A stretch of DNA of 64,000 nucleotides, from positions 7,955 to 71,954 of the forward strand of contig JBDRSV010000005.1 in the NCBI GenBank assembly GCA_043824495.1. The letters run 5' to 3'. The DNA is from Candidatus Aenigmatarchaeota archaeon. Lineage in GTDB: Archaea > Aenigmatarchaeota > Aenigmatarchaeia > QMZP01. The translations under genes and the position numbers were made by a program. A model generated the notes under the pieces. It ran no database searches, was not told where the DNA came from, and saw nothing but the letters and a program-made list of their open reading frames with translations. Positions 1 to 64,000 of the stretch are shown here, piece by piece. The number at the start of each line of letters is the position of its first letter. The first letter of the stretch is position 1.

Positions 1-1077
1 CGCAGTAGATGTCCCCTTACCTGATACATACTTACCTCTAGGAACAATATCTGGAACTAGTTTAAGCAACTGAGATTTACCTGAAGCAGGATCACCAATA
101 ATTAGAAGATGTATATCACCTCTTATTCTTGTACGATCTCTTAGTTTTCTTGTAACTCCTCCAAAAAGCTGCATTATTATTGCCTCTTTTTCATATTCAA
201 GACCGTACAAAGAAGGAGCTATTGATTGTACTAGTTTCTCATAAATTTTAGGGTCTCTTGCAAAAGCTTTGATTTTTTCTTCGTCTTCCTTATTGATATC
301 TAATTTTTCCCACCCTATTTCAGTTGCCTCGAAATTGTTTACATCTAAGAAAAAATCTAGTTTAACTCCTTGGGCATTTTGTTTTGGTATATCTTTCAAA
401 ATACCACAAAGCAGGAGCTTGTTACCAGGTTCTGTTAGTCTTCTACCATCAGGAGATACTAAATCCTCTGTTACTACAACAGTTACTTGAGATGGTCTTT
501 CACCTTCTGTTAATTCAAATGGTTCTTCAATAACCATCCATCTAGTATCAATCATTTTCTTTCCAACTTCTTTGAAACCTATTCTATTTCTACATGGTTT
601 TCCGCCTATGACACCTGTGCACAAGAAAGGCTTGGGCATGAAGTTGCCTCTCCTTTCTATTGTTAGCTTTTCTTCACATTCAGGGCACTCCCATTCAGTT
701 TCCATTATTTCAGGTCTAATTTCAGATGCTTTTCTTACTATACCTTCAACTGCAAGGAATTTGTTAATATGTCTTGATCTAAGATCTCTGATGCTTGTGA
801 GTTCTGTCAAGTTCTTTACTCTAACTCTAACTGGATTAGGTAAGTCTATCTGAGTAACAGCGTCTTCTGCTACTTGGAAGAATGTTTTAGGATCAAGCAG
901 AAGCAGCTCAGAAAGTTCAGGACCATGCTTACCAAATTTCTGAATCCAATCAAAATCAACCTCTAGAGGAGTTCCTGAATTTGATGCTTCTTCAATATCT
1001 TTGCTATATCTGTCTCTCAGGAACTCATTGAATCGAAGCGTTAGCTCGTCCTTTTTCTCTTCAGAAATATAGGCCAT
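1..1077 (-). CDS. mcm: MCM replicative helicase, N-terminal ~359 aa (gene continues past window start)
   Basis: Own minus-strand translation from the ATG at 1077..1075: MAYISEEKKDELTLRFNEF... It has a zinc motif CPECEEK...CTGVIGGKPC and a Walker A IIGDPASGKSQLLK at the window edge. It is absent from the ORF track because it runs off the edge. Confidence 0.85.
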   Translation of the reverse strand, partial: MAYISEEKKDELTLRFNEFLRDRYSKDIEEASNSGTPLEVDFDWIQKFGKHGPELSELLLLDPKTFFQVAEDAVTQIDLPNPVRVRVKNLTELTSIRDLRSRHINKFLAVEGIVRKASEIRPEIMETEWECPECEEKLTIERRGNFMPKPFLCTGVIGGKPCRNRIGFKEVGKKMIDTRWMVIEEPFELTEGERPSQVTVVVTEDLVSPDGRRLTEPGNKLLLCGILKDIPKQNAQGVKLDFFLDVNNFEATEIGWEKLDINKEDEEKIKAFARDPKIYEKLVQSIAPSLYGLEYEKEAIIMQLFGGVTRKLRDRTRIRGDIHLLIIGDPASGKSQLLKLVPDIVPRGKYVSGKGTSTA

Positions 1078-1085
1078 AAGATTAA

Positions 1086-1108
1086 TTGGATGTGAAATTT
1101 AAATAATT
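1086..1108 (+). repeat. Left copy of an imperfect direct repeat bracketing GC-rich cassette 1 (TTGGATGTGAAATTTAAATAATT)
   Basis: Aligns by eye with 6800..6822 (TTGGATAGTGAATATTTCATAGT) at about 19 matches with 2 single-nt indels. It also contains the TTTAAAT box about 25 nt upstream of the mcm ATG. Confidence 0.4.
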
Positions 1109-1120
1109 CTTTCTGCCTAT

Positions 1121-1146
1121 ATATCCCTTTAAATTGACAATATAAA
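1121..1146 (+). repeat. Cassette 3'-flank motif, copy A: ATATCCCTTTAAATTGACAATATAAA
   Basis: One of four copies in the window, each 23/26 identical to this one. It lies between the last gene of cassette 1 and the mcm start. Confidence 0.85.
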
Positions 1147-1263
1147 ACACCTAAGAGTCTTGGTTACCTCATGGCCCTAAAGATATTCGACGATTGGACC
1201 TTGAATCCTTGCACATCTACATGTGTGCGTTATTCGCCGAAAAGTTCTTTTTGAGTGCATGGT

Positions 1264-1485
1264 CTAGAGAATCAGTACGAGAAGTCCTGATAACGCGGCA
1301 ATAATTTCGCACCAAAAGCCGACTATCAGGAATGAGATGGCGTCGCCTCTAATGACATACGCTGTAGAATAGTTCCTGATACAGACAGAACTCCGTGACT
1401 TTTTGTCTTCTCTTTTACCAAGAACCATGAAAACGAACCCGGCAAGCAAGAAGACTGCGATGCCGATCAATGCTACTATCTTCAT
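1264..1485 (-). CDS. small two-TM membrane protein (73 aa from MKIVALIG)
   Basis: ORF track 1264..1527. The start was moved to the ATG preceded by GAGAGGTGA. Two hydrophobic segments are present. Confidence 0.4.
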   Translation of the reverse strand: MKIVALIGIAVFLLAGFVFMVLGKREDKKSRSSVCIRNYSTAYVIRGDAISFLIVGFWCEIIAALSGLLVLIL

Positions 1486-1599
1486 TTCTTTCACCTCTCT
1501 TCGTTTCTCCCTTTCGTTCAAAACCAAAAGACGAGCGGATGTTTATCAACATCATATGGCATGTTTCAAGTGCCTAGAAACTCGTCGTGTTCTTTTCTT

Positions 1600-2463
1600 C
1601 TAGCGTTTTAGGAAGACCCACTCCTTGTCGCCGACAATGATCTTGTCGTTGTGGCTTAAAATGACACTTCCATCACGATCCACAGGGATTCCGTTGACCG
1701 TGATACCCGAACTTCCATTCATATTCCTGAAAATCCATTCATCAGCATCCCCATCCTTATTGACTCTCTTGAGGATTTGAGCATGGATTCCGCCGTCGTT
1801 GAGATCCCTGGTGTCACCAACTCCAATTTCCGAGCCCTTGATGTAGTAGTCGGTGCGGACGGTGAAGAAGTCATCGCCCTCCTGCATTAGCATCGGATTT
1901 ATCATGAGGCCCTTGTCCACACGGTCTAGGAACAGCTTCAGATCCGTGACCAACAGATGACATTTGAGATGTTGTAACATGTCGTAGAGGTCCTCGATTT
2001 CTACCCGGCTCATTAAGAGTGTCACTACCCTGTAGATTTCGGAAAATGTCACACTGTCCGATACCGCCATCTGAGAAACATCGTCGCGGCTGAGAGGTGT
2101 GGGTTCGGGCGTTATGAAAATTGTGTAGTCTCCGAATGAGAGGCAAGTCTCTTCGCCGCTCCGTACCCATATCCGATTCGAAATGATGTCGTGATTTCCG
2201 TTAATCCTCAGGTCAGGTATACAGTGGTCGATGGCTGCCAGACATGAGCCTGATGGGGTCACGAATATCTTGAACAACGGTGGTTCGATGGCGCTGTTAT
2301 GATCGCCTCTGGCGGCTTCTTCATCGAGCTTGACATCTTGGTTATGGATCATTCCATTTCCGCAGCCAATCCAGAGGAACTGCCCCCGACAGAGAGTCCT
2401 TTTTTCAGGAACCACATTCTCTCTTTTAAATCCTTTTCGAAGTACTCCAATTGTAAATATCAT
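1600..2463 (-). CDS. FHA-domain protein (C-terminal FHA, possible second N-terminal FHA-like domain)
   Basis: C-terminus reads GSEIGVGDTRDLNDGGIHAQI...NGSSGITVNGIPV...LSHNDKIIVGDKEWVF, which fits the FHA pattern. GGGAGG lies upstream of the ATG. Confidence 0.6.
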   Translation of the reverse strand: MIFTIGVLRKGFKRENVVPEKRTLCRGQFLWIGCGNGMIHNQDVKLDEEAARGDHNSAIEPPLFKIFVTPSGSCLAAIDHCIPDLRINGNHDIISNRIWVRSGEETCLSFGDYTIFITPEPTPLSRDDVSQMAVSDSVTFSEIYRVVTLLMSRVEIEDLYDMLQHLKCHLLVTDLKLFLDRVDKGLMINPMLMQEGDDFFTVRTDYYIKGSEIGVGDTRDLNDGGIHAQILKRVNKDGDADEWIFRNMNGSSGITVNGIPVDRDGSVILSHNDKIIVGDKEWVFLKR

Positions 2464-2521
2464 CTTTACAATTCCTCCCTATGAGATCCCCGATCCGTCG
2501 CCGGGGATCTCTGCCATTTCG

Positions 2522-3484
2522 TTAATTTGTCGGGAAACACGTATTCATTACTGTGTGAAGCCATCCTCCTCCATAGAGATAGTTTCCCACAAGAGTCAGG
2601 CCTCCGATGGCAGGCGGTGTAAGCTTTCTTCTCCACCTAGGATCATCGGGGTCCAGAGAGTTCAAGTGGCTCTCTCTGATGGCGTTCATGAGAATTTCTG
2701 CGCGGCCAGGAATGAGAGCGAGCCTACTCACGTCGGGAAGATATCTCTTTCCCGGGCCCATATCGGAGAAAGGAATGTCGGTATCGGCGGAGACTACAAG
2801 GTCGTGTTTCCACAAGACCTTGTCGAAGACCACTCCGAGAATACGCATGTTTCTGAGAGCATCTGTTATGTCAGTTTCGTCGTGGAGTTCGTGGAAGATA
2901 TGATCCTGAACTGTTCCTTTAACTGTGTCCGAATCTACATTTCCACCGATTCCCCAGCATGCACCAGGATACATTGGAGTTCCACTGCCCCGTCGAGTTA
3001 ATACAAACCCGTCCGGGCATTTGAGCCATAGTACTGGTGCGAGAGGACCTTGGGGTAAAGACATGTTCTCCCGGGTGAATAATTTGCGATACTCGGGTCG
3101 TTGCGTCGCCATGACCTCGGAGAACAACATCTTCTCGACATTGATGGTGGTCGAATTTAGTGGCCAGTTTGTCATCCGGTATTGGATACCGGGATACATA
3201 ATCGGTGTCCAGGAATCGGTTGTGGTCTTTCTTCCCCAGAGTCCATGATGGTGTTCTTCTTCAAAAGGACGGAAGTCCAGAAGAATTTCGCCCTCTGCAG
3301 TGAGCGCCTCAAACTTCGCCAGGACCATGCCGTTCCATATGCTGATCTCGTAAGGCGTCGCCAATTTGGGATACCTTGTCACATGTTCCTGACTGCCGTC
3401 AAACTTCACTATTGATGCAAACGGGACACCTGGTGCCGGCACAGCCCACCATGTAGTTGTCTGTATTTTCTCGGGTAGTTTCAT
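2522..3484 (-). CDS. hypothetical protein, possible degenerate Nudix-like C-terminal half
   Basis: 320-aa ORF in the cassette. The segment PGACWGIGGNVDSDTVKGTVQDHIFHELHDETDI loosely resembles a Nudix box but has the wrong spacing. Confidence 0.5.
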   Translation of the reverse strand: MKLPEKIQTTTWWAVPAPGVPFASIVKFDGSQEHVTRYPKLATPYEISIWNGMVLAKFEALTAEGEILLDFRPFEEEHHHGLWGRKTTTDSWTPIMYPGIQYRMTNWPLNSTTINVEKMLFSEVMATQRPEYRKLFTRENMSLPQGPLAPVLWLKCPDGFVLTRRGSGTPMYPGACWGIGGNVDSDTVKGTVQDHIFHELHDETDITDALRNMRILGVVFDKVLWKHDLVVSADTDIPFSDMGPGKRYLPDVSRLALIPGRAEILMNAIRESHLNSLDPDDPRWRRKLTPPAIGGLTLVGNYLYGGGWLHTVMNTCFPTN

Positions 3485-3507
3485 TCTCGATCTGCCTTTC
3501 TATGATT

Positions 3508-3777
3508 TCACTTCGCTGGCGTTTCGGATTGACTGCCACCGGGCTTAGGAGCGCCATTTGTTGCGATGCTCGCCGGCGATGGGAATGTTCCCTCATGTCC
3601 TCGTCTGAGAGCCGCGTCCAGAATTTCCAGGTGCTCTGACGATCTGTTTTTTGCGATCCATTCACGACATTGCGGGATCGCCGAAGCCTCGACCTGCGAT
3701 AGAATGATGTTGATCAGTTCACTTGCAGGGAGAGCCCCCTTATCCAGGAACTCTTCGAATGTCAGTGTCTTCAGCAT
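3508..3777 (-). CDS. hypothetical 89-aa protein resembling the C-terminal helical domain of the neighbouring FHA proteins
   Basis: GGAGGG SD is present. TFEEFLDKGALPASELINIILSQV...CREWIAKN resembles DTEEFTAMLASRASDEELVLRLLTRV...AAREWMIRI of ORF 5310..5978. Confidence 0.45.
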   Translation of the reverse strand: MLKTLTFEEFLDKGALPASELINIILSQVEASAIPQCREWIAKNRSSEHLEILDAALRRGHEGTFPSPASIATNGAPKPGGSQSETPAK

Positions 3778-3812
3778 TGCAATGCCCTCCAGAAATGTGT
3801 GGGGTGGTCGGA

Positions 3813-4505
3813 CTAGTATTGGGCCGGAGTTTCTATTGTTAGAAGTGTGTTGTACATTTCATCTGGTAGCTTGACATACATCAGGTCCTGAACTCTTTCT
3901 CTTAGGAACCTGACCTTAGGAGTAAGGTCAGTTCCCTTGTCCGACCAGAAGTCGTCTGGATCGAGACAGTTTATTCCGTTATTGATGATGAATTTCATGG
4001 ACCTGAAGAAAGCGTACCGGCTGTTATCTTCGATGAGATTTGCCAGGATGACTTCAGATTTCCAGTCATCTGCCGGAGACAGGACGGAAGTAGAATCCTG
4101 ATTTTCGTATTGCCGGTTGAGTTTATAGCATGTTTCGCTGAGAGTCCAAATGCTTTTCTTGAACTTTTTGGCGGTTCCTCGAATAACCAGTTCCACAACC
4201 TTCAGTGTGGTCTTCGACCCTTCTGACATGCCTTGTGGCATGACGTCTTTGAATTCTTCTTCGAACTGGTTCTTGTAATATCCGAGGCATTTGCTGAGCT
4301 TCGTTCTTGAGCTGTCCGGAAGCAATTCCATCAGGTCGTCGAATGTTTCCAGTACCTCGTCGGTGCGAACATCAACGGTCTGGGCATATGCCTTTTCCGT
4401 ACTCTGTTCCCATGCTGGATTCGGCTTGTCTCCGTCGCCACACGAGATCATGGTCGCGAAGATGATCACGAACAAGACGACCGAGATAGTTCTCTTTGTT
4501 TTCAT
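3813..4505 (-). CDS. bacterial-type lipoprotein (signal peptide plus lipobox)
   Basis: N-terminus MKTKRTISVVLFVIIFATMISCGDG has a lipobox-like MISC. GGAGG SD is present. Confidence 0.6.
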   Translation of the reverse strand: MKTKRTISVVLFVIIFATMISCGDGDKPNPAWEQSTEKAYAQTVDVRTDEVLETFDDLMELLPDSSRTKLSKCLGYYKNQFEEEFKDVMPQGMSEGSKTTLKVVELVIRGTAKKFKKSIWTLSETCYKLNRQYENQDSTSVLSPADDWKSEVILANLIEDNSRYAFFRSMKFIINNGINCLDPDDFWSDKGTDLTPKVRFLRERVQDLMYVKLPDEMYNTLLTIETPAQY

Positions 4506-4609
4506 GTTGCTAACCTCCGTAAACGTGATACAATTCAGTTAATTTCGGTTTCCGACTATCCGAGGTGCATCGGACTTGCACTCGGATTTCTGCATGGAAC
4601 CGCCACGCG

Positions 4610-5179
4610 TCATTCAGGTCGGGATTTGGTGATCTCTTTCAGGATCAGTTCCGTCATTTTGACTTTCCTGGCATGGCTTCTGATTATGGCAACTCGCTCG
4701 TAGATCGGGATTATCTTCCGTGCAGTGTCAGGATGATACTTGCAGAGAAATCCGATGCAAGCAATAACATCATCCTGCAACACTTGTGAGAAAATCATGA
4801 GAGCGAGACGTTCTCCGGAAACTGATCCCTTTGCCAGAGATTCGAACTCGTCCTTGTCGATGAGGGCACGGAACTCGAATTTCAGTTTCCCGGTTGTCAC
4901 GACATCGCCGTTTAGTATTGTACAATCGGCCGAGCCGCATGGCTTGCCATTGATGAATGTCAAGTTTCCCGATGTTTCGTCGTGGATGCATAACTCGTCG
5001 TTGGTCAGTTTGATACTGAAATGTGTATCCTTGAGTCCGAATTTTCCACCTTCTGGTATCGACCATTCGGATTCTGTGGATGTCCCAAAACGTACCGATG
5101 TATCCGGAACTAGATGTAAAGTGGCCTTTCCTTCTTTCGCTCCGGACCAGCGTACTTCTAGAAAGCTCCCCATTGCCAT
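4610..5179 (-). CDS. FHA-domain protein, paralogue of 5310..5978
   Basis: The start was moved to MAMGSFLEVRW (GGAGGG SD), which parallels MAMGRYLNVTW of the neighbour. FHA pattern: FGTSTESEWSIP...HFSI...IHDETSGNLTFINGKP. Confidence 0.6.
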   Translation of the reverse strand: MAMGSFLEVRWSGAKEGKATLHLVPDTSVRFGTSTESEWSIPEGGKFGLKDTHFSIKLTNDELCIHDETSGNLTFINGKPCGSADCTILNGDVVTTGKLKFEFRALIDKDEFESLAKGSVSGERLALMIFSQVLQDDVIACIGFLCKYHPDTARKIIPIYERVAIIRSHARKVKMTELILKEITKSRPE

Positions 5180-5309
5180 GCCCTCCTTCGGTGGTATGTG
5201 TAGTGTTTCATTAACTTTTGTTTTAGTTTCCGGCGAACCCGTAACATTGGAATTGCCCGGGTTTTCTACTGGAACCATCAGCGTCATTCAGGCCGGTTCA
5301 TGTTACCGG

Positions 5310-5978
5310 TCAGTCAGATCCCAGAGTGGATAGATCGTCGTCACCTATGTCTCTTGCTAACGCTCTCTCCGATTTAATTGGGGTCGGAGTACGATCCGCC
5401 GCTTTTTGGATAGCGAGATCTGTCTTATTGATAATGTCGGCACGCGTGATCGCGTTCCCTTCGTGTAAAATGGAGGATGCACGTTCTACGATTCGAATCA
5501 TCCATTCCCGTGCAGCTTGTGGCCTCTTCTCACACAAGACATCAAGACAACTGGGGAAGTCTTGTGTTCTCACTCTTGTGAGAAGTCTGAGAACCAGTTC
5601 TTCGTCACTGGCTCGGCTGGCTAACATGGCAGTGAATTCTTCCGTATCGTAGAGAACATCGAACCAGATTCTGAGTTCTCCGATGCGAATCACGCTTATA
5701 TTGTAGACGTACGTCCCACCGGACTGGACTTTTTCCTCATCCACGAAAGTGCCCGCGTTGGTTCCCAGATCATGGATCCTTAGACACTCGCCGTCATTGG
5801 CCATTGTGATCGAGAAGTGTCTGCCTTTGAAGTCTTCCTCATCAGCCGGAATCAGGAAATCGTCCCCTTCGGATTCCCCGAACACAAGTGTTTGATTCCG
5901 ATCAATTGGAATCATGTTCTCGTCTGCTGATGATGTCCCCTCTGTCCATGTTACATTTAGATAACGTCCCATTGCCAT
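5310..5978 (-). CDS. FHA-domain protein with C-terminal helical domain
   Basis: FGESEGDDFLIP...GRHFSI...IHDLGTNAGTFVDEEKV fits the FHA pattern. GGAGG SD is present. Confidence 0.65.
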   Translation of the reverse strand: MAMGRYLNVTWTEGTSSADENMIPIDRNQTLVFGESEGDDFLIPADEEDFKGRHFSITMANDGECLRIHDLGTNAGTFVDEEKVQSGGTYVYNISVIRIGELRIWFDVLYDTEEFTAMLASRASDEELVLRLLTRVRTQDFPSCLDVLCEKRPQAAREWMIRIVERASSILHEGNAITRADIINKTDLAIQKAADRTPTPIKSERALARDIGDDDLSTLGSD

Positions 5979-6053
5979 GTCCTCCTTCAGATAGATAGCT
6001 ATATTTCAGTTGCCTTCGTTTCAGTGATTAGTTCTTCTATACTTTTCGAATGC

Positions 6054-6596
6054 CTAACCGAAAATTTTACGTGCCATTCCTCGAGCCTCGCGATTTGAGA
6101 GAATAGCTCCCAGTAAAGCAGTTGTCACACACGCCAAGAACGTTAAGACAATTGGATAATAGAGGCTCGTGTTCCATGCAAACATGGGATCACCTGAAGA
6201 ACCTGATCCTACGAAGAGCCAGATGATCCAGAAAATCGCGATCCATGTCAGCCAATTGATGTAGGCAATGTAGATACCCTCACCCAGAAGAAATCTGACA
6301 TAGCCTTCTGGGATAGATGATTCCGACCAATCTCTTTTGAGCATATGTCCTCTCAGTCTATAGAGACGGAATGTTGTGAGAGGTATCATCAGGCTGCAGA
6401 GTTCGATGTAAACTCGTGTCATTTGTAGTTGTCCTGATGTCTCTTGTTCTATCAAGAGATTGCCCAATAGTGCCGCGGGAATGACGATCACCCAGAAATG
6501 CCAGGTGAATCTATCTTTGTTCGAGCGATGTACTAATAGGAAAACCATGGCCAGAACAAGAGAAAAGATTGAGATGAAGATTATGAAGTTGAACAT
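6054..6596 (-). CDS. multi-pass membrane protein, unknown function
   Basis: 180-aa ORF with about 5 hydrophobic helices. AGGAAG SD is present. It is the first gene of cassette 1. Confidence 0.55.
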   Translation of the reverse strand: MFNFIIFISIFSLVLAMVFLLVHRSNKDRFTWHFWVIVIPAALLGNLLIEQETSGQLQMTRVYIELCSLMIPLTTFRLYRLRGHMLKRDWSESSIPEGYVRFLLGEGIYIAYINWLTWIAIFWIIWLFVGSGSSGDPMFAWNTSLYYPIVLTFLACVTTALLGAILSNREARGMARKIFG

Positions 6597-6674
6597 TTTA
6601 TATCTTCCTCGGATAGAGTTCTGTCGGTATACCTCAGACTATGTAAAACACCATACAGAAGTCATTTGATATGA

Positions 6675-6785
6675 CTATTGTTCTGTGTGGTGTTGGTTCC
6701 TAGGTTACAATGCCAATATATCTGCAAGGAAATTTTCCTCAAAGATGTCTAAAGTCAATTGGCGTGAAAGTGTGGAGCATGATAT
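6675..6785 (-). repeat. Cassette 5'-leader module, copy 1 (read on minus strand: ATATCATGCTCCACACTTTCACGCCAATTGAC ... hairpin ... TTGGCATTGTAACCTAGGAACCAACACCACACAG)
   Basis: The core TCATGCTCCACA/TTCACGCCA matches 39325..39359 at 21 identities with 1 mismatch and 1 indel. The downstream TTGGC..GTA..TAGG..CAAC block is also shared. Confidence 0.7.
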
Positions 6786-6799
6786 TTTGACTATTACTA

Positions 6800-6822
6800 T
6801 TGGATAGTGAATATTTCATAGT
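6800..6822 (+). repeat. Right copy of the imperfect direct repeat bracketing cassette 1
   Basis: See 1086..1108. Confidence 0.4.
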
Positions 6823-6873
6823 AAACTTTATATTATTTAGCATTGAGAGTCGTAACAGTAAATATAGAAATTT

Positions 6874-6936
6874 ATAGAAATTACTTGATTTTCAATAGAA
6901 TTTACTTGATTCTAAATAGAAATTACTTAGAATTAT
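6874..6936. repeat. Three tandem 21-nt repeats (ATAGAAATTACTTGATTTTCA-like)
   Basis: Copies start at 6874, 6895 and 6916 with period 21, and there is a partial copy just upstream. The array lies between cassette 1 and the 3' end of gene 6933..7658. Confidence 0.7.
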
Positions 6937-7658
6937 ACAAATTCTTTCTGTGCCAGTTCATAGGCATCTGGCGTGCCTATATCAATCCACTTTCCATCTA
7001 GAATAAATCCGTATGTTGGTGTTTTCTGTCTTAACCAGTCTATAAAGAAACCCATTGTATCTTTATGGTTTCCTTCACTCAGATATTCTTCTATCAATTT
7101 TTTTGTGTTTTCAGGGAAGAAATAAACTGCAGCTGAAGCTAAAGTGCTTTTAGGATTTTCAGCTTTTTCAACAAAGTCTATTATTTTTTTATTGTCATCG
7201 AGTTGAACTGTTCCCATTTTCCTTGCTTCTACCATACTTACGTTGCTTAATCCAACAATTGGTGTTTGTTTCTCTTTGTAAAACATGAAAATTTCTTGGA
7301 GATTGTCTTGGAATATATTATCTCCACCAACAACCAAGAAATTACCATCAACAGATTCTTGGTTCATAAAATACTTCAGAGCACCAATAGAACCTAATTT
7401 TTCTTCTTCTGTTGCAACTGGTTCTACAATAAGCTGGATATCCTTTGAATATTCAAACCCAGAGAGCCATTGTTCCATTATAGGACCAAATTTAGAGTTT
7501 GTAGAAACATATACTTTTTCTAGATCCAAATGCTCCAATTTCCTTAGAGTTCTCTCTAACAAAGTCTTATTGGCTACCTTGAGTAGTGGTTTGGGTGTAT
7601 TTTCTGCTATTTTGCCCATTCTTTTTGCATGTCCACCAGCTAATACCAAAGCTTTCAT
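6933..7658 (-). CDS. sugar-phosphate nucleotidyltransferase (NTP_transferase family)
   Basis: N-terminus MKALVLAGGHAKRMGKIAENTPKPLLKV carries the typical G-rich nucleotidyltransferase signature. Confidence 0.8.
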   Translation of the reverse strand: MKALVLAGGHAKRMGKIAENTPKPLLKVANKTLLERTLRKLEHLDLEKVYVSTNSKFGPIMEQWLSGFEYSKDIQLIVEPVATEEEKLGSIGALKYFMNQESVDGNFLVVGGDNIFQDNLQEIFMFYKEKQTPIVGLSNVSMVEARKMGTVQLDDNKKIIDFVEKAENPKSTLASAAVYFFPENTKKLIEEYLSEGNHKDTMGFFIDWLRQKTPTYGFILDGKWIDIGTPDAYELAQKEFV

Positions 7659-7839
7659 ATTGGGTAATAATTGTATATGAACTAATTAATGTTTTGCGTA
7701 ACTACCGCCAATCACGAGGGAGGGCAAACCTTTATATACCATAGATTTAATTTATAAGATACCCATAAAACGATCGCAGTGAGACGGCTATATAATCTAG
7801 CATCTAGCTTGTTTAGTGATCATGTACGGAGGTAATCGT

Positions 7840-8073
7840 ATGGCAGACGTAGATTTCAAAACTGTAAAAGCTGAAGAAATTAAATTCGGTAAGAACAACT
7901 TCCTTGAAGTTGCAAGGAAAAAGGCTGTTACCGAAGAGGGTGAGACTGAATTCATTGCAATATCAAGAGGATTTTTCTCACCAGATGGATCCAAAAGATT
8001 CAAGAAGTCAATTGCACTTCCTGATGAAAAGGAAATCCGCGATTTCGTATCCAAAAAAATATTAGAACTGTAA
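7840..8073 (+). CDS. small PC4/YdbC-like ssDNA-binding-fold protein (tentative)
   Basis: The start was moved to MADVDFKTV (GGAGGT SD). The pattern FGKNNFLEVARKK...EFIAISRGFFSPDGSKRFKKSIALP resembles PC4-like proteins. Confidence 0.45.
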   Translation: MADVDFKTVKAEEIKFGKNNFLEVARKKAVTEEGETEFIAISRGFFSPDGSKRFKKSIALPDEKEIRDFVSKKILEL

Positions 8074-8212
8074 AAACAACAAAATTGGTTAATACAAGAG
8101 ATGATGAAGAACACGCTGCGAAGCTGACTTAGTCTCTGTTTTTCTTATTATTTTTCCTGTATCACATGTAGCTATTTATTGCAGTGTTCATAAGAATTAA
8201 CATAGTGATTTT

Positions 8213-9862
8213 ATGAAGGATCTGATAATGAAATATGTATTGCAGAATGCAATTTTTTATGAAGGTAAAGCTAATCCAAATGCTATTCTGGGTAAAATTC
8301 TAGGATCAGAACCTGCTCTACGAAAGAATCCAGATAAAGTGAGAAAAGAAATCGAAGAAGTTGCTAAAAAAGTAAATAGTATGGATTTAGCTAAACAAAA
8401 AGAAGAATTGAAAAAAATCGATCCCGAAATGCTTGTTAAAGAGGAGAAAGAGCAAGAAGAGCTGCCACCTCTGAAAGGAGCTGTGGAAGGTAAAGTTGTA
8501 ACAAGATTTGCTCCTTCACCTACTGGTCCTTTGATGATTTATCATTTACTAAGAGCAGTTTATTTGAATTATTTGTATGCACAGAAGTATAACGGAAAAT
8601 TTATTGTTAGAATTGAAGATACAGACCCTGGTAATATCAAAAGAGAATTCTATGAGTGGATAAAAGAAGATTTGAAAAACTCTGGTGTTAAATGGGACGA
8701 ATTGTTTCACCAATCCGATCACATGGATTTGTACTACAAAAATGCAGAGAAATTGATACAAAAGAATGATGTATATGCTTGCTTCTGTAATCCTGACCAA
8801 TTCAAGAAACTCAAGAATAAAAAAATGAATTGTCCTTGTAGAGATGAAGGTAAAACAAAATTCCATTGGGATAAAGCTGTTAGAGGTGATTATGCAGAAG
8901 GAGAAATGATTTTTAGATTGAAAACTTCTATGCAAGATCCTAACCCAGCTATAAGAGATCCTGCATTATTCAGAATAAATAAAAAACATCATCCCTTTAA
9001 AACAATAAAATACAAACTATGGCCTCTGTACAATTTTGCTAATACAATTGATGATCACGAGATGGGTGTTACTCATGTATTCAGAGGAAAAGAACATGAA
9101 CATAACACGACAATACAGAAGATGATTTATGAGAAACTAGGCTGGAAAATGCCTTTTGTGATTAATTTTGGTATGATATATCTTCCAGGAGTCAAGTTGC
9201 ATACTAGAGATATCAAGCAAATGATTGCAGAAGAAAAGTTCACCGGATGGGATGATGTGAGATTACCAACAATCAGATCCATTATTAGACGAGGATTTCA
9301 ACCAGAAGCTATTAGAGAGCTAGCGATTTCAAGCGGTTTAACAAAAACAGATATAAACGTGAGCTGGGAGAAGTTCGAAACTCTTAATAGAAAAATAATA
9401 GATAAAAAAGCTAACAGATACATGGTTGTAAAATCTCCGGTTAGATTAGTAATCAAAGATGCTCCTTCTATGAATCAGGTGAGAGAAAAGATACACCCAG
9501 AATCTGAGAAGACTAGGATCATTCCAGTTAATCTGAAAGAGATATACATAGAGAAAGAAGATTACATAAGACTAAAGGATAGAGATTTCAGATTGAAAGG
9601 TTTGGGTAATATCAGAGTCACAGGTAAAACTGGACGGTATTTAGGTAACGAGATCTACAAAGACATGCATAAGATACAGTGGGTATCTAAACCTCATGCA
9701 GAGGTTATTATTCTAAAGGGTGACGATGTCATTCATGGTATTGGTGAACCTGGGTTAAAGAAACTACACCCAGGTCAAATAATCCAGATGGAGAGAATTG
9801 GTTTTGGTAAGGTAGATGCAAGAACAGATAATGAGATTGTCATCATCTTTGCTCATAGGTAA
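8213..9862 (+). CDS. gltX: archaeal-type glutamyl-tRNA synthetase
   Basis: RFAPSPTGPL...FIVRIEDTDP, THVFRGKEH, GWDDVRLPT and ERIGFG blocks are colinear with archaeal GluRS as I recall it. The archaeal N-terminal extension is present. Confidence 0.85.
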   Translation: MKDLIMKYVLQNAIFYEGKANPNAILGKILGSEPALRKNPDKVRKEIEEVAKKVNSMDLAKQKEELKKIDPEMLVKEEKEQEELPPLKGAVEGKVVTRFAPSPTGPLMIYHLLRAVYLNYLYAQKYNGKFIVRIEDTDPGNIKREFYEWIKEDLKNSGVKWDELFHQSDHMDLYYKNAEKLIQKNDVYACFCNPDQFKKLKNKKMNCPCRDEGKTKFHWDKAVRGDYAEGEMIFRLKTSMQDPNPAIRDPALFRINKKHHPFKTIKYKLWPLYNFANTIDDHEMGVTHVFRGKEHEHNTTIQKMIYEKLGWKMPFVINFGMIYLPGVKLHTRDIKQMIAEEKFTGWDDVRLPTIRSIIRRGFQPEAIRELAISSGLTKTDINVSWEKFETLNRKIIDKKANRYMVVKSPVRLVIKDAPSMNQVREKIHPESEKTRIIPVNLKEIYIEKEDYIRLKDRDFRLKGLGNIRVTGKTGRYLGNEIYKDMHKIQWVSKPHAEVIILKGDDVIHGIGEPGLKKLHPGQIIQMERIGFGKVDARTDNEIVIIFAHR

Positions 9863-10981
9863 TTAAAGAACAAAAACACCGCTTTCTACTATTTCTTCTG
9901 CATAAGCTTCAGCAGCTCTAATTGATTCAGATAATGAAGCACCACCTTCAAGTCCTCTTTCAACCATTCTTCTAACTATATGAGGCAGGTTTCCATGAGC
10001 TTCATATGTTCGAGGTAAATGAGTTCGCCACTGGAAAAGCTCAAGGCCTATCTGATTAGCCTCATCTAATCTAGTATCAAGATTAAGCATGGTATTCAAG
10101 TTAATATCTCCTGGTCTATGATTATAATAACCATCTTTGATTCCTTCTAATACCCATTCTCTTGTATATCTCTTACCTACCCCGAACTCTCGACCACTCC
10201 ATGGATGACGTTTATTCAAATTCCATCCATTACCACTTATGTCCCTCATGGTTAATATTTCTTCCATTACAGCTTTAACTTCTACATGTGTACCATCTGA
10301 ATCAAATGATGCACAATCCAAATCCACCGGGACTACTCTTATTCTATCATCATCTTGATATACCACAAAATTTCCAGGGTGTGCATTTTCTAATCCCCAT
10401 TCAACACCAGAATCTTTCATTAATCTCATTGTGTATCCTGCATCACGTCCAAGACTAACTAGAACATCTCTATACTCTGTAAACGGTGAAAGACCAACAA
10501 AAGAAACAAACATTTCTCTAAAATCTAAGTATTTGAGAAGTTCATCTAATCTTGTATCACCCTCTATTTCAAAAATTGTTGCTCTTGTTCCCTTAGATCC
10601 ATTATAATCATAATAACCAAGTGGATTCATAACATACGTTATTCCAGCTTCTGTTTTTAACCTCTCAGCTAGTCGTTCTGCATGTTCGATCTCATTGTCA
10701 GCATTTGGTGTAAGCTGTCTTCCATATGGTTCGTCATCATTCCAATTACTAGGAGTTTCCGCAAAAACACAACCTTTAATTCTGTATAAATTATCTAAAA
10801 CTTCGGCTAATCCAGAGCGTTTGCCACTTTCTAACCCCACTAAATTATATTCATCTCTATCTGAAATTATTGCTACTGGTCTAGAGAGTGATTCTGGAAG
10901 GCTCTTACCGGGTAATAAAGTTACAGAACCATCTACGTAACTTAAGCCCCTTTGTCCTCTGGGGGAAAACAATCTACTCAT
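9863..10981 (-). CDS. hypothetical protein with protein-kinase-like motifs
   Basis: 372-aa ORF. ENAHPGNFVVY ... VVPVDLDCA resembles the HxxN catalytic loop and DxD of APH/kinase-fold proteins. Confidence 0.5.
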   Translation of the reverse strand: MSRLFSPRGQRGLSYVDGSVTLLPGKSLPESLSRPVAIISDRDEYNLVGLESGKRSGLAEVLDNLYRIKGCVFAETPSNWNDDEPYGRQLTPNADNEIEHAERLAERLKTEAGITYVMNPLGYYDYNGSKGTRATIFEIEGDTRLDELLKYLDFREMFVSFVGLSPFTEYRDVLVSLGRDAGYTMRLMKDSGVEWGLENAHPGNFVVYQDDDRIRVVPVDLDCASFDSDGTHVEVKAVMEEILTMRDISGNGWNLNKRHPWSGREFGVGKRYTREWVLEGIKDGYYNHRPGDINLNTMLNLDTRLDEANQIGLELFQWRTHLPRTYEAHGNLPHIVRRMVERGLEGGASLSESIRAAEAYAEEIVESGVFVL

Positions 10982-11070
10982 AAAACATAATGTTATCGTT
11001 AAATTTATAAATTGACATCACGATTTCAGAGAAGAGCGCTTTTGCTCATAGGTAATTCTTTGTAAATCAA

Positions 11071-13155
11071 TCACGAAGTAACTAAGAATTGAGACATTGC
11101 GTCTTCTATTAAGCCACCGAACATTGTGCTCACACCAAACATGACTAGGAAGTATAACACCAAACCAACTATTATCATTTTTCCTATATTGTTCCATTGA
11201 GCAACTGGGTTGTCTCCTTTTGATATCTTTGTTAAGAACATTCCGAGTATCATGATAACTTGGATCAAGTATATACCAATTATGAGTTGGAATAATGCTG
11301 GTGATGTGGAAGGTGCTCCAACAATCAGTAGAGAAATATCAATACCTAGAGAATCCTCGAATCCAGCATTTTGCATCAGCTGGCCCATTGTTACTAGTAC
11401 TTGTATTATGATATCAGCCATTGCAACTATCATACCAGTGATTATGGGTGTCAAGAAATATGCCTGAAACTTCATTGATGATGTTGTTTCAGTGAGTAGC
11501 TCTCTTATGTATTCTTGTGTTTCTCTTATGTTTTTCAAATACCTAGATATTCTAAGCATACTGTCTGCTGCATAAGTAACGCCTTTCTTAGATGTGTCTA
11601 TTACAGCATACATGATATTGTTGATTATTTTTGATGGGTAGTATTGAAGAGCTCCCCATTTTTTATGGAATAGTGAGTCTTCGAATGTCATACCAAGAGT
11701 CTTAATATTAGCTAATGATCTTTTGAATAAACCAGCTATCTTCAAATCTTTTACATCATCTATAGCTCTCTCAATAGCCACTTCTGTAGGAGTTCCTCCT
11801 GAAATCTTATTTCCTAATTTGAACAACGCTAATTCGAATTCGCTTTCTATACTCTCTATTTCTTCTTGTATTCTCTGTTTCTGGTAATTTGACAACAACA
11901 AGAAAGCTGATATAGCAAAACCTAACCCCATTATGAAAAATGATGACATTAACATTGTAAATTGTGGATTTGTATCTAGAACAGGAATTGTTCCTGCTCC
12001 TGTTGGGGGGAATAATAATTCAGGTGTGGTCCCAAAATATATTATTGGAAGTATCCAGAAACCGATTATTATCAACAATGAAATTGGCCATGCTGGTATA
12101 GATCTACCTTTGATAGAGAAGCTGTGGTTCTTAGGTACATCTGGATGTTTGGATATATCTATCTGCGATAGAGTTACAGGTCTCTTGTTTAATGTATTCA
12201 GAATAAACCACGTGATGATAATAGGTAATGCTATGTCATATCCTATTATGAAATGTATTGGTGATACTAAATCTGACAAGAACACTGCGGCCATTGGAGC
12301 CATTATTGTTCCCATTATAGGTAACACAATACCCATCATGTGGATAACCATGACAGGCATTAATAAATCCTGTGCATAGTGCTTCATTCTTGTCTTTGTT
12401 CCGGTTAAAATAACTTCTAGAGCTTGATCAAGTTCTTTTTTTGCTCTGTCTGGTGTCTGAGATTGAGAGTCTCTTATCAGTCTCAAAGCCTCTGCAAATT
12501 CCTCATTCTCAAATTTCCATCTTATTATATAGTCATCAAGAGCGTCGTTGGCTGAATAATATTTTCTCATCTCTATATCCCAGATAAGCTTTCTCAAATC
12601 CCATGCCAATGCTCCAGATACATTTGAAGCTGCGAATCTTAGAGCACGCTCCATATTAGGAGAAACTCTCATGGACACAACCATGTATAGTATAGCAAGA
12701 ACTACTTGAGAGCTTGCTTGAATACGTAGAGTTTTTACTCTACTCGATGGGTATTTGTAGAAATAATATGCAACAAGGAAACCCATTGCTGCTATAACAA
12801 GACCTATCATTACAGAAACAATTCCTGTGATTATGAATGTTACACCTAGGAGAATGAAGAATATTATTGTTGTGGCCATCAGACCCATTATTTCCGCTGG
12901 TGTTATGTCCATCTCTGTAAAGAGGATAGCAGATTCTAGTTTTTCTTTAGATCCTCTATCTGGATCTATTTTAGCCATACTACCTACAGCTTTCACAAGA
13001 ACTTCATACCAGCCAGGTTTCTCTTCGTCCCCTTTCTTGTATAATCTATACTCTCTTGTTGTGACTACTGGTTCTTCTTGATAATAAGATCTTTCGGCTG
13101 GACGATAAGAAGGTGGCCTTTGTATCTTCCTCTTTTTCTTCCCAAACAAACCCAT
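11071..13155 (-). CDS. polytopic membrane protein, probable T2SS-F/FlaJ/TadC-family pilus assembly platform
   Basis: 694 aa with two repeats of a soluble helical segment followed by TM helices, as in GspF/FlaJ-family proteins. Confidence 0.5.
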   Translation of the reverse strand: MGLFGKKKRKIQRPPSYRPAERSYYQEEPVVTTREYRLYKKGDEEKPGWYEVLVKAVGSMAKIDPDRGSKEKLESAILFTEMDITPAEIMGLMATTIIFFILLGVTFIITGIVSVMIGLVIAAMGFLVAYYFYKYPSSRVKTLRIQASSQVVLAILYMVVSMRVSPNMERALRFAASNVSGALAWDLRKLIWDIEMRKYYSANDALDDYIIRWKFENEEFAEALRLIRDSQSQTPDRAKKELDQALEVILTGTKTRMKHYAQDLLMPVMVIHMMGIVLPIMGTIMAPMAAVFLSDLVSPIHFIIGYDIALPIIITWFILNTLNKRPVTLSQIDISKHPDVPKNHSFSIKGRSIPAWPISLLIIIGFWILPIIYFGTTPELLFPPTGAGTIPVLDTNPQFTMLMSSFFIMGLGFAISAFLLLSNYQKQRIQEEIESIESEFELALFKLGNKISGGTPTEVAIERAIDDVKDLKIAGLFKRSLANIKTLGMTFEDSLFHKKWGALQYYPSKIINNIMYAVIDTSKKGVTYAADSMLRISRYLKNIRETQEYIRELLTETTSSMKFQAYFLTPIITGMIVAMADIIIQVLVTMGQLMQNAGFEDSLGIDISLLIVGAPSTSPALFQLIIGIYLIQVIMILGMFLTKISKGDNPVAQWNNIGKMIIVGLVLYFLVMFGVSTMFGGLIEDAMSQFLVTS

Positions 13156-13262
13156 GATTAATAATTGGCTTGGCTCCTAATAAAAATCGGAGTTTTCTGG
13201 TGTTTTTGGGCATATCTTTAAAAATCTGTCAAGGAAAAGCTGATCAACAGCATAAAGGTGAC

Positions 13263-13370
13263 TATCATATTCCACTCTCAAAAAATCTACAATTTGTATC
13301 AGATAAACAAAGCGTTTAATCTGAAAATGTCTTCATGGACCCATAAATCAACGCACACAAAACACGAAAT
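13263..13370 (+). repeat. Cassette 5'-leader module, degenerate copy 2
   Basis: TATCATATTCCACTCTCA resembles TATCATGCTCCACACTTTCA. It is followed by the hairpin CAGATAAAC-aaagc-GTTTAATCTG and a CAACGCACACAAAAC block resembling CAACACCACACAGAAC of copy 1. Confidence 0.45.
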
Positions 13371-13522
13371 AACACAAAGTGCATTGTTAGCTTAAGCTAT
13401 GGAGAATGAGAAGCCTGAGAGTGATTTTTTCTGTCTTCTGTAAAGAAATTACCAGACTTTTGTCTTAGACGAGAGTCTTTCGCCAATAGAAAAAAATGAT
13501 TCATTGATATGGGGGGTGAACA

Positions 13523-14353
13523 ATGATATCGTGTAAATCAAAACAGGTGGATTCAACACGGCTTGACGCTAGGCCGAAAAAGCGACGAATGCCAGTTCAG
13601 GTCTCGCGTGCCTGGGATGCGTATTTCAGCTCCGGCGACCCTGGTGTTCGTCAGAACCTTCTCAATCATTACCTGCCGCTCGTATGCAATGTGGCGGGTA
13701 GGATGGCTCTAGGCTTTCCCAAAGCTGTTGAGCTGAATGATTTGATTTCCACAGGCACGATCGGCTTGTGCCAGTCCTTAAAGAACTTCGATCCTAAACG
13801 AGGCGTCAAGTTCGAAACCTTTGCGGTTCCCCGAATCCGTGGTGCAATTCTCGACGAGATGCGCAGCTTGGATTGGGTGCCGCGTTCCACACGCTCGAAA
13901 GCACGTAAGATTGATCGAGTCACAACTCAGATCGAACAACAACAGGGACGTGTGTCAATGCATAATGAACTCGCTGTCCTTCTGAAGATCCCGCTGGACG
14001 ATCTGCTAGTGGTGCTGACAGATATTTCGGCATCAAGGCTTATGTCCTTGGATGAATTGGTATATCGAGAGGAGGACAATAGGCAGGTTCCGAGAGTCGA
14101 GACACTCGAACTTCCTGTGAGAAGAGATGCCTTGAGAGAGGTCGAACGCAGAGAGCTAAAGGTATTCCTCATTAACGCCATTTCTACTCTCAACGAGCAA
14201 GAGACACATGTCATTGGCTTATACTACTACGATGAGCTTACCATTCGTGAGATTGGCGAACTCATGAATCTCTCGGAATCCCGAATCTCGCAGGTTCACA
14301 CTAGGTCTGTGGAAAAGTTGCGAAGAATGGTGCGCGATAGATTCGGATACTGA
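13523..14353 (+). CDS. fliA: bacterial FliA/WhiG-type (sigma-28) RNA polymerase sigma factor
   Basis: Region 2 reads LNHYLPLVCNVAGRM...DLISTGTIGLCQSLKNFDPKRGVKFETFAVPRIRGAILDEMR. Region 4 reads LNEQETHVIGLYYYDELTIREIGELMNLSESRISQVHTRSVEKLR. GGGGGGTGA SD is present. Confidence 0.85.
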   Translation: MISCKSKQVDSTRLDARPKKRRMPVQVSRAWDAYFSSGDPGVRQNLLNHYLPLVCNVAGRMALGFPKAVELNDLISTGTIGLCQSLKNFDPKRGVKFETFAVPRIRGAILDEMRSLDWVPRSTRSKARKIDRVTTQIEQQQGRVSMHNELAVLLKIPLDDLLVVLTDISASRLMSLDELVYREEDNRQVPRVETLELPVRRDALREVERRELKVFLINAISTLNEQETHVIGLYYYDELTIREIGELMNLSESRISQVHTRSVEKLRRMVRDRFGY

Positions 14354-14443
14354 ACAACCAACTGTAAATAACGACGCTCATGCCGGGTTTTGTCCGGGCG
14401 GAGAAAGAAAATACAAATGAGAACGAATGGATAAGGAGGGCAA

Positions 14444-14620
14444 ATGCTCCTATGTCAGGAGTGTCACCAAAAACGGGGATGTTATTGGGGTATTCACCCA
14501 CACACTACCAATGGGTCTTGTGGTTGTTGTGGTACGCAAACAGCTTGCGTCGAATGTAATACCCTAGAAACATCTTCACGTCCGATCTCTATGGAAGCCA
14601 CCGAGAATTTCATCGGCTAA
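14444..14620 (+). CDS. 58-aa cysteine-rich protein (not in ORF track, below its length cutoff)
   Basis: AAGGAGGG lies 4 nt before the ATG. Translation MLLCQECHQKRGCYWGIHPHTTNGSCGCCGTQTACVECNTLETSS... contains 9 Cys. Its position right after a sigma gene suggests a zinc-binding partner or anti-sigma factor, which is inference only. Confidence 0.45.
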   Translation: MLLCQECHQKRGCYWGIHPHTTNGSCGCCGTQTACVECNTLETSSRPISMEATENFIG

Positions 14621-14643
14621 GAAATACCAAGCTCGAGAATCAT

Positions 14644-14670
14644 GTGTGTCCCATAACACACTTGGTTCTT
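14644..14670 (+). terminator. hairpin GTGTGT-cccata-ACACAC followed by a T-rich tract
   Basis: A 6-bp perfect stem lies immediately after the last cassette-2 ORF and runs into TTGGTTCTTTATATT. Confidence 0.4.
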
Positions 14671-14694
14671 TATATTGTCTAATTAGAGGGATAT
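14669..14694 (-). repeat. Cassette 3'-flank motif, copy B (reverse complement: ATATCCCTCTAATTAGACAATATAAA)
   Basis: 23/26 identical to copy A. It ends 2 nt before the ATG of backbone ORF 14697. Confidence 0.85.
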
Positions 14695-14696
14695 GA

Positions 14697-15449
14697 ATGA
14701 AAGAAATAAAAAACTTACTATCTAAGTATAAAAGATCTGATATGGCAACTGAAGGATATAAAAGAGTGGTTTTGGGTGCAGGAACTATTGAACCTCATCA
14801 TCTTCTTGTTGTTTATTCTCTTTTCGAACCCGGCAGTGAAGTACAAGCAGTTGATCATAAAGGACGACTTTTAGTAAAGAGAGGCAAAAGATCTCATTAT
14901 AAACTACTTACAACCGATTCTGGTCTCCTGGTTGCGACAAGTGAAGATATACCACTACCAAATGAAGAGCCTTTAGCTTCGAGTTATACAGATGCACATG
15001 TAGGAAGTACAACACCTGATGCTATTGATAGGATCATGAGTGATTGGTTAAAATATTTAGCAGAAACATTTGGAAATCAATATCAAACAGCTCTTATAGC
15101 TGATAATCTTAGTATGTTTTCTTTAGGACGTTCTGTATACAAACCTGATGGAGATAATTCTATCGTTGTTAATACTTCTCAATATAGCAATAAGAAACCA
15201 GTCAGTACATTGAGATTGCATTCAGTTGATGGTATTCAAGATGATATATTTGATACAGGCGGATGCAAAAATCCTCTTGATGTTATGAATAAACTATTTG
15301 AAGAGGAGCAATCCACCTTCGCTGCTGTTGCTGCTTTTGATGGATCTGTGGAACCTGGAGCAGAAATGAATAGAGGAGAACCGCGACATAGAATAATACC
15401 TCCTGGTAGCGGAGAATGGCAGTTACATATAAGAAATAGACACAAGTAA
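14697..15449 (+). CDS. hypothetical protein
   Basis: 250-aa AT-rich ORF with no recognisable motif. Confidence 0.6.
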   Translation: MKEIKNLLSKYKRSDMATEGYKRVVLGAGTIEPHHLLVVYSLFEPGSEVQAVDHKGRLLVKRGKRSHYKLLTTDSGLLVATSEDIPLPNEEPLASSYTDAHVGSTTPDAIDRIMSDWLKYLAETFGNQYQTALIADNLSMFSLGRSVYKPDGDNSIVVNTSQYSNKKPVSTLRLHSVDGIQDDIFDTGGCKNPLDVMNKLFEEEQSTFAAVAAFDGSVEPGAEMNRGEPRHRIIPPGSGEWQLHIRNRHK

Positions 15450-15485
15450 TTAGATAAATATAAGGATATTTTTTCAATCTTAATT

Positions 15486-16070
15486 ATGACATTACCAATG
15501 ACACGAGAACAAGCAGTTGAATTCTTGAAGAGTATGGACCAAGAAGAATCAGATATGAATCATTACTTAGAAACAGAGGCTATAATGCGTGGTCTTGCAA
15601 GAAAATTTGAAGAAGATGTTGAGTATTGGGGAATTCTAGGCTTACTGCACGATGTTGATTGGGCATTAACAAAAAACAATGTGAAAGATCATTGTATTAA
15701 ATCTGCAGAGCTCTTGAAAGAAAAAGGATTTGATGAGAAATTTATCCAAGCAATGCAATCTCATGCATATGGTCATGATGAAATACCAGCGTTGTTGGAT
15801 AAAAAAAGAACAGAGAAAATAGAACATGCTCTAACTGCAGCTGAAACATTAACAGGAATCATTTATGCTTACGCTTTGATGCGAGGTAAAAGGATTAGTG
15901 ACATGGAAGTCAAAGGACTGAAAAAGAAGTTCAAAGATAGGAGCTTTGCTGCAAATTGTGATAGAAACCTAATCAGAGAAATAGAAATAACTGGATTATC
16001 TCTAGATGATTTTTTTGAACTGGCAATCAATTCTTTGAAGGAAATAAAAGAAGTAATTAGTTTGCAATAA
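15486..16070 (+). CDS. HD-domain metal-dependent phosphohydrolase
   Basis: The H...HD pattern is present (NHYLETEA, GLLHDVDW). Confidence 0.7.
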   Translation: MTLPMTREQAVEFLKSMDQEESDMNHYLETEAIMRGLARKFEEDVEYWGILGLLHDVDWALTKNNVKDHCIKSAELLKEKGFDEKFIQAMQSHAYGHDEIPALLDKKRTEKIEHALTAAETLTGIIYAYALMRGKRISDMEVKGLKKKFKDRSFAANCDRNLIREIEITGLSLDDFFELAINSLKEIKEVISLQ

Positions 16071-16109
16071 AGAAAAAGAAGGAAAAGAGGTTTATACTTT
16101 AGGTGGTAG

Positions 16110-17129
16110 CTAAAGAAGAATAACTCCCCTTTCCTGTAAATCCTTTTCTACTTCTTCTGGCCATGTGCTTACTTGAACTTCTCCTATATGGGTCTTGTGT
16201 AGTAGAAGCATACATAATCTAGATTGTCCGATACCACCACCAATAGTGAGAGGTAATTCGTCCATGAGAATTGCTTTGTGAAATTTTAATCCTTTTCTTT
16301 CAGATAATCCCATGAAATCTAGTTGCTTCATAAGAGAAGATTGATCAACTCTTATACCCATTGAAGATAGCTCCAAAGCTTTCTTTCTCATTTCGTCCCA
16401 GACAATGATGTCACCATTGAGACCCCTTTTTCCAGAAATGGTTTCTGTAGACCAGTCGTCATAATCTGCAGCCCGAAGGTCATGGGGTTTTCCTGATTTC
16501 AAAGGATATCCTATCCCTATCAAAAACACTGCTCCATATTTTTCTGCTATTTTATCTTCTCTCTTTTTAGGAGACAGTTGAGGATAGAGTTCTTCTAGTT
16601 CTTCTGTGTGTACAAATGTTATCTTTTTAGGTAACTTTGTTTTCAATTCAGGGAATTCCTTTTCTACTTCTGTTTTTGTTTCTAGTATAGATTCGTATAT
16701 ACTTCTTACAGTTTCTTTTAGGAATTCTAGATCTCTTTCTTCCTTTGTGATCACTCTTTCCCAATCCCATTGATCTACGAACACGCTGTGTGTATCATCT
16801 ATGTCCTCATCTTTTCTGATTGCATCCATATGTGTATACAAACCAGTTCCATGTTTGAATCCATGTCTACCTAGAGTATGTCTCTTCCATTTAGCTAGGC
16901 TGTGTACAATTTCTAGACGTGCATCTGCGAATTTGGTTTCAAATCCAACTGGAATTTGAGTTCCTGCGAGGTCGTCTTGTAGACCAGTTCCTGTTTTCAG
17001 GAATTTCGGTGCAGACACTTTTCTTAGTCTAAGCTTCTCTGCAAGTTTTTTTTCAAATGTGTCCTTTACTAATTGTATTCCTTTTTCTGTTTCGAAAAAG
17101 TCAATTTTTGACTTATATTTTTCTTTCAT
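16110..17129 (-). CDS. asnA: aspartate--ammonia ligase (asparagine synthetase A)
   Basis: Long blocks match E. coli AsnA as I recall it: VHSLAKWKR, GLYTHMDAIRKDED, HSVFVDQWDWERV, DYDDWST, GLNGDIIVW, ELSSMGIRVD, TIGGGIGQSRLCMLLL. Confidence 0.9.
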   Translation of the reverse strand: MKEKYKSKIDFFETEKGIQLVKDTFEKKLAEKLRLRKVSAPKFLKTGTGLQDDLAGTQIPVGFETKFADARLEIVHSLAKWKRHTLGRHGFKHGTGLYTHMDAIRKDEDIDDTHSVFVDQWDWERVITKEERDLEFLKETVRSIYESILETKTEVEKEFPELKTKLPKKITFVHTEELEELYPQLSPKKREDKIAEKYGAVFLIGIGYPLKSGKPHDLRAADYDDWSTETISGKRGLNGDIIVWDEMRKKALELSSMGIRVDQSSLMKQLDFMGLSERKGLKFHKAILMDELPLTIGGGIGQSRLCMLLLHKTHIGEVQVSTWPEEVEKDLQERGVILL

Positions 17130-17243
17130 ATGATCACCTTATTTTTCAATAAATCTAATACCTTAAATTAATATCCCAAAAAATGTGGTAAAAATGACAA
17201 AAAACAGTGGTATTTATATATTAAATGGAACATATGTTTCATT

Positions 17244-17693
17244 ATGGGTCAAATAGACGAGAAAGACATGAAGATTTTGAAAGTTCTAGAAGAACATGGA
17301 GACTATACAACTAGACAGATTTCTAAGAAGACGCTGTTACCTGCAACTACAATACATAACAGGATTAAGAATTTGAAGAAAATTGGAGTGATTAAAAAAT
17401 TCACTGTTGATCTTGATCATTCTAAAGTAGATAAAGGGTTGCTTGTTTATGTTCTAGTCTCTGTGAATTTACAATTGTTAAAACAAAGGAAGAAGAGTCA
17501 ATATGATATTGCAAATGAAATAAGAAAATTCTATTTCACTGATAAAGTTGATATAGTATCTGGTGGAACAGATCTAATGGCTGTTGTGAGAGTTAAAGAC
17601 GTGCAAGAATTCGATAAAGTTTTGCTAGAAAAGCTTCAGATGATTGAGGGTATAGAAAAAACACAATCATTGATCGTAATACATGAAGATTAG
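17244..17693 (+). CDS. Lrp/AsnC-family transcriptional regulator
   Basis: It has an N-terminal wHTH (DMKILKVLEEHGDYTTRQISKKTLLPATTIHNRIKNLKKIGVIKKF) and a C-terminal RAM-like domain. It is divergent from asnA. Confidence 0.85.
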   Translation: MGQIDEKDMKILKVLEEHGDYTTRQISKKTLLPATTIHNRIKNLKKIGVIKKFTVDLDHSKVDKGLLVYVLVSVNLQLLKQRKKSQYDIANEIRKFYFTDKVDIVSGGTDLMAVVRVKDVQEFDKVLLEKLQMIEGIEKTQSLIVIHED

Positions 17694-17729
17694 CTTGCAT
17701 TTTAATATCAAACAAACAAATAATAAACC

Positions 17730-18572
17730 ATGCTAGAATGGATATTGCTTGCAGTTGGTGTTGTAGGTTTTGGAGCAGCTGGTTATCTTGATTTGAAGAC
17801 AACAGAGTTTCCAGATTGGCTTCCTTATTCAATTATAATTGCAGCTTTGGTTATACGTGGTATTTTTGCATATACTACAGGCAATTTAGATTTGATAATC
17901 AATTCTATAACAATTGGAGTAGGGTTCTTACTATTCGGTCTAGCTTTATACTATCTCAGACAGTGGGGAGACGGTGATGCTTGGTTGTTAGGGGCTCTAG
18001 GTTTCTTATTCCCTGATGCAGCAGGATTTATTCCAGCTGCAACTCTAAACTTGCCTTTCTACTATATACAGATATTCAATTTCTTCTTAGTAGCTTTTGC
18101 TTACTTGATAATTTACTCTCTGGCTTTGGGAATGAAGAATCCAAAAATATGGAAGAGTTACAAAAAGGATTTGATTAAAGACAAAAATGGATTGATTATT
18201 TTGATTGTTGCATTTGCTGCAATAGCTTTAGGTGTTGTATATTATCTAAACATATCTGCAGGAATTCCTTTGTATAGAATGTACAATATTTTGTTGTTGC
18301 CACCATTATTCATATTCTTAATATTATTCGTAAGATATGGAAGACATATAGAGAAGGTGCTATTCAGAAAACAAATAGATGTAAAAGATTTGACAGCTGG
18401 AGATGTTCCGATGACTGACAAATGGAGAGTCTTAGATGACAAGGAAGTCAAGGAGCTAAAAAAGAAAGGTGGAAAGATCTGGATAAAAGAAGGAGTCAGA
18501 TTGGCACCTGTATTTATAATCTCTATGTTGATAAGCATTTTCTTTGGCACTTTGCTAGTTTTGTTTATCTAA
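17730..18572 (+). CDS. A24-family prepilin/preflagellin peptidase (PibD/FlaK-like)
   Basis: It is polytopic and carries both catalytic Asp motifs: YLDLKTTEFPDWL and WGDGDAWLLGALG. Confidence 0.8.
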   Translation: MLEWILLAVGVVGFGAAGYLDLKTTEFPDWLPYSIIIAALVIRGIFAYTTGNLDLIINSITIGVGFLLFGLALYYLRQWGDGDAWLLGALGFLFPDAAGFIPAATLNLPFYYIQIFNFFLVAFAYLIIYSLALGMKNPKIWKSYKKDLIKDKNGLIILIVAFAAIALGVVYYLNISAGIPLYRMYNILLLPPLFIFLILFVRYGRHIEKVLFRKQIDVKDLTAGDVPMTDKWRVLDDKEVKELKKKGGKIWIKEGVRLAPVFIISMLISIFFGTLLVLFI

Positions 18573-18607
18573 AATACTTTTATTTCTAAGGGGTAAATGA
18601 GTATTAT

Positions 18608-19327
18608 ATGAAGACGGTATTGGTGAGTGGTGGTACATGGGGCATAGGAAAAGGTGCAGTTATCCAACTACTTAAAGACGGGTTTAATGTTTCTGCGTTT
18701 TCTAGAGATCATAAAAAATGTGATACTTTCAAAAAAGAACTAGAAAGAGATTATGATAAAGAACGATTTCTTATAATGGATGGTGACGTAACAGATGAGG
18801 AAAATTTGCACACAATTATTAATGAAACATTGAAGAAATTTAAAAAAATAGATATTCTATTCAACAATGCAGGTTTTGGTTATTTTGAAGATTGTGATAA
18901 AGTAGACATTGATAGATTCCAAGAAATGGTTCAAACAAACATAATTGGTTTGTCTTTACTCACGAAGCTAATCGTACCTCATATGAAAAAACAGAAGTCT
19001 GGGTTGATAATAAACATGGCATCAATTTCAGGTAAGAGAGCTTTTGCTAACGGAGAATTCTATAGTGCAACAAAGTTTGCTGTTATGGGCTATTCTGAAG
19101 CTATTAGAAATGAACTCAAACCTTTTGGCATAAAAGTATTCACAATATGTCCAGGTATGGTTGAGACAGCATTTTTCACAGAAGAAGAGTTAGCAAGACG
19201 AAGAAAAACTTTAGGAATAAAAAATATAGTGAGACTTAGGGTAGAAGACATTAACAGAATAATTAGTTTAGTTTGTAATCAGTCAGAGCATTGTGACATC
19301 CAAGATCTAACAGTAATGCCGTTTTAG
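18608..19327 (+). CDS. short-chain dehydrogenase/reductase
   Basis: VLVSGGTWGIGKG (TGxxxGIG), NNAG and YSATK motifs are present. Confidence 0.85.
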   Translation: MKTVLVSGGTWGIGKGAVIQLLKDGFNVSAFSRDHKKCDTFKKELERDYDKERFLIMDGDVTDEENLHTIINETLKKFKKIDILFNNAGFGYFEDCDKVDIDRFQEMVQTNIIGLSLLTKLIVPHMKKQKSGLIINMASISGKRAFANGEFYSATKFAVMGYSEAIRNELKPFGIKVFTICPGMVETAFFTEEELARRRKTLGIKNIVRLRVEDINRIISLVCNQSEHCDIQDLTVMPF

Positions 19328-19331
19328 AAAA

Positions 19332-19799
19332 CTAATTATGCCTGTAAGCCATAGGACGCACATTTTCGTCATAATCTGTATAATCATCTACTCTAATCAA
19401 TGCTGTAGTCTCAAAAATTGTTGAAGTTACACTATATCTTGAGAGTCCTCTTCTCAGATAAAAAATAAGAGTATCTCCAAATTGGAAATCATCTCCTTCA
19501 GGTTTGAAATCATCTTCAGAATAATAAGCTGCTACATGATCCCCAAACTCTCTTGAAGTTAGAGGGGTTCTTACACCGTTGAATTTAAGGTTTTCTATTG
19601 TTCTGGTTCCCATGCTTTTTGTGAAAGAGGTTGCCATTCTACCAATTTCTATGAGAGAAGCTAATTCCGGAGAATCATCATAATCGCCTAATCTTTTTTC
19701 TATTCCACCTAGTATATCTTCTGTGGTGACTTCAGTACCTTCTCCGCCTATTCTCTCTTGTAAATAATCTTTCAGGGTTTGTCTTGACATGTAAATCAC
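19332..19799 (-). CDS. hypothetical protein
   Basis: 155-aa ORF with backbone composition. Confidence 0.5.
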   Translation of the reverse strand: MIYMSRQTLKDYLQERIGGEGTEVTTEDILGGIEKRLGDYDDSPELASLIEIGRMATSFTKSMGTRTIENLKFNGVRTPLTSREFGDHVAAYYSEDDFKPEGDDFQFGDTLIFYLRRGLSRYSVTSTIFETTALIRVDDYTDYDENVRPMAYRHN

Positions 19800-19920
19800 T
19801 TGGTTTAGAAATACGATAAGACTTTTTAAAGATTTGCCATGTCAGAATCAAAAAATATATAAAAAAAATAAAAAAATGGGGATTGCTCCCCTTACAGTTT
19901 AAGCTGGTAACATTATGAGT

Positions 19921-20229
19921 TTATCTTCCTCTGATTGTTTTAATTCTTTCTACACCAACTTTTCTAACTGTTGGTTTCCATACGCTTGCTGGTAGCCAAT
20001 CGACTCTGCTGTCTGCTGGGACTGTAACCTTTGCTCTAGAACCCTTGAAGATGTGAATTGTGTAAGTTCTGTCTTTGTTCCTTCGTCCTCGTTCTCTGAG
20101 TCTTATTTCTGTATATCCTCTTGTTGCGGCTTTCAAAGCTGCTTGTCTTGGCTGTCTACCAGTAAAGATAGAAACTCGACTTCCTTTCTTAAGAATGTAA
20201 TATTTCTTTTTTGCTTTTCTTCTAGCCAT
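19921..20229 (-). CDS. archaeal chromatin protein MC1
   Basis: FTGRQPRQAALKAATRGYTEIRLRERG matches the MC1 signature as recalled from Methanosarcina MC1 (FTGKQPRQAALKAANRG...IRLRERG). Confidence 0.8.
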   Translation of the reverse strand: MARRKAKKKYYILKKGSRVSIFTGRQPRQAALKAATRGYTEIRLRERGRRNKDRTYTIHIFKGSRAKVTVPADSRVDWLPASVWKPTVRKVGVERIKTIRGR

Positions 20230-20460
20230 AGTTCACCTCAATTTGTTAAAACTTGTTATATATTTTATGTTCTTAGTATTTATAAACGTTTCCCTGTATG
20301 TCGGTTTTATTACACCGTAATTTGTAACCCACCAGTTGCAAATAATCTTTGTTAAAATAGTCGCGGTGCATCGTTATAACGGTGTTATAAACACAAAAAA
20401 TCTTAGAAAAACAGTAGAAAAACAGTTTAGCATTTAAATCTGGAAAAAATTTAATAAAGT

Positions 20461-20766
20461 ATGAATACCAATCCTCTTTATAACAATCTGAAAAGGTTAA
20501 TGTGGTATTTATTTGCAGGAATGCGAGGCGGACCAACAAGAATAAAAATAATGGATTTCTTGCTTGACAGACCATATAACATGAATCAATTAAGCAAAGA
20601 ATTGAAGATGGACTATAAGACTATTAGGCATCATATAAAAGTCCTAGAACAAAATAGATTAATAACATCAGAAGAAAAGAAATATGGGACCATATATTTC
20701 CCAACACAATTGTTTGAACAACACAAGGAAATATTTGATGAAATTAAAAGTAAGATAAAGGTGTAA
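20461..20766 (+). CDS. ArsR-like winged-helix regulator (module copy 1)
   Basis: RIKIMDFLLDRPYNMNQLSKELKMDYKTIRHHIKVLEQNRLI. It is a paralogue of 27508..27831. Confidence 0.65.
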   Translation: MNTNPLYNNLKRLMWYLFAGMRGGPTRIKIMDFLLDRPYNMNQLSKELKMDYKTIRHHIKVLEQNRLITSEEKKYGTIYFPTQLFEQHKEIFDEIKSKIKV

Positions 20767-20767
20767 T

Positions 20768-21052
20768 ATGGCTTTAGAAGATACATTGACTTTGGGATTA
20801 ATTTTTGTTAACATTGTTCTAGCAATAGCGTTGTTTGTAATATATGCAAGAAGTTTCAAAGCAATCAACTCAAAAACCACTCTGGGACTGCTATTCTTCT
20901 CTCTAGCGTTTGTCATAGAGAATATATTCAATTTTTACTTCTACAACTCGTTGATAGTACAAGAATTACTCAGTTTAACAACATTTAATTTTGCAGTAAA
21001 TTTACTAGAAATGATAGGATTAATTATCCTACTTTGGGTAACTTGGAAATAA
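20768..21052 (+). CDS. small 3-TM membrane protein (module copy 1)
   Basis: It starts 1 nt after the regulator stop. It is a paralogue of 27184..27471, and both end in LLEMIGLIILLW / LLELGGLIALVY. Confidence 0.55.
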   Translation: MALEDTLTLGLIFVNIVLAIALFVIYARSFKAINSKTTLGLLFFSLAFVIENIFNFYFYNSLIVQELLSLTTFNFAVNLLEMIGLIILLWVTWK

Positions 21053-21319
21053 AATATATATTTTTAAACCGATATCAAGCAACATAATGTGGAAGTAAAT
21101 TGGACCTTAGTTGGGAATAAGTTTATATACGGTTTTGAATAACGTTTTAGTATTAAGTAAATCATATTCCTCCAAAACTTTCGGGAATGATCTGATAAGC
21201 TGCTTGTGCTTGTAGTTGATTCGGATGACCCAAAAGCCCTCCTTCATAATAAATTGCCAAGAAACGAGGTTTCGCAACCCGCCTTGTTTCTTGGTATTAT
21301 GTTTTTCTAAAAATATAAA

Positions 21320-21877
21320 TTATTTTGAAACGAAAAGCTCTATAATTTTTTTACAGGTTACTTCAGCTTCCTTTATACAATCATTTAGAGTTAGTAATTT
21401 CTTCTTATCATTCATTTTCTTTAGAACATACTTGACTGAATCTTCGTAACTAAATCCTCTAAGACCTAATTCATGTAGCCATATTAAGCTACCTTCAATT
21501 GTCACAAATTTGAAGCATTCTGCATTTTTGACTACTTCTGCAATCTTAGATTCTGTAGGAACTTTGTCATGATGTGCCTCAATAGAATTTAGAATTATTT
21601 TCTTTTCTTTCTCATCAACTTTCCATTCATCTAAATATTTCTTTGAAAAATCTGCACTTAGTTGAGGGTGATTTTCCCTCATACTGTTCCCCGTTTTGTT
21701 ATCAAAGATTGTGTGAGAAAGATACAGAGAGACTAAAACAAGCTTTTCATCAACGTTATATTTCTTAGCTAATTCTTTCCCCTTTCTGATTGCAATTTCA
21801 GTTAAGAGCCAAGGAGGAGAATCATTCTTCTTACATTGTTCATATGCCAAATCCCTAGATAACTTGACTAGATCCAT
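21320..21877 (-). CDS. hypothetical protein, HD-superfamily-like
   Basis: 185 aa. The LYLSHTIFD and IEAHHD patterns are only loosely HD-like. Confidence 0.4.
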   Translation of the reverse strand: MDLVKLSRDLAYEQCKKNDSPPWLLTEIAIRKGKELAKKYNVDEKLVLVSLYLSHTIFDNKTGNSMRENHPQLSADFSKKYLDEWKVDEKEKKIILNSIEAHHDKVPTESKIAEVVKNAECFKFVTIEGSLIWLHELGLRGFSYEDSVKYVLKKMNDKKKLLTLNDCIKEAEVTCKKIIELFVSK

Positions 21878-22015
21878 GTTTTTATTTAAATTTAATGATT
21901 AAAAAGGAAATATGGATGATCTAGTTTATTATTCAGAAACAGTTGCTAGAGAAATTCATGATAAAATTCATGATAAAGGATGGAATGTTTATAGAGATTC
22001 TGGAAGACACATTCT

Positions 22016-22312
22016 TTGGATTTAATAGATAATTTTGTGGATGGGGATTTAGAATTAGATACTATGTATGAATTATTACCAAAAATAGACGAACCTGAGG
22101 GTGTTGTTCAAATGGCATTCAAACTTGGAAATCCTGGGATCACAAGACCTCTTATAAGGTATGGAGTAACTCGTGTACTAGTAGGATTCAAACTCCGTGA
22201 TGGTTACACTGATATAGTTATTCGGAGAGGATCACAAGCACCTGACACTTCTAATCTTCCTTATAAATCATTTCTAAATGCTCTAGATACTTTAATAGAT
22301 ATCTCAGTATAG
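22016..22312 (+). CDS. hypothetical protein (possibly 3' part of a frameshifted gene starting at 21912)
   Basis: The ORF track entry starts with TTG. A 37-codon ORF at 21912..22025 overlaps it in another frame. Confidence 0.3.
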   Translation: MDLIDNFVDGDLELDTMYELLPKIDEPEGVVQMAFKLGNPGITRPLIRYGVTRVLVGFKLRDGYTDIVIRRGSQAPDTSNLPYKSFLNALDTLIDISV

Positions 22313-22313
22313 T

Positions 22314-23600
22314 CTACCTCTTCATTCTAGAATAAACAAAGTAAATCACAGCTCCAATTATAATCACAACTATTTCTGCTAGTATTATTATAGGTTCGAA
22401 CTGGAAGAGCATAAAGAATGTAGTTATAGCTCCTAGTGCAGCTAGTACAGGGAACTTTCCAACGTTTATAGGAGATCTGAAAGGTCTCTTTTCATCTGGT
22501 TTCTTGAATCTAAGCCAAATAAGAGCCAAATTCACAAAGAAATATGCTATGAATACGCCTATATTTGTGAGAGTGGCTACTATGCTTATATCCCCTATCA
22601 AAGTCAATAGAGCTGCCACAGCAGCTACTAGGATTATAGCATAGTGTGGCGTTCTCCTGCCGCGATGTACGTGCCCTAAGAAGCTAGGTAATCCTCCTTC
22701 TCTAGCCATTCCATAGAGCATGCGCGAAGCTACTATGAGGAATATGAGTATGGTGTTGCCTGTGGCAAAAAGGGCTATTATAGAGTAGATCCAGAGCATC
22801 TGAGGACCTGCTGCAGCTACTGCAACATCTGTCAAAGGAGCATCAGAAGCCGCTAAAGCTGCTGATCCTACTATTGAAGTAGCCGAAATAGCGACTAGTA
22901 TATACAAAATTGTGGAAAATGCAAGAGAAATCAACAACGCTTTCGGAATCACTTTAGTAGCATTTTTAGTCTCCTCGCTGATATTTGCCAGATCCTCGAA
23001 TCCTATGAAAGCAAAAAATACCAGAGTTACTCCAGCAAATATTCCGGGAATTCCACTTGACATATCAAGAAGATTTACTTGGGTGTTACCCAAGAAACTC
23101 AATCCAAGAACTACAATCAGAATCAATCCTCCAGCTTCTATGAATGTAGATAAAATATTGAATTTGGCTGACTCTTTGATTCCAAATAGATTGATTAATG
23201 TGAATAAAATAATTGCACCAATTGCAACAGGAATTATTGGCGTGTTGAACAAACTTTGGAAATATCCAGAGAATCCAATTGCTACAGTAGTTCCTGCAAC
23301 AATCAAACCAATAATAACAATCCAAGAGACTATGAAAGAGATAGACTCTCGATTAAACGCTTTTTTTGTATAAACATATTCTGCAGCTGATTTAGGATAC
23401 ATGGAAGATAATTCAGCATAAGATAATCCAGTGAAAGCAGCTATGATAGCTCCTATAACAAAGGACAACCAAAAAGAGTCTCCTGTTACACCAGCAGCTT
23501 TTCCTATGATTGCGTATATGCCTGCACCAAGAATTATGCCAATTCCATACACTGTAGTTTCGAATAAACCTAGTTCTTTTTTGAGTGCATGTTCAGCCAT
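22314..23600 (-). CDS. APC-superfamily amino acid permease
   Basis: About 12 TM helices. The start was moved to MAEHALKKELGLFE, which removes the overlap with thrS. Confidence 0.8.
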   Translation of the reverse strand: MAEHALKKELGLFETTVYGIGIILGAGIYAIIGKAAGVTGDSFWLSFVIGAIIAAFTGLSYAELSSMYPKSAAEYVYTKKAFNRESISFIVSWIVIIGLIVAGTTVAIGFSGYFQSLFNTPIIPVAIGAIILFTLINLFGIKESAKFNILSTFIEAGGLILIVVLGLSFLGNTQVNLLDMSSGIPGIFAGVTLVFFAFIGFEDLANISEETKNATKVIPKALLISLAFSTILYILVAISATSIVGSAALAASDAPLTDVAVAAAGPQMLWIYSIIALFATGNTILIFLIVASRMLYGMAREGGLPSFLGHVHRGRRTPHYAIILVAAVAALLTLIGDISIVATLTNIGVFIAYFFVNLALIWLRFKKPDEKRPFRSPINVGKFPVLAALGAITTFFMLFQFEPIIILAEIVVIIIGAVIYFVYSRMKR

Positions 23601-23625
23601 GATAAGAATATAGTTGAGGAGGGAA

Positions 23626-25302
23626 TTAAGCTTTACTCCAGATCTCATTTATCAGTTTCTTGATAAAGTCGTCTTTCTTGACACCGAATTCAACTTTCTC
23701 GTGTCCTCTTGTTCTAATAGCTAGAGTTCCAGCTTTCTCTTCTTTGTCACCGATTACAATTGTGTAAGGAATTTTGTGAACTTCGGCGTCTCTTACTTTA
23801 TAATCAAGAGTATCATTTCTAATATCTAGCTCTATTCTAAATCCAATCTTTTTTAGTTCTTCACCTAAAGCTTCTGCAGCTTTTATATTTCTCTCAGTGA
23901 ATGAAAGAACTTTTACTTGAACAGGAGCTAACCAGATAGGGAAGTCACCTTTATAATGTTCAACTAATATTCCTAAGAATCTTTCTATTGCACCGTATAA
24001 TACTCTGTGGATAATCACAGGTCTATGCTCTTTGTTATCTTTACCAGTGTAAGAAATATCAAATCTCTGAGGCATTTGGAAATCTACTTGTATAGTTGCG
24101 CATTGCCAGCTTCTTCCCAAAGAATCTTTTATGTGGAAGTCAATTTTAGGTCCATAGAAAGCTCCATCACCTGGATTGAGTTTGTAATTCATTTTCAGCT
24201 TCTTTAGAGAATCTTCTAAAGCTTTCTCAGCTTTATCCCATATCTCTTTTGAACCCATTGCCTTTTCAGGTCTTGTAGATAATTCTATATCGAATTTGAA
24301 ACCGAATTTTTTGTAAAAACTTGTAACCATTTCAGCAACATTTTCTATTTCTTTTTCTAGTTGCTCTTCGGTCACGAAAATATGAGCATCGTCTTGAGTG
24401 AAAGCTCTTAATCTAAATAGTCCAGATAAAACACCACTCAATTCATTTCTATGTACAAGTCCAAGTTCTGCTAGTTTTAGAGGTAAATCCCTGTAACTCT
24501 TTTTTCCATTCTTGTAAACTAAGATAGCTCCAGGGCAATTCATTGGTTTAACAGCAAAATCAACTTCGTCTATGTTAGTAAAAAACATGTTCTCTTTGTA
24601 GTGGTCCCAGTGACCACTTATTTCCCATATATTCTTGTTCATGATAAGAGGAGTGTTAATCTCTTTGTAATCATATTTTACGTGTTCTTGTCTCCAGAAT
24701 TCAATCATGTTATTCAAAATAACTTTTCCTTTTGGATGGAAGAATACCATACCAGGGGCAACTTCTTGGAAACTATACAAATCTAATTTCTGTCCAAGTA
24801 TTCTGTGATCATTTTCACTTAGTTCTTCTCTGCTTAAGTGGGTTTTACCTGTAATTGTTTTAACATCCTTTTTCTGCTCTTCTTTTGCACTGATTTGTTT
24901 ACTTAGTTCAGATAATGGGTGTCCTTTACAAGATAAATTGAAAGCTTTGTACCAACCAAATGGAGCGCTTTTTATAGGAATTTTCTTCTTGGAAAGTTCC
25001 TGTTCTATTCTTTCAAGTACATGCATTGCGGTGTGAGGACTTGACAGATTCGGCGATAAATGAGCATAAGGATAAATTACAACATTTTTTGCTTTTACTT
25101 GTTCTAAAACTTTTATGATTTCTATTACAGTGTCACCTACAATCTTGTCTGGATTTTTTTCATCGTCCTTCTCAACTGCAGACATCACAACTAGAGCGTC
25201 TTCTACTCTTACCTTTCCTTTTTCTACATCATCTGCAGTTTTGATAGCCTTTTTCTTAGGTTCCCATTCCACAAAATCCGTGTGCAGTAAAAGTATCTTC
25301 AT
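23626..25302 (-). CDS. thrS: threonyl-tRNA synthetase, archaeal type with N-terminal archaeal editing domain
   Basis: The class II core (FRLRAFTQDDAHIF, GAFYGPKIDF, HRVLYGAIERF) sits behind an MKILLLHTDFVEWEP... editing-domain-like N-terminus. Confidence 0.9.
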   Translation of the reverse strand: MKILLLHTDFVEWEPKKKAIKTADDVEKGKVRVEDALVVMSAVEKDDEKNPDKIVGDTVIEIIKVLEQVKAKNVVIYPYAHLSPNLSSPHTAMHVLERIEQELSKKKIPIKSAPFGWYKAFNLSCKGHPLSELSKQISAKEEQKKDVKTITGKTHLSREELSENDHRILGQKLDLYSFQEVAPGMVFFHPKGKVILNNMIEFWRQEHVKYDYKEINTPLIMNKNIWEISGHWDHYKENMFFTNIDEVDFAVKPMNCPGAILVYKNGKKSYRDLPLKLAELGLVHRNELSGVLSGLFRLRAFTQDDAHIFVTEEQLEKEIENVAEMVTSFYKKFGFKFDIELSTRPEKAMGSKEIWDKAEKALEDSLKKLKMNYKLNPGDGAFYGPKIDFHIKDSLGRSWQCATIQVDFQMPQRFDISYTGKDNKEHRPVIIHRVLYGAIERFLGILVEHYKGDFPIWLAPVQVKVLSFTERNIKAAEALGEELKKIGFRIELDIRNDTLDYKVRDAEVHKIPYTIVIGDKEEKAGTLAIRTRGHEKVEFGVKKDDFIKKLINEIWSKA

Positions 25303-25366
25303 ATAACCACTATATAATTTATGTAATAGATGTTTTATAAATTAGAATAACATAAATACACAATAT

Positions 25367-25439
25367 AGCCCTGTAGTCTAGTGGTCAAGGATGCGAGGTT
25401 CTGGTCCTCGTGACAGCGGTTCGAATCCGCTCGGGGCTA
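25367..25439 (+). tRNA. tRNA-Gln (anticodon CTG)
   Basis: Hand-folded cloverleaf: acceptor AGCCCTG/CGGGGCT, anticodon arm CGAGG-TTCTGGT-CCTCG, T arm AGCGG-TTCGAAT-CCGCT. No CCA is encoded. Confidence 0.85.
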
Positions 25440-26507
25440 TGTTCCTATATTCTTTACGTTCTTCCATATACCCTTAAATGATGATAAAAGTATATCACTG
25501 ATACCCCCGGGATCATATGCTTTGAGGATTGCAAACACATATTTCGACTTGAAATTTGGTGGATAAAAGGCCATGTATTTTGGTTCCCAGAAAGTTGGGC
25601 CGAACTTTTGTTTATAATTAAAAAGAGGTTTGAATTTATAAAAGTAGTTAAGATTATTGTATGCAAAATCAAGAGCTTTGTATATGAATTCTTTTTTCTT
25701 CTCATCTTTTGTAACATCAGCTAACGGGGCCGAACCTAAAGTAACAAGTTTGTATCCTTGTTCTCTTAGTATTCGAAATGTATCGGTTATTAATAATTCT
25801 GTTGTTCCTTTTTCTGGATCTTCCTTTCTCCTAAGTATATCAAAATAAACACCATTACGAGAAAATATAGGTACACACACAAGAAAAGCCTCTAGCTTAT
25901 TTTCTTGATTAAAGACAAGAAAATATTTTCTATCACGGGGATCATCTAGAGACGCTGTACCAACTAGAAATGAGAATTCTCCTGTTTTCTTTGATTTTTG
26001 CCATAATTCAGAAAGAGCTGCCATATGGTATTCGTAATCTCTGTCCCGTTTTTCTAATGGTCTATACTCCTCCACTCTGAAACCGTCTTTTTTTGCATGG
26101 TTTATTTCATTGCGCAGGTCCATGAATCTGCCTCCTGCAGTGTTCCATTCATCTAAGTCAAAAAACGGCTCTTCTCCTATCTTAATATAGTTGAATCCCA
26201 TTATCTCTAGAATATCTTTAACCTTCTTGCTGATTGCCTGAAAACAACAGTCTTTATTGTTTCTTCGGCAAAATAATCTAAACTCGTGGACAAAATTTAT
26301 AATGTTCTGGTCATCACACACCGGATCACCGGCAACAAGAAAAATATCCGCTATTTCAATATAAGCTATAACACCTTCTATTCCTTTCTCGCTGAAAAAA
26401 TATTTCTTATTGCCAATTAGTATATTATAAGAAGTTGAGTTGTATCCGTATTTTCTAATCAAGTCTAATATTCTATATTCATTCTCACCAAAATCGACAT
26501 CATTCAT
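25437..26507 (-). CDS. stand-alone DUF2156 / MprF C-terminal-like (aminoacyl-phosphatidylglycerol synthase-like) domain protein
   Basis: Its soluble ~356 aa resemble the MprF synthase domain overall, with no TM flippase part. Start chosen at MNDVDFGENEY. The stop codon overlaps the last 3 nt of tRNA-Gln on the opposite strand. Confidence 0.6.
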   Translation of the reverse strand: MNDVDFGENEYRILDLIRKYGYNSTSYNILIGNKKYFFSEKGIEGVIAYIEIADIFLVAGDPVCDDQNIINFVHEFRLFCRRNNKDCCFQAISKKVKDILEIMGFNYIKIGEEPFFDLDEWNTAGGRFMDLRNEINHAKKDGFRVEEYRPLEKRDRDYEYHMAALSELWQKSKKTGEFSFLVGTASLDDPRDRKYFLVFNQENKLEAFLVCVPIFSRNGVYFDILRRKEDPEKGTTELLITDTFRILREQGYKLVTLGSAPLADVTKDEKKKEFIYKALDFAYNNLNYFYKFKPLFNYKQKFGPTFWEPKYMAFYPPNFKSKYVFAILKAYDPGGISDILLSSFKGIWKNVKNIGT

Positions 26508-27183
26508 ATAACGATTGGCATGACATGGTACAGCCACGAGTTTTTAAAAACTGATGATGACGTTGCGGGTCGCCACAAGGCTCATCCCCGATAAGCATAT
26601 AACCACTTATGAGAGCTTAATGCTGCCATACCCATCCCCTCCATGGAATAATATTGGTGAAGTTAATAAATTCGTTCTCCAGAATGTCTTCATAATTTTC
26701 TCTTATTATTAATGCAATGCGAAAGAACAGTTAGAACATTTGTAGCTGTCGTGGGTTCAATTATGAAGAAAAACTGAATCAGTTATGATACTATATTGTA
26801 AGTTCCTTGGAATATGAATTTAATAAGGAATTCTACTTCTTATTTGGAGACCCCAAATGGAGGTGGTTATATGTGCCCTTTGCAGGCATTTCAGTTCCTA
26901 GAGCCCATAGAATTCAATATCTGTGATAAGTGTAGATCTTACAACAAACATCTAGAATCAACGGATATAGGATGGATATGTAGGTCATGTGTGAGGAGAG
27001 AATATATTGGAGGGGGAATGTTTATATGAAAGAAGACGTTAAACTAGTCCCTGGAAAACAAGAGGAGGCGCCTGATATTCAATTAGTGCCATTCAGCAAA
27101 CAATTGGTATCGCCCGCTGAACAAGAAGATGTATACCTTGACTTGTTTGACGTTGAATCTATCCTCGTTTAATTTTTATTTTT

Positions 27184-27471
27184 TTATTTTCTTGTTGTAT
27201 ATACAAGAGCAATAAGACCTCCTAGCTCTAATAAGTTCAATATTGAGTTGTGGAAGTTTACTCCATTTATATAGTCTATTCCAGAAAATAATCTAAAGTA
27301 AACAGAAGAAACATTGTTAAGGAACAATAGAACTACAAAGAAAAGGAGACCTCCTGTAAACCCGGATTTTATCTTTTTGTGAGTCTTTCCATAAAAAATC
27401 ACAAGGTATAGTAATAGTAGGCTGTTTATTATGCGGACACCGATAGCGAAGTAAATGATATCGAAACTCAT
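27184..27471 (-). CDS. small 3-TM membrane protein (module copy 2)
   Basis: Paralogue of 20768..21052, located downstream of the regulator paralogue. Confidence 0.55.
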   Translation of the reverse strand: MSFDIIYFAIGVRIINSLLLLYLVIFYGKTHKKIKSGFTGGLLFFVVLLFLNNVSSVYFRLFSGIDYINGVNFHNSILNLLELGGLIALVYTTRK

Positions 27472-27507
27472 ATTTATTTACACCCTTAGCTTCTTTTTAT
27501 TTCTTTC

Positions 27508-27831
27508 TCATAATCTCTTCTTAATTTCTTCAAGTGTGGCCTTTTCGCTTTCGAAAAGCTCGGTAAAAAAATATATTTCACCATACGTCTTGCCCTCAGA
27601 GTAAATAATATTGTTATCAACAAGAATTTTTATGTGATGTAGTATTGTTCTATAATCCACATCGAGTTGTTTGCTTAACTGGTGCATGTTATACGGTCTT
27701 TGTTTCAAAAGCTCGACAATTTTTAATCTGGTTGTTCCACCCTTTGTACCTACGAAAATGTACCACATGAGATTCCTAAATCTCTGAGGAGTTATCATGT
27801 TAATAATATGATTTTTATATTTAAATCCCAA
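27508..27831 (-). CDS. ArsR-like winged-helix regulator (module copy 2)
   Basis: RLKIVELLKQRPYNMHQLSKQLDVDYRTILHHIKILVDNNII is colinear with 20461..20766. The true start may be the internal MITPQRF at 27798. Confidence 0.65.
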   Translation of the reverse strand: MGFKYKNHIINMITPQRFRNLMWYIFVGTKGGTTRLKIVELLKQRPYNMHQLSKQLDVDYRTILHHIKILVDNNIIYSEGKTYGEIYFFTELFESEKATLEEIKKRL

Positions 27832-27878
27832 CCTGAAGCATAACAGTTACTTGTTCTCATATTCTACTCTGCGCGGGG

Positions 27879-28871
27879 CTATCTTTTTTCTGCAATGACT
27901 ACATGCATCATTACATCTTCTCTTACTTCTCCATCGGGGATCTTTGGATCGTGTCCCCAATCAACAAGAGCACCATTTTCATAACTAAATCTATTATTTT
28001 GTCCTACATCAGATGGTACGCCCATGAGCATCATGGCTCTTTCACTTATTTCATTTTTAGTTGATCTAGCGTTCGCTCGGACTCTGCCTGCTTGTTCTAA
28101 TCCGAATCCAGAATTTTCCAAAACTTGAGCCATATACGCTGTTAAATAATCATTAACTCCGATGGGTCCATATTCAATAGAATCAAATGATCGAAGAAAT
28201 ACTCCCCTATCATAAAGACGATTATTTACAATGAAAAGTTTCTCTTCATACTCACATGGAATATCTGGACTGGCTCCCATCGCTAATCTTTTTGCAGATT
28301 CTCTCATAAGAAGAGCTGGTTCTCCTGGCTGTAAATCTTGAAAATGAACAAAATGTCCACCTGGTCTTAGGCATCTCTTCGTTTCTTCTGCAGCTATTTC
28401 CTGAAAAACAATTCCATCCCATGAACTAAGACCTGCAATTACATCTACACTAGCGTCAGATAAGGGCATATCATACATGCTCCCAACATCTACTCTAGGA
28501 GTTCTACCAAGACTCTGACTAAATTCTCTATTGTGTTCTACCGCCTGTGGATTGATATCAAATTGTCGCCAGTCAAGACCTTCTGGAAGATAGAAATTTT
28601 GTAACCAACCACGAACACCAGAACCAAATTCTGCACCTTGGTTTATTGACGAGAAATCGAATGCACTTCTTACTAGTTTTTTTGCAGCTTCCATTATTCT
28701 AAATCTTACAATTCTATAATGGTGCTGGTAATCAATAGAATCATTTGCTAGCCAACCAGTCTCATATGCTAACGCTTCATCTGTAAGAAATCCTTCGCCG
28801 GCTAATCTATAATCTCTCCTTACTTCATCACCTGTGACGATTCTACTATAATTTCTATTATGTACTTCCAT
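27879..28871 (-). CDS. class I SAM-dependent methyltransferase-like protein
   Basis: It has motif I-like AEFGSGVRG and the later block LRPGGHFVHFQDL. Confidence 0.6.
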   Translation of the reverse strand: MEVHNRNYSRIVTGDEVRRDYRLAGEGFLTDEALAYETGWLANDSIDYQHHYRIVRFRIMEAAKKLVRSAFDFSSINQGAEFGSGVRGWLQNFYLPEGLDWRQFDINPQAVEHNREFSQSLGRTPRVDVGSMYDMPLSDASVDVIAGLSSWDGIVFQEIAAEETKRCLRPGGHFVHFQDLQPGEPALLMRESAKRLAMGASPDIPCEYEEKLFIVNNRLYDRGVFLRSFDSIEYGPIGVNDYLTAYMAQVLENSGFGLEQAGRVRANARSTKNEISERAMMLMGVPSDVGQNNRFSYENGALVDWGHDPKIPDGEVREDVMMHVVIAEKR

Positions 28872-29001
28872 GGTTTAGGAAGTGAGCTTAATTTTAAATA
28901 GATACGCCCAGAAGAGTGAATCCGAAGATGACCATAAATCTACCTTATAAGAAGTAAAACACAATTATATATTATTAAAATACCAATATGGAGGTAAAAT
29001 T

Positions 29002-29235
29002 ATGGCTACAGCCAAAAGAGAAGAACGAAGAGAAGAACGAAGAGAAGAACGAAGAGAAACACGAAGAGACGGAAGAGTGGATGTTGCAAGATTGGATGTA
29101 CGAGTTGAAAGAGACATTTCCGATGTACGAAGAGAAGCAGCAGAAGCAAGAAGAGACGCATCAGAAGCACGAAGAGAAGCATCAGAAGCACGAAGAATGA
29201 TTGAAGAAAGACTTTTAGAAGAAAGAAGAAGATAA
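29002..29235 (+). CDS. 77-aa highly charged Glu/Arg repeat protein
   Basis: GGAGGT lies 8 nt upstream of the ATG. The 12-nt unit agaagaacgaag is repeated three times, giving EERREERREERRE. Two other frames are also open because of the repeat. Confidence 0.4.
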   Translation: MATAKREERREERREERRETRRDGRVDVARLDVRVERDISDVRREAAEARRDASEARREASEARRMIEERLLEERRR

Positions 29236-29327
29236 ATTTCATTTTTTTTGGAAGTCTTTTTTTATTATTTTTTTTATTATTTTATTGTATACAATCTTTT
29301 ATTGTGTTCTCTATAATACTCAGAATC

Positions 29328-29546
29328 CTATTTCTCATACTTGATAATTTTTACTTTGTATTGTGCTGCTAAACAAATAATCATTATTACAAGATAAAAA
29401 TACCAAGGAAATTCCATGGCGTCGCTTCTAAATTGTGGCCATGCTGTGTATAGAAAAAGTATAAAGAACATTGTAGCTATTATAAGAAGAACTACGTGAT
29501 ATCTCTTCATTTCAAATGTATCATGAAATCTGTCACTTAACCACAT
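29328..29546 (-). CDS. small 2-TM membrane protein
   Basis: 72-aa ORF with two hydrophobic helices. Confidence 0.4.
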   Translation of the reverse strand: MWLSDRFHDTFEMKRYHVVLLIIATMFFILFLYTAWPQFRSDAMEFPWYFYLVIMIICLAAQYKVKIIKYEK

Positions 29547-29634
29547 AATTATCTGCTTCTAGTTTAAACTTCCCCATCAATACTTATAAAACTTGAACAC
29601 AAGAATAAACATAAAAAATCAGAGAGGTGTAAAC

Positions 29635-29805
29635 ATGCCTGTAAAGACAGGAGAATTTAAAGGACATAAAACATTGACCTTGATGAGGAATGAGGATGAT
29701 AAATACCCATTCACTTTCGGTGTTGCAAAAGCAAAGTTAATAATGGAATACTTCGAAGACATCAAGAAATTTGTTGAAGAAAGCGACGCACAACCAGAGG
29801 AATAA
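29635..29805 (+). CDS. small PC4/YdbC-like protein (tentative)
   Basis: The start was moved to MPVKTGEFKGHKTLTL (GAGAGGTG SD). The pattern FKG..TLTL......YPFTFGVAKAKLI...EDIKKFV is PC4-like. Confidence 0.45.
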   Translation: MPVKTGEFKGHKTLTLMRNEDDKYPFTFGVAKAKLIMEYFEDIKKFVEESDAQPEE

Positions 29806-29824
29806 ACACCTCTGGAGTGATGAT

Positions 29825-30289
29825 ATGAAAAAAGAGTTGGTTTTTGGTATTGTGGTTATAGCAGTGGTAGCCTATACAGCCTTTTTTTATCAAGACCCTT
29901 ACACGAGTATCCAGGTCACTGGAGCTCAAACTGAAGATCAAGCAGTTGAACTTAAACAGCAAGTTCTAAATGTTATAGGAAGTAAACTGTCCTCTGTTAC
30001 TGATGTGATTATACATGAGAAAGGAGAGGAAATAGAAACCGGAGACAAAGTAAAGTTAGTGGAAATAGAGAGAGCAGACGGGAAAGTGGTTACATATCTA
30101 GGAAATCCAAAAGCTCAATTATCTCCCATAGTTCCTAAATTCATGAGTGTTTTCTGTACTTCTCAAGTAGTTGAGAAGCATTGTTATGCAAAACCTCTAG
30201 CAAATGGAGACTTTGTTCACTATTACTGTGACGCATCTACTTGTTCTTGTACCCATCCAACGGTGAATGACCCATGCTCAACAGAGTGA
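29825..30289 (+). CDS. membrane-anchored protein with Cys-rich C-terminus
   Basis: It has an MKKELVFGIVVIAVVAYTAFF anchor and 7 Cys in the last ~60 aa. Confidence 0.5.
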   Translation: MKKELVFGIVVIAVVAYTAFFYQDPYTSIQVTGAQTEDQAVELKQQVLNVIGSKLSSVTDVIIHEKGEEIETGDKVKLVEIERADGKVVTYLGNPKAQLSPIVPKFMSVFCTSQVVEKHCYAKPLANGDFVHYYCDASTCSCTHPTVNDPCSTE

Positions 30290-30318
30290 TATATATAGTC
30301 TATAATTAGTGTATACTT

Positions 30319-30615
30319 ATGAGAAATATCATCAATTTTTTGCTTGTAGTTGCACTGACGGTATCAACACTATCTATTACAGCGTTAGCACAAACACCTG
30401 AAGCTTATGGCGATGTAGGAATTCTAGCTGGTATGGCAATTTTATGGACGGCTATTGCAGTCATAAATGTCATCATCTTCATACTGGTTTTGATTGACAT
30501 CTTGAAAGCCAAAAATGCTGCATCTTGGAAAGTAACATGGTTGATAGTGGTTTTGATATTAGGCATAATTGGACTACTGTTATACTGGTTCATAGGAAGA
30601 AAGAAGAAAGTTTGA
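30319..30615 (+). CDS. small membrane protein with PLD-nuclease-N-terminal-like (PLDc_N) segment
   Basis: ILVLIDILKAKNAASWKVTWLIVVLILGIIGLLLYWFIGRKK. Confidence 0.5.
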   Translation: MRNIINFLLVVALTVSTLSITALAQTPEAYGDVGILAGMAILWTAIAVINVIIFILVLIDILKAKNAASWKVTWLIVVLILGIIGLLLYWFIGRKKKV

Positions 30616-30711
30616 TCTTCTTCCTGTAATCAAAGTAATTCCTCAAAAGTAGTGAAAACAATACCTTTATAAAGTTTTATGTTATGTTTTTAGCATAAAA
30701 TTGGAGTTTAT

Positions 30712-32781
30712 ATGAAAATCGCTTTAATTACCCTCGTTTTGACTATGATCTTAGTTTTAGGTTTATCTCAAACAGTTCTAGCACAAGTCAATGTAGGAGA
30801 TTTACCTGCTAAAGGCAATTCTGATGCTCCTATTACAATAGTAGAGTTCTCAGATTTTCAATGTTCATTCTGTGCAAGATTTACATCACAAACTCTTCTA
30901 GAAATACAAACTAAATATATAGACACCGGTAAAGTCAAATTCTATTTCAGAGACTTTCCTTTAAGTTTCCATCAGCAAGCAAAGCCAGCTGCTTTAGCAG
31001 CAAGATGTGCAGATGATCAAGGTAAGTTCTGGGAATTTCATGACTTAATTTTCGAAAATCAACAAGACCTAAGTGAAGCAACATACAAACAATGGGCATC
31101 TGATCTCGAATTAAATACTGTAGAGTTCAATTCATGTTTCGATTCAAATAAATACAGCGCTGAAATTGACGCTGATTTTTCAGCAGGTCAAGCAGTGGGT
31201 GTAAGCGGTACACCATCATTCTTTATTAACGGGCACAAAGTTGTAGGAGCTCAACCATTTGCAGCATTTGAAAATGTAATAGAACAACTTTTAGATGGAA
31301 CTTTAGAACCAGTTGATCCTACTGATATACCAGAACCTACTATTCCAGAAACGCAACCAGTACCACCATTACCTGAAATTGTTGATGTTGATGTTGGAAG
31401 CTTACCAGTAAAAGGTGCTTCAAATGCTCCAGTAACAATTATAGAATTCTCTGATTTCGAATGTCCATTCTGTGGAAGATTCACATCACAAACTCTTTCA
31501 ATGATTGAATCTGAATATGTAGACACAGGAAAGGTAAAATTCTACTACAGAGATTTCCCATTGAGTTTTCATCAACAAGCAATGCCGGCAGCTATTGCTG
31601 CAAGATGTGCAAATGAGCAAGGAGAGTTCTGGGCATTTCATGATTTAAATTACGAAAACCAACAGAATCTTGGTGAATCAGTATACAAACAATGGGCATC
31701 TAATCTTGGTTTAAACATAGCTCAATTCAATTCATGCTTTGATTCAGAAAAATATGAAACAGCTGTTCAAGCAGACTTTGCAGCAGGTCAGGCAGCAGGT
31801 GTAAGTGGAACGCCATCATTCTTTATTGGAAACAGTCAGGACGGATACCAAAAATTGGTTGGAGCTCAATCATTTGCAGCATTCAAAACAGTTATAGATC
31901 AGCAACTTGGTGTAGAACCAGATCCTTATCCTGATACACCGGGAACAGAAGATATGCAACCAGAACCAGTTAAAGGAAATCCAAACGCTCCAGTAACAAT
32001 CGTAGAATTCTCTGATTTCGAATGTCCATTCTGTGCAAGATTCTTTACAAGTACTCATGGACAAATTGTTTCAGAATATGTAGATGCTGGTCATGCAAAA
32101 ATAACATTTAGTAATTTCCCTCTAAGTTTCCATCAGAATGCACAGTCAGCTGCAGAGGCTTCTGAGTGTGCTCATGAACAAGGTAAATTCTGGGAATTCC
32201 ATGATCTTGTATTTGAAAATCAAAATTCTCTAGATGTAACACAATATAAACAGTGGGCATCACAACTAGGGTTGAATACAGCAAGATTTAATTCTTGTGT
32301 AGATACACACAAATATGCACCTGAAGTGAGACATGATTTTGCTCAAGGACAAGCAAAAGGAGTTCGTGGAACACCATCATTCTTCATCAATGGTGAGAAC
32401 CTTGTAGGTGCTCAACCATTCTCAGCATTCAAAGCTGTGATAGATAAATACTTGGATACAGATGAACCAGAAACACAGCCAGATGATATAGACACAGAGA
32501 TCTTAGACATTGTATTCAAGCTTGAGAGCTTGGGAATCAAAGTAGATAAGTTAGCAACACTATCAGGATCACTAGCTTCATATTACTCAAACACAGGTGA
32601 TTTCGCAAGAGCAACTCACTGGCAAGAAGTCGCAAACATGTTCGATAATGTAATGGATTTCATGGATGAGATAAAGAGCGAATTAAACAGAACAAGAGAT
32701 CTATTTGATGCAAGAAACAGCATCTCTGAATTAACAAGCTTCATAGGAAGTATAATTAACAAGATATTAGGATTTGTATGA
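30712..32781 (+). CDS. secreted protein with three tandem DsbA-like thioredoxin domains
   Basis: A signal peptide is present. Three ~200-aa repeats each carry FSDF(Q/E)C(S/P)FC(A/G)RF, FPLSFHQ(Q/N)A, GKFWEFHD and GTPSFFING. Confidence 0.8.
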   Translation: MKIALITLVLTMILVLGLSQTVLAQVNVGDLPAKGNSDAPITIVEFSDFQCSFCARFTSQTLLEIQTKYIDTGKVKFYFRDFPLSFHQQAKPAALAARCADDQGKFWEFHDLIFENQQDLSEATYKQWASDLELNTVEFNSCFDSNKYSAEIDADFSAGQAVGVSGTPSFFINGHKVVGAQPFAAFENVIEQLLDGTLEPVDPTDIPEPTIPETQPVPPLPEIVDVDVGSLPVKGASNAPVTIIEFSDFECPFCGRFTSQTLSMIESEYVDTGKVKFYYRDFPLSFHQQAMPAAIAARCANEQGEFWAFHDLNYENQQNLGESVYKQWASNLGLNIAQFNSCFDSEKYETAVQADFAAGQAAGVSGTPSFFIGNSQDGYQKLVGAQSFAAFKTVIDQQLGVEPDPYPDTPGTEDMQPEPVKGNPNAPVTIVEFSDFECPFCARFFTSTHGQIVSEYVDAGHAKITFSNFPLSFHQNAQSAAEASECAHEQGKFWEFHDLVFENQNSLDVTQYKQWASQLGLNTARFNSCVDTHKYAPEVRHDFAQGQAKGVRGTPSFFINGENLVGAQPFSAFKAVIDKYLDTDEPETQPDDIDTEILDIVFKLESLGIKVDKLATLSGSLASYYSNTGDFARATHWQEVANMFDNVMDFMDEIKSELNRTRDLFDARNSISELTSFIGSIINKILGFV

Positions 32782-33011
32782 AGGGAATTCAAATAGCTTT
32801 GATAATTTTGGTAATATTGGTCTTAGTTAGCTTTGGTTACATTGCTAGCACAACATACACAGGTATGATAGTTGGAGACAATACGGACAATGATAACACA
32901 GTTACAATTTCTGATAATCCAGAACAAAACGAGATCAAAGATGTGCAGAAGCAATTGAGCGAAATACAAAAAGATCTCAAGGATCTACAAGACCAATTAG
33001 CTGACATTTAA
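32778..33011 (+). CDS. small TM plus coiled-coil protein
   Basis: It overlaps the upstream stop by 4 nt. It has an N-terminal TM helix and a charged C-terminal helix. Confidence 0.45.
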   Translation: MKGIQIALIILVILVLVSFGYIASTTYTGMIVGDNTDNDNTVTISDNPEQNEIKDVQKQLSEIQKDLKDLQDQLADI

Positions 33012-34441
33012 AGTTTCTTCTTAAGAGCACTAGCTATTTGATCGCCTGACGCTTTACCCTTAAACTTACCCATGAGTATACCCATGTAAGCACCAAATGA
33101 TAAGCCTGGTTTTTCTTTCATGAGCTTATCAATTTCTGTATCTAGATCTATATCTCCACTCATCTGATATTTCCTGAAGTCTAGCTTCTTGCCATTAGCT
33201 ACACCAGCTAGTATTTCCATCACAGCGTCCTTAGAAATCTTACCTGCGTCTAGCTCTTTGAACACAGATGTGAGGTGTTCACCTGAGATTTTATCAACAT
33301 TAGCGCTTTTGTTCTTTTTGTGTATTTCAGATTTGTATGAAACAATTGTTTCAGCAATGAAAGCAGGCTTTATTTTTTTGAAATTAGAAAGATCTGAGAA
33401 TACTTCATAATACTCTTTATTGTTTCCAATTTTAGTTGCAAGATCATGTCCTAATCCAGCAGCTTCTAATTTTTCAATCTTATCTTCTATTAGTTCAGTC
33501 TTAATCTTCTTCAAATCATCAAGTAAATACTTTGTAATTCTTATTGGGGGTATATCGGTTTCAGGATACAACCTAGCAGCTCCTGGAAGTGGTCTCATGA
33601 ATTGTGTAGTTCCGTTAGCCATTGGTTTTCTTACATCACCTGAAACTTTCTGTTTCTTCTTGATTAACTCCTGTTGTCTTAGAATTTCATTTTCAACATA
33701 TTTCGGAATCATATTCAATTCCTGAACACCTTTGATTTCAACTCTGTGTCCACCAGCAATTGAAACATTTACATCCTGTCTAATTGTTCCTAAACCAGAT
33801 TTTACTTTACCAGTTGATTTTAGAATCATTCCCAGTTTCTGAGAAACTTCTTTGGCTTGTTCTGGTGTGTGTATATCAGGATCTGTTCCTATTTCAACCA
33901 AAGGGATACCCAATCTATCTAAACCGTATCTAGACTCTTTATCATCCTTACCTAGTATCTGGCAAGATTCTTCCTCAACAGCTACACTTGTTATTCCGAC
34001 CTTACCAAAGCTGGTTTCAATCCAACCATCCATCCCAACTATAGCTGTCCTCTGGAATCCAGATGTGTTAGAGCCGTCTATCACAGTCTTTCTCATCACA
34101 TGTATCTCGTCTGGTATGTCACAATTAAGCATCAAAGCTATTCTTAAGCTAAGTTCTAAAGCTTCTTTATTCAGTTCGTGTGGAGGTTCATCATCGGCTT
34201 CAACCAAACAGCTTTCAGCAGGATAAACACTGTAAACAAAGTCCTTGTTCTTGAAGAACTCGTGTAAAGCAGCTGTGTCTAGCTCTCCTAATTCCCCTGA
34301 TACAGCTCTAAGCTTCCTTTTGAAAGTCATGTAAGCTTTGTCAGCTAATCTAGAATCACAACTACAGAAAAGTTTGTGCTGCATATCTAATTGTCTATGA
34401 ATCTCAATTCCACTTTTCAAGCCGATTTTTTTGTAGTCCAT
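33008..34441 (-). CDS. gatE: Glu-tRNA(Gln) amidotransferase subunit E (short form)
   Basis: GLKSGIEIHRQLD..HKLFCSC, SCLVEADDEPPHE, VEIKGVQELN and RPLPGAARLYPETDIPP are present. It is adjacent to gatD. Confidence 0.8.
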   Translation of the reverse strand: MDYKKIGLKSGIEIHRQLDMQHKLFCSCDSRLADKAYMTFKRKLRAVSGELGELDTAALHEFFKNKDFVYSVYPAESCLVEADDEPPHELNKEALELSLRIALMLNCDIPDEIHVMRKTVIDGSNTSGFQRTAIVGMDGWIETSFGKVGITSVAVEEESCQILGKDDKESRYGLDRLGIPLVEIGTDPDIHTPEQAKEVSQKLGMILKSTGKVKSGLGTIRQDVNVSIAGGHRVEIKGVQELNMIPKYVENEILRQQELIKKKQKVSGDVRKPMANGTTQFMRPLPGAARLYPETDIPPIRITKYLLDDLKKIKTELIEDKIEKLEAAGLGHDLATKIGNNKEYYEVFSDLSNFKKIKPAFIAETIVSYKSEIHKKNKSANVDKISGEHLTSVFKELDAGKISKDAVMEILAGVANGKKLDFRKYQMSGDIDLDTEIDKLMKEKPGLSFGAYMGILMGKFKGKASGDQIASALKKKL

Positions 34442-34449
34442 TATTTCAC

Positions 34450-35811
34450 CTAATATAAGAATGTTTCAGGTAAGCTTCTTTTAGTTATCTCGCCTGCATA
34501 ATTTGTTAGCATCATTTCTCTTACTTTTCCAGGAACTTTTGTGTGACCTAGAACCCAACCCAACTTTACATAAGCAGTCTCAGTGAGCATATCATCTGCT
34601 GGTATTGCTCCAGTTTCGTGGAATAAAATTCTCAAGTTCGTATAAACATTTGCATTTACACGACCGTAGATGGATTGAGATGTGACAACTACAGCAATTC
34701 CTTTTTTAGTCAGTTTCTTGACTGTTTCAATCCAAGGCTTTCTTGCAAATGTTGGAACATGACCAAAAGCAGTTCCTTCGATTACTATTCCTTTGTAACC
34801 TTTGTCTGCATAGAAATCTAATACTTTGGGATCAGCGCCTGGATAAGCTTTGACTATCGCGACTTTAGGCTCAAACTTGGAATCAACTTCAACTTTCCCT
34901 TTTCTTCTAGGAATACTGTCACCAATCTTTAGAATCTTTCCATCTGACCAAACCTTTGCAATGGGTAAATCATTGATTGGTCTAAAGGCATCTCTTCTAG
35001 ATGTGTGCATTTTCTTGACCTTAGTTCCTCTCATAAACATACAATAATCATCTGACATGTGTCCATGCATGCAAATTCCCACACCAGATAATTCACTCTT
35101 AGCTATATGAGCAGAGCATATCAAGTTCATTCCAGCATCTGAACTGCCACGATCACTTGATCTCTGTGAACCCATCAAAACAACTGGTTTAGTCAAGCCT
35201 CGTAAGAAGAATGAAAGAGCAGCTGAAGTATATTGTAAAGTATCAGTTCCATGTATGACAATCACACCTTCTGCACTAGAATTAAGTTCTTTTGCAACAA
35301 CTGTAGCTATTTCTTGCCAATCTAGATAGTCCATGTCCTCACTCATTTTTGTAAAAGGACAAACAACTCTCTTCAGATTGGCTATTTTAGATAATTCAGG
35401 AACATTATGTAAGAACTCCTTGGGATCCATCATTCCTGTAACTCCACCAGTTTTATAATCCACTCTAGAAGCTACAGTTCCTCCTGTAGCAATCAAAGAA
35501 ACAGCTGGTTTACTAGCATCATACTTAATCCTTACTAAATCCTTATTGATCTTGCCTAGCTCGAAAGCTCTCTCTTCTTTGATGTTTTTAGGAGTCTTAT
35601 GTTTACTATGAGAAATATCAAAATTACCTTTACATTCTATACCAAAATTATAACCTGTATTTAGCTTCAGAACAACGCATGTAGGATCTCCAACTTCTGT
35701 CTTAGGCATAAGAAGTCCTTCATATTCTTTGCCACCAGTTTTAACAAGAATTCTATCACTTGGTTTGATTCTCTTTTTCTTAAGAAGCAGTTCAATCTTC
35801 TTCGAATACAT
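34450..35811 (-). CDS. gatD: Glu-tRNA(Gln) amidotransferase subunit D (asparaginase-like)
   Basis: Asparaginase-fold motifs (ATGGTVASR, HGTDTL) sit behind the GatD-type N-terminal domain. Confidence 0.9.
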   Translation of the reverse strand: MYSKKIELLLKKKRIKPSDRILVKTGGKEYEGLLMPKTEVGDPTCVVLKLNTGYNFGIECKGNFDISHSKHKTPKNIKEERAFELGKINKDLVRIKYDASKPAVSLIATGGTVASRVDYKTGGVTGMMDPKEFLHNVPELSKIANLKRVVCPFTKMSEDMDYLDWQEIATVVAKELNSSAEGVIVIHGTDTLQYTSAALSFFLRGLTKPVVLMGSQRSSDRGSSDAGMNLICSAHIAKSELSGVGICMHGHMSDDYCMFMRGTKVKKMHTSRRDAFRPINDLPIAKVWSDGKILKIGDSIPRRKGKVEVDSKFEPKVAIVKAYPGADPKVLDFYADKGYKGIVIEGTAFGHVPTFARKPWIETVKKLTKKGIAVVVTSQSIYGRVNANVYTNLRILFHETGAIPADDMLTETAYVKLGWVLGHTKVPGKVREMMLTNYAGEITKRSLPETFLY

Positions 35812-35836
35812 GAATATAATTTATTTTAGAGTCTTA

Positions 35837-36538
35837 TTAATCTGTAAACTCTTTTTTAGCTAAATGCCAGTATAACCCAGCTACATGTACCATATAATCA
35901 ACCATCTCATCTATTCCTAGTTTACTATCCCCTTCTGCTCTATCCTTGAAAACATAGGAGATTTCTTTAGCTTTCTCATATTTCCCTTTAACTAGAATTT
36001 CTAAACCAATTTTATATCCTCTAGGATTAAGTTTGACACCTTTAATTACACTCTTCCTCAGAAAGAAAAACCCAGACATTGGATCCTTTATGTTTGTTAC
36101 AGGAGCTGCAAGTAAAGTAGCGCCCTTAGAGACTATTTTCCTTTTCAGAGGCCAGTTCTTGATTCCACCACCAGGAACATATCTACTCCCTATAACAATA
36201 TCATTTGTCTTTAATGCTTTGATCATATAAGGTATCTTGTTTACAGGATGAGAGAAATCAGCATCCATTACACCTAAAATATCACCCTTAGCTTCTTTGA
36301 ATCCTCTCAAAACAGCAGAACTTAATCCTAGTTTACCTCTCCTCTTTACAACATGAACCTGAAATCTCTTTTCCATTTTCTTAACAACTTCAGCTGTTCC
36401 ATCAGGTGAATTATCATCAACTATTATCACTTCGCCTCGAATATTATTTTTAGAGAAAGTACTGAATATTTCAGGGAGTAGCCTTTTCACATTATCCTTT
36501 TCATTGTATGTGGGTATAATCACAGATACTTCGATCAT
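35837..36538 (-). CDS. GT2 dolichyl-phosphate mannose/glucose synthase-like glycosyltransferase
   Basis: VSVIIPTYNEKDNV, IVDDNSPDGT and DADFSHP are present. Confidence 0.8.
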   Translation of the reverse strand: MIEVSVIIPTYNEKDNVKRLLPEIFSTFSKNNIRGEVIIVDDNSPDGTAEVVKKMEKRFQVHVVKRRGKLGLSSAVLRGFKEAKGDILGVMDADFSHPVNKIPYMIKALKTNDIVIGSRYVPGGGIKNWPLKRKIVSKGATLLAAPVTNIKDPMSGFFFLRKSVIKGVKLNPRGYKIGLEILVKGKYEKAKEISYVFKDRAEGDSKLGIDEMVDYMVHVAGLYWHLAKKEFTD

Positions 36539-36574
36539 ATATAAAATTTAGAAATAATCTATATATAGAGAGTT

Positions 36575-38692
36575 ATGGACGAAGAGAAACCAGTGGAAAA
36601 AGAGCAAGAAAAGGAACAAGAAAAGGAAGAGAGAACAAAAAATGAGATTACTTCTCTAGATCTCAGATTCATAATGAAAGAGCTAAAAGAATTACTCGTC
36701 GGTGGGCTCTTCAGGAAAATATACCAATACGGAGATGCCAAATCAAAAAGACTCTTCTTTGAAGTCTACATGCCAGAAAAAGGAAATAAATGGCTATTCA
36801 TAGATTCTAACAAACTATTCATAACAGATACAAGAAAACCATCTCCACAAGAACCTCCTAGTTTTTGTATGTTTTTGAGAAAACATTTGATGAACAAGAA
36901 AATAATAGATGTCAAGCAACACGATTTTGATAGAATAATAGAAATATACACAGAAGATAATATCTTAATATTAGAGTTATTCTCAAAGGGAAATGTAATT
37001 CTAACAGATACAAAAAAGAAAATAATAATGCCATTGGAGATGCAGAAATGGAAGGACAGAGAAATAAGACCCAAAGTTCCTTATGAATACCCACCAAGAA
37101 AAATAAATCCATTTGGTATAAGCTTTGATGTAATAATGACCCTCCTAAAGAAAGGAGAGAAAAAGCTTATTTCCATGCTTGCATCTGATCTCGGTTTCGG
37201 AGCTATCTATGCATCTGAAATATGCATAAGAGCTGAACTAAATGAAGATACACCAACAGGGGAAATCTCCATACACAAAGTGGTCAACCTGCATAGAGTG
37301 ATAGAAGATCTGGATAAAATAGAAATAGAACCTTGTATATACAAAAACACAGTATCACCATTTCCCTTAAGAACATATAATTTTGAATTACCTGAGAAAA
37401 CTGATACATTCTCAGAAGCTTTAGATCGCTTTTTCACATCTCAAATGACTGAAGAAGAAAGGAAAGAAGAACAAGCAATTACAAATGAAGTGAAAGATGA
37501 ACAAGAAAGAATATTAGAACAACAACAAGATGCTAAAGATAAGTGGAGTGAAACAGACAAGGAATCAAAAGAGATTGCAAATGCTATTTACAACAATTAC
37601 AGTACAGTAGAATCTATTCTAACAGGACTGAAAAAAGCAAGAGATTCTGGGATAGATTGGAAAGATCTAAAAGAAAAAATAAAATCAGAACAAACACCAG
37701 AAGCAGAAGCCATAAAAGAGATTAGAGAAGGTGATGCAGCTGTAGTAGTAAGCTTAGATGGGAAGGATATAGAGCTAGATATAAGAAAAACAGTTGAAGA
37801 GAACGCTGCTAGTTATTATGAAGAGTCTAAACATGCAAGAGGAAAAGCAACTAGAACAGAAAGTGCTATAGGTAAAACAGAATCGGCCATAGAACAACTA
37901 GAAAGAGAAGACAAGGAAAGAGCAGAGCAACTAGCAAGACAAGCAGAACATCCAACTAGTCCAGCGGTTCAACAAGAACAAGAAGCACAAGACCAAGATC
38001 AAATAGATCAGACACAAGAAGATGAAGAACAATCACCAGAAAAGAAGACCAGAAAGAAATGGTATGAGAAGTTCAGATGGTTCTTCTCATCTGATGGATT
38101 CCTAGTAATAGCAGGAAGAAGTGCAGATCAAAATGAAATGATTCTTAAGAAACACACAGATTCAACAGATATAGTGTTCCATGCAGATATCCCAGGAGCA
38201 GCTTTCGTGGTAATTAAGGGTCAGGGTATGGAACCTCCTCATGAAACAATTAAAGAAGCTGCAGAGTTCTCAGCAGCTAACTCAAAGGCATGGTCCAAGG
38301 GCCTAGGAACTGTTGACGTATTCTGCGTTCCAAGAGCGCAGGTAAGCAAGAGTCCACCTTCAGGTCAGCACCTTCCTAAGGGATCTTTCATGGTCACAGG
38401 AGAGAGAATATGGTTTAGAGACATGGAGCTCAAGGTCTCTGTGGGAGTAAAAATAGAAGATGGTGTTCCTAAAGCTATTGCAGGTCCTGTGATGGCCATG
38501 AGAAAGAATAGTAAATACTTTGTAACAATCAGACCAGGCTTCAAGAAGAGCTTAGATCTATCCAAAGCAATCAAAAACAAACTCCTCATAAAAGCAAATC
38601 CAGAGGACAAGAACATAATCAATCAAGTAAATCCAGATGAATTCCAAGTCCTAGTCCCATCAGGAACAGGTGAGATTGTAGAAGTTGTTTAA
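36575..38692 (+). CDS. NFACT-family (FbpA/RqcH/Rqc2-like) ribosome quality control protein
   Basis: It has an NFACT-N-like N-terminus, a long coiled coil and the DUF814-like block WFFSSDGFLVIAGRSADQNEMILKKH...VFHADIPGAAFVVIK. Confidence 0.8.
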   Translation: MDEEKPVEKEQEKEQEKEERTKNEITSLDLRFIMKELKELLVGGLFRKIYQYGDAKSKRLFFEVYMPEKGNKWLFIDSNKLFITDTRKPSPQEPPSFCMFLRKHLMNKKIIDVKQHDFDRIIEIYTEDNILILELFSKGNVILTDTKKKIIMPLEMQKWKDREIRPKVPYEYPPRKINPFGISFDVIMTLLKKGEKKLISMLASDLGFGAIYASEICIRAELNEDTPTGEISIHKVVNLHRVIEDLDKIEIEPCIYKNTVSPFPLRTYNFELPEKTDTFSEALDRFFTSQMTEEERKEEQAITNEVKDEQERILEQQQDAKDKWSETDKESKEIANAIYNNYSTVESILTGLKKARDSGIDWKDLKEKIKSEQTPEAEAIKEIREGDAAVVVSLDGKDIELDIRKTVEENAASYYEESKHARGKATRTESAIGKTESAIEQLEREDKERAEQLARQAEHPTSPAVQQEQEAQDQDQIDQTQEDEEQSPEKKTRKKWYEKFRWFFSSDGFLVIAGRSADQNEMILKKHTDSTDIVFHADIPGAAFVVIKGQGMEPPHETIKEAAEFSAANSKAWSKGLGTVDVFCVPRAQVSKSPPSGQHLPKGSFMVTGERIWFRDMELKVSVGVKIEDGVPKAIAGPVMAMRKNSKYFVTIRPGFKKSLDLSKAIKNKLLIKANPEDKNIINQVNPDEFQVLVPSGTGEIVEVV

Positions 38693-39084
38693 GCCTTATT
38701 ATAAGAAATCTAAATCGCTACCAGGACTTTTGTATCTTTTCTGATATCCCTGAATTTTTTGGTGATAGTCCCCAATATAAAAAACATCATATCCGCCTTT
38801 ACCAAGAGGGTGACGGTCATCCAATCCTGTTTTATATCGCTTTAAATCTCCCATAATAAGACTTTCCATTCAAGAGTTTAAATAAGAAAAATCAGGCTAA
38901 TCAATGTCGATTATACAATCTAGGCATATAAAATAAGCTATCATAAGCTGGCCATCTTCATGTTGTTCATTACACTCTGTACAGATCTTCATGTTATTCA
39001 CTTAACAAAACCTATGATACTCATGTTTTTAAGTGTTTCCCTCTATTAGAGTCTATTTAAATTAAAATCATCTTATTATATTAC

Positions 39085-39249
39085 ATGGAACAATCAACAG
39101 TATGCAGTCAGTGTGGAGAGCTCGCAAGACCTCCAAAGAGCTGCAATATGTGTGGTGCCATTGTGTGTGGCAAGTGTATAGATCATAATATCGGCCTTTG
39201 TAAATTTTGTAGAGCAAAGGCAAAACACCCAAGACCACCTAAGTTTTAG
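39085..39249 (+). CDS. 54-aa zinc-ribbon protein (below ORF-track cutoff)
   Basis: MEQSTVCSQCGELARPPKSCNMCGAIVCGKCIDHNIGLCKFCRAKAKHPRPPKF contains four CxxC pairs. Confidence 0.35.
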   Translation: MEQSTVCSQCGELARPPKSCNMCGAIVCGKCIDHNIGLCKFCRAKAKHPRPPKF

Positions 39250-39324
39250 TAAATTCTACAAACATAGTGCATGACTACGAAAACCTAGATTGAAATGCCT
39301 ATTTAAATTTTACCTTTAAGTTCT

Positions 39325-39430
39325 ATTCATCATGCTCCACAATTCACGCCATTTAAGTCTTTTGACTGATTATTACCAAAATATCTGGTAATAGTTTGGC
39401 TTTTGTATTTTAGGTAAAACAACGGAAGAC
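39325..39430 (+). repeat. Cassette 5'-leader module, copy 3 (ATTCATCATGCTCCACAATTCACGCCATTTAAGTC ... hairpin ATTACCA-aaatatc-TGGTAAT ... TTTGGCTTTTGTATTTTAGGTAAAACAACGG)
   Basis: See 6675..6785. The conserved blocks have the same 37-nt spacing, and that interval holds a different inverted repeat in each copy. Confidence 0.7.
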
Positions 39431-39487
39431 TACTAAAGTCTTCACATCATAGAGAAACGCTTAGTTTTGAGAATATGGGGGTGTGAA

Positions 39488-39832
39488 ATGCGTACAGAAA
39501 CATTATGGACAGGCATGATCTCCGAAGAATATGGTTTCAGATGTGGTCCAGTTCCAGAGATCTATGAATTCAAAGTGACAAGAGAAGGAGGAATCTGCTT
39601 CGTCCAACAGAACAAGGGACCAACTGGACTCGTGACACTAAACGTAGAACCTATTACAGGGAAAGTCAAACTCAAGACAGGGGATGTTATTGAGACTCCG
39701 GACAAATGGGTAAGGTACGTCTTACAGGAACATCAATCGGCAGTGGGAATCGAGATCCCTGTCCGTCAGGACCTCGAAGAAATAGACCCTGAAGACGATC
39801 TTCGTACCTTACCAACACCAGGCTGGTTCTGA
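39488..39832 (+). CDS. hypothetical protein
   Basis: The start was moved to the ATG preceded by GGGGGTG. 114 aa. Confidence 0.5.
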   Translation: MRTETLWTGMISEEYGFRCGPVPEIYEFKVTREGGICFVQQNKGPTGLVTLNVEPITGKVKLKTGDVIETPDKWVRYVLQEHQSAVGIEIPVRQDLEEIDPEDDLRTLPTPGWF

Positions 39833-39904
39833 GTTTGGTGTAAACTGGGAGAGCAGAGGGAAAGCAAATTATAGATGAATTTGAACCAGTAAAGGAGTAC
39901 AACC

Positions 39905-40489
39905 ATGCCGTTCAAGATTATCCTAGTTGATGGAGACGGTGCCGGAGTGAGCGGTGTCGATATCCAACTCAATTTCCATGGTGTAAAGCCGGATGAAAGA
40001 TTCACAGTAGGCACAACTGACGCAAACGGTGAGTTGGAACTGGCAGTCACCACCGTTGACGATGTAGAACTGAAGAGCGCAATCTTTGATATCTCGTTGG
40101 ACGGTGAGAATTTCATGGAATGCGCGACCTTCACCTACGTTCCTGGTGAATCTCTGAAACTGAGTAAAATTCCAGTTTCAATGGCCACTTCGCCAGACAG
40201 TTTCCAAGTTCTGATCTTACAGGAAAACGACAATACACCAGTAGAAGGTGCAAGTGTCGCGATGCTCAAGGGAGGCAAGGTCGTTTGGAGCACACTGACA
40301 AGTGAGCATGGCCTCGCAACCATAGACAACGCGCAAACCGAAAAATGTGAGTTGTGGGTCCAAGGTTCTCTCGTTAAGATCCGTGATGAACTCCATGATG
40401 ACAGAGGAACCATTCGCATTGTTCATGTGGGCGAGCCCGATGGAACTACATGGGCACTTGTCACAGGGATCGATGCCGACGAAGAATAA
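39905..40489 (+). CDS. hypothetical protein with two beta-sandwich-like (carboxypeptidase-regulatory/PEGA-like) repeats, paralogue A
   Basis: AAGGAGTACAACC-ATG leader. The pattern VDGDGAGVSGVDIQL....TTDANGELEL recurs. Confidence 0.55.
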   Translation: MPFKIILVDGDGAGVSGVDIQLNFHGVKPDERFTVGTTDANGELELAVTTVDDVELKSAIFDISLDGENFMECATFTYVPGESLKLSKIPVSMATSPDSFQVLILQENDNTPVEGASVAMLKGGKVVWSTLTSEHGLATIDNAQTEKCELWVQGSLVKIRDELHDDRGTIRIVHVGEPDGTTWALVTGIDADEE

Positions 40490-40563
40490 TCATATGTCCT
40501 ACGACAAAGAATTCATTGAATGGGAGTTATAATCACACCCCACTAACCAGAAGGAGTACACCC

Positions 40564-41196
40564 ATGTACAGAGTTTCGTTAGGGAGGGATGGAGTTAAAG
40601 TTGAGCTCGATTGCTCCAAAACAACACCGGACACCGGAACCGCTGAAGCCGTCACGACTGCGAATGGCGGCGTCGCCGAGTTTCAGGTCACCGTGAATGG
40701 AACCGAAATTGACGGCGAATTAATCACATTGAAGCTGAACGGCGCCGAATTTGCGGACGGAGCGCAGTTCACTTACACACCCGGTGAAATCCTGGAACTT
40801 CATGAGGTTCCTGCTGTCACAGTGACATCACCCGCAGAATTCCGTGTCCGGGTTCTGAGGGTAGCGACAGATGCCGAAACGGTTCCAGTACCTGTGCAGG
40901 ACGTATCTGTTCTGATCACCGAGTCAGATAGCAGCAAAATTCTCCTGAACACACGGACGGACGCCAGGGGATTTGCTATTATGGTAGAACCAACCGGTGA
41001 AGAGATCAGGATCTTTGTCGACGGTGTGGATCTTGATATCGATCCTCCCTACGGTGACGCAGGAACCGTTCACGTCGTGTTCGTGGACGATGTCGACGAG
41101 GGGACCAACTGGGTTCTCACAACCCCGCTTGGTGTCAAGGTCGAGGATGCCGGCGACTTAGCCGACAAAACCAAAGAAGTGTCGCAGCAGTCGTAA
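40564..41196 (+). CDS. paralogue B of 39905..40489
   Basis: The start was moved to MYRVSLGRDG behind a nearly identical AAGGAGTACACCC-ATG leader. It is colinear with paralogue A: FTY(V/T)PGE.L.L..(I/V)P, then a second repeat ending T.W.L(V/T)T. Confidence 0.55.
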   Translation: MYRVSLGRDGVKVELDCSKTTPDTGTAEAVTTANGGVAEFQVTVNGTEIDGELITLKLNGAEFADGAQFTYTPGEILELHEVPAVTVTSPAEFRVRVLRVATDAETVPVPVQDVSVLITESDSSKILLNTRTDARGFAIMVEPTGEEIRIFVDGVDLDIDPPYGDAGTVHVVFVDDVDEGTNWVLTTPLGVKVEDAGDLADKTKEVSQQS

Positions 41197-41269
41197 TTCA
41201 CGGCGACACCACACAAACTCGTGCCGGGGATGGGTTCATGCCTGTCCTCGGCTCCTGAAGGAGATGAAC

Positions 41270-41434
41270 ATGGGATTCTGGTTAAGATCTGCTGATGATG
41301 GTTCAGAAGGTCTTTCGGTTCTCGAGATAGTGGGAGTTGCTATCATCGCTGGAATCGTGTTGGTGGCAGCTATTAGTGTGCCTATTATCATTTTTTCCCC
41401 TAAGATCAATAATCAGAGAAACAAAACCATATGA
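41270..41434 (+). CDS. 54-aa Flp/Fap-pilin-like small hydrophobic protein (tentative)
   Basis: AGGAG SD is present. In MGFWLRSADDGSEGLSVLEIVGVAIIAGIVLVAAISVPIII..., the G-x4-E followed by a hydrophobic helix resembles Flp prepilins. Confidence 0.35.
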   Translation: MGFWLRSADDGSEGLSVLEIVGVAIIAGIVLVAAISVPIIIFSPKINNQRNKTI

Positions 41435-41460
41435 GAAGATGTGAATTTTGCTCTGATTGT

Positions 41461-41486
41461 TTTATATTGTCTACTTAAAGGGATAA
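41461..41486 (-). repeat. Cassette 3'-flank motif, copy C (reverse complement: TTATCCCTTTAAGTAGACAATATAAA)
   Basis: 23/26 identical to copy A. It lies 49 nt upstream of tRNA-Ser. Confidence 0.85.
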
Positions 41487-41535
41487 AATAGAATGAAAAA
41501 TAACTTAAATACGGCAGTGTATATTCTTCTTATAT

Positions 41536-41617
41536 GCCGGGATGGCAGAATGGTTAATGCGCACGACTGGAAATCGTGTGCCCTTTGGGCTTGGGGGTTC
41601 GAATCCCTCTCCCGGCG
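41536..41617 (+). tRNA. tRNA-Ser (anticodon GGA), class II with long variable arm
   Basis: Hand fold: acceptor GCCGGGA/TCCCGGC, anticodon arm CACGA-CTGGAAA-TCGTG, variable arm GCCC-ttt-GGGC, T arm GGGGG-TTCGAAT-CCCTC. Confidence 0.85.
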
Positions 41618-41759
41618 TTTCTTTATTTAATAAGGTCACAGAAATAAACAAAAGATCTAAATAATGTATTTTAATGTGCCCTTACAGAAAATGTATGCAT
41701 GGGCACCAAATTAAACAAAAATAGATAATTTTATATATTATTGTGCCCATATATAAAAT

Positions 41760-42698
41760 ATGGTTTATTTAGAGAAGATTCAGAGAAGAGACAAAACTTA
41801 TTACTACGTCACAAAAAACTTTAGGATCAACGATAAGAAATGGAAAAAAATAAGAAAATATGTAGGTAACACTCCTCCTTCAAAAGAAGACACAAAAAAA
41901 GCAATAAAGGAGATTGAGAGAGAAGCAATAGAAAGAAACCTGAAGAAGTCCTCTTCTAAGTATAATTACCTGAGCAATGAAGAAGCGGAAAAGTTGCAGG
42001 ACTTGAAAGAGATTTTTAACAAATGGTACGGAAAGCTGACTGGTATTGCGAAAAAAAAATATGAAGAGGATTTTGTTGTAAGATTCACATATAATTCGAA
42101 TGCTATTGAAGGCAATCGTTTAAGTCTTCGTGAAACAAGTATGATTTTAACAGAAAATATAATACCTTCGGGTGCTATACCTAATGATTACAATGAAACT
42201 ATCAACTCAAAAGACTGCTATGAATTCATGAAAGAGTATAAAGGAGAATTCAATCAGAAATTTCTACTCAAGATCCAGGAGCTTCTCACAAAGAATACTA
42301 ATTGTAGGATTACAGGAAGATACAGGGATCATGAAGTTAGGATTTCTGGTTCTGAATGGATTCCTCCTCCACATAAAAAAGTCAAAGAGGAAATGAGAAA
42401 GGTTTTTCAATGGTACTATTCTGCTAGTAAGAAGTTACATCCTGTGGAGCTCGGAGCAATTCTGCATAATAAATTAATAAGAATTCATCCATTCTCTGAC
42501 GGAAACGGGAGAACATCAAGGGTTGTAATGAATTGGATATTAATGAGGAGTGATTTCCCTATGGTTTACATAGAATTAAAAGATAAGGCGGCGTATTATG
42601 ATGCTATTGAACAGGGAGACAAAGGAAAAGATGATGCAATAGTACATTACATTACCTCTACTCTTATGAAACAGCACACGTTTAAACCGGAAAATTAG
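41760..42698 (+). CDS. Fic/DOC-family protein (AMPylase-type)
   Basis: The canonical Fic motif HPFSDGNGRTSR is present. Confidence 0.85.
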   Translation: MVYLEKIQRRDKTYYYVTKNFRINDKKWKKIRKYVGNTPPSKEDTKKAIKEIEREAIERNLKKSSSKYNYLSNEEAEKLQDLKEIFNKWYGKLTGIAKKKYEEDFVVRFTYNSNAIEGNRLSLRETSMILTENIIPSGAIPNDYNETINSKDCYEFMKEYKGEFNQKFLLKIQELLTKNTNCRITGRYRDHEVRISGSEWIPPPHKKVKEEMRKVFQWYYSASKKLHPVELGAILHNKLIRIHPFSDGNGRTSRVVMNWILMRSDFPMVYIELKDKAAYYDAIEQGDKGKDDAIVHYITSTLMKQHTFKPEN

Positions 42699-42809
42699 TC
42701 ATTAAATTTCAAGAATCCCAGTCCCGGTGTCTTAAAAAGCAATCCTAGTTTAATAATAATGGAACTTGTATAAGGGTTTCATGACTAAGGAAGACATAAA
42801 AACAAAAAT

Positions 42810-44174
42810 CTAAACTCTCCGATACAGGTTAATAGTAAATGAATCTCCAAAATGAAGTTTTGAATTGAAAGTCTTGTTAAGGTAGTATTTTCCTGGAAGT
42901 ATATCCTCTATGTCTCTTGAGAGATCAGGAGTAAAGAACCCATCTAAAACAATGATATCAAAGAATCTATTATCAACCGCTTCTTTAAAATCATTAAATG
43001 TCGATAGAGTGTCCCCATCATAATCTAAGTAGAATGTTGCATGAGTTTGCTTATTTGGTTCTCTCATAAAATAATATATATATGAATTTGATTCTCCAAG
43101 AATAATATTAGCATCGGGCATGCTTCTTATATAATCCACTGGTTCAGATATATTTGGATACGAACGGTCTAAATAATACACAAAAAATCCAGATGATATT
43201 ACAAAGGCAATCAAAACAATACCCCCAATTTTTACTCGTAGTCTTACAATTCCAGCAGCCATGAGAGGAGAGAGAAAAATAAATGGATATGCCATGTGCT
43301 TAAACATTGTATACTCAAAATTGAAAGTGAATACATGAAAAATAAACATTAAGAGAGATCCGAATAACAAATATTTCCATTCCTTGATCCTATTCTTTGC
43401 CAATAATGCCAAAGAGAAGGGAATGACAAAGTAGAAAAGAATACTAATAAATCTCGTAATATCGATTTGAGCTAATGAATTTAGATGCTTATCAGAGAAA
43501 AATGATAATAATGATATCAAAGAAGAAAAGAACAATATAGCATAAATAGAAAGAAATAATAAAAATACAATCAAGAAGTATAGGCCCTTCTTTTTATTTT
43601 TAGAATAAATGAATGGGAATAAGACTACTGTATATATTATTGCAATATATTTTGATATTACTGAGAAGAAAAATGATATCGGTGATAGATAAAATCCTTT
43701 ATTTTTTGATCCAGCAATTGCAAAGTAAAAACCAGCAGATAGGAAAAAGATGGAGAATATTTCAAACGATACCATTCTACTGACAAATATGAATGGCGCA
43801 TTTAAAACAAATATGGAAAGAGATACAAGAGCTAGCTTTCTATCTAATAGTTCTCTAGATGTAAGATAGACAAAAAATGAAGTCCCAGTAGCTAAAATTA
43901 CACTGAGCAAGCGTGCTGCAAAAAGTCCTCCGATTAAATCCATTATTCCATAAATTAATGGGAAAAGAGTACTACCAAATATATATCTTGGAGGATCGCC
44001 ACCAAAATCATAAATATCCCGTAACTCATTCCCTATGATAAGATACTGTGACTCATCAGTGAAAATAGTATTGAAATTCAGATTAGCAGCCTCGAAAAGG
44101 AAGAACAGAACAAGTATGATAACAAGGATGTATTTGGCATCAGTTCTTTGTATCCATTCAGGCACCGAATTCAT
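42810..44174 (-). CDS. polytopic GT-C-like (PMT_2/ArnT-like) membrane glycosyltransferase (tentative)
   Basis: About 11 TM helices precede a soluble C-terminal domain. An acidic DE motif (FTDESQY) lies in the first loop. Confidence 0.5.
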   Translation of the reverse strand: MNSVPEWIQRTDAKYILVIILVLFFLFEAANLNFNTIFTDESQYLIIGNELRDIYDFGGDPPRYIFGSTLFPLIYGIMDLIGGLFAARLLSVILATGTSFFVYLTSRELLDRKLALVSLSIFVLNAPFIFVSRMVSFEIFSIFFLSAGFYFAIAGSKNKGFYLSPISFFFSVISKYIAIIYTVVLFPFIYSKNKKKGLYFLIVFLLFLSIYAILFFSSLISLLSFFSDKHLNSLAQIDITRFISILFYFVIPFSLALLAKNRIKEWKYLLFGSLLMFIFHVFTFNFEYTMFKHMAYPFIFLSPLMAAGIVRLRVKIGGIVLIAFVISSGFFVYYLDRSYPNISEPVDYIRSMPDANIILGESNSYIYYFMREPNKQTHATFYLDYDGDTLSTFNDFKEAVDNRFFDIIVLDGFFTPDLSRDIEDILPGKYYLNKTFNSKLHFGDSFTINLYRRV

Positions 44175-44202
44175 AAAACATTATTTCTTTAGAATCATAA
44201 AT

Positions 44203-44249
44203 ATCTAATGTTCCATTTGGGCTTGGGGGTTCAAATCCCTCCTCCGGCG
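44203..44249 (+). repeat. Duplicate of the 3' part of tRNA-Ser (att-like direct repeat / tRNA remnant)
   Basis: CCATTTGGGCTTGGGGGTTCAAATCCCTCCTCCGGCG matches 41581..41617 at 33/37, and weaker similarity extends about 10 nt further upstream. No 5' half is present. Confidence 0.65.
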
Positions 44250-44302
44250 TCTTTTCTATATCAGACCTAGTTATATAAAATTTACTATGTTTAATCTTTT
44301 AC

Positions 44303-44668
44303 ATGAACTTCGACGATATGTTCAAACCATATTCTCCTAAAATTAGAGGAGATCTGAAAATATACTTAAGAGAACATGATGGAATGAGAGCAGATAGTCT
44401 ATTTCATGGTTCTGAGTACTTTTTTGTTATCAGAGATAAAGGGTGGATGATTCCAGGTTATACATATATAAGAGTGAATCAAAGTCCTATTCCAGATATT
44501 GGTTATTTTGTAAATGATGATTTTTTGTTAGAAAGTATGGGAACTGGAGACCCTAATATGAGTCTTATGGGTGCAAAAAAAGGTATTTATGATCCAAGTG
44601 ATGCATTAAAAGACCGAACGTGGTCAATTTCAGGTTTGGAGCTTGAACCCGACATCTTCGAAGTTTAA
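44303..44668 (+). CDS. hypothetical protein
   Basis: 121-aa ORF. Confidence 0.5.
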   Translation: MNFDDMFKPYSPKIRGDLKIYLREHDGMRADSLFHGSEYFFVIRDKGWMIPGYTYIRVNQSPIPDIGYFVNDDFLLESMGTGDPNMSLMGAKKGIYDPSDALKDRTWSISGLELEPDIFEV

Positions 44669-45747
44669 TAAACAACAACATCAGCGTTTTCTTTCAGACT
44701 TTTTACGTAGCTAGTTAAGATTGTGTTCTGTTTATCAGTTAGGAGTTCTCCTGAAAGTTGTTCTTTTACGTCAGAGAAAGAAAGCATTTTAGCGTTTTTC
44801 TTTCCTGTTAGCATGATAACATGATAACCGAATTCTGTCTGTACAGGAGTTTCTGTGTATTCTCCAACTGCTTTTAAAGAGAATGCTGCAGTCTCGAACT
44901 CTGGAACCATTGCTCCTACGCCAAAGTATCCCAAGTCACCACCTACTGTGGCACTAGGTCCTATTGAGTTTTCTTTTGCTAAAGTGGCGAAATTCTCTCC
45001 TAGACCAAGCTTTTTGATTAGATCTTCTGCTTCTTCTTTTGTGTTAACTAAAATGTGACTTGCACTGATTTGTTCCTCTGTGATGAAAGCATCAGAATTC
45101 TGATCATAAAAGTCCTTGAGTTCTTGTTCAGTGACAATAACATTACTGGTTATTGAATCGGTAATGAAAGAGTTGATTGTAATCTGTCTCTGGACATAAT
45201 CAATGAATGAGTCATAATTGATATTGTTGGCATTCAGTGATTCTAAGAATTGTTCCATGTCAAATGAAGGGTTCTGTGAAAGAATAGTCTCGGCTTCACT
45301 TGAGTTTGTTGAATATCCTTGTTTTTGAGCTTCTTGTAATAATAATTTCTCAGTTACTGTGTTATCTATAAGCTGCTCTTCTGGTATTTGATCCCTGTAG
45401 CTAGCTGGAACTCCCTGAAGGAATAAGTATATTGAGACGTCATCATTGAAGCTGTTAGTGTAAATATTTTCACCATTCACTTGTGCAGTAATGTCTTGAT
45501 CTTGACTCATGAGGATTTGTCCATCACTTATCATTGCTCCAGTAGTATCTGAGTTTGCATAAAAACCGCCATATAGAACGGCCAATGCACCAACTATAAT
45601 AATAACGATAATGGCTAGAATAGCATAAGACTTTCTAGAAGAAGATGTCTTCTTCTCAGTAACTTTCTTGTTCTCAGTGTTCTTAATCTCTTCTTTCTTT
45701 GTCTCAGGTTGAGAATTCACTTTATCAGCTTTTGAGTCCTTTTCCAT
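44665..45747 (-). CDS. membrane-anchored parvulin-type peptidyl-prolyl isomerase (PrsA/SurA-like)
   Basis: It has an N-terminal TM helix and the PpiC block ASHILV...GGDLGYFGVGAMVPEFETAAF...TEFGYHVI. Confidence 0.8.
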   Translation of the reverse strand: MEKDSKADKVNSQPETKKEEIKNTENKKVTEKKTSSSRKSYAILAIIVIIIVGALAVLYGGFYANSDTTGAMISDGQILMSQDQDITAQVNGENIYTNSFNDDVSIYLFLQGVPASYRDQIPEEQLIDNTVTEKLLLQEAQKQGYSTNSSEAETILSQNPSFDMEQFLESLNANNINYDSFIDYVQRQITINSFITDSITSNVIVTEQELKDFYDQNSDAFITEEQISASHILVNTKEEAEDLIKKLGLGENFATLAKENSIGPSATVGGDLGYFGVGAMVPEFETAAFSLKAVGEYTETPVQTEFGYHVIMLTGKKNAKMLSFSDVKEQLSGELLTDKQNTILTSYVKSLKENADVVVY

Positions 45748-45971
45748 TAAATCGCCTTCTATTTCTTATGTACTTAGCAATATTAGATCATTATGTTTTT
45801 TAAGTGTTATGGATCTAAGGTCCACATTCAGGATAATATGGTGGATATTGTGCACTCGAATTCAGGAATTCTATCCATCTCGGGATTCTCAACCTCCAAT
45901 TAAAGAAGTTTTTTCAAATTAAACATGTTCTTATAATACCTGAATATAACCATCGAGAAAGGAGAGATTAT

Positions 45972-46241
45972 ATGACATATGTAATTATTAGACATGAAGT
46001 TAAAGACTACAGAACATGGAAAAAGGCCTTTGATGATCATGGATCAATGCGAAAAGAAAATGGAGAGCAAAGTATACAAATCTTCAGAGAAGCAGACCAT
46101 GAAAACGTGATCATAGCTATGGCAAAATGGGACACACTTGAAAGAGCAAAACAATTCTTTGAATCCGACGATCTGAAAAAAGGAATGGAAGAAGCTGGTG
46201 TTGTAGGAAAGCCTCATATGCATTTCTTGAATGAAATCTGA
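45972..46241 (+). CDS. small alpha/beta-barrel (ABM-like) protein, tentative
   Basis: 89 aa with an AGGAG SD. The call rests on general pattern only. Confidence 0.45.
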   Translation: MTYVIIRHEVKDYRTWKKAFDDHGSMRKENGEQSIQIFREADHENVIIAMAKWDTLERAKQFFESDDLKKGMEEAGVVGKPHMHFLNEI

Positions 46242-46373
46242 ATTAATTGTGTATAATAAAAACCAGGTCGGACATATACAATATGTAGTGGAGTACTGAG
46301 CTATTTATGTAAATCCCTCTTGGGATTCCAATTCTTATTGGTATCGGTTTTGGCGTAAACTTGGGACTTTAAA

Positions 46374-48863
46374 CTAAATCTGAATATTTATTCCAGCGTC
46401 ATCTAGGATTTGCTGAGCTTGTTGTTTTTCTGATTGTGTTGGATTTGGAGTAGGAACTCCACTCATATCAACATTCCCACAGTCATTCGGATTCTCTGCT
46501 CCTGCAAATAAAATGTCTATAAGCCACCCTAAATCTAAAGCGTCAATCTGTCCATCACCATTAATATCCCCAGATTCAACAGGAATTGGTTCTGCCCCTC
46601 CTGCAAAAAGATAATCAATTAAATAACCGAGATCTAAGGCATCTATAAAGCCAGATGCGTCTACATCACCGCATCCACAATCCACATTGTATAATTCACA
46701 GACATTGACTTCATTCCCAATTGAAGAGATATATGGCAAAAACGGACACCAACCACCTCCCCAAACATCAATCCAATAGTCTAGATTTTCCTCTATATCT
46801 ATTGGCCTCCCATCACATGTTTCCCCTGGCATCACATCACAAAAATCACTAATATCATCTTTAATAATAATCGAACTAGGTTTTACATGCCAACTCCAGG
46901 GGGAATTAAAGTTAGCATTGTTTCTAAAGACTCTTCCCCCACCCTCTCCACCACATAACCCATAATCCCCAACCCAAGCAATTGCATTGTTTATAGACTC
47001 CTCATCTGTTACAAGAATTGTGGCAGTGCGTTCGGGAGTTTCAATTACAGAACCATTTGTGAGCCCCACAGTTAAATTAAAAAATCTACCTTTTCCGAAC
47101 CTTTCTATGCAATACCCGTACTCTTCTACACAAACTTTCTCTTTAGGACAACCGCAAGTGTTGCATTGATCAGACACAAATCCAATATTCCCATTATAGT
47201 CATAACCACATAAAGAATAATCCTCGTAGCGATCATCAGAAAAACACTCTCCAAATTGAACTTCTGTGTCTGTACCTGGGTCATAACAAACACTACGGGG
47301 TATAATTAGAGATATGGCTACTAAAGCCCAATTATCATTTGTTTGTAAGACTCTTATCTCCATATTATTAAATTCATCAATATACGTCTGACCTTCTTCA
47401 AGATATACATACCCATAATCATAACAACCTTGAGAACAATCTCCAAGAGTAGAGTTTCCTGGATGCAAATTTAAAAGTACTGAATTCCCCAACCAATATC
47501 CTACGTTTGTCCCATTTTCATCATGAAGATAATTGTCACCCTTGCCTAACTTTATTAGGACGCCATTTTCTTGAGTTTTGATAGAGTCAAAACCAGTATT
47601 TGTTTTATACTCTAAAAAGTAATAATTCATTCCAAAAACATCAAAAAGATTTACTTCTGGAGAACCCTCCCCAGCCTTGAATGTAATATTGTTTTCGCTC
47701 CAATTAATCGGAATCTTTAATCCTTTTATTTCATTACCTGTGGCCAGAGTATTTATGGGGCTTATAAAATAAGTTCCTTCAGTCACTTCAGGAACATTCG
47801 CGTCAGCAATCCATCCCAAATTAACAAGTCTAAACCCTAGACCAAAAGTTTTAAACGGATTTGCCTCCCCCATAACATCATAAAAATCGCCGTACTCCCG
47901 GTACGTGCATTTGTGACCTAGAGTTGATTCATTTTCTAGTTCTCCACCAAACAATTGTTGAGTTTCACTCCCCCCACATATAAGAACAGAAGCATGACCT
48001 AATCCAAAATTATGTCCCATTTCATGAGCGAGAATTCCAAAATGGGGGTTCTCGTGAAAAAAAGTATTGAACCAAATTTGATATAGTTTAACATTGCCTT
48101 CATCAGTAAAAGCGTCTAATTTCCCTAAGGAAGCAAGCCCTGGATACCAACTACACGAAGTGTTCGGATGAAATACAATTAATCCATCATATTCTGTAAA
48201 ATTGATAAAAGGATCTATTTTTCTAATTGCATCCGTATAAATATCTCCTTCAAAACACAAAGATTCATTAAAACTAAAATTTCCAACATAACCAGAACTA
48301 ACACCGGCTTTCCCGTAGGAAGATTCATTAATAAAAGCATTTGTTAGATTAAACGTGTAATTCGTATAAGTCATAAAATCAAACTGAGTTTCATTTTCTC
48401 TAAAGAAAAAAACAACAGCGTATTTTTGTTCTCCAAGCGTTGGAGGCCAGGGTTCCAAATCACCGGCATTTTTATCTCCAGTCGTTTCAATAGAATCTAC
48501 AATAAATTTATCTCCTTCTATAATTCCCAAAACACTAACTTCCCCTACATAAACCCTAAGAAAATTATCTTCAAACTCCAACTCATATCTTTTTCCATCA
48601 TCAGTCCTCATATAATAAGTATATTCTGCTCTATTATTCTCAAAATCATCCACAATAATTGTTTCAATGGTCCCTGTAAACTCAATAATATTTGTTTCAG
48701 TCTCCAAAGGTACACTTACCTCAGCAGGTTCTGTCATCAAAGGAGCAACTAAAGGAACCCTAAATTGCCCAGCAGGACTCTCATACACAGAAGAAATAGC
48801 AAACACTCCTACTATTACTATGCAAGCAAAAATAATTGAATATGATAATGGAGTTAAACCCAT
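46374..48863 (-). CDS. secreted metzincin-type zinc metalloprotease with C-terminal dockerin repeats
   Basis: A signal/anchor is present. HEMGHNFGLGH fits HExxHxxGxxH. The C-terminus carries GDVDASGFIDALDLGYLIDYLF and GDINGDGQIDALDLGWLIDILF. Confidence 0.7.
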   Translation of the reverse strand: MGLTPLSYSIIFACIVIVGVFAISSVYESPAGQFRVPLVAPLMTEPAEVSVPLETETNIIEFTGTIETIIVDDFENNRAEYTYYMRTDDGKRYELEFEDNFLRVYVGEVSVLGIIEGDKFIVDSIETTGDKNAGDLEPWPPTLGEQKYAVVFFFRENETQFDFMTYTNYTFNLTNAFINESSYGKAGVSSGYVGNFSFNESLCFEGDIYTDAIRKIDPFINFTEYDGLIVFHPNTSCSWYPGLASLGKLDAFTDEGNVKLYQIWFNTFFHENPHFGILAHEMGHNFGLGHASVLICGGSETQQLFGGELENESTLGHKCTYREYGDFYDVMGEANPFKTFGLGFRLVNLGWIADANVPEVTEGTYFISPINTLATGNEIKGLKIPINWSENNITFKAGEGSPEVNLFDVFGMNYYFLEYKTNTGFDSIKTQENGVLIKLGKGDNYLHDENGTNVGYWLGNSVLLNLHPGNSTLGDCSQGCYDYGYVYLEEGQTYIDEFNNMEIRVLQTNDNWALVAISLIIPRSVCYDPGTDTEVQFGECFSDDRYEDYSLCGYDYNGNIGFVSDQCNTCGCPKEKVCVEEYGYCIERFGKGRFFNLTVGLTNGSVIETPERTATILVTDEESINNAIAWVGDYGLCGGEGGGRVFRNNANFNSPWSWHVKPSSIIIKDDISDFCDVMPGETCDGRPIDIEENLDYWIDVWGGGWCPFLPYISSIGNEVNVCELYNVDCGCGDVDASGFIDALDLGYLIDYLFAGGAEPIPVESGDINGDGQIDALDLGWLIDILFAGAENPNDCGNVDMSGVPTPNPTQSEKQQAQQILDDAGINIQI

Positions 48864-48966
48864 AATATAGTATTGTGTAATAACATATAATAATCATATA
48901 CAAGAGCTTGAACTATTGTCTTAATCCTTCTCGGGGCTTTATTACACTAGAGACCAATGTATCAAT

Positions 48967-49380
48967 ATGCTTGTCAAGAACGTGATGAAGAAGGATGTCA
49001 CTACAGCTTCAGAGGAGACGACAATCCAGGAAGCGTCAAGAATAATGGCGGACAATCATATAGGATGTCTAGTTATTACTAAAAACAATACAGTCACAGG
49101 CATAGTCACAGAGTATGATATTTTGAGGTCTGTTGCTGAAGGTAAGGATGCAGAAAAGAAAACAGTTGCACATATAATGACACCATATATTCATGCTGTC
49201 ACACCTGACCAGAAACTTGAAGCAGCGATTAAAATCTTGAAAAAGGAAAGAATAAAAAAACTTCTGGTGATGGACGGAAGAAAGCTGATAGGAATTCTCA
49301 CAGCTACTGATATTATAATCAGCCAACCACAAATGATATCTGAACTGAAGTCTGTATTAAAAAAGAAGAGATCAGGTTGA
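48967..49380 (+). CDS. CBS-domain pair protein
   Basis: Two CBS repeats are present (VMKKDVTTASEETTIQEASRIM..., IMTPYIHAVTPDQKLEAAIKIL...). Confidence 0.8.
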   Translation: MLVKNVMKKDVTTASEETTIQEASRIMADNHIGCLVITKNNTVTGIVTEYDILRSVAEGKDAEKKTVAHIMTPYIHAVTPDQKLEAAIKILKKERIKKLLVMDGRKLIGILTATDIIISQPQMISELKSVLKKKRSG

Positions 49381-49490
49381 ATGTCTAGATCGGTGGTGAA
49401 AAATGGGAGCCTGAAGAAAAACCTTGTCCTCGGTATACTCCTGACGGTCAAATGATATGGTAAACGAGTCCGATATACATTGAAAATAAC

Positions 49491-49895
49491 CTAAGTTTTG
49501 ATCTTCATTGGCTCTAGTTTAAGCGAAGGCATTTTAACTTTTTTCCCTTCCATTTTAGCTAGTTTGATCTCTACAAAAAGACTAGTTACCATGTCATCAA
49601 CTGTTTTGAGCACTTTAACCATTGGGCTCTCAACATTCAATACAAACATCTTAGCTCTTCCGACTGTTCTTCTTTGTTTTATGATACCAAGATCGATAAA
49701 TTGTTTGTATATTGAACTCATGGTTGCCCAGGAGATCCCCGATTTTTTAGCGATCTCAGTAAGACTATAATCGAAGTTTCCGTCAGTATTCAGCAAGAAA
49801 TCCATGACTTTTATGAATGGAGAATCGCCAAAGACTTTTTTAAAACTAGAGTCTCCCATCCGACTTCTATTATTGTTATTGTCCATCCAAGTCAC
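49491..49895 (-). CDS. winged-helix transcriptional regulator
   Basis: YSLTEIAKKSGISWATMSSIYKQFIDLGIIKQ. Confidence 0.6.
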   Translation of the reverse strand: MTWMDNNNNRSRMGDSSFKKVFGDSPFIKVMDFLLNTDGNFDYSLTEIAKKSGISWATMSSIYKQFIDLGIIKQRRTVGRAKMFVLNVESPMVKVLKTVDDMVTSLFVEIKLAKMEGKKVKMPSLKLEPMKIKT

Positions 49896-50061
49896 CTCTA
49901 TTAATGTAAATATTGTATTATAACGCTATGTTTTGTAGCGTTACACTTTGTTATATAACTAATTATGGACTATAATCTTTATAAAGGTATGTATTTTGTA
50001 TATATTTAAACTCATTAATTGAGTTAAGTATTTAAGTACAGAATGTAAAATATTTCAATGT

Positions 50062-50334
50062 ATGGAAGATTTAGAGAAAATCATACTGAGAACTCTATTG
50101 AGGCACAACAAAATTGGAGAGAATTACACAAAAATACAACACGCCACTTCAAAAGTGCCTAACAGTACCAAAAGTGCGGACATTAAAAAAGCCATCAAGA
50201 ATCTTCGTAATGCGGGCTGGATAGAACTGCATAAAAAGAATACCTGTATTTCTCTAACAGGGAACCGAGGGCGCATAGAAGAGATTAAGAAGCTTATAGG
50301 ATTTACGAGATCACTTTTTTCTCTGTTATTTTAA
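50062..50334 (+). CDS. small hypothetical, possibly wHTH-like
   Basis: 90-aa ORF with weak support. Confidence 0.3.
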   Translation: MEDLEKIILRTLLRHNKIGENYTKIQHATSKVPNSTKSADIKKAIKNLRNAGWIELHKKNTCISLTGNRGRIEEIKKLIGFTRSLFSLLF

Positions 50335-50493
50335 TCTACTTCTCCTAATCAACTCAATACCAACAATAAGAACTATCACACCACAAATACCAGCAATAAC
50401 AATAAGTCCCTGAGTTAAGGTATCCGTGACATAAGTATTCTTATATATGGGGAATAATCGATGTCCCCATTTATTTTTCTTTTATTTATTATA

Positions 50494-51960
50494 TCATTTC
50501 AAAGCCGGTCCCTGTAATCCAGGCACAAAATCACAATTACATCCTTCCCAGCACATGTATTTCTTGTTGAACACCTTACAGAAGTTGTTTACAGATACAT
50601 GTATAGGTTCTTCGTCCCAAAAGACTCCATCTGTTACGTTTACTGTGAAATCATATTCTCCGCTGGAGGATGGTCCAGTTTTCCATTGGAAATATGAGCC
50701 TGACCAGGTAAATACTGGGTTATCTATGTGGTATGTTAAATCATCTCCGTTTCTATCCAATGCTTCTGGATAAATTCTTACTAATCCCATTTCATTAACT
50801 GTTATATTTTGGAATGGTTCTAGGACAGGTGCTACCGCTTCACTGACGTTAATTTGATAGCTTTGTTCATCGAATAAGAAGCCATCGGAGACTCTTAGTG
50901 TTACTGTATAATTCCCTGATTGATTATAATTAGGCGACCATGTTACCAATCCATTTAGACTGTCTATTATCATTTCTGGTGGGTATTGGATTAAGAAATA
51001 ATTCAATATGAAACTTCCAGGATAATAAACTTCAACATCATATGAATAAAATTCACCTCCCACTACTTCTGTTATGGGGGTTGATGTTATTTCTGGTACA
51101 AAGCTTCCGCCAAGTGGTTTGTGATCTATTCCATCAAAAGGACCCGGAACGATGTAAGTGTATGGGTATCCAGGGTTTGTTTCAAAATCTCCCCAATAGT
51201 TTCCCATCACCGAGTTATTCCAATAGTTGTTTTCAGCTTGAACTTCTTCAAAAGCGTTTATCGAATTATTGTACATAGAATTATTCCAGAATATGTTATT
51301 ATGCGCTTTATGAACTCTTAGTCCGTATATATTATTCTCGTATAGTACGTTTTCAAATAATTGTGCATAATCTGTTTCACCGACAAGAATTCCGTAGTTG
51401 TTATTGTGCGCAATGTTTTTTGATAACACACTTCTGTGTGCAAAATTCTGATTTGCAATCCCCTGGTTATTCAAAAAAATATGATTTCTAGATATTATGG
51501 TGTTTTGACTGCCAATGATTAATAATCCGGCATCAAAGTTATCATGGACTGTATTATTTTCTAGAGTGTTATTGTTGGCCGCCGAATATATTTTTATTCC
51601 GTGAAGAAAATCGGTAACTTCGCAATTTTTGATAATTACATTGTCATATCCTTCATTTGAAATGCCTTCATAGAGCATGCTATTAATACCATCTAGTAAA
51701 TGGCCATTGCAATCTAGTGTTACATTGTTGGCAGCTATTCTAATTGGTATTCCACTACAGCTTGTGATGTCATACCACATTGTGTGATTAGAAGATAAAT
51801 AATCACCACATTGACATGCAACGAGATCACCGCATATACCTTCAGGGCTGTTTATTTCATTGACTTCCAAATTCTCAGCTGATAGTTTCTGTCCATAAAC
51901 AAAACTAACACTGATAGAAGCAACAATTACACATACTAGTAGTACGAGAGCAACCCTCAT
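50494..51960 (-). CDS. secreted right-handed beta-helix (NosD-like) protein with two Ig-like domains
   Basis: A signal peptide is present. Repeated N-rich ~22-aa beta-helix turns (NNTLENNTVHDN, ISRNHIFLNNQG...) are followed by two Ig-like repeats (GNYTVTLRVSDG, GEYDFTVNVTDG). Confidence 0.65.
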   Translation of the reverse strand: MRVALVLLVCVIVASISVSFVYGQKLSAENLEVNEINSPEGICGDLVACQCGDYLSSNHTMWYDITSCSGIPIRIAANNVTLDCNGHLLDGINSMLYEGISNEGYDNVIIKNCEVTDFLHGIKIYSAANNNTLENNTVHDNFDAGLLIIGSQNTIISRNHIFLNNQGIANQNFAHRSVLSKNIAHNNNYGILVGETDYAQLFENVLYENNIYGLRVHKAHNNIFWNNSMYNNSINAFEEVQAENNYWNNSVMGNYWGDFETNPGYPYTYIVPGPFDGIDHKPLGGSFVPEITSTPITEVVGGEFYSYDVEVYYPGSFILNYFLIQYPPEMIIDSLNGLVTWSPNYNQSGNYTVTLRVSDGFLFDEQSYQINVSEAVAPVLEPFQNITVNEMGLVRIYPEALDRNGDDLTYHIDNPVFTWSGSYFQWKTGPSSSGEYDFTVNVTDGVFWDEEPIHVSVNNFCKVFNKKYMCWEGCNCDFVPGLQGPALK

Positions 51961-52018
51961 AATTAGAATAGATAGAAAGATTTAAAATACTTTTTAATCC
52001 TCCCTCTAAGATTTTGTT

Positions 52019-52156
52019 ATGAGCAAATCATTCAAGTGTAGTTTAGGAATCCACAAATACCAGAAGTTCATGGGATATCAGAATGTGGGTGGAGGAAAGT
52101 TCAGACAGCAATACAAATGTATCCACTGTGACCATATCATGGAGAAAATTGCATGA
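52019..52156 (+). CDS. 45-aa zinc-ribbon-like peptide, translationally coupled to next ORF
   Basis: MSKSFKCSLGIHKYQKF...YKCIHCDHIMEKIA. Its stop overlaps the ATG of 52153 (ATGA). Confidence 0.3.
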   Translation: MSKSFKCSLGIHKYQKFMGYQNVGGGKFRQQYKCIHCDHIMEKIA

Positions 52157-52599
52157 AACTACCAACTAGAAGAAAAGAAGATACTAGTAAGAAAAGACTA
52201 TTCAAATTACCAACCTTTATTATGGTCCTTTATCCTGGTTGGCAACTATATAGAGATATTACGGATCCGATATCATTTTTTAATAATAAAAAAGGAATAA
52301 TCCAGGTTTTAACATTCACAAGAGATAAAGAAATAGAATTGGGTGCCACAAAACCAGAAGAAGTTTTGAAAAAATATATAGAGAAAGAGACAAAGTCTGA
52401 AGTGAAAATGAAACGCTTTGAAAAGAATGATTCTACTTACGTTTTATCTGACTATTACAAAACAAAGGATAAAACTATGAGAGCAATGTTCATTGAGAAT
52501 AAGAAGAAAGCCGCATTTGTCACATTTGCTCATGAAACAATCCCCAAAGATGATGAAGACATAGAAAAAATGCTCATATCCTTTGAGTTAGGGAATTGA
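52153..52599 (+). CDS. hypothetical protein
   Basis: 148-aa ORF. Confidence 0.5.
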   Translation: MKLPTRRKEDTSKKRLFKLPTFIMVLYPGWQLYRDITDPISFFNNKKGIIQVLTFTRDKEIELGATKPEEVLKKYIEKETKSEVKMKRFEKNDSTYVLSDYYKTKDKTMRAMFIENKKKAAFVTFAHETIPKDDEDIEKMLISFELGN

Positions 52600-52912
52600 T
52601 AGAAAGATTTAAAAAGACTTTTATGGTCTTGTACGAAGGTCTTGTACGAAGATTTAGTAATGAAGAGTTGGGTTCTCTCCCAACGTGTTAATTTCTACTA
52701 AAATAAACAATTATTAGACCTAGAACACCTATGAATATTCCTATTACTGTTTGGATTGTTGGATCGAAAATTGACCAGTCCACAATAATATTGTCTGCGA
52801 CTCCTAGAAATAGTAATGAAACAAATATCAGTATTAGTCCAAATAATAACATACCTGAGGGTTTCATGAAGATCTTTTAGCAGATGGTATTAAAACGTTT
52901 AAGTTGAAGTAT

Positions 52913-53818
52913 TTACCTGCTTGCCCTCAAAACGCCTGTAGGCACTTTAGTTACGTCAACAGAGTTTCCAAGAGTTTCGAGATATTTTCTTACAAAGCTT
53001 CCATTTCTCATGAAGTATAAACTAGATGAATCGTACCTATCATGCCAATTAATAAGAAAATCTGGGAAGTCTGAATCGGATATAAACTTTTCTGATAATC
53101 TCAAATCATTGAGGCTTCTACTTCTTGTGTTGTCTAGACAATCTCCATCAGAATAACCTTGTTGATTCCAGAACATTTTTTCAAGTCTGTAAGCAGTACC
53201 TTCAGATAAACCATAAAGAACTTTTAAAACATCTCCAAATTCCTCGTCTCTTTCTATGACTCGCTTCATTATATCTATCATGTTCCCATCAACTCCATGA
53301 ACAGATTTCATATAGTCCATTGTGAGTATTAGTGCGTTTATTACAGGAATATCTTGAATAGAGTAGCATGCGAACTTACTTAGAACGTGTATGAATGAGT
53401 CTGCATATTTAGGAAGTTTGGGTCTCCTCTCTGTGCTAACACCTAAATTTTCTTCCCCAACAACAAAAACAGGTGCAGTTTTTAGTTTAATCTGAACTGG
53501 TGCTGGTTTTATTTCGATGGCAGATGGTGAAATTGTAATATCAGCTTCTTCGTCAGTATGAAATCCTTTGAAATGATCATAACCAAATCTTCTTGGTTCA
53601 ATATCATGTTCTATCCCAAATCCTGAAGCTCGAACGCCTGTCATTGTTTCAGGTCCTATAGGATTGAAACTTTCTTCATCTACAGACGCCAAGCCCATTC
53701 CTATTCTAACTAAATCCGAGCCAAGAAGACCCCTATAAAAATCCTTGAGACGATCTTCATACTCGGAAACAAGTTCAGCCATTCCAGGCTCCATGTTTCT
53801 TGTAAATTCTTCTAGCAT
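52913..53818 (-). CDS. hypothetical protein
   Basis: 301-aa ORF. Confidence 0.55.
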   Translation of the reverse strand: MLEEFTRNMEPGMAELVSEYEDRLKDFYRGLLGSDLVRIGMGLASVDEESFNPIGPETMTGVRASGFGIEHDIEPRRFGYDHFKGFHTDEEADITISPSAIEIKPAPVQIKLKTAPVFVVGEENLGVSTERRPKLPKYADSFIHVLSKFACYSIQDIPVINALILTMDYMKSVHGVDGNMIDIMKRVIERDEEFGDVLKVLYGLSEGTAYRLEKMFWNQQGYSDGDCLDNTRSRSLNDLRLSEKFISDSDFPDFLINWHDRYDSSSLYFMRNGSFVRKYLETLGNSVDVTKVPTGVLRASR

Positions 53819-54064
53819 ATATTTGAGTCTTGAATGTAAAATTTAAATTCGTTTAATGTACTACAAGAACTTAAATTCTATCAAAACCAATTATATATAC
53901 ATATTATAATATTTAGAATCGATAGGATGATCATATGATTACACCAAATAGCTTAATGCCACTCCCAATAAGAATACTGATTGCAATCATTATACTTTTG
54001 ATAATATTTTTCGTTTATGGTTGGCCTTTTGTTTAATTGAATAAGTTTTTAAGAGCGTTTATTG

Positions 54065-54577
54065 CTAATCATCGAATATTTCTCTGGGCCAGTGGTGTGT
54101 GAGTGCGAAGTATGCTCCTGCATCTACGTCTTCTTTCTCTTGCCGACTTAGACGGGAGAATTTTATTGGATTTCTTTTGTTGTAAACTTTCTCTGGGAAG
54201 CTTTCTGGGAGACCTTCTTCTGGGAGGAAAGTATATGGATCGCAGTCTCTATCGCATCCAAACCAGAGGTTATGATTTCTATATAGTCTTATGCCGAGTT
54301 GAGCTGGACTAAAATCCACGTCTAATATTTTGAGTCTTCCATAGCCGGAATAACGGCCTTTATGTTTACCTCTTTTCCTGGGTTTTACTGTGCTTGGTAT
54401 TGGTCTTATCTCGAATCCGCAGTAGAAAGCATCTCTATAATAATACTTTGCTTTGAGTGTGAAGTATATTGTTTCAAATCCTTTCTTGCTTACATAACCT
54501 CGGTGTTCATAGCTAAGTCGCATCCCAGACATTTCTTCTTCTAAGAATTCTCTAATAAAATCTGGAACTTCATTCAT
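54065..54577 (-). CDS. hypothetical protein
   Basis: 170-aa ORF, somewhat more GC-rich than its neighbours but without the cassette flank motifs. Confidence 0.5.
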   Translation of the reverse strand: MNEVPDFIREFLEEEMSGMRLSYEHRGYVSKKGFETIYFTLKAKYYYRDAFYCGFEIRPIPSTVKPRKRGKHKGRYSGYGRLKILDVDFSPAQLGIRLYRNHNLWFGCDRDCDPYTFLPEEGLPESFPEKVYNKRNPIKFSRLSRQEKEDVDAGAYFALTHHWPREIFDD

Positions 54578-54687
54578 TACTATCTTTAATATGTAGTGTT
54601 GTATTTTTGATAATCATTTATGTGAGAAAATGTGTGTACTGTTGTTATATTGGATATACTTTTAACTCCTTTTACTAAGTCTTCTAT

Positions 54688-54951
54688 ATGCATTGTGATA
54701 AATGTAAGAAAACAGTAACTCAGGCAGTATTTAATTATTCTGTAGCGAAATATGAAAAAACTCTATGTATGAGTTGTCAAAGAGTGTATACAACTGTAAC
54801 ACGTAAGGTCGTTGGGGATAAGAGTAAAGAAGTTGGAGAAGATCTACATTGCGATAAATGTAAGAAAAATGTGAGTCAAGCAGTGTATGATTATTCTAAA
54901 AAGAGACATGAAAGAGCTCTATGCATGAACTGTCAAAAAAGGGTTAAGTAA
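54688..54951 (+). CDS. tandem double zinc-ribbon protein
   Basis: The two halves are HCDKCKKTVTQAVFNYSVAKYEKTLCMSCQR and HCDKCKKNVSQAVYDYSKKRHERALCMNCQKR. Confidence 0.5.
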   Translation: MHCDKCKKTVTQAVFNYSVAKYEKTLCMSCQRVYTTVTRKVVGDKSKEVGEDLHCDKCKKNVSQAVYDYSKKRHERALCMNCQKRVK

Positions 54952-54984
54952 AAATAGAAAGAATTGAAAGTCTTTTTAGTGTTA

Positions 54985-57081
54985 CTATCTCCTACAAGTT
55001 GGGGCTGGATCGCCTGCGAATAAGTGATCAATCATTATAGCCAAATCCAATGCAGTTGGAAAACCATCCCCATCTAAGTCAGCAAGCCATGGAGGATCAG
55101 GCAGAGGTTCTCCTGCGAACAGTATGTCAATAAGTTTTGCAAGATCTAACGCTGTGAGGAAGCCGTCATAGTCTAAGTCTCCGCATACAATATTGTTGAC
55201 AGTTATAGTAACTTCCTGTTCATCATAAAGTTCAGTAGTGTCTGTAACTCTGAATGTAACATTATATACTCCAGAATCATTAAATGTTGGAGTCCAGTTG
55301 AATAATCCAGTTTGTGGATCAAATGAGTATGGGCTTGGTAGGCCTTCATCTATTTCGAAGGATAAATCATCTTCATTAGCATCTGTAGCATTTAATTGAA
55401 TAACTACTGAATATGTTTCATAAACTTCTTGATTGGCAATAGTATCAAGAACGGGTGGTGTTGGACCAATTATTGCAGTTATCAATTGTGAGTCATTGTT
55501 GTTTGAATTATTCATTTCTATTTTTACTAGATCCTCATCAACTCTAGCTTCTATTAGATGATCACCTATACCAGAAACTATGTGAAGTAGTACAAACTGT
55601 TTAAGGTTGTATTTGTTGATATTTTGGAAATCTTCAACAAGAAGTTCATCATTATCATATATTTTGGTTGAGATGTTTTTCATATTAACTCCTCCAATAT
55701 TGTTAATAGTAACAGTGATTGTAATTTCTTCGCCATCAATTGGATTTTCATTGGAAATGTTAATTGTTGGAATTAGATCACCAAACCAGTCAAAGTCGCT
55801 GTATGGCATAGTAGGAGTTTGATTACTGTTTGATATATTTCTTGCACCAAAACCATGACCATCTACTCCACCACCAGAGTAATAATTCCACATTGGATCA
55901 GTTTGTGTCAAATAGTCTGTGTGTCCCATTGCTCTACCAAAAATATTAATCACAAAAGCGTCAGTGTAATAGATGTATGGTGGACCCAAGCTGAATGTTC
56001 TATCAAGTGTATCTTTGTTGTCATTTAATATTTTGTAGAATCGTTCTCTATCCATACCTTCTTCATATTCCAGTTTAGATAATAAATGACCTGTAATGTC
56101 GTATCCGTGAGATCTCTGAAGCTCTCTGTCATATATAGTAGTATCATGATAATCATTTGCAACATAAGCTGCCCATTGATACCCTGAGAATCCGTTTTCT
56201 AAATATGTATCAGCTGTTTCTTGGTTAATTGCACCGGATATAGCATTAACATTATACATGTGATGTTCAGCAAAGCCTTCTGTCAACCATGATCTAGTGT
56301 ATATTGGATATGGGTTAATAGAGTGAGACGCTTCATGGAGTGCCGTATTCATGTATGGCCACCAATCACCTAATTCACCAGTGTTGTTGTAATATGTGGT
56401 CCCATTCACGTAATATGGCTTATTACAACCAGTCTTATACATTGGATCAGAGAAAACAACATTAGAGTGTGTAGGAGAAGCATTTCCACCGTAACAGGCT
56501 GCAGGATGTCCGTAATTATATATCTCTAAAGGAACTCCAAACCATCCTTTTGAACTCCAACCAGTTATATTCTTTAGAATTTCATACCTTGGTACGAAAT
56601 TATCCCAGAAAGCGTCTAATGTTGCCTGGTTGTTCGAATAGAAAACACTTTCGATGTAAATGTCAAGTGAAACATTTCCTTGATCATCAAAATATGGTTT
56701 ATGCACAAAGGTTGATTCTGGAGAATTTATTTCAACGGGTGTTTTTATAATATTTTTAAGGGGCTTTTCTTTTGTTTTTTCTAAAGGCTGTCCTTCTGGA
56801 TATTGAAGCTCATCAACAACAATTGGGGTTTCTACACCATCAAGATTAACAATACCCTTTGCAAAATCAATTTCAAGAATAGAACCCTCTCCTGTTACAA
56901 CAGTCTTGACGTTTGAGCTATCTCCATTAAGCATCAAAAAGCTGTCAGTTAAATCAATTGGTTCTACACTTCTTATTTGAGCAGCTGCTTGACCAAAGAA
57001 AAATAATGTTACTCCTGTCATTATAGAAAATATGATTAAACTCATTAAATATTTCTGAATCTTGTCATTCATGATTAACAT
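54985..57081 (-). CDS. secreted HExxH protein with Ig/cadherin-like domain and C-terminal dockerin repeats
   Basis: A signal peptide is present, along with ALHEASHSINP and an Ig-like block (GVYNVTFRVTDT). The C-terminus carries GDLDYDGFLTALDLAKLIDILF and ADLDGDGFPTALDLAIMIDHLF. Confidence 0.65.
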   Translation of the reverse strand: MLIMNDKIQKYLMSLIIFSIMTGVTLFFFGQAAAQIRSVEPIDLTDSFLMLNGDSSNVKTVVTGEGSILEIDFAKGIVNLDGVETPIVVDELQYPEGQPLEKTKEKPLKNIIKTPVEINSPESTFVHKPYFDDQGNVSLDIYIESVFYSNNQATLDAFWDNFVPRYEILKNITGWSSKGWFGVPLEIYNYGHPAACYGGNASPTHSNVVFSDPMYKTGCNKPYYVNGTTYYNNTGELGDWWPYMNTALHEASHSINPYPIYTRSWLTEGFAEHHMYNVNAISGAINQETADTYLENGFSGYQWAAYVANDYHDTTIYDRELQRSHGYDITGHLLSKLEYEEGMDRERFYKILNDNKDTLDRTFSLGPPYIYYTDAFVINIFGRAMGHTDYLTQTDPMWNYYSGGGVDGHGFGARNISNSNQTPTMPYSDFDWFGDLIPTINISNENPIDGEEITITVTINNIGGVNMKNISTKIYDNDELLVEDFQNINKYNLKQFVLLHIVSGIGDHLIEARVDEDLVKIEMNNSNNNDSQLITAIIGPTPPVLDTIANQEVYETYSVVIQLNATDANEDDLSFEIDEGLPSPYSFDPQTGLFNWTPTFNDSGVYNVTFRVTDTTELYDEQEVTITVNNIVCGDLDYDGFLTALDLAKLIDILFAGEPLPDPPWLADLDGDGFPTALDLAIMIDHLFAGDPAPTCRR

Positions 57082-57088
57082 TAACAGA

Positions 57089-57110
57089 AAGATTTATATT
57101 GGTTTTAAGA
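57089..57110 (+). repeat. Left direct repeat bracketing cassette 4: AAGATTTATATTGGTTTTAAGA
   Basis: Eighteen consecutive nt are identical to 60761..60778. After a 1-nt indel, AAGA matches again. Confidence 0.75.
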
Positions 57111-57153
57111 CGCGTTTCTATTCATTGTTTTCTTATTAGAAAATCTTGAACAT

Positions 57154-57179
57154 ATATCCCTTTTATTTGACAATACAAA
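57154..57179 (+). repeat. Cassette 3'-flank motif, copy D: ATATCCCTTTTATTTGACAATACAAA
   Basis: 23/26 identical to copy A. It lies 72 nt from the start of backbone gene 54985..57081. Confidence 0.85.
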
Positions 57180-57213
57180 GGGGATGGTCCATCACTGTAG
57201 ACCATTAATCCCC
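57180..57213 (-). terminator. stem-loop immediately after the FadB-like stop codon
   Basis: GGGG-ATGGTC-catcactgta-GACCAT-taat-CCCC. On the transcribed strand it is followed by TTTGTATT, the start of the 3' motif. Confidence 0.45.
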
Positions 57214-57218
57214 ATAAG

Positions 57219-59303
57219 TCAGACTTTCATGACTTTGTCGCATTCACGTCCGACGCGTCCACCTCGGCATACTTCGGATATCATGAAATGAGCAGAATGA
57301 TCTGCTTGGCGAGATATGGAATCGTTCAAATTACATCCACACGCTTCTTGTATACAGTTCATGATAGCCTTTCTTGCAAATTCCGTGCTAGCATTGTCAG
57401 TGTCTGGCAGGTTAGTGATACTCAGTGGCACATCTGTCAGGCGGTCAGTCTTCAGATTTCTTTCCGTGAGACCATGATCACCGCCCGTAGCAACCTTCCA
57501 TGCCATTTCAAGCGCACGTGTCATCGGAGCAGCGTGGTCGATCAGCCATCCCACAGCCTCGGATGCATCAATAGAATGTCCACTCAAGAGCATGTAGATG
57601 ATTTTAGGCCAATCAGTTCTACGTGCCTTGCGAAATGGCCAGTGGCATCCTTCCATGCCAGGGACAACCGGAAGCGTCACCTCTGGCATGCCGAGCTTTG
57701 CATCATTAACTGAAATCAGAAAGTGACAATGCATGAGAAGCTCAAGCATACCACCTAGACAGCGCTTGCCATTGACAAACCCAACGGATACCTTGAACTT
57801 ATCATTGAGCCTTCTGGCTGTACGAGACCACTGCATGGATATTCTGTGTCCAGTATGTACATTCTCAAGCGCAGGATAGAACTCGCTTGTGTCCGCGCCG
57901 ACTAGCTGAGTGGAGAGATGGAAGTCGCCGGAGACAATCACGCGTTCGATTCCTTCGGCTTTCAGCCAATCAATGGCTCGGTTGAGTTCAGCGTCGACAT
58001 CGCTGTTGTAACTCTCGCGACTTATGGCGATGACACCAACTGTTCCATCATGTTCTGCGTTGACGTACAACTGCTGCCATTCTGGTGTGTCCATATGACC
58101 AAAGACACTCGGACACCAGCAGACGCTCGCTGCTTCTGGATGTGACAGGTGATAAGATTCCACGGTCCTGATCACATTATCCGGACCAAGTCCACGAATG
58201 ACAGCGAGTATACCGTGATTGAACTGAGCACAGAGTTCACCGATGGCGTTGATGTGGGAGAGATGGCCGCGATTTTCATGAAGCATGAGACTGGTCATTT
58301 GGAACAGAGGACCGAGAATCCATGTTTTGAACTCGTCAACTCCGGCTGTATCCAAACTCCAGTTCACAAGAGGACGGAAGTGATCTGGTGGATACCAGTC
58401 TTGTCTACTTTCCTTATGTTCCATCAACTCAGGAGTTGGCGCGAACAATTCAGCACCATAATGCTCATGTAAGTGGTGGAGACATGACCAGGTAAGGAAG
58501 TTCGCACCAGCCGCACCGATCGCGTCATGCGCTCGGAACGGGTTCGGACCAAGCAACTTGCGGATAAATTTGTCGATCTTCCAGTAGGGCATGTTGCTGG
58601 CCTGGTGATAACGCAATCCGGCGAGCGTCAGGCCGCAGAACAAGACATCGAGAACAAACGACCATTTGTCAGCAACAGGAATCGGGATCATACCCAAAGC
58701 CCAGAAGAGCTTATCGGTAGATGTGTCATCTCCCACAGTCTCCCACACTTTGCTGACCTCATGTGGGAATGCCGGATGTGCGATGCCAACTCCCAGTTCT
58801 GAACTTGGGAATCCCGAGGTTACGGATCTGATGTGGATACCCGGGAATGCTGCTCTGAAGAGACCGTAGTGATCCTTCTTGACACTGAGAATCTCTGGAA
58901 TTGCTTCCAACAGAAATTTCGGATTGAATTGGCCGAGTTCACCTGGAAGAGTAGTTCCGTCATAACTCATACGGATAATACTCCTCATGATCTCATCAGC
59001 CTTTGACCTACCAAAGGCGCGTACCAATCCTGGGTACTGTCTCCCAATGCCATCAGGTGCACTGGGGAAATCTAGTCCGATGATACGAACACCGTGTGGT
59101 TGAAGCCGGGAACCGAGTTGCATTGTCTTGCCAGCACCAACAATTCCATTGGCGCCGGAGATGACAAGTGATCCTCGATTACTTGCTTTACCAAACACAT
59201 TCGAAACTGCATCGGATGCAGTGACAGGTAATCCATTCTTGAAGATCCCGAGAACAGTTCCGAGACCCAATGTTTGGATTGTTGAAGTTCTCATCATTTT
59301 CAT
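57219..59303 (-). CDS. fusion protein: N-terminal 3-hydroxyacyl-CoA dehydrogenase-like, C-terminal enoyl-CoA hydratase/crotonase-like
   Basis: It has the Rossmann motif ISGANGIVGAGKT and the C-terminal crotonase pattern CLGGMLELLMHCHFLISVNDAKLGMPEVTLPVVPGMEG. Confidence 0.75.
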   Translation of the reverse strand: MKMMRTSTIQTLGLGTVLGIFKNGLPVTASDAVSNVFGKASNRGSLVISGANGIVGAGKTMQLGSRLQPHGVRIIGLDFPSAPDGIGRQYPGLVRAFGRSKADEIMRSIIRMSYDGTTLPGELGQFNPKFLLEAIPEILSVKKDHYGLFRAAFPGIHIRSVTSGFPSSELGVGIAHPAFPHEVSKVWETVGDDTSTDKLFWALGMIPIPVADKWSFVLDVLFCGLTLAGLRYHQASNMPYWKIDKFIRKLLGPNPFRAHDAIGAAGANFLTWSCLHHLHEHYGAELFAPTPELMEHKESRQDWYPPDHFRPLVNWSLDTAGVDEFKTWILGPLFQMTSLMLHENRGHLSHINAIGELCAQFNHGILAVIRGLGPDNVIRTVESYHLSHPEAASVCWCPSVFGHMDTPEWQQLYVNAEHDGTVGVIAISRESYNSDVDAELNRAIDWLKAEGIERVIVSGDFHLSTQLVGADTSEFYPALENVHTGHRISMQWSRTARRLNDKFKVSVGFVNGKRCLGGMLELLMHCHFLISVNDAKLGMPEVTLPVVPGMEGCHWPFRKARRTDWPKIIYMLLSGHSIDASEAVGWLIDHAAPMTRALEMAWKVATGGDHGLTERNLKTDRLTDVPLSITNLPDTDNASTEFARKAIMNCIQEACGCNLNDSISRQADHSAHFMISEVCRGGRVGRECDKVMKV

Positions 59304-60505
59304 TTGCCACTGCTCCCTTCATCAACCTTGAAGATCGCCGCTATACCAACATCACCGGCAGCACAACCGAAGATGAGAACATATCCGCCACCGAGCGAGA
59401 CCGCCTCTACAAAGGATTCAATCAGAACTCTCGTAAGAGTCGGTCCTTGCGGATGACCCCATACAAGCGGGCAGCCGGTTTTGTTCATGTTGTGCCAGTC
59501 GTAGTCCATGACCTTCGCGAAGATGGCGTCGTTGACTGCGAACGGATTGTGGTTTTTCACCACGATCATATCAGCCATTGTCAGTCCGGTGCGGCGCAGA
59601 AGTTTTTGTACCGCCAACGCAGGTGCTTCGGGCATGAGACTCGGATGCGCGCGTACTTCGGTTTTTGCGATAAAGGTAATATCGATCTCTGGTTGCGAAC
59701 TGAAGTCTGAAACTCTCTCCTTGTTCACAACCAGTAGGCACGCCATGCCGTCAGATGCATGTGTCTGTGTGCCGGTGGTCACGCAGGTATCGAGTTCGAA
59801 AAGGCGGTTCAATCCATCCATCGTCAGCTTGCGGACGCCGAAATCGTCGTCGATTGTTCCCATGGGCTTGCCCTGGAGATTGAGGATTTCGAGCGGGACA
59901 AGCACCTTGTCGAGAAAGCCAGATTCTTTGGCTTGAAAATACTGCTCATGCCGATGGAAGGCGATCTCGTCCACTTCTTTACGGTTGATCTTGTGCTTCC
60001 TTGCGGCCTCTCCTCCGCAAGCAATCATTGCTTTTCCGGTTGCCGGATCGAAACCAAAGTTGTCCCATACATCGGCGAGTGCTTCTGTCCGACGATAACT
60101 GCGACGCTCTGGGAAGACACCAGCCGGAGAGTCACTTGTCCGGTCGAATGTCAGAACGCCGACGACATCGTGCGAACCACTGTTCACCTCTGCACCCGCA
60201 AGGAGCACTGCCTGTAGACCTGTAGCACATGCCTGTTCAACGTGGAATCCTGGGATTCGAATTCCCATACAACTGGCCACCAACGGGGCATTCCAGAATT
60301 TCCAGTGCCACGGGATAGTTGATCCGATGACAAGGTACTCGAGCAGACTCTTGGGCACTTTCCTTAACCCAAGAATCCTGTTCATTGCTTCCCCGGCGAA
60401 CTGGCCTGGATTGACCTCCGCCAGGGGTGAAGTTTGCCAGGCAGGGAAATAACTACTCCCCCAAGTCCCGTATGGGATCCTGGCATTTGGGTACATCGGT
60501 TGCAT
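59300..60505 (-). CDS. thiolase-family acyl-CoA acetyltransferase
   Basis: The active-site Cys context is HVEQACATGLQAV and the C-terminus carries GCAAGDVG. The SD is GGAAGGAGAGGG. Confidence 0.75.
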   Translation of the reverse strand: MQPMYPNARIPYGTWGSSYFPAWQTSPLAEVNPGQFAGEAMNRILGLRKVPKSLLEYLVIGSTIPWHWKFWNAPLVASCMGIRIPGFHVEQACATGLQAVLLAGAEVNSGSHDVVGVLTFDRTSDSPAGVFPERRSYRRTEALADVWDNFGFDPATGKAMIACGGEAARKHKINRKEVDEIAFHRHEQYFQAKESGFLDKVLVPLEILNLQGKPMGTIDDDFGVRKLTMDGLNRLFELDTCVTTGTQTHASDGMACLLVVNKERVSDFSSQPEIDITFIAKTEVRAHPSLMPEAPALAVQKLLRRTGLTMADMIVVKNHNPFAVNDAIFAKVMDYDWHNMNKTGCPLVWGHPQGPTLTRVLIESFVEAVSLGGGYVLIFGCAAGDVGIAAIFKVDEGSSGK

Positions 60506-60566
60506 AAACCCTCTCCTTCCGTAGAAAAAGACCTAAACAAAACTAACATCAATTTGTCTGTCGTTT

Positions 60567-60675
60567 ACGTATGATGTCGATTCCTAAGATGCAGTACCAA
60601 TTCCAGTATCGAACAGATGTCGACAATAGTCAGCGTCAGCTGATTGGCAATTATATTGTTTTGGGAAGCATGAAT
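60567..60675 (-). repeat. Cassette 5'-leader module, degenerate copy 4
   Basis: On the minus strand, ATTCATGCTTCCC...GCCAAT resembles ATATCATGCTCCACA...GCCAAT. CTTAGGAATCGACATCATACG matches CCTAGGAACCAACACCACACAG of copy 1 at about 15/21. Confidence 0.45.
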
Positions 60676-60760
60676 GCGAAGATATTACTTTCTATATAAC
60701 TAAAATTTATAAAACCAAAAAACTCGCTATAACAATTTATAATTGATAGAAAATTTTAAG

Positions 60761-60783
60761 AAGATTTATATTGGTTTTTAAGA
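60761..60783 (+). repeat. Right direct repeat bracketing cassette 4: AAGATTTATATTGGTTTTTAAGA
   Basis: See 57089..57110. Confidence 0.75.
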
Positions 60784-60827
60784 TATGAAGAGTAGCCTAT
60801 TTATTCTTTCATAAACAAATAAATTGC

Positions 60828-61118
60828 ATGGATAGATTAAGTGATGATGTTAGAAAACTTATGAACATCATGGAAACTTCTATGACTACAGATGACATAT
60901 TCTTTCATGCAACAAACCAGATAGCAAGACAATTACCTCGATTACAGAGATTGCGACAGGCTGAAGAGAGACCTGGTCAATTTAATGAAGAAGTTGCAGA
61001 AATGGCTATTCTAGTGGCTATGCTGAGAGATATTGGTGGAGTTCCTGATTTCATGATTTCTGACAAAATGAGTGAACTCATAAATGAGGCTAACAGTAAT
61101 CATAGAAGAAATAGATGA
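60828..61118 (+). CDS. small helical protein, possibly MazG-like nucleotide pyrophosphohydrolase fold
   Basis: 96 aa. EEVAEMAILVAMLRD is only weakly MazG-like. Confidence 0.35.
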   Translation: MDRLSDDVRKLMNIMETSMTTDDIFFHATNQIARQLPRLQRLRQAEERPGQFNEEVAEMAILVAMLRDIGGVPDFMISDKMSELINEANSNHRRNR

Positions 61119-61228
61119 TTTCACCTATAAATTATTTCATTTTAAGACATAATGAATGACAGAGGATATACAAAACTACGTTGAGGAAGTCACTAGATAC
61201 GGAACGAGTGTAGAAACTGGAGAGTTTA

Positions 61229-62326
61229 GTGAATGGAAAATCAGATACGTGCCGTCTAGAATGTCATCGTTTTCTAAGCGGTGATTTGAGAGATGAGAGG
61301 TCATCAAGAGAAGAGAGAGAAGATTTCAAATGTAGACAGAAAGCATTTGAATATATACTCAGAGTGAATATGGGAAATATTCTAAATCGTCTTGTAAATC
61401 CAGACAAACTCGAAGAGTATGAAAGTCCTTCTCTCTACGGAGATGGTGTTATTTCATATGATATTGACATGGATCATGAGTTCGGTTTTCGTGAATTAAC
61501 AAGAGCAGATAAAATAGCAAATAATCTTAAATTTACGAGGGAGTTTCAAAACGCTATAAGCGGGCTTTCTAGAAGTAAGGGAGTTAATGCAGTTGTAGAT
61601 GATTATGTTAGAGTTCAAGAACTTCTAGTAGATCCAAATGGATTTGGTGATCTTGCTAAATGGTGCGAACCAGTTATTGATAGATGGACATATGATTTTA
61701 GTGTGGGTGGAGTGGATAGAGAAGATCAGCATCAAGAAGGTCTTTTAACACTGTGGGCAGCAGATCCTAAATACCAAGGAAGAAATTTTGCAAGATTTCA
61801 TACTATGCTAAGAGCATCTCTACGTTTCAAGCTTCTCAACATGCTTAGATATTCTTACGCTGATAAGAGAAGAATAAATCGAGATACATTGGCTATGGGA
61901 TCTGCAACAAATCCTGGAGATTCTTATTATGCTAGTCTACTTGACCAATTTTCACGTGATGCATGGAAACTTGAACAAACAGAGCAGAATCTAAATGACA
62001 ATCCTGATCCATTTGCCACAACACCTTTAGTCGATATGATGAATGTTTCTAGAGAATTCAAGAAAGCAAGAGTTAGACAAGTTACCACAAGAAAAAAATC
62101 AACTTGGAGAAGAGACGAATATGGTGGTATAGAAGAAGTGTGGGGAGATGAAATAGATCAAGATAATTTCCCTTACTTAGATGAAGAAAAGTTGAGAATC
62201 ATGTTAGAGCTCGATACAGATCCAGGGCATAGACCTATGGCAGTAAAATGGAATGGTCTTAGTGTTCCTGCTAAACATGAAAGAGTAGTGATTAGCAGGG
62301 AATCTATGTATGATAGATGGGAGTAG
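61229..62326 (+). CDS. hypothetical protein with sigma-70 region-2-like segment
   Basis: DREDQHQEGLLTLWAADPKYQGRNFARFHTMLRASLRFKLLNMLR resembles sigma region 2.1-2.4. The track start is GTG, so the real start may be a downstream ATG (MGNILNRL). Confidence 0.5.
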   Translation: MNGKSDTCRLECHRFLSGDLRDERSSREEREDFKCRQKAFEYILRVNMGNILNRLVNPDKLEEYESPSLYGDGVISYDIDMDHEFGFRELTRADKIANNLKFTREFQNAISGLSRSKGVNAVVDDYVRVQELLVDPNGFGDLAKWCEPVIDRWTYDFSVGGVDREDQHQEGLLTLWAADPKYQGRNFARFHTMLRASLRFKLLNMLRYSYADKRRINRDTLAMGSATNPGDSYYASLLDQFSRDAWKLEQTEQNLNDNPDPFATTPLVDMMNVSREFKKARVRQVTTRKKSTWRRDEYGGIEEVWGDEIDQDNFPYLDEEKLRIMLELDTDPGHRPMAVKWNGLSVPAKHERVVISRESMYDRWE

Positions 62327-62327
62327 A

Positions 62328-63317
62328 TTACTCAGACATCTGTTTCAAGCCCGTTCTACCTTGATTGAGCCAGTATTCATTTTCTTCAGTATTATCACCT
62401 TCTCCGACTTTCTCATAATTAGCTCTTATTACATGCATTGCGTGAGCAAGTTTTATGTATGTAGGAAGAACTTCTAATTCTCTTGGTGTTAGTTCAATGG
62501 ATTTTTGATATTCATCTAGAGCTGTATTGAGATTTGCTTGGCTTTTCTCTTTACTTTTTTCATCGAAAAGAATATTACAAGCCATTACAGATAGCTCTTG
62601 TATACGAGGATAATAGTTTGAGACTGCAAAATCAATGATCCAGATCTTGTTATTTTTGTCTTTCATTACATTTGTTGCAATGAAATCCCCATGAACAAAA
62701 CAGTGAGGTAGCTCTTCTATATTCATGTTCTTGAATTCTTCTATTAGAGGTTCTATTGTTTGTTTATCTTCAGAAGAGAGGAAATCTCCTTTCTTTTCGT
62801 ATTCTTTGAGTATGCTTGTGATAGCCCAGGAATCATATACAAATTCTGGATTGATAGTCATACTGTTTGTGAGAGCAGCTTGACGAGCTAGTTCTCTAAT
62901 TTCTTCTTCTGCAGGCTTAGTTTTCAGATTGAAATAATCTTTACCATCTATGAATCGCATGACTACAAGTCTGATTCTAGTGCTATGGACATCTGTTATG
63001 TGTAGATAGCCTTGGTCAGATTTGTATAATTTTGGGAAAGAAATATCATTTTCTATTACTTTGAGCATGACATCAACATATCTCCGACAATCTTCATCCT
63101 TTCTGAAATTGGAGAATGTTTTGATGAAGTATTTGCCTTTTGTCGTTTCTATGATAAAGTTGAAATCTTCATATCCTAGTTCTATGAGCTTGTCTGATTT
63201 GAATTCTCCGAGATTGAAGTCCTTACAAATAGCTTTGGAAATATCAGATAGTTCTCCTTCATAACCTATTCTTGTGTAGAATTGTTTCATAATATTCTTC
63301 TTATAAAGCCACCACAT
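62328..63317 (-). CDS. aminoglycoside/choline/homoserine-kinase-family (APH-fold) phosphotransferase
   Basis: HCFVHGDFIATNVM and IWIIDFAVSNY supply the catalytic loop and the DFG-like motif. Confidence 0.75.
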   Translation of the reverse strand: MWWLYKKNIMKQFYTRIGYEGELSDISKAICKDFNLGEFKSDKLIELGYEDFNFIIETTKGKYFIKTFSNFRKDEDCRRYVDVMLKVIENDISFPKLYKSDQGYLHITDVHSTRIRLVVMRFIDGKDYFNLKTKPAEEEIRELARQAALTNSMTINPEFVYDSWAITSILKEYEKKGDFLSSEDKQTIEPLIEEFKNMNIEELPHCFVHGDFIATNVMKDKNNKIWIIDFAVSNYYPRIQELSVMACNILFDEKSKEKSQANLNTALDEYQKSIELTPRELEVLPTYIKLAHAMHVIRANYEKVGEGDNTEENEYWLNQGRTGLKQMSE

Positions 63318-64000
63318 TGTCTGGGTTGCCTTTCAGATATGTTCTTATATCATTTAGAGTTGTTTCTCTTAGTCTTTGTTGGGCTTCTTTTGTCATCCAG
63401 CCAAAGTGTGGCGTGAGATAAATGTTGTCTAGGGCTCCGAACTTATCTCTTATGTCCTTTTCTTCTATTGCTTCAAACCAGGCAGTAAGTTTCTTCTCTT
63501 TACAAAGATTATATACAACATTCAGGTCAACAAGTTCTGATCTTCCTGGATCAAGTAAAACAGCACCTGGTTTCATGAGTTTTAATTTTGATTCAGTAAG
63601 AATTTTTTCTGTATCCTTGTTCAAGGAGCAGTTTAAGCTTACAACGTCACTCTCTCTTAATAAGTCGTCGAGTTTAGTATATTTCATGCCCTTTGTATCT
63701 AATTCAGGTTTTTTTGTACGAGAATAGTGCATTACATTCATCCCGAGACCCTGGGCAATCTCTGCAACTCTGGTTCCTATTCTTCCTATTCCAATAATTC
63801 CTAATGTTTTGCCTTTGAGTTCCCAGCCCATAAAATTTTCAAAACCCCAGTTACCTTGTTTGACAAAAGTCATTGCGTCGTGAGTTTGTCTTGAAATATT
63901 CAGGAGTGCTGAAATTGTTAGTTCTGCAACTGCCTCAGAAGAATATCCAGGGACGTTTGCTAATATTATACCATTCTTTTTTAGCAGGTCTAGATTGAAG
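63301..64000 (-). CDS. D-isomer-specific 2-hydroxyacid dehydrogenase (partial, continues past window end)
   Basis: The NAD-binding motif is GKTLGIIGIGRIGTRVA. My translation upstream of the track start stays open to the window edge (...LANVPGYSSEAVAELTISALLNISRQTHDAMTF...). Confidence 0.8.
   Translation of the reverse strand, partial: FNLDLLKKNGIILANVPGYSSEAVAELTISALLNISRQTHDAMTFVKQGNWGFENFMGWELKGKTLGIIGIGRIGTRVAEIAQGLGMNVMHYSRTKKPELDTKGMKYTKLDDLLRESDVVSLNCSLNKDTEKILTESKLKLMKPGAVLLDPGRSELVDLNVVYNLCKEKKLTAWFEAIEEKDIRDKFGALDNIYLTPHFGWMTKEAQQRLRETTLNDIRTYLKGNPDNVVAL

Follow-up and report, generated by a model that had tools for sequence, protein, structure and literature searches.

Known cassette systems

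Integron cassettes, including the integrase-less attC clusters of archaea (PMC9668308), are small units that have no recombinase of their own. They carry unrelated accessory cargo, toxin-antitoxin pairs among it, end in a 3' recombination site with a sequence-variable stem-loop, and give bacterial genes a route into archaea. In assembly GCA_017609145.1 four attC sites form a cluster that lacks an integrase, and attC diversity is restricted in Aenigmatarchaeota (Ghaly et al. 2022, PMC9668308). The DNA analysed here (the "window", 64,000 nt of a contig from Candidatus Aenigmatarchaeota) contains four units, B1 to B4. Together with their counterparts in other genomes, among which the toxin-antitoxin pair occurs, they resemble integron cassettes in structure, cargo and the import of bacterial genes and are presumably also served in trans. 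Unlike integron cassettes, they have no R''/R' boxes, array or attI/intI platform; a promoter of its own comes with every unit, which may hold as many as eight genes or tRNAs, the 5' box is conserved, and conservation at the 3' end lies in a 24-nt box past the stem-loop instead of in the stem base.

Xer-dependent modules (IMEX; the pdif modules of Acinetobacter plasmids) likewise have no recombinase in cis and a short dyad core with one arm well kept and the other degenerate, and the present units, too, would rely on a housekeeping recombinase encoded elsewhere. However, Xer modules are flanked on both sides by 28-bp sites of 11-6-11 organization. Here only the 3' end carries such a box, and its dyad, centred on a base, has arms of 9-10 nt either side of a 5-7-nt spacer. 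As in archaeal tRNA islands formed by SSV-type or pTN3-type integrases, the foreign DNA sometimes adjoins a tRNA (B3 and locus L015), but there is no integrase and no duplication of a tRNA 3' end brackets the cassettes.

Four G+C-rich blocks in an AT-rich backbone

The backbone belongs to an AT-rich DPANN archaeon, placed in Ca. Aenigmatarchaeota by its GluRS. In 500-nt windows the G+C content is 0.44-0.55 within approximately 1150-6790, 13270-14694, 39330-41486 and 57155-60680 and 0.29-0.40 in the rest of the window, the block edges being sharp steps. Overall, B1 to B4 have about 46-51% G+C and a GC3 of about 0.5, compared with 35% and about 0.27 for the backbone; 13 cassette genes have GC3 values of 0.43-0.58, and 15 backbone genes have values of 0.18-0.34. 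The codon usage (RSCU) of one half of the backbone correlates with that of the other half at r = 0.97, whereas r is -0.06 to 0.28 between cassettes and backbone, 0.28-0.70 among the cassettes, and at most 0.36 between cassettes and donor-like bacteria. These measurements confirm the four G+C-rich blocks seen in the first-pass annotation and support their being real inserts of foreign composition. Every ORF within a block is on the same strand, including those that overlap by 4 nt at 59300-59303, and a Shine-Dalgarno match of at least 4 nt precedes 13 of the 16 cassette genes, as had been proposed, compared with 9 of 35 backbone genes, which are mainly leaderless. The features are as follows.

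1122..6782, minus strand: B1, 5.66 kb, 48% G+C, eight ORFs between 5' box and 3' box (180-aa membrane protein, two FHA paralogues, lipobox protein, 89-aa ORF, 320-aa protein of a rare family, 287-aa protein with a C-terminal FHA domain, 76-aa membrane peptide)
6771..6782, minus strand: B1 5' box TCATGCTCCACA, followed by CTTTCACGCCA
1122..1146, minus strand: B1 3' box TTTATATTGTCAATTTAAAGGGATA
13265..14693, plus strand: B2, 1.43 kb
13265-13276, plus strand: weak B2 5' box TCATATTCCACT, followed by a 246-nt leader
13523-14353, plus strand: B2 FliA/WhiG sigma-28
14445-14621, plus strand: B2 small Cys-rich ORF, followed by a stem-loop
14669-14693, plus strand: B2 3' box
39330..41485, plus strand: B3, 2.16 kb, with an ORF of 114-121 aa and a paralogue pair of 194 and 248 aa (Ig/MG-like)
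39330-39341, plus strand: B3 5' box
41271-41441, plus strand: B3 type-IV-pilin-like peptide, 56 aa
41461-41485, plus strand: B3 3' box; tRNA-Ser starts 50 nt downstream
57155..60673, minus strand: B4, 3.52 kb
60662-60673, minus strand: B4 5' box TCATGCTTCCCA, followed by a 156-nt leader
59300-60505, minus strand: B4 thiolase
57219-59303, minus strand: B4 FadB-like protein, 694 aa, with a C-terminal enoyl-CoA hydratase domain
57155-57179, minus strand: B4 3' box, preceded by a 13-bp stem-loop
8115..8212, no strand: intergenic gap of 98 nt between a 105-aa ORF and GluRS, a slot unoccupied by gene order

Sharp composition steps, in an organism found in one sample only (SRR26275509), might be produced by chimeric assembly or binning. 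Nevertheless, separately built Logan contigs contain B1 to B4 with identical gene neighbours, syntenic archaeal genes flank each block on both sides, and eight other assemblies have the same architecture. The codon usage of the cassettes is intermediate, unlike that of donor-like bacteria, and the 3' box described below is in no bacterial genome scanned. Assembly chimerism is unlikely, and an artefact of either kind is scarcely credible as the source of the blocks.

The 3' box

Each block closes with the 24-nt box TTRTATTGTCWANTWARAGGGATA; the window has four copies, all of them at block ends. The sequence TTTRTATTGTCWANTWARAGGGATA is found exactly four times, at the 3' box positions listed above, against a chance expectation of 0.01, bearing out the conserved motif claimed for all four block ends. 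A scan of 185,579 species genomes matched 18 loci, all within nine archaeal MAGs; seven carry the name Aenigmatarchaeota, and the other two are labelled "uncultured archaeon". The scan found the box in no bacterial genome. The box is thus restricted to this lineage and is not a common promoter element. In the other MAGs it always lies 3' of variable, co-oriented cargo, usually past a stem-loop, and in a low-G+C Black Sea MAG the segments upstream of it are G+C-rich, as in the window. All four blocks in the window are succeeded by a backbone gene read in the same direction (mcm, equipped with a TATA of its own, begins about 47 nt past the B1 box), but about half of the other loci break this rule.

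A pyrimidine tract is evident when the 22 sites are aligned. The box is preceded by a stem-loop, the mean folding energy being -12.0 compared with -8.2 kcal/mol (p = 0.001), and the hairpin sequence is different in every copy. The box is partly dyad-symmetric, resembling the core site of a recombinase: the G7-C9 and T1-A15 pairs are present in 22 of 22 sites, and an upstream CCC is opposite the invariant GGG in about half. The right arm is constant, the outer left arm degenerate. Degenerate tandem second copies were found around a HicAB pair (L004) and a small zinc-ribbon ORF (L010). A PWM test found no second copy in the left flank (p = 0.92), and the presence of the dyad box at one end only counts against a cassette family.

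The boxes might instead punctuate transcription units, tRNA operons included. They would then be sites of binding or processing by a lineage-specific factor (a 5'-UTR element, a terminator or an insulator) and not of recombination, and the foreign DNA would have come by another path. The 3' box is terminator-like in following a stem-loop, in opening with a T-rich run, and in its position 30-70 nt past the last stop codon whichever the direction of the next gene, and the 5' box lies 20-45 nt downstream of BRE/TATA. Because L011 and L015 have tRNA cargo possibly belonging to the host itself (the L015 box adjoins tRNA-Met), and because the genes of the L019 cassette have host-like composition, the boxes could punctuate ordinary transcription units. 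However, the roughly 20 invariant positions, about 36 bits, far exceed the needs of a terminator or operator. Since they occur at non-homologous sites, with GluRS only 57% identical, they imply spread by copying and not repeated origin. Moreover, none of the approximately 60 backbone genes in the window has either box, both being confined to the four foreign blocks. Half of the copies of the 3' box carry a G at position 3, which tells against reading the box as a TATA, and anything from 3 to 74 nt separates it from the next gene. Punctuation is doubtful as an explanation.

The 5' box

The 5' box TCATGCTCCACA marks the 5' end in 12 of 23 cassettes; its absence in 10 of 22 cases also weighs against a cassette family. 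The module TCATGCTCCACA(N)TTCACGCCA is identical in B1 and B3 and weaker in B4 (9/12) and B2 (8/12), so that the related leader proposed for all four blocks holds fully for two. In B1 the box is preceded by a host-type TATA (AATATAAAG), about 45 nt away, and by AATAGTAATA, 9 nt away. The box recurs in four other MAGs, 0.4-1.1 kb upstream of the 3' box. Nothing beyond the two boxes is conserved from cassette to cassette in either DNA or protein, in agreement with the suggestion that the blocks are functionally unrelated.

Origin of the cargo

The cargo differs among cassettes and includes FliA, the thiolase and FadB-like genes, HicAB, Nudix, tRNAs and small ORFs. The fliA gene of B2 is 70% identical to that of Zixibacteria; wherever the surroundings of a relative were examined, it lies in a flagellar operon (flhA, flanking genes, fliA), the named relatives being Zixibacteria, and the homology to B2 is limited to the coding sequence. 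The thiolase pair of B4 has 86% amino-acid identity to a pair in the same gene order on contigs of an apparently bacterial genome with 59% G+C, and the DNA homology begins at the start codon. Judged by these comparisons, both cargoes are clearly of bacterial ancestry (FCB group, Zixibacteria-like) and were cut out at gene boundaries.

The earlier description of the cargo as bacterial is upheld for these two. One gene of B1 has a relative in Aenigmatarchaeota (39% identity), a point against the cassette-family reading. Not all cargo is therefore bacterial, and a bacterial origin is withheld from B1, at least in part; nor does the description extend to the tRNAs and host-like genes carried in other genomes.

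Slot occupancy and the search for a recombinase

Locus L019 is syntenic to the window. It has a 0.96-kb cassette, composed of a HAD-like gene and a 3' box, where the window has the 98-nt gap, and a 5' box in the slot corresponding to B1. By gene order, syntenic slots are differently occupied in different genomes. This comparison, on which the inferred mobility rests, agrees with the proposal of a family mobilized in trans and provides an insert-free slot. Neither an empty allele resolved to the nucleotide nor a circular junction or excision product turned up, and no two sites shared an identical cassette, all of which counts against that proposal.

The cassettes are dispersed singly. As had been noted, no recombinase was found in the window: there is no Pfam match to an integrase, transposase, Cas1 or reverse transcriptase within it, and none to a recombinase among the first 25 of 104 matched Pfam families listed for the 18 other loci, a further point against a cassette family. 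The blocks failed tests as integron arrays, as IS or transposons and as tRNA islands. The backbone does, however, carry an att-like tRNA duplication beside B3 (41577-41623 and 44209-44255), enclosing a separate AT-rich segment.

Ordinary integron cassettes, with single attC sites or integrase-less clusters as reported for order QMZP01, might account for the toxin-antitoxin pair, small ORFs and Nudix cargo and for the position of the 3' site, and the MAG with the four-attC cluster (PMC9668308) is that of locus L002. Yet no RYYYAAC...GTTRRRY with complementary R boxes was found near the 22 ends or anywhere in the window, there is no intI, and units of the B1-B4 type are single, with their own promoters and up to eight genes. 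This origin is very improbable.

Helitron, IS91/ISCR and Pack-type elements, like these units, are non-autonomous, variable in cargo and singly dispersed. Non-autonomous Helitron/IS91, IS200/IS605-PATE or IS110-like (DEDD) elements would capture neighbouring genes by read-through, served by an HUH or DEDD enzyme in trans. Such elements would explain the strict orientation, the variable cargo size, the dissimilar ends (TC at the 5' end, a hairpin before the conserved 3' terminus) and the lack of a terminal inverted repeat and target duplication, neither of which was found at the cassettes; Helitrons share the asymmetric ends, 3' subterminal hairpin and absence of target duplication. If the 3' box (TTTATATT) were joined to the 5' box, a TATA would also come to lie about 27 nt before the box, an arrangement resembling the junction promoters of circular IS intermediates. 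Nevertheless, the hairpins differ in each copy although Y1 transposases need conserved ones, and the 3' end lacks CTRR. Neither the window nor the first 25 listed families showed a Rep, helicase, TnpA or DEDD gene, and capture is exact at the start codon with operons intact, not ragged. These elements are an unlikely source. The missing inverted repeats and target duplications, which Pack-type elements require, also remove the earlier analogy to them.

A proposed lineage-specific cassette family

With moderate confidence, we interpret B1 to B4 as members of a flank-defined gene cassette family, specific to Ca. Aenigmatarchaeota and served by a recombinase in trans. Of the original interpretation, the real inserts of foreign composition, the shared flanks (less strictly so at the 5' end) and the lack of a recombinase in cis stand; mobility would follow from gene order, and the Pack-type likeness fails. 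The cassette anatomy, the variety of cargo and its foreign composition in low-G+C hosts are direct observations. A 5'-boxed cassette begins with a host-type BRE/TATA in AT-rich DNA, followed by the 5' box, which would lie near the transcript start. In all cassettes a non-conserved leader precedes one to eight Shine-Dalgarno-led genes or tRNAs, then usually a stem-loop and pyrimidine tract, and finally the invariant 24-nt box. The latter may serve as core site for a site-specific recombinase, probably a tyrosine recombinase, whose gene lies elsewhere and which would insert or exchange cassettes in trans.

The intermediate codon usage common to B1 to B4 suggests that Aenigmatarchaeota share a circulating pool of cassettes with about 50% G+C, which bacterial genes would join first, reaching the AT-rich genomes later. 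The system thus looks like an undescribed cassette route for importing accessory genes.

Composition and gene layout of the blocks

The mean G+C content of the window is about 35%, from which four stretches at 44-55% stand out with sharp edges. These stretches correspond to the four blocks, also called cassettes here:

1122..6782, minus strand: block 1 (GC-rich stretch ~1150-6790); three FHA proteins, a lipoprotein and unknowns
13265..14693, plus strand: block 2 (GC-rich stretch 13270-14694); FliA/WhiG sigma-28 (NCBIfam, Pfam)
39330..41485, plus strand: block 3 (GC-rich stretch 39330-41486); an Ig/MG-like paralogue pair and a pilin-like peptide
57155..60673, minus strand: block 4 (GC-rich stretch 57155-60680); a thiolase and an enoyl-CoA-hydratase fusion protein

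GC3 lies between 0.43 and 0.58 in 13 of 13 cassette genes, versus 0.18-0.34 in 15 backbone genes. The correlation of relative synonymous codon usage (RSCU) is r = 0.97 for the two backbone halves, versus r = -0.06 to 0.28 for cassettes against backbone. Among the four cassettes r is 0.28-0.70, and they are closer to each other than to the backbone or to bacteria. The G+C steps, GC3 and RSCU confirm the division into four GC-rich blocks and an AT-rich backbone that was proposed in the first-pass annotation.

The ORFs of any one block all lie on the same strand and are tightly packed, as had been described, with a 4-nt overlap between the thiolase gene and the next gene of block 4. The Shine-Dalgarno box thought to precede nearly every cassette start was found, as a match of at least 4 nt, for 13 of 16 cassette genes versus 9 of 35 backbone genes. 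The majority of backbone genes are leaderless and start about 25 nt past the TATA box. In agreement with the earlier reading, no integrase, transposase, Cas1 or reverse transcriptase was found by Pfam among the window genes.

Host lineage and assembly

The backbone belongs to Ca. Aenigmatarchaeota, as judged from housekeeping relatives and synteny. The best named relatives of its GluRS are from Ca. Aenigmatarchaeota MAGs (at most 57% identity), it carries MC1, GatDE and an intein-bearing MCM, and the block flanks are syntenic on both sides with another Aenigmatarchaeota MAG. The mcm gene downstream of block 1 (1-1077, minus strand, continuing past the window start) encodes a 1207-aa MCM whose sequence is split by an intein; the intein carries a LAGLIDADG homing-endonuclease domain (Pfam).

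All four blocks, with unchanged neighbours, are also present in separately built Logan contigs of run SRR26275509, the single sample in which the organism was found; a search for others gave none. A chimeric assembly is nevertheless very unlikely as the source of the blocks, because the motif at their 3' ends occurs throughout the lineage and always ends variable cargo.

Several repeats were seen in the backbone. The 689-aa protein at 30712-32781 (plus strand) has three tandem DsbA/thioredoxin domains, encoded by three repeats of about 600 nt with 67-77% identity. Short in-frame repeats with periods of 12 and 21 nt (AAGAGAAGAACG and similar) at 29004-29191 would be translated into a low-complexity stretch rich in Glu and Lys. 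At 54686-54937, one small ORF contains two copies of a 96-nt sequence (77% identity, 156 nt apart), each encoding a CxxC...CxxC zinc-ribbon module. A mini zinc-ribbon ORF (39087-39249) is situated just upstream of block 3.

The 3' box

The first-pass annotation had described a conserved motif toward which each operon runs. The 25-nt pattern TTTRTATTGTCWANTWARAGGGATA (the 3' box) indeed occurs exactly four times in the window (0.01 expected by chance), at the 3' end of each block and in block orientation. A relaxed 24-nt pattern, scanned over one genome per species for 185,579 species, matched 18 stretches (about 1 expected by chance), all in nine archaeal MAGs and each ending variable cargo. 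Seven of these MAGs carry the name Ca. Aenigmatarchaeota and come from the Black Sea, Lac Pavin and other sites; the other two have no label beyond "uncultured archaeon". Seven of the copies are in a single Black Sea MAG. The low-G+C Black Sea MAG shows the same picture as the window: the DNA ahead of the box forms segments of 45-55% G+C with sharp limits, which measure at least 0.25 kb, reach 1.6 kb and carry Shine-Dalgarno-led ORFs. The cassettes are a real family, specific to one lineage and defined by their flanks. The box had no match in IMG/VR, and a viral origin was rejected on this ground; identity with a CRISPR repeat was rejected because each matching stretch has a single box copy.

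Alignment of the 22 copies (four in the window, 18 elsewhere) shows a pyrimidine-rich tract directly 5' of the box, while downstream conservation is limited to T/A-A. Most copies have a stem-loop, variable in sequence, just 5' of the pyrimidine tract, and the folding energy of the 47 nt before the box averages -12.0 versus -8.2 kcal/mol in controls (p = 0.001). Where an upstream ORF reaches 90 aa or more (nine loci), it is co-oriented with the box and ends 28-70 nt before it; at the remaining loci a small ORF or a tRNA makes up the closest cargo.

A backbone gene had been noted to start in the same direction after each block. This holds in the window, where mcm, tRNA-Ser and the secreted-protein gene retain their own TATA boxes downstream of the box, but in about half of the other loci the next gene is convergent. 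The box therefore belongs to the 3' end of the cargo, and the possibility that it is the promoter of the next gene was rejected.

The 5' box

A module, TCATGCTCCACA(N)TTCACGCCA, is identical at the 5' ends of blocks 1 and 3. The proposal that all four blocks begin with a related leader module stands in full for these two and more weakly for block 4 (9/12 matching positions) and block 2 (8/12). Seven loci of other MAGs (L005, L016, L006, L015, L009, L011, L019) have TCATGCTCCACA, or a sequence close to it, 0.4-1.1 kb before the 3' box; the match is perfect in L005, and L019 has it at two places. AWAGTAAYA precedes it in five cassettes, and cassette sizes range from 430 nt to 5.7 kb. Eight loci lack the 5' box, among them clear cassettes of the Black Sea MAG, so that the 3' box is the defining feature.

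The 5' box is positioned 20-45 nt downstream of a canonical BRE/TATA element and would thus be near the transcript start. The main rival to mobility in trans is that the boxes are transcription or RNA-processing signals. A search for known RNA families found tRNAs only.

Two other elements lie near block borders. Three direct repeats AAGTAA(A)TTCTAT occur at 6840-6935, in the spacer (22% G+C) that separates the block 1 promoter from the NTP-transferase gene. A BRE/TATA-type, promoter-like element GATAGAAAGATTTAAAA...ACTTTT, distinct from the cassette boxes, is found upstream of several backbone genes (51957-51994, 52584-52636, 57069-57106 and 60741-60783), two copies flanking block 4.

Dyad symmetry and second copies of the 3' box

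The 3' box is partly dyad-symmetric about T8. All 22 copies have the pairs G7-C9 and T1-A15, and 18 have T5-A11 and T(-1)-A17; the three bases 5' of the box, opposite the invariant GGG, are C in about half. The arms (CCCTTTATA / TWARAGGG) measure 9-10 nt and enclose a spacer that varies and is 5-7 nt long; of the two arms, the right one is constant and the left one degenerate in its outer part. The box most resembles a recombinase core site, and its geometry is that of a tyrosine-recombinase core, and of the hybrid sites formed after recombination.

Degenerate second copies, which retain the right arm, occur in tandem at only two loci, 351 and 534 nt away from the main copy, on either its upstream or its downstream side and on the same strand, and the pairs bracket HicAB in L004 and a small zinc-ribbon ORF in L010. 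Directly upstream of the degenerate copy that precedes the HicAB cassette are tandem 10-nt repeats (L004 2058-2160, minus strand), three of ATTCCCGCAG followed by GAATACGCGCA and GAATCGCGCA. The zinc-ribbon gene of L010 (7296-7586), antisense to the boxes between which it sits, and a gene at L012 7802-7990 encode homologous small proteins adjoining 3' boxes in two different MAGs. These have a zinc ribbon and a helix-turn-helix-like part (WRMRFS...SRWT..CW), with only weak, transposase-HTH-like Pfam matches, and are possible accessory factors.

A position-weight-matrix test against AT-rich controls revealed no box copy in the left flank (p = 0.92), a gapped look-alike being seen only at the HAD cassette of L019; an attL/attR model with a degenerate left-flank box was rejected accordingly. 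No target duplication at 10 defined junction pairs and no terminal inverted repeat were found. A 3' box followed in tandem by a 5' box occurs at 0 of 22 ends, with no 5' box within 90 nt past any 3' box. Because of these four results, a simple two-site model is disfavoured.

Cargo and its origin

The cargo at loci in other MAGs includes:

L004: HicAB pair
L016: Nudix protein
L015: tRNA-Met
L011: four tRNAs
Other loci: HisI-like protein; many small membrane or zinc-ribbon ORFs

The cassettes share no content in DNA, be it leader or cargo, and none in protein except for paralogues within a cassette, which bears out the earlier description of the cargo as functionally unrelated. PADLOC found no defence system in the cargo of blocks 1, 3 and 4.

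The block 2 gene is a FliA/WhiG sigma-28 gene, scoring 233.9 bits against the NCBIfam TIGR02479 cut-off of 189.6, with Pfam sigma-70 regions r2, r3 and r4 all present. Its product is about 70% identical to Zixibacteria FliA. All relatives whose context was checked are within flagellar operons, in the order flhA, two further genes, fliA, then other genes. The homology to the cassette (66.6% nucleotide identity) is limited to the coding sequence, indicating that a single gene was taken from the operon and given a new 246-nt leader. For the block 4 thiolase, proteins with 86% identity are encoded on contigs of 59% G+C that have the same thiolase-then-second-gene order, with more distant matches in Zixibacteria, Gemmatimonadota, Marinimicrobia and Latescibacterota. 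In block 4 the DNA homology spans 2.9 kb (72.8%) and sets in at the start codon, the 156-nt leader being unrelated. The bacterial relatives have a GC3 of 0.75-0.78, which makes the cassette copies (0.53, 0.58, 0.49) intermediate.

In this genome the cassettes carry genes with a foreign composition that were acquired recently; for two of these a bacterial origin is demonstrated. The earlier view of bacterial cargo thus stands for fliA and the thiolase but not for block 1. There, a 320-aa protein is from a rare family, with 27 clusters in 1.8 billion representatives; one member, at 39% identity, is from another Aenigmatarchaeota MAG, and this leaves an all-bacterial origin unsupported. A pool of genes with about 50% G+C, circulating within the lineage, fits the cargo better.

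Other genes of the backbone may be older imports. Beside block 4, an AT-rich 365-aa ORF (61229-62326, plus strand) has a weak, sub-threshold match to the sigma-70/ECF superfamily (NCBIfam 26 bits, cut-off 42.9; no Pfam match) and may be an older, compositionally adapted bacterial import. Genes for a lysyl-phosphatidylglycerol synthase C-terminal domain (25437-26537) and a SurA-like PPIase (44665-45747) have a bacterial flavour, full backbone composition and no adjoining box; they are candidates for older imports.

Slot occupancy in related genomes

L019 is syntenic with window 6933-13155 (NTP-transferase, 105-aa ORF, GluRS, 694-aa protein). The 98 nt between the 105-aa ORF and GluRS in the window correspond in L019 to a 0.96-kb unit comprising the 5'-box-like TCATGATCATAG, a HAD-like gene and the box. 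A further 5' box of L019 (ATCATACTCACCAATTCAC, preceded by AATAGTAACA) lies just past NTP-transferase, in the same slot as block 1, and the sequence examined ends 70 nt beyond it. In L013, a box facing gatD lies 23 nt after this gene, while gatD and gatE are adjacent in the window. The compared genomes are only 57-61% identical in housekeeping proteins, and these are gene-order differences, short of nucleotide-level empty sites. Comparison of sister genomes for insert-free alleles, as had been suggested, thus showed that slot occupancy differs but gave no nucleotide-level empty site.

The idea of a gatD/gatE breakpoint in the Black Sea MAG was given up: the L011 gene shares only 26% identity with GatE and may be something other than an orthologue. 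A search for empty sites via GluRS in JGI metagenomes gave distant relatives only, at most 32% identical over most of the protein; one match at 40% spans just about 110 residues. Two further GluRS-relative loci, L076 and L077, were set aside, having too little synteny and no box. The ENA contig of L077 ends in Nextera adapter sequence (CTGTCTCTTATACACATCT, positions 1-30), and its end just upstream of GluRS is therefore uninformative.

Comparison with known mobile systems

Integron attC sites form an imperfect hairpin whose base consists of two pairing boxes, R'' (RYYYAAC) and R' (GTTRRRY). No candidate for such a site turned up in a pattern search, filtered for R-box complementarity, of the whole window and of the DNA within 180 nt of the 22 cassette ends, which excludes canonical attC. 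Integron cassettes stack in an array by attI/intI or in an attC cluster, whereas the window copies are 7-40 kb apart, and no intI was found in the window. The MAG of L002 has a four-attC cluster without integrase, on a contig other than that of L002 (Ghaly et al. 2022, PMC9668308).

IS, DDE and Pack-type elements need terminal inverted repeats, target duplication and a transposase, encoded in cis or by a master copy sharing the ends, whereas the cassette ends are unrelated sequences; the earlier analogy to Pack-type elements therefore failed. PATEs (IS200/IS605) have conserved subterminal hairpins at both ends, whereas the cassette stem-loop, enriched at the 3' side, differs in sequence in every copy; no TnpA or TnpB was found. 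Helitron/IS91 elements have a 5' TC, a 3' hairpin with CTRR and a Rep/helicase. The cassettes have a 5' TC in 11 of 12 copies and a 3' hairpin; they terminate in GGGATA, not CTRR, and no Rep was seen in the window. Xer/dif modules carry an 11-6-11 dyad on both sides, the cassettes a partial dyad at the 3' side only; XerA and the host dif site lie outside the window. Islands at tRNA genes have an integrase and tRNA 3'-end repeats, whereas the cassettes are bordered by the two boxes, and no integrase was found at them. The earlier conclusion that the blocks are not an integron array, an IS or transposon, or a tRNA island agrees with the tests on these three kinds, whose defining features were missing. 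When 115 flanking ORFs from the 18 loci were surveyed with Pfam, no recombinase was among the 25 of 104 families listed. Our literature search found no paper describing the box or this architecture.

A separate repeat involves tRNA-Ser, whose 3' part (variable arm, T arm and acceptor strand, without the 5' half) at 41577-41623 recurs with 85% identity 2.6 kb downstream (44209-44255), where neither ARAGORN nor Rfam recognises a tRNA. Between the copies lie an AT-rich Fic gene and one for a PMT_2-like glycosyltransferase. The arrangement looks like an att duplication left by an old element that integrated at the tRNA and has lost its integrase.

Implications

DPANN archaea have tiny genomes, yet many bacterial genes, and to our knowledge the route by which these enter has not been described. 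The best inference for the cassettes is mobility in trans. A bolder and rather doubtful proposal is that they represent a novel class of mobile "expression cassettes" of DPANN archaea. Each would be a promoter-to-terminator unit, its 5' box and dyad 3' box having nothing in common with attC, IS or att sites; an enzyme acting in trans would move it, and bacterial genes, a sigma factor included, would enter reduced genomes chiefly by this route.

A cassette boundary defined by sequence is a direct handle on this entry. It permits all cassettes in every Aenigmatarchaeota genome to be listed, and bacterial imports, here from Zixibacteria-like and other FCB-group lineages, to be dated and traced. 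The enzyme could be found by its phylogenetic co-occurrence with the box, and recombination is testable in vitro. An intact bacterial sigma-28 gene in an archaeon raises the question of whether the cargo has a role there or is merely in transit. Such a system would extend recombinase-less gene capture past integrons and Xer-dependent modules.

Follow-up and report, generated by a model that had tools for sequence, protein, structure and literature searches.

A phylum-wide 26-bp element at the downstream edge of foreign gene blocks in Candidatus Aenigmatarchaeota, tentatively read as a terminator or boundary element

DPANN archaea hold many bacterial genes, and the locus considered here raises the question of where and how such DNA is held. 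In the stretch of Candidatus Aenigmatarchaeota DNA that we analysed (64 kb, hereafter the window), the composition profile shows GC-rich blocks at approximately 1150-6600, 13300-14670, 39450-41460, and 57180-60500, with a GC of 0.44-0.51 versus about 0.35 elsewhere, and a copy of a single 26-nt motif stands at the end of each block. The four blocks look bacterial, the backbone around them is archaeal (for example archaeal GluRS and GatD/E), and the motif beside the blocks may reveal the sites at which, and the means by which, these tiny archaea hold foreign DNA.

A preliminary description, made by eye, had reported four copies of the motif (A to D in order of position), with B, C, and D each identical to A at 23 of 26 positions, and had considered a chance origin very unlikely; it put forward no function. 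A pattern search of the window allowing up to three mismatches returned exactly these copies, at 1121-1146(+), 57154-57179(+), 14669-14694(-), and 41461-41486(-) in the orientation used there, with three mismatches to copy A in each of the other copies. Chance proved as poor an explanation as had been supposed, with no match of any kind in 100 dinucleotide-preserving shuffles of the window. A PWM trained on 19 instances scored the four copies at 41.6-42.5 bits and the next best window site at only 11.8 bits; hence there are no weaker hidden copies in the window, and the scan by eye had overlooked none. Flank alignment restricts the conserved stretch to approximately 26-28 nt. Only two tRNAs in the window reached an Rfam gathering score, and the motif matched no known RNA family. 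Below, the motif and its strands are read in the direction TTTnTATTGTCnAnTnAnAGGGATA, with an optional trailing T, which gives it two unlike sides, the T side and the GGGATA side.

Copy A (1121..1146, minus strand; TTTATATTGTCAATTTAAAGGGATAT) turns its T end toward cassette A (1147..6770, minus strand), where about eight co-directional ORFs (GC ~0.47-0.50), three of which encode FHA domains, run without exception toward the motif; its GGGATAT end faces a backbone gene with a TATA box ~14 nt further on and an ATG 43 nt away. Copy B (14669..14694, plus strand; TTTATATTGTCTAATTAGAGGGATAT), abutted by a hairpin at ~14641-14668, closes cassette B (13277..14668, plus strand), which encodes a FliA/WhiG-type sigma-70 factor (13523-14353; 68-71% identity to Zixibacteria FliA) and a small Cys-rich ORF (~14445-14620). 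Judging by spacing, the ATG of the backbone ORF at 14697 could be a leaderless mRNA start served by the TATA-like TTTATATT within copy B. Copy C (41461..41486, plus strand; TTTATATTGTCTACTTAAAGGGATAA) ends cassette C (39342..41460, plus strand), with three co-directional ORFs (GC 0.46-0.52), Ig-like/MG3-like domains, and bacterial-type Shine-Dalgarno sites, and is followed by a TATA-like box and by a tRNA-Ser (41535-41618) that begins 49 nt downstream. At copy D (57154..57179, minus strand; TTTGTATTGTCAAATAAAAGGGATAT), the hairpin GGGGATTAATGGTCTACAGTGATGGACCATCCCC (~57180-57213 on the plus strand) abuts the T end, and cassette D (57180..60661, minus strand; GC ~0.50) encodes a thiolase (59300-60505) and, at 57219-59303, a protein of 694 aa that contains an enoyl-CoA-hydratase domain. 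The ORFs of all four blocks are transcribed toward the motif, and the layout first described, with the motif at the 3′ end of GC-rich cassettes in one orientation, holds in four of four cases in both directions. The gaps of 43, 2, 49, and 72 nt to the next backbone feature (A to D) were also correct, except that the feature at copy C is a tRNA and not a protein gene. At copies A, C, and D, a TATA box separate from the motif stands between it and the backbone gene or tRNA.

Several cassettes also have a recognizable 5′ boundary, opening with a promoter and then TCATGCTMCACA. In cassette C the element TCATGCTCCACA (39330..39341, plus strand) lies 21 nt past the TATA box TATTTAAATT, and in cassette A the same element (6771..6782, minus strand) lies ~175 nt before the first cassette ORF. 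The two resemble each other over ~38 nt (approximately 34 of 40 nt identical), and one indel between them means that they share no common reading frame. Cassette D has a probable, weaker counterpart (TCATGCTTCCCA; 60662..60673, minus strand), ~20 nt past a TATA-like box and ~158 nt before the first ORF, and for cassette B nothing better was seen than a doubtful TCATATTCCACT at 13265-13276.

The motif is an element of the phylum Ca. Aenigmatarchaeota and is not private to the window. A strict pattern matched 16 loci in 185,579 species genomes, 15 of them in Aenigmatarchaeota MAGs with a GC of 0.34-0.62, and a further 43 metagenome loci carry the motif, many tied by homology to Aenigmatarchaeota MAGs. 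One copy (L020) lies on a bacterial contig with SmpB, tmRNA, and T9SS genes, and a few lie inside genes (L009/L042, L054, L057). The proposed tie to composition boundaries extends beyond the window, where 25 of 34 loci (p = 0.018), and 12 of 14 AT-rich loci, have the higher GC on the GACAATAnAAA-facing side, and where sharply delimited GC-rich blocks stop at the motif in L003, L006, L015, L025, L038, and L040; the tie is not absolute, as the motif is also present without a visible composition shift, for example after a Zn-ribbon-HTH gene. Genes on the GGGATA side are syntenic between lineages and those on the T side are not; the motif travels with the conserved backbone side, not with the cassette. 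In roughly 40-45% of copies the GGGATA-side neighbor is a convergent gene ending 6-50 nt away, and co-oriented genes downstream of the motif often begin 37-45 nt away, with their own TATA box between.

On the T side, the motif is bordered by RNA-type hairpins and gene ends. In 47 non-redundant copies, the 45 nt that run up to the T end had a mean fold of -12.9 kcal/mol, compared with -6.5 for shuffled sequence and -4.5 for the other side, and folds of -10 kcal/mol or lower occurred in 68% on the T side versus 6% on the other. The stem usually ends 0-3 nt from the motif's TTTnTATT, and stem sequences are mutually unrelated; in the window, the hairpin is strong at copies B (-13.3) and D (-17.2) and weak at A and C. 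Of 36 cases, 28 have the more stable hairpin on the strand that reads toward the motif (p = 2e-4; 39 versus 22 G-U pairs), and this asymmetry, as in an intrinsic terminator, points to a hairpin of RNA-level type. The T-side neighbor is mostly a co-oriented gene ending 20-150 nt before the motif, giving the intrinsic-terminator order of co-oriented gene, stable stem-loop, and T-rich tract. T-side gene content varies, and its GC is often higher; in L011 the 3′ end of a tRNA-Met takes the place of the hairpin.

A candidate reader of the motif is a 94-107 aa Zn-ribbon-HTH "transposase-like" protein (Zn-HTH), which adjoins it in seven motif-ascertained groups. Among loci ascertained by the protein, the site recurs at the Zn-HTH gene in four of six, including lineage variants (TATCCCGTnnAnnnGACAGA), as expected of an operator: in L089, L090, L063, and L065 the stop codon is followed at 7-40 nt by the motif or a lineage variant, and the gene's promoter is overlapped by a degenerate copy. 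The gene is single-copy, with a conserved neighborhood of DUF87 (HerA-like), proteasome, and aCPSF1 genes. Motif copies around it are usually direct repeats, not inverted; in L058, two inverted copies flank a gene for a 94-aa protein that has no catalytic domain. The 58 Zn-HTH homologs are ~91-119 aa long, save one of 177 aa and one of 58 aa, and a catalytic domain is absent from all of them. Weak matches of the protein, all below threshold, were to IS6/IS1 transposase N-termini and the IS1/IS1595 zinc-binding domain, and a fold search weakly listed the DNA-binding domains of the ISCth4, Mos1, and Mu transposases.

Our tentative reading, to which we give somewhat less than an even chance, is that the 26-mer is a protein-read terminator or boundary element closing accessory-gene slots. 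The phylum-specific DNA element TTTnTATTGTCnAnTnAnAGGGATA(T) would close a transcription unit on being read by a protein. T-side transcripts would end in an RNA hairpin or a tRNA 3′ end, with the eight bases that open the motif (TTTnTATT) next to it acting as T-tract, and the remaining ~17 conserved bases, including a partial 19-bp dyad TTTATATTG-T-CAATTTAAA, would most likely be the binding site of the Zn-ribbon-HTH protein. Its binding there would either strengthen termination or insulate the host promoter that comes next, which usually begins 10-45 nt past the GGGATA end. Conservation of the sequence, its restriction to the lineage, the adjacent hairpin with its strand bias, the unequal synteny and GC of the two sides, and the link to the Zn-HTH gene are observations; termination, protein binding, and the insulating role are what we infer from these patterns. 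The motif would thus be part of the conserved backbone and the T-side DNA a variable compartment, here filled by four blocks of putative bacterial origin, at least three of which would be read toward the motif from a promoter of archaeal type whose start (TCATGCTMCACA) is conserved. Several observations weigh against this reading. TTTnTATT is a weak T-tract, and the 17 further invariant bases are superfluous for a terminator; archaeal RNA polymerase terminates at oligo-T with no need of a hairpin, and archaeal polymerases are not known to require one. Only ~10% of the window's transcription units bear the motif, and in at least five loci the T-side neighbor is apparently a divergent gene despite the hairpin. 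As to the reader, no homolog of the Zn-HTH gene was found in the 64-kb window, and L091 and L061 have the gene with no motif copy after its stop codon.

Termination alone also leaves unaccounted for the presence of foreign DNA next to each of the four window copies and to no other site. It is on this pairing, always in one orientation, that the main rival, an att-like capture site, draws as a possible but rather doubtful explanation. A site-specific reaction would attach hairpin-ended foreign DNA to the T end of the chromosomal 26-mer, with TCATGCTMCACA as the other junction, in the manner of a mirrored integron (attI x attC) or of targeted IS26-type integration, and the Zn-HTH protein would be the site-recognition subunit. 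Such joining would suit the sharp GC steps repeated at the motif in six other loci and a cargo that seems indiscriminate, such as a flagellar sigma factor in an archaeon. The cassettes are two-ended, with a 5′ element as well as the motif, yet their far boundary has no second motif copy or direct repeat; the candidate binding protein is similar to transposase DNA-binding domains, yet no integrase, transposase, or other recombinase was found among the scanned ORFs of the window or next to the motif in relatives. L017 has the motif and a gene where the syntenic window site has neither, but no empty site was found, and the only apparent precise breakpoint, in the pair L013/L046, did not hold up: the two share protein homology through the hairpin region, which leaves precise junctions unproven. 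Integrons with attC sites have been reported from Aenigmatarchaeota MAGs (PMC9668308), but attC core sites are absent here, and the strand bias of the hairpin indicates a role at the RNA and not the DNA level. Carried further, capture would imply that Aenigmatarchaeota possess a gene-capture platform of dispersed, one-orientation slots for bacterial DNA filled by site-specific insertion, which we regard as unlikely. Each slot would open with an archaeal promoter and the transcript start TCATGCTMCACA and close with the hairpin and the 26-bp site; a transposase-derived Zn-ribbon-HTH protein would recognize that site, and the platform, integron-like yet unrelated to integrons, would serve transfer from bacteria to archaea.

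It is improbable that the motif is a relic end, that is, the solo terminal repeat of an extinct or trans-mobilized lineage-specific transposon, with the Zn-HTH protein as a domesticated InsA-like end-binder and the foreign DNA brought in by past transposition or cointegrate events. InsA of IS1 binds IRL, and the degenerate copy over the Zn-HTH promoter is IS1-like; the sub-threshold IS6, IS1, and IS1/IS1595 matches, the weakly listed transposase domains, and the inverted pair of L058 agree with such an origin. However, a catalytic domain in none of 58 homologs, a single-copy gene in a conserved neighborhood, flanking copies that are usually direct repeats, and window copies with no inverted partner do not, and the motif is too well conserved across genomes of 34-62% GC to be a decaying relic. 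There is similarly little to recommend a promoter or operator of the GGGATA-side backbone gene, composed of a TATA box (TTTATATT) and a conserved regulator site, to which the cassettes would be adjacent by accident. TTTATATT is indeed TATA-like, the ATG at copy B lies 28 nt after the TATA start, compatible with a leaderless mRNA, co-oriented genes often start 37-45 nt past the motif, and the Zn-HTH gene of L058 and L061 has the motif 80 nt upstream. But a gene or TSS ~25 nt past the TATA, as in an archaeal core promoter (BRE-TATA-Inr), fits copy B only, copies A, C, and D are followed by a separate TATA box, and where the GGGATA-side neighbor is convergent there is nothing to promote; the T-side hairpin, gene-end bias, and GC asymmetry would go unaccounted for. 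An artefact, whether a chimeric metagenome assembly of bacterial and archaeal reads or a chance repeat, is highly improbable, even though the window and all relatives are metagenome assemblies and matches occur on one bacterial contig and inside a few genes. No shuffle produced a copy, and a second assembly (Logan) of sample SRR26275509, which also carries exact window proteins, has cassettes A (in part), B, and C. The same architecture recurs in MAGs of many studies, each block would require two chimeric junctions, and bacterial genomes are without the motif, which therefore could not seed a mis-join.

Within this 64-kb stretch, every foreign block has the 26-bp element at its precise downstream limit, and the element is conserved across a phylum with genomes of 34%-62% GC. 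Accompanied by a candidate protein that would bind it and by an upstream element to match, it makes the question of bacterial genes in DPANN testable. If the element is a capture site, it would define a cassette platform of a new class, separate from integrons; if it is a terminator or insulator, it would be an archaeal boundary element of unusual length that depends on a protein, and it could help to locate accessory DNA in these genomes.

As an attC, dif, or IS end, the motif shows none of the defining features tested for these classes beyond a fixed position 3′ of an ORF. With integron attC/attI sites, including those of archaeal integrons (PMC9668308), it shares a short conserved site 3′ of promoter-less, co-oriented foreign cassettes, a hairpin of variable sequence after the ORF, an upstream host promoter reading into the cassette, and genes that cross domains of life; as for attC, the motif follows the cassette ORF immediately and in one fixed orientation in four of four window cases and in most relatives. 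Unlike in integrons, conservation is confined to the backbone side and does not extend into the hairpin, which is short, perfectly paired, and RNA-biased, and there are neither arrays nor IntI: attC cores (RYYYAAC / GTTRRRY) were absent from 150 nt of the T side, the motif, and 60 nt of the GGGATA side at the four window copies, which lie 13-27 kb apart with no recombinase among the scanned ORFs, whereas attC sites are expected as at least two less than 4 kb apart and/or with a neighboring IntI tyrosine recombinase. IS1 InsA and IS6-family N-termini with their terminal inverted repeats offer a Zn-ribbon with HTH, a promoter overlapped by its own presumed site, and a site of ~25 bp; unlike them, the Zn-HTH family has no catalytic domain, its gene is chromosomal, single-copy, and syntenic, and direct repeats predominate. 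Target duplications were not seen, no window copy has a partner above 12 bits, and the sole inverted pair is that of L058. Xer/dif sites and pdif modules (28-bp sites) are of similar length and bound discrete accessory modules, unlike which there is one motif per module in place of a flanking pair, with no more than a partial dyad within its left 19 nt (at best 8/9 around T10 in the variant found at copy A, and 6/9 in B, C, and D); the 11-6-11 layout of inverted ~11-bp arms and a 6-8 bp spacer is absent from the motif. Intrinsic terminators (hairpin and U-tract), or roadblock and factor-assisted termination, differ in that the T-tract here precedes 17 nearly invariant, phylum-wide bases and serves only a minority of transcription units, and they share with the motif a GC-rich stem-loop followed by a T-rich tract past the stop codon and a stem-loop that is stronger on the transcribed strand.

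A pattern search of the window that allowed up to three mismatches returned four matches to the 26-nt motif, exactly where the preliminary description had placed it: copy A at 1121-1146 (-), B at 14669-14694 (+), C at 41461-41486 (+) and D at 57154-57179 (-), with the motif read as TTTnTATTGTCnAnTnAnAGGGATA(T), an orientation in which the cassettes lie upstream. None of 100 dinucleotide-preserving shuffles of the window gave a match. Scored with a position weight matrix built from 19 instances, the four copies reached 41.6-42.5 bits, whereas nothing else in the window exceeded 11.8 bits, so that the window holds no degenerate extra copies and the earlier statement that there was no fifth copy stands. 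Similarity among the copies is limited to about 26-28 nt in flank alignments, and a partial dyad, TTTATATTG-T-CAATTTAAA, spans the left 19 nt of the motif, matching at 8/9 positions in copy A and at 6/9 in each of B, C and D. GC content is ~0.35 over most of the window and 0.44-0.51 in four blocks, approximately 1150-6600, 13300-14670, 39450-41460 and 57180-60500 (cassettes A, B, C and D). Every block terminates at one motif copy and all its ORFs point toward that copy, which agrees with the position at cassette edges and the direction of transcription originally proposed. The distances of 43, 2, 49 and 72 nt from the motif to the neighboring backbone feature had likewise been given correctly, although the feature at copy C is a tRNA-Ser and not a protein gene.

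The backbone is archaeal, encoding archaeal-type GluRS, GatD/GatE and a ThrRS with an archaeal editing domain, while the blocks look bacterial. Their products include three FHA-domain proteins, Ig-like proteins, one complete sigma-70 factor, and a thiolase together with an enoyl-CoA-hydratase protein, and Shine-Dalgarno sites precede their ORFs. An identity as rRNA or structured RNA was rejected for these blocks, given that Rfam yields two tRNAs only and that they carry long ORFs with Pfam domains. The sigma factor (13523-14353, +; 276 aa) is an intact protein of the FliA/WhiG bacterial flagellar type in an archaeal genome. Its closest named relatives are Zixibacteria proteins (68-70% identity), and unnamed metagenome proteins reach 71%. 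In Zixibacteria, fliA lies mid-operon (flhA-flhF-flhG-fliA) in DNA of 62% GC and its homology with the window is confined to the ORF, which weakens the idea that whole bacterial transcripts were retro-integrated. The GC content of the window gene, about 0.50 vs 0.62 in its Zixibacteria relatives, suggests amelioration following transfer. What use an archaeon would have for a flagellar sigma factor is not obvious, so at least that cargo looks indiscriminate. Also in cassette B is a small Cys-rich, CxxC-rich ORF of 58 aa (14445-14620, +). GC-rich thiolase + enoyl-CoA-hydratase blocks end at the motif on two unrelated Aenigmatarchaeota contigs, at 57219-60505 in the window and at 8504-9352 and 11701-12903 in L038, one of the motif-bearing loci outside it (all handled as L0xx); with protein identities of only 24-30%, the two seem to have arisen by separate captures of similar functions.

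The strict degenerate pattern TATCCCTNTNANTNGACAATANAAA, with 20 fixed bases, was found at 16 loci in 185,579 species (one genome each). Fifteen of these belong to Ca. Aenigmatarchaeota MAGs with GC contents of 0.34-0.62, and the sixteenth lies inside a Planctomycetota gene. A metagenome collection gave 43 further loci, many of them homologous to MAG loci or bearing archaeal markers (Rad50, archaeal DnaG, SMC). The matches inside genes (L009/L042, L054 and L057) are probably chance or foreign. At L020 (252-653 (-) and 767-1216 (-)), the match is on a contig with tmRNA, SmpB and T9SS genes, so this locus, once considered archaeal with bacterial cargo, was excluded as bacterial; either the match there is due to chance or the motif, or DNA bearing it, also occurs in an FCB-group bacterium. 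A viral or plasmid origin was rejected, as the strict pattern was absent from IMG/VR viral contigs and a relaxed pattern occurred at chance level only.

Synteny between lineages extends over the GGGATA-side genes but not over the T-side genes. The T side is the GC-richer one in 25/34 non-window loci (p=0.018) and in 12/14 AT-rich loci. In L003, L006, L015, L025, L038 and L040, the motif marks the end of GC-rich blocks with sharp boundaries, 0.6 to >3 kb in length. T-side genes in relatives are varied and often bacterial-like (MFS, ECH, NUDIX, HEAT). In blastn comparisons homology seemed to begin exactly at the motif; however, a small ORF of L046 is homologous to the C-terminus of an L013 ORF. 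Homology thus traverses the hairpin region, and the argument that the motif forms a precise junction was withdrawn. The sole syntenic relative of the window, L017, matches 6933-13155 and has a motif and a 260-aa gene where the window has neither, and it is too distant to define junctions. No usable empty-site comparison was obtained, the flanking 250-aa gene being an orphan, and exact-protein look-ups returned matches from the same sample only. L017 (1640-1690) also shares a conserved element found at 8090-8140 (+) in the window, after a small 77-aa gene (AGAGATGATGA...CTGA...TCTCT, with a C box, a D box and a terminal stem), for which Rfam gave only sub-threshold matches to the archaeal C/D-box sRNAs sR3 and sR23.

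On the T side, most neighbors are co-oriented genes with their ends 20-150 nt ahead of the motif, and the 10 nt directly before the motif are pyrimidine-rich. Among 47 non-redundant copies, the 45 nt preceding the motif had a mean fold energy of -12.9 kcal/mol, compared with -6.5 for shuffled sequences and -4.5 for the other side, and folds of -10 kcal/mol or below occurred in 68% vs 6% of copies on the T side and the other side, respectively. In most cases 0-3 nt separate the end of the stem from the first T of the motif, and stem sequences are unrelated among copies; in L011 the 3' end of a tRNA-Met takes the hairpin's place. Hairpins were more stable on the motif-ward strand in 28/36 cases (p=2e-4), with 39 vs 22 G-U pairs, and this strand asymmetry and G-U excess point to a role at the RNA level. 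Within the window, hairpins are strong at B and D and weak at A and C, and hairpin-plus-T sites elsewhere are rare. On the GGGATA side, the neighboring gene is co-oriented, in which case it has its own TATA box 10-45 nt past the motif, or convergent, in which case it ends 6-50 nt away.

At the opposite end of the cassettes, a 5' element, TCATGCTCCACA, is present in cassette A (6771-6782, -) and in cassette C (39330-39341, +), where it lies about 21 nt past a TATA box. These two are identical at about 34/40 nt with one indel which breaks any common reading frame, hence what is conserved is the nucleotide sequence. Cassette D has TCATGCTTCCCA at 60662-60673 (-), and cassette B only a doubtful copy. 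In L013, L046, L060, L023 and L040, TATA-N20-45-TCATGCTMCAYA precedes the T-side block, and L006 has a close variant. Allowing one mismatch, the element occurred 18 times on the T side in forward orientation vs 7-9 times in each of three control classes. The first cassette ORF begins 100-250 nt after it, and several blocks therefore occupy a "slot" that runs from an archaeal-type promoter with a conserved start to the hairpin and motif. A TTCACGCC box was rejected as a component because its count across loci equals chance expectation, and k-mer enrichment revealed no general second motif. Nearby, the interval between the cassette A element and the NTP-transferase gene contains a tandem repeat at 6874-6928 (21-nt unit ATAGAAATTACTTGATTCTAA, 2.6 copies, 88% matches), and a 54-aa Cys-rich, zinc-ribbon-like ORF (39085-39249, +) lies just upstream of the cassette C element.

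In seven locus groups, a gene of 94-107 aa lies just past the GGGATA end, convergent with the T-side transcripts, and encodes a Zn-ribbon plus HTH protein (Zn-HTH), a candidate reader of the motif. The gene is single-copy, has a conserved neighborhood of DUF87 (HerA-like), proteasome and aCPSF1 genes, and carries a degenerate motif copy at its promoter. Among loci ascertained by the protein, L089, L090, L063 and L065 have the motif or a lineage variant (TATCCCGTnnAnnnGACAGA) 7-40 nt past the stop codon, and L061 and L091 have none after it. The variant after the gene in L063 (10340-10364) and L065 (10337-10361), TATCCCGT..A...GACAGA, comes from more distant lineages, one at 63% GC, and may reflect site-protein co-evolution. 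In L058 (1277-1701), three copies surround the Zn-HTH gene, which encodes 94 aa: an inverted copy 80 nt upstream of it, a degenerate copy that overlies the promoter and a third copy 12 nt past the stop. No homolog is encoded in the window, whose source contig, at 153 kb, is longer. In L061 (MAG JADHWJ01, contig 2), a 1.2-kb stretch at 8700-9897 has 53% GC within a 38% GC locus and ends in a hairpin; this abuts a motif copy located immediately 5' of the Zn-HTH gene. The stretch contains no ORF >114 aa, matches nothing in Rfam even at E=1, has no homolog among the other loci, and could represent a structured RNA of unknown type or a foreign fragment in decay.

We tentatively favor, at somewhat under even confidence, the view that the motif is a candidate protein-read boundary element that closes transcription units. 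Such an element would join a hairpin formed in RNA to a T-tract and a conserved putative binding box; it would be fixed in the backbone, and accessory or foreign DNA would lie on its T side. This would account for the hairpin, the strand and gene-end biases, the asymmetric synteny, the closeness of the following promoter and the association with the Zn-HTH gene. Left unexplained is the fact that bacterial DNA adjoins all four window copies and no other site; nor does this view fit comfortably with archaeal polymerases, which are known to terminate independently of hairpins. The main rival, in which the motif is an att-like capture site, would account for that 4/4 association and also for the constant orientation, the slots with two defined ends and the apparently indiscriminate cargo. 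We consider it rather unlikely: no recombinase was found in the window or next to the motif in relatives, and there was no empty site or second repeat, including any attL/attR-like copy at the far cassette boundaries in the window. To the broader idea that the motif signals a new platform for capturing genes transferred across domains we give a minority but still substantial chance.

It is improbable that the motif is a relic transposon end. In its favor, the Zn-HTH protein gave sub-threshold matches to IS6 and IS1 transposases, in their N-terminal parts; against it, the 58 homologs of the protein are nearly all short, with no long, catalytic relative and no catalytic domain among them. The AlphaFold model of the protein is confident (pLDDT 82) and has no significant match in the PDB; the weak matches include transposase DNA-binding domains. 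A plain promoter or operator has similarly low standing with us, since the GGGATA-side gene either has its own TATA box or is convergent, so that the motif is not simply a promoter. An artefactual link between motif and cassettes is very improbable, given that cassettes A (in part), B and C recur in the Logan assembly of SRR26275509.

With respect to known systems, the motif has neither attC nor dif features and matches no Rfam family, and a literature search on its sequence and on Aenigmarchaeota cassettes gave nothing relevant except a paper on archaeal integrons (PMC9668308). Matching no known site class among those compared, it is in our rating a cassette-boundary or terminator-like element.

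Follow-up and report, generated by a model that had tools for sequence, protein, structure and literature searches.

Integron attC cassettes, archaeal ones included (Ghaly et al., 2022; PMC9668308), are among the described systems closest to the gene cassettes presented here. Both are small, promoter-to-terminator-sized units that carry miscellaneous and often foreign cargo, including toxin-antitoxin genes and genes acquired across domains, and in both the unit itself is without a recombinase, occasionally stands in tandem and is bounded by an element in which conserved bases are paired with a variable hairpin. The present cassettes differ in that they lack the attC fold, the R/L boxes and an Rfam match, and in that they lie singly among backbone genes instead of being arrayed beside intI/attI. 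Moreover, every unit has its own promoter-proximal leader, and its two ends are unlike each other. The 23-nt motif which closes our units is absent from the supplementary text of the above study, a text that may omit attC sequences.

Non-autonomous derivatives of IS200/IS605 (palindrome-associated transposable elements) resemble the present units in having ends that are asymmetric and free of long inverted repeats, with subterminal hairpins on both sides and no visible target duplication. By this likeness our units would need mobilisation in trans, and in three of them the left boundary is ~19 nt away from the hairpin foot. Unlike in IS200/IS605, however, the hairpins differ among copies in one genome and between left and right, the left end adjoins no conserved 4-5-nt target, the right end runs ~27-30 nt beyond the hairpin and TnpA/TnpB were seen in none of the loci examined. 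Helitron or IS91-type rolling-circle elements and their gene-capturing non-autonomous copies likewise start with TC, have a 3' hairpin shortly before a conserved terminus, carry variable captured cargo and do without inverted repeats or target duplication, but the 3' terminus of our units is not CTRR, its distance from the hairpin is longer, no Rep/helicase was found and insertion occurs at no fixed dinucleotide. An attC site, an IS200/IS605 end and a Helitron end were each rejected as the identity of the module.

A different kind of likeness is found in gene expression signals. In methanogen stable-RNA genes the promoter consists of a TATA 'box A' and an ATGC 'box B' initiator, and the core of our leaders has ATGC where an upstream TATA box predicts it. 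As in mRNA-stabilising 5'-UTR leaders, a stable stem-loop domain lies ~20 nt into the predicted transcript and a terminator hairpin closes the unit; yet such leaders are gene-specific, whereas here one leader family precedes unrelated or foreign cargo in different genomes.

The window (the whole 64,000-nt stretch of DNA analysed) encodes backbone proteins that are archaeal, with Aenigmatarchaeota as the nearest relatives. Dispersed among these backbone genes are four solitary, GC-rich and partly bacterial gene islands (C1-C4; Table 1), each of which starts with a related promoter-proximal leader and closes with a hairpin and the 23-nt motif. The GC content rises from ~20% to ~40% at the core and falls again at the 3' motif, so that compositional breaks coincide with both cassette ends. 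The islands have the appearance of portable gene cassettes forming a family not described before, in agreement with a sequence-only reading of this DNA that had proposed discrete cassettes with a common 5' module and a common 3' motif. C1, C2 and C4 are present in the same contexts in the separate Logan contigs of run SRR26275509.

Table 1. Features of the four cassettes in window coordinates (L035, a distant metagenome locus).
Feature	Position	Strand	Description	Basis
Cassette C1	1122..6782	(-)	~5.7 kb, GC 47.5% vs 32-36% in flanks	GC profile, boundaries
C1 cargo			seven ORFs incl. three FHA-domain proteins and an ORFan	Pfam, NCBIfam
C1 5' leader	6597..6782	(-)	186 nt	homology to C3; GC step at block A
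C1 leader parts	6771-6782; 6760-6768; 6689-6704	(-)	block A TCATGCTCCACA; TTCACGCCA; block B	
C1 leader stem	6758-6763 / 6712-6717; 6727-6739	(-)	closing arms GCCAAT / ATTGGC; inner hairpin	
C1 3' module	1122..1164	(-)	hairpin 1149-1164, T-run, then 23-nt motif TATATTGTCAATTTAAAGGGATA 1122-1144	
Cassette C2	13265..14693	(+)	1.4 kb, 46% GC	
C2 cargo	13523-14353		fliA/whiG-type sigma factor gene (position given), small zinc-ribbon ORF	
C2 5' leader, second subfamily	13265..13522	(+)	core TCATATTCCACT 13265-13276 (degenerate block A)	homology to L035 leader
C2 leader hairpin	13300-13323	(+)	CAGATAAAC/GTTTAATCTG	region p=0.026
C2 3' module	14644..14693	(+)	hairpin 14644-14661, T-run, motif 14671-14693	
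Cassette C3	39330..41485	(+)	2.2 kb, 47.8% GC	
C3 cargo			three ORFs of unknown function, small membrane ORF	
C3 5' leader	39330..39487	(+)	block A TCATGCTCCACA 39330-39341; TTCACGCCA 39343-39351; block B 39409-39425	
C3 leader stem	39348-39351 / 39397-39400; 39368-39396	(+)	closing GCCA / TGGC; inner hairpin	
C3 3' module	41411..41485	(+)	long hairpin 41411-41458, T-run, motif 41463-41485	
Cassette C4	57155..60673	(-)	3.5 kb, 50.5% GC	
C4 cargo	59300-60505		thiolase-like gene	
C4 cargo	57219-59303		694-aa protein with enoyl-CoA-hydratase-like region	
C4 5' leader	60506..60673	(-)	core TCATGCTTCCCA 60662-60673 (degenerate block A); block B 60573-60588	
C4 leader stem	60643-60648 / 60596-60601	(-)	closing GCCAAT / ATTGGT	
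C4 3' module	57155..57213	(-)	hairpin 57180-57213, T-run, motif TGTATTGTCAAATAAAAGGGATA 57155-57177	

All strings quoted in the sequence-only reading were found in place, and the shared 5' module it described is real but uneven. Scored against dinucleotide shuffles (n = 300), the leaders of C1 and C3 are clearly homologous, with z = 11.8 (7.1 without block A; reached by 0 of 300 shuffles) and ~70% identity across 110 nt. The C4 leader resembles that of C1 only weakly (z = 3.7-3.9, equalled in 1-2 of 300 shuffles), and its similarity to C3 is not significant against shuffles. C2 shares just a 9-nt core with the other three, its leader scores against them being within the shuffle range, and finds its counterpart in the leader of L035 (z = 5.1, 72% identity over ~100 nt). 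Contrary to what had been assumed, C2 and C4 do not merely carry degraded forms of a single module; at least two leader subfamilies exist. In both C1-C3 and C2-L035 the homology is present despite unrelated cargo. Exact block A also occurs in metagenome locus L005, 877 nt upstream of the motif. A profile search with nhmmer revealed no further copies in the window, hence the module does not lie upstream of backbone genes there, let alone widely, which was the case named beforehand as speaking against it.

The proposed layout of a conserved block, a variable hairpin within the stem GCCA(AT)/(AT)TGGC and a second conserved block is borne out in C1, C3 and C4, where the stem-closed domain has a near-constant length of 45-48 nt. 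Its foot follows the core start by 18-19 nt in C1, C3 and L005, a spacing which we take to resemble the left-end geometry of IS608. In the leaders of the second subfamily no closing stem can be recognised. Folding of the domain alone, from one stem arm through the other, gave a stability above that of the corresponding shuffles in C1 (p = 0.036), C4 (p = 0.046), C2 (p = 0.026) and C3 (p < 0.002, z = -4.8). Folding of whole leaders gave mixed z-scores, not significant for C1, C2 and C4, and RNAalifold returned no consensus structure for the leaders. For the suggested functional hairpin neither compensatory changes nor covariation could be demonstrated, since its closing stem consists of invariant bases. 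Among the three functions suggested for it (recombination site, protein-binding palindrome, 5'-UTR element), the last fits best because the module is located in the expected 5' UTR.

The core TCATRYTCC was found again in 16 Aenigmatarchaeota units, and lies upstream of the 3' motif in non-ORF DNA on the same strand in 14 cases and on the opposite strand in one. Unforced columns next to it are biased as well (C in 10, A in 12 and A in 10 of the 16 units). A TATA match of at least 7/8 is present at -34 to -26 in 6/16 units (shuffle p = 0.001; the only position with a peak), including TTTAAATT at -30 in C3 and GTTATATA at -29 in C4; such a match at the canonical distance is missing in the other ten, C1 and C2 among these. 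By these signals the core is located where an archaeal transcript should start. Conserved target nucleotides do not immediately precede it, and in about half of the motif loci the upstream sequence at hand contains no core that could be recognised.

The window contains exactly four occurrences of the 23-nt motif, all at the 3' edge of an island, against 0.01 expected, and the PWM scores of the motif are bimodal (39-44 at these four sites, at most 4.6 at all others). Matches in public genomes are confined to archaeal MAGs, eight named Aenigmatarchaeota and two 'uncultured archaeon', and the motif is present in 23 metagenome loci, none of them viral. A hairpin with z < -2 precedes 21 of 34 unique 3' motifs; the motif comes after terminators, and the neighbour that it faces is in most cases convergent.

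The explanation we favour, and to which we give an even chance, takes the module for two things at once, a conserved left end and a transcribed 5' leader; the gene cassettes to which it belongs would be non-autonomous and confined to Aenigmatarchaeota (DPANN). Such a unit would comprise a core TCATRYTCC(A)CA at the predicted start, i.e., an ATGC initiator ~30 nt past a TATA box; a leader of 100-290 nt opening with a hairpin domain in a short conserved closing stem; between one and seven cargo genes that have Shine-Dalgarno sites and are in part of bacterial origin; and a terminator-type hairpin with T-run followed by the motif TRTATTGTCWAHWTARAGGGATA. In RNA, the leader may act as an expression adaptor, fixing where the 5' end of foreign genes lies and placing a stem-loop there, possibly along with a leaderless mini-ORF, while core and 3' motif would be the borders of a unit copied between sites and genomes. 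Neither the window nor the inside of any cassette encodes a recombinase, transposase or reverse transcriptase, and target-site duplications, an excised form or a filled/empty pair within one species were not found. Because no recombinase was identified, it is by inference that we call the cassettes mobile. Moreover, some motif-terminated units hold ordinary-looking genes (pyrF-like, hisI, a tRNA-Met) at host-like GC, so that what we describe may instead be a kind of transcription unit proper to this lineage and not a mobile element.

Mobility could also reside in the hairpin itself if the stem-closed domain were a DNA recombination site that folds single-stranded, in the style of an integron attC or an IS200/IS605 left end, with the recombinase encoded elsewhere and the 5'-UTR location incidental. 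We regard this as unlikely, though the conserved stem base GCCAAT/ATTGGC around a variable interior of near-constant extent and the core-to-foot spacing described above fit it, miscellaneous cargo including hicAB is typical for integron cassettes, and two loci carry tandem or doubly flanked units, one with a tyrosine recombinase at 3 kb. This L004-type recombinase is missing in every other locus fetched, and the window cassettes are single and scattered without an integrase gene. The domain has no Rfam match at any threshold used and no attC core boxes RYYYAAC/GTTRRRY, and the variation of hairpins within one genome, the missing target nucleotides and the second subfamily, with no recognisable stem, argue against it as well. 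An improbable option makes the cassettes transposons whose terminal inverted repeats are short and imperfect, the core (TC)ATRYTCC being the inverted counterpart of the 3' GGGATAT. The sequence-only reading had seen an interrupted inverted copy of the 3' motif, on this option a diverged repeat, and had proposed repeats co-varying by cassette. Left ends do resemble the reverse complement of right ends in the second subfamily (L035 15/20, C2 18/26), an ungapped PWM places the inverted motif exactly at the L035 core (99.96th percentile), the cores TCATATCC (L011) and TCATATTC (L020) stand opposite ATATCCC at the far end, and the score summed over 10 units exceeds shuffles (p = 0.05). A cassette-specific relation is nevertheless absent when ends are permuted, whether scored by RNAduplex (p = 0.42) or by Smith-Waterman in inverted orientation (p = 0.07-0.42), so co-variation does not rise above chance. 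In the main subfamily (C1, C3) the match between the two ends requires two long gaps, no target-site duplication is visible and no transposase was found. The pairs AATTGAC/GTCAATT (C1) and TTTAAGT/ACTTAAA (C3) are real strings but two anecdotes in AT-rich DNA; with one constant mismatch in ~7 shared nt, the ends may have in common at most a short ATATYCC/GGGATAT match.

Without any mobility, core and leader could be cis-regulatory, acting as an operator or as a regulator in the 5' UTR, with the 3' motif serving as an insulator or as a site associated with terminators; jointly they would mark co-regulated accessory operons that recruited acquired genes. The core indeed lies at the predicted start, where archaeal repressors act, and the motif behind terminators, mostly with a convergent neighbour. 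Some units, moreover, contain genes of housekeeping type. We nevertheless see little prospect for this view: the extent of leader identity between C1 and C3, and between C2 and the leader of another organism, indicates copying and not convergence of binding sites, motif scores are all-or-none without graded weak sites, both ends coincide with compositional breaks, and a mechanism would still be needed to recruit four foreign segments, unrelated to one another, between identical ends. Finally, block A might begin a leaderless mini-ORF (ATG CTC CAC, Met-Leu-His) whose translation regulates or assists downstream expression. An ATG stands at the predicted start in 13/16 cores, L019b (ATG CTA CAT AAC) and C3 (ATG CTC CAC AAT) both give MLHN via synonymous differences, and the versions of C1 and C3 terminate within the hairpin. 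We regard this explanation as highly improbable, given that C1 and C3 differ by a 1-nt indel which breaks the frame though the nucleotides are conserved, peptides range from 4 to more than 30 residues and are unconserved beyond residue 3, the ATG is missing in C2, L010 and L018, and variation lacks three-base periodicity.

At metagenome locus L013, a motif-terminated unit sits between two genes that adjoin each other in the window, which at this site has neither the gene of that unit nor the motif; as the closest relative has only 65% protein identity, this is a comparison between distant species. The cargo itself is varied. A 320-aa ORF of C1 has zero homologues in a search of 5.8 billion proteins, and a tRNA-Ser lies 50 nt downstream of C3. 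The fliA protein of C2 shares 69-71% identity with proteins including ones named Zixibacteria; its homology stops at the limits of the coding sequence, and the native context of the gene is flhA-flhF-flhG-fliA.

The 5' module is the left-end leader of a family of gene cassettes that is restricted to one archaeal phylum. The finding of the sequence-only reading is real, and it is broader than was visible to that reader. The backbone of the window is an AT-rich archaeal chromosome (~35% GC) with genes for MCM, an archaeal-type ThrRS editing domain, the MC1 chromatin protein, NFACT, GatDE and a 694-aa protein whose nearest homologues, at no more than 65% identity, are named Aenigmatarchaeota. This backbone is broken by four islands with a GC content of 46-51%, which occur on both strands, separated by 6.5-25 kb of DNA that carries backbone genes. 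C1, C2 and C4 are found in identical contexts in separate Logan contigs of run SRR26275509, which extend the sequence past the window by less than 1 kb. Since the same backbone flanks every island on either side, a chimeric assembly is unlikely.

Coordinates of the four cassettes in the window
Cassette	Position	Strand	Description
C1	1122-6782	-	GC-rich island
C2	13265-14693	+	GC-rich island
C3	39330-41485	+	GC-rich island
C4	57155-60673	-	GC-rich island

Units of this type, composed of a leader, cargo genes and a 3' module, measure 0.6-8 kb in the window and the other loci. Their cargo includes FHA-domain proteins, ORFans, a thiolase-like and an enoyl-CoA-hydratase-like protein, hisI, a pyrF-like gene, hicAB, a tRNA-Met, HEAT-repeat, secreted and membrane proteins and a 2111-aa surface protein. 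A homologue search with the 320-aa protein of C1 returned only the protein itself. Defence-system cargo was considered and rejected, as PADLOC yields stray weak matches only.

Every island ends in a hairpin, a T-run and a 23-nt motif, TRTATTGTCWAHWTARAGGGATA. Four motif copies are observed in the window against 0.01 expected, with PWM scores of 39-44 compared to at most 4.6 elsewhere. When one genome per species was searched for the exact motif (185,579 species), it was present in archaeal MAGs only, eight of them named Aenigmatarchaeota and two 'uncultured archaeon'; metagenomes provided 23 additional loci and viral contigs none. A hairpin with z below -2 precedes 21 of the 34 unique motif instances, and a C/T-rich T-run the others. 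The gene upstream is usually co-oriented with the motif and the downstream neighbour usually convergent and only 2-40 nt off; the motif thus goes with the upstream unit, at its 3' edge. A general role as promoter of the neighbouring gene was rejected because neighbours are mostly convergent in the other loci. The window differs from most other genomes in this respect, as all four downstream neighbours are co-oriented with the cassette. At 5-15 nt past the motif, C1, C2 and C3 are followed by a host-type BRE/TATA promoter (GAAAG..AWWTAAA; regions 1075-1121, 14694-14745 and 41486-41535, respectively) for the next backbone gene, these genes being MCM, a 250-aa ORF and, after C3, tRNA-Ser. Our literature search found no paper mentioning the motif, and it is absent from the part of the archaeal-integron supplement that was available (PMC9668308), a source that may not list attC sequences.

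At the left end, all strings quoted in the sequence-only reading were found where it had placed them. Exact TCATGCTCCACA occurs in C1 and C3 only, and its extended pattern had zero occurrences in shuffles. Scored against dinucleotide shuffles, the leaders of C1 and C3 are similar with z=11.8, and still with z=7.1 once block A, the conserved 12-nt block, is removed; C1 and C4 reach z=3.7-3.9. Similarity between C3 and C4 is not significant by the same measure, nor is that of C2 to C1, C3 or C4. The C2 leader instead shares 72% identity over ~100 nt (z=5.1) with the leader of a unit in the metagenome locus L035 that carries quite different cargo, so that the leaders fall into two subfamilies or more. 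Ordinary backbone genes do not carry the module: a profile search across the window and 33 related loci returned no further copy.

Block A contains a core, TCATRYTCC, that marks the left end. A scan of both strands of 246 kb returned block A, with at most one mismatch, at just four places, all upstream of a motif and on the motif strand, namely in C1, C3 and the loci L005 (877 nt) and L010 (691 nt). Upstream of the motif and outside ORFs, the relaxed core TCAT[AG][TC][TC]C[CA] is found 14 times on the strand of the motif versus once on the other, and this single case is the core of C1 as seen from C2. Sixteen units can be aligned at the core, and the next unforced columns are biased (C in 10/16, A in 12/16, A in 10/16). 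Two cores spotted by eye, TCATATTCACAC in L020 and TCATATCCGTTA in L011, belong to units with GC-rich cargo in AT-rich hosts. A TATA element, defined as a match of at least 7/8 to TTTAWATA with the distance counted upstream from the A of ATG, starts at -34 to -26 in six of the 16 units (shuffle p=0.001) and shows no peak in neighbouring windows; ten units, C1 and C2 among them, individually lack one at that distance. The archaeal core-promoter arrangement, with TATA centred ~26-27 nt upstream of the start, is thereby seen in the units collectively. The core includes ATGC, which in the stable-RNA promoters of methanogens is the 'box B' initiator. In AT-rich hosts the GC content steps from ~20% to 40% exactly at the core and continues at 43-50% up to the motif. 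Given the TATA position and this GC step, transcripts are predicted to start at the core, which is also where the unit has its left boundary in composition. An ORF on the opposite strand that overlaps the L010 core was dismissed as not general; the remainder of the L010 module is weak.

Downstream of the core, the sequence-only reading had proposed a structure that is kept while its sequence varies. A conserved stem, GCCA(AT)/(AT)TGG(C/T), encloses 45-48 nt of unrelated sequence with its own hairpin in C1, C3 and C4, and L005 has a shorter version, GCC...GGC. Folded from arm to arm, these domains adopt the stem-closed structure and beat shuffles in C1 (p=0.036), C3 (p<0.002) and C4 (p=0.046), as does the hairpin region of C2 (p=0.026); pooled by Fisher's method, the four values give ~1e-4. 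Whole-leader folding z-scores are significant in C3 and L005 only. RNAalifold on the four sequences gave no consensus structure, and the closing stem shows no covariation, as its bases are constant apart from a single G-C to G-U change in C4. The inner hairpins cannot be aligned with each other. It is plausible that a hairpin structure is maintained despite the variable sequence, and the evidence does not separate an RNA from a DNA function. Rfam has no match for the module, either at the gathering score or with E relaxed to 5; its matches in the window are two tRNAs only, with none to a riboswitch, leader or sRNA model.

The sigma factor of C2 shares 69-71% identity with FliA/WhiG proteins, some of them named Zixibacteria, and in one such bacterial genome fliA lies in the context flhA-flhF-flhG-fliA. 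Similarity to that genome is limited to the coding sequence, therefore a lone bacterial gene has been joined to a non-bacterial leader, a zinc-ribbon ORF and a 3' module. This bacterial flagellar sigma factor gene is intact (13523-14353, +) in an archaeon without bacterial RNA polymerase. The 58-aa cysteine-rich zinc-ribbon ORF that follows (14445-14620, +) does not adjoin fliA in the single Zixibacteria-type genome used for comparison; C1, C3, L005 and L010 likewise close with a small zinc-ribbon or single-pass membrane ORF.

Several loci bear on mobility. L013 is syntenic with 6933-13155 of the window and carries a 1-kb unit (a HAD-type phosphatase gene with the motif at its end) between two genes that are direct neighbours in the window, where neither the phosphatase gene nor the motif is present at that position; as the species are distant, this comparison is suggestive only. 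In L035 two units are arranged head to tail: a small AT-rich one ends in a hairpin and a degenerate motif (406-429), and 75 nt later, at 505, comes the core of the second, an 8-kb GC-rich unit that encodes the 2111-aa surface protein. In L004 (~1500-2200, -), hicB-hicA has a degenerate copy of the motif, TATTTGGCCATTTTAGAGGGATAT, on one side and a full copy on the other, with 10-11-nt iterons just upstream (TTCCCGCAGA four times and CGCAGAAT three times). About 3 kb from hicB-hicA, L004 encodes a tyrosine recombinase of 379 aa that carries a zinc ribbon at its C-terminus (5059-6213), and this locus is a candidate platform, or source of the enzyme, for the cassettes. Such a recombinase is absent from all other loci analysed, the window encodes no recombinase gene, and no TnpA was detected among the ORFs scanned in the 64-kb window and in short loci from other genomes. 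Two syntenic loci of other Aenigmatarchaeota, 22 kb each, have no motif, and the best backbone homologue in a search for filled and empty alleles has 65% identity. Viral or plasmid carriers were sought and rejected: matches of partial patterns to viral contigs are unrelated sequences, and the C1 leader had no blastn match among plasmids and phages. Cassette movement is an inference, for which the L013, L035 and L004 arrangements speak; the confinement of the recombinase to L004, the lack of one in the window and the two motif-free loci speak against it.

We give the most weight, about an even chance, to a role of the module as a transcript start followed by a 5' stem-loop leader, which would also mark the boundary of the unit. 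The folded hairpins would suit a folded-DNA recombination site as well, a reading that we consider unlikely. The paired boxes of an integron attC site, RYYYAAC (R''), L'', L' and GTTRRRY (R'), are absent from both the 5' module and the 3' hairpin with motif. Integron cassettes stand in tandem arrays, classically beside intI and attI, whereas the units described here are dispersed, with two adjacent units in L035 and L004 only, and the window has no integrase. Lacking core boxes, array and intI, the module is not an attC site. IS200/IS605 copies and their ends share conserved subterminal hairpins, whereas the 5' interiors of C1, C3 and C4 and all 3' hairpins differ; those elements insert 3' of a fixed tetra- or pentanucleotide, whereas the three columns before the core are unconserved in the 16 units. 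With neither conserved hairpins nor a fixed target, the module does not fit IS200/IS605. Helitron/IS91 elements begin with 5'-TC, as do the units, and end in 3'-CTRR, 10-12 nt past a hairpin, and insert at a fixed short target; here the 3' end is GGGATAT, ~27-30 nt past the hairpin, and flanks are variable, so that without a CTRR terminus this class does not apply either. A short inverted-repeat transposon end, which we regard as improbable, draws on the suggestion of the sequence-only reading that terminal inverted repeats co-vary within a cassette. The strings ATATC/CTTT/AATTGAC in C1 and TTTAAGT in C3 are indeed present, but permutation tests (p=0.07-0.42) do not uphold co-variation as a rule. 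Left ends compared with reverse-complemented right ends give a summed p=0.05 against shuffles, driven by L035 (15/20) and C2 (18/26) and absent in most other units; by ungapped PWM the inverted motif lies at the core in L035 only, and a short similarity of ATATYCC to GGGATAT is possible, mainly in the second subfamily. Cassette-specific inverted or direct DNA repeats were rejected as a general feature (local alignments, p=0.07-0.42), as was RNA pairing of the two ends into a processing or circularisation helix (RNAduplex, matched -13.6 versus permuted -13.4 kcal/mol, p=0.42). Inspection revealed no direct repeat across the junctions that would indicate a target-site duplication (direct-orientation alignment, p=0.15-0.29). 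A 'split promoter' or attL, in which DNA just upstream of the core copies the left part of the motif, was also discarded (shuffles, summed p=0.89); the resemblance seen by eye in C1, L005 and L006 is unremarkable by anchored PWM.

Two further readings were weighed. A non-mobile regulatory architecture we hold to be rather improbable. A leaderless mini-ORF, for which the core would offer an ATG, is highly improbable. Functionally, the nearest known system is the integron cassette, likewise a small foreign unit mobilised in trans (in our case, by inference). Integron cassettes are usually promoterless and depend on a platform promoter, whereas here the unit begins at a predicted start ~30 nt after TATA; its asymmetric ends, its completeness from leader to terminator and the scattered placement differ as well. 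We tentatively propose, as a possibility with somewhat less than an even chance, that Aenigmatarchaeota have their own non-integron platform for gene capture and expression, in which foreign DNA, bacterial genes such as a Zixibacteria-type fliA included, would travel as cassettes bounded by a start-site leader with a 5' stem-loop and by a terminator with the 23-nt motif. A recombinase would move these cassettes in trans from one intergenic site to another and from genome to genome within the phylum. The candidate lead for this enzyme is the zinc-ribbon tyrosine recombinase beside the doubly flanked hicAB of L004.

DPANN archaea have tiny genomes, depend on other cells and carry many horizontally acquired genes, for which the vehicles of acquisition are, to our knowledge, largely unknown. 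A phylum-wide cassette format, if true, would give a searchable handle on how foreign, even bacterial, genes are acquired and expressed, and by their two end signatures the cassettes can be counted in any metagenome. If the leader serves as an expression adaptor, it would constitute a natural portable promoter-proximal and terminator module in archaea.

The window contains further features. Directly downstream of C3, a second copy of the 3' half of tRNA-Ser (41577-41623) is present at 44209-44255 with 85% identity, and the two copies enclose a Fic-domain gene (41760-42698, +) and a gene for a 454-aa PMT_2-like membrane protein (42810-44174, -); the region 41535-44255 looks like the remnant of a tRNA-integrated element whose integrase is absent. 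Between the stop codon of a nucleotidyl-transferase gene and the start of C1 lie three tandem 21-nt repeats (6874-6928, -) with the core AAGTAAWTTCTAT, a 13-mer without another exact or near-exact occurrence in the window. The 41-nt sequence AGAGATGATGAAGAACACGCTGCGAAGCTGACTTAGTCTCT (8097-8137, +) is kept in L013 (~1655-1700) amid unalignable intergenic DNA; its ends form the stem AGAGA/TCTCT, and with a C-box-like ATGATGA and a D-box-like CTGA it is possibly a short C/D-box sRNA, one that Rfam does not list among its matches. Finally, a 689-aa protein (30712-32781, +) consists of three DsbA/thioredoxin-like repeats, encoded by 300-nt DNA repeats of 67-77% identity, and near its gene, at 29004-29191, lies a series of coding tandem repeats that are 12 and 21 nt long and rich in AAGAGAAG.
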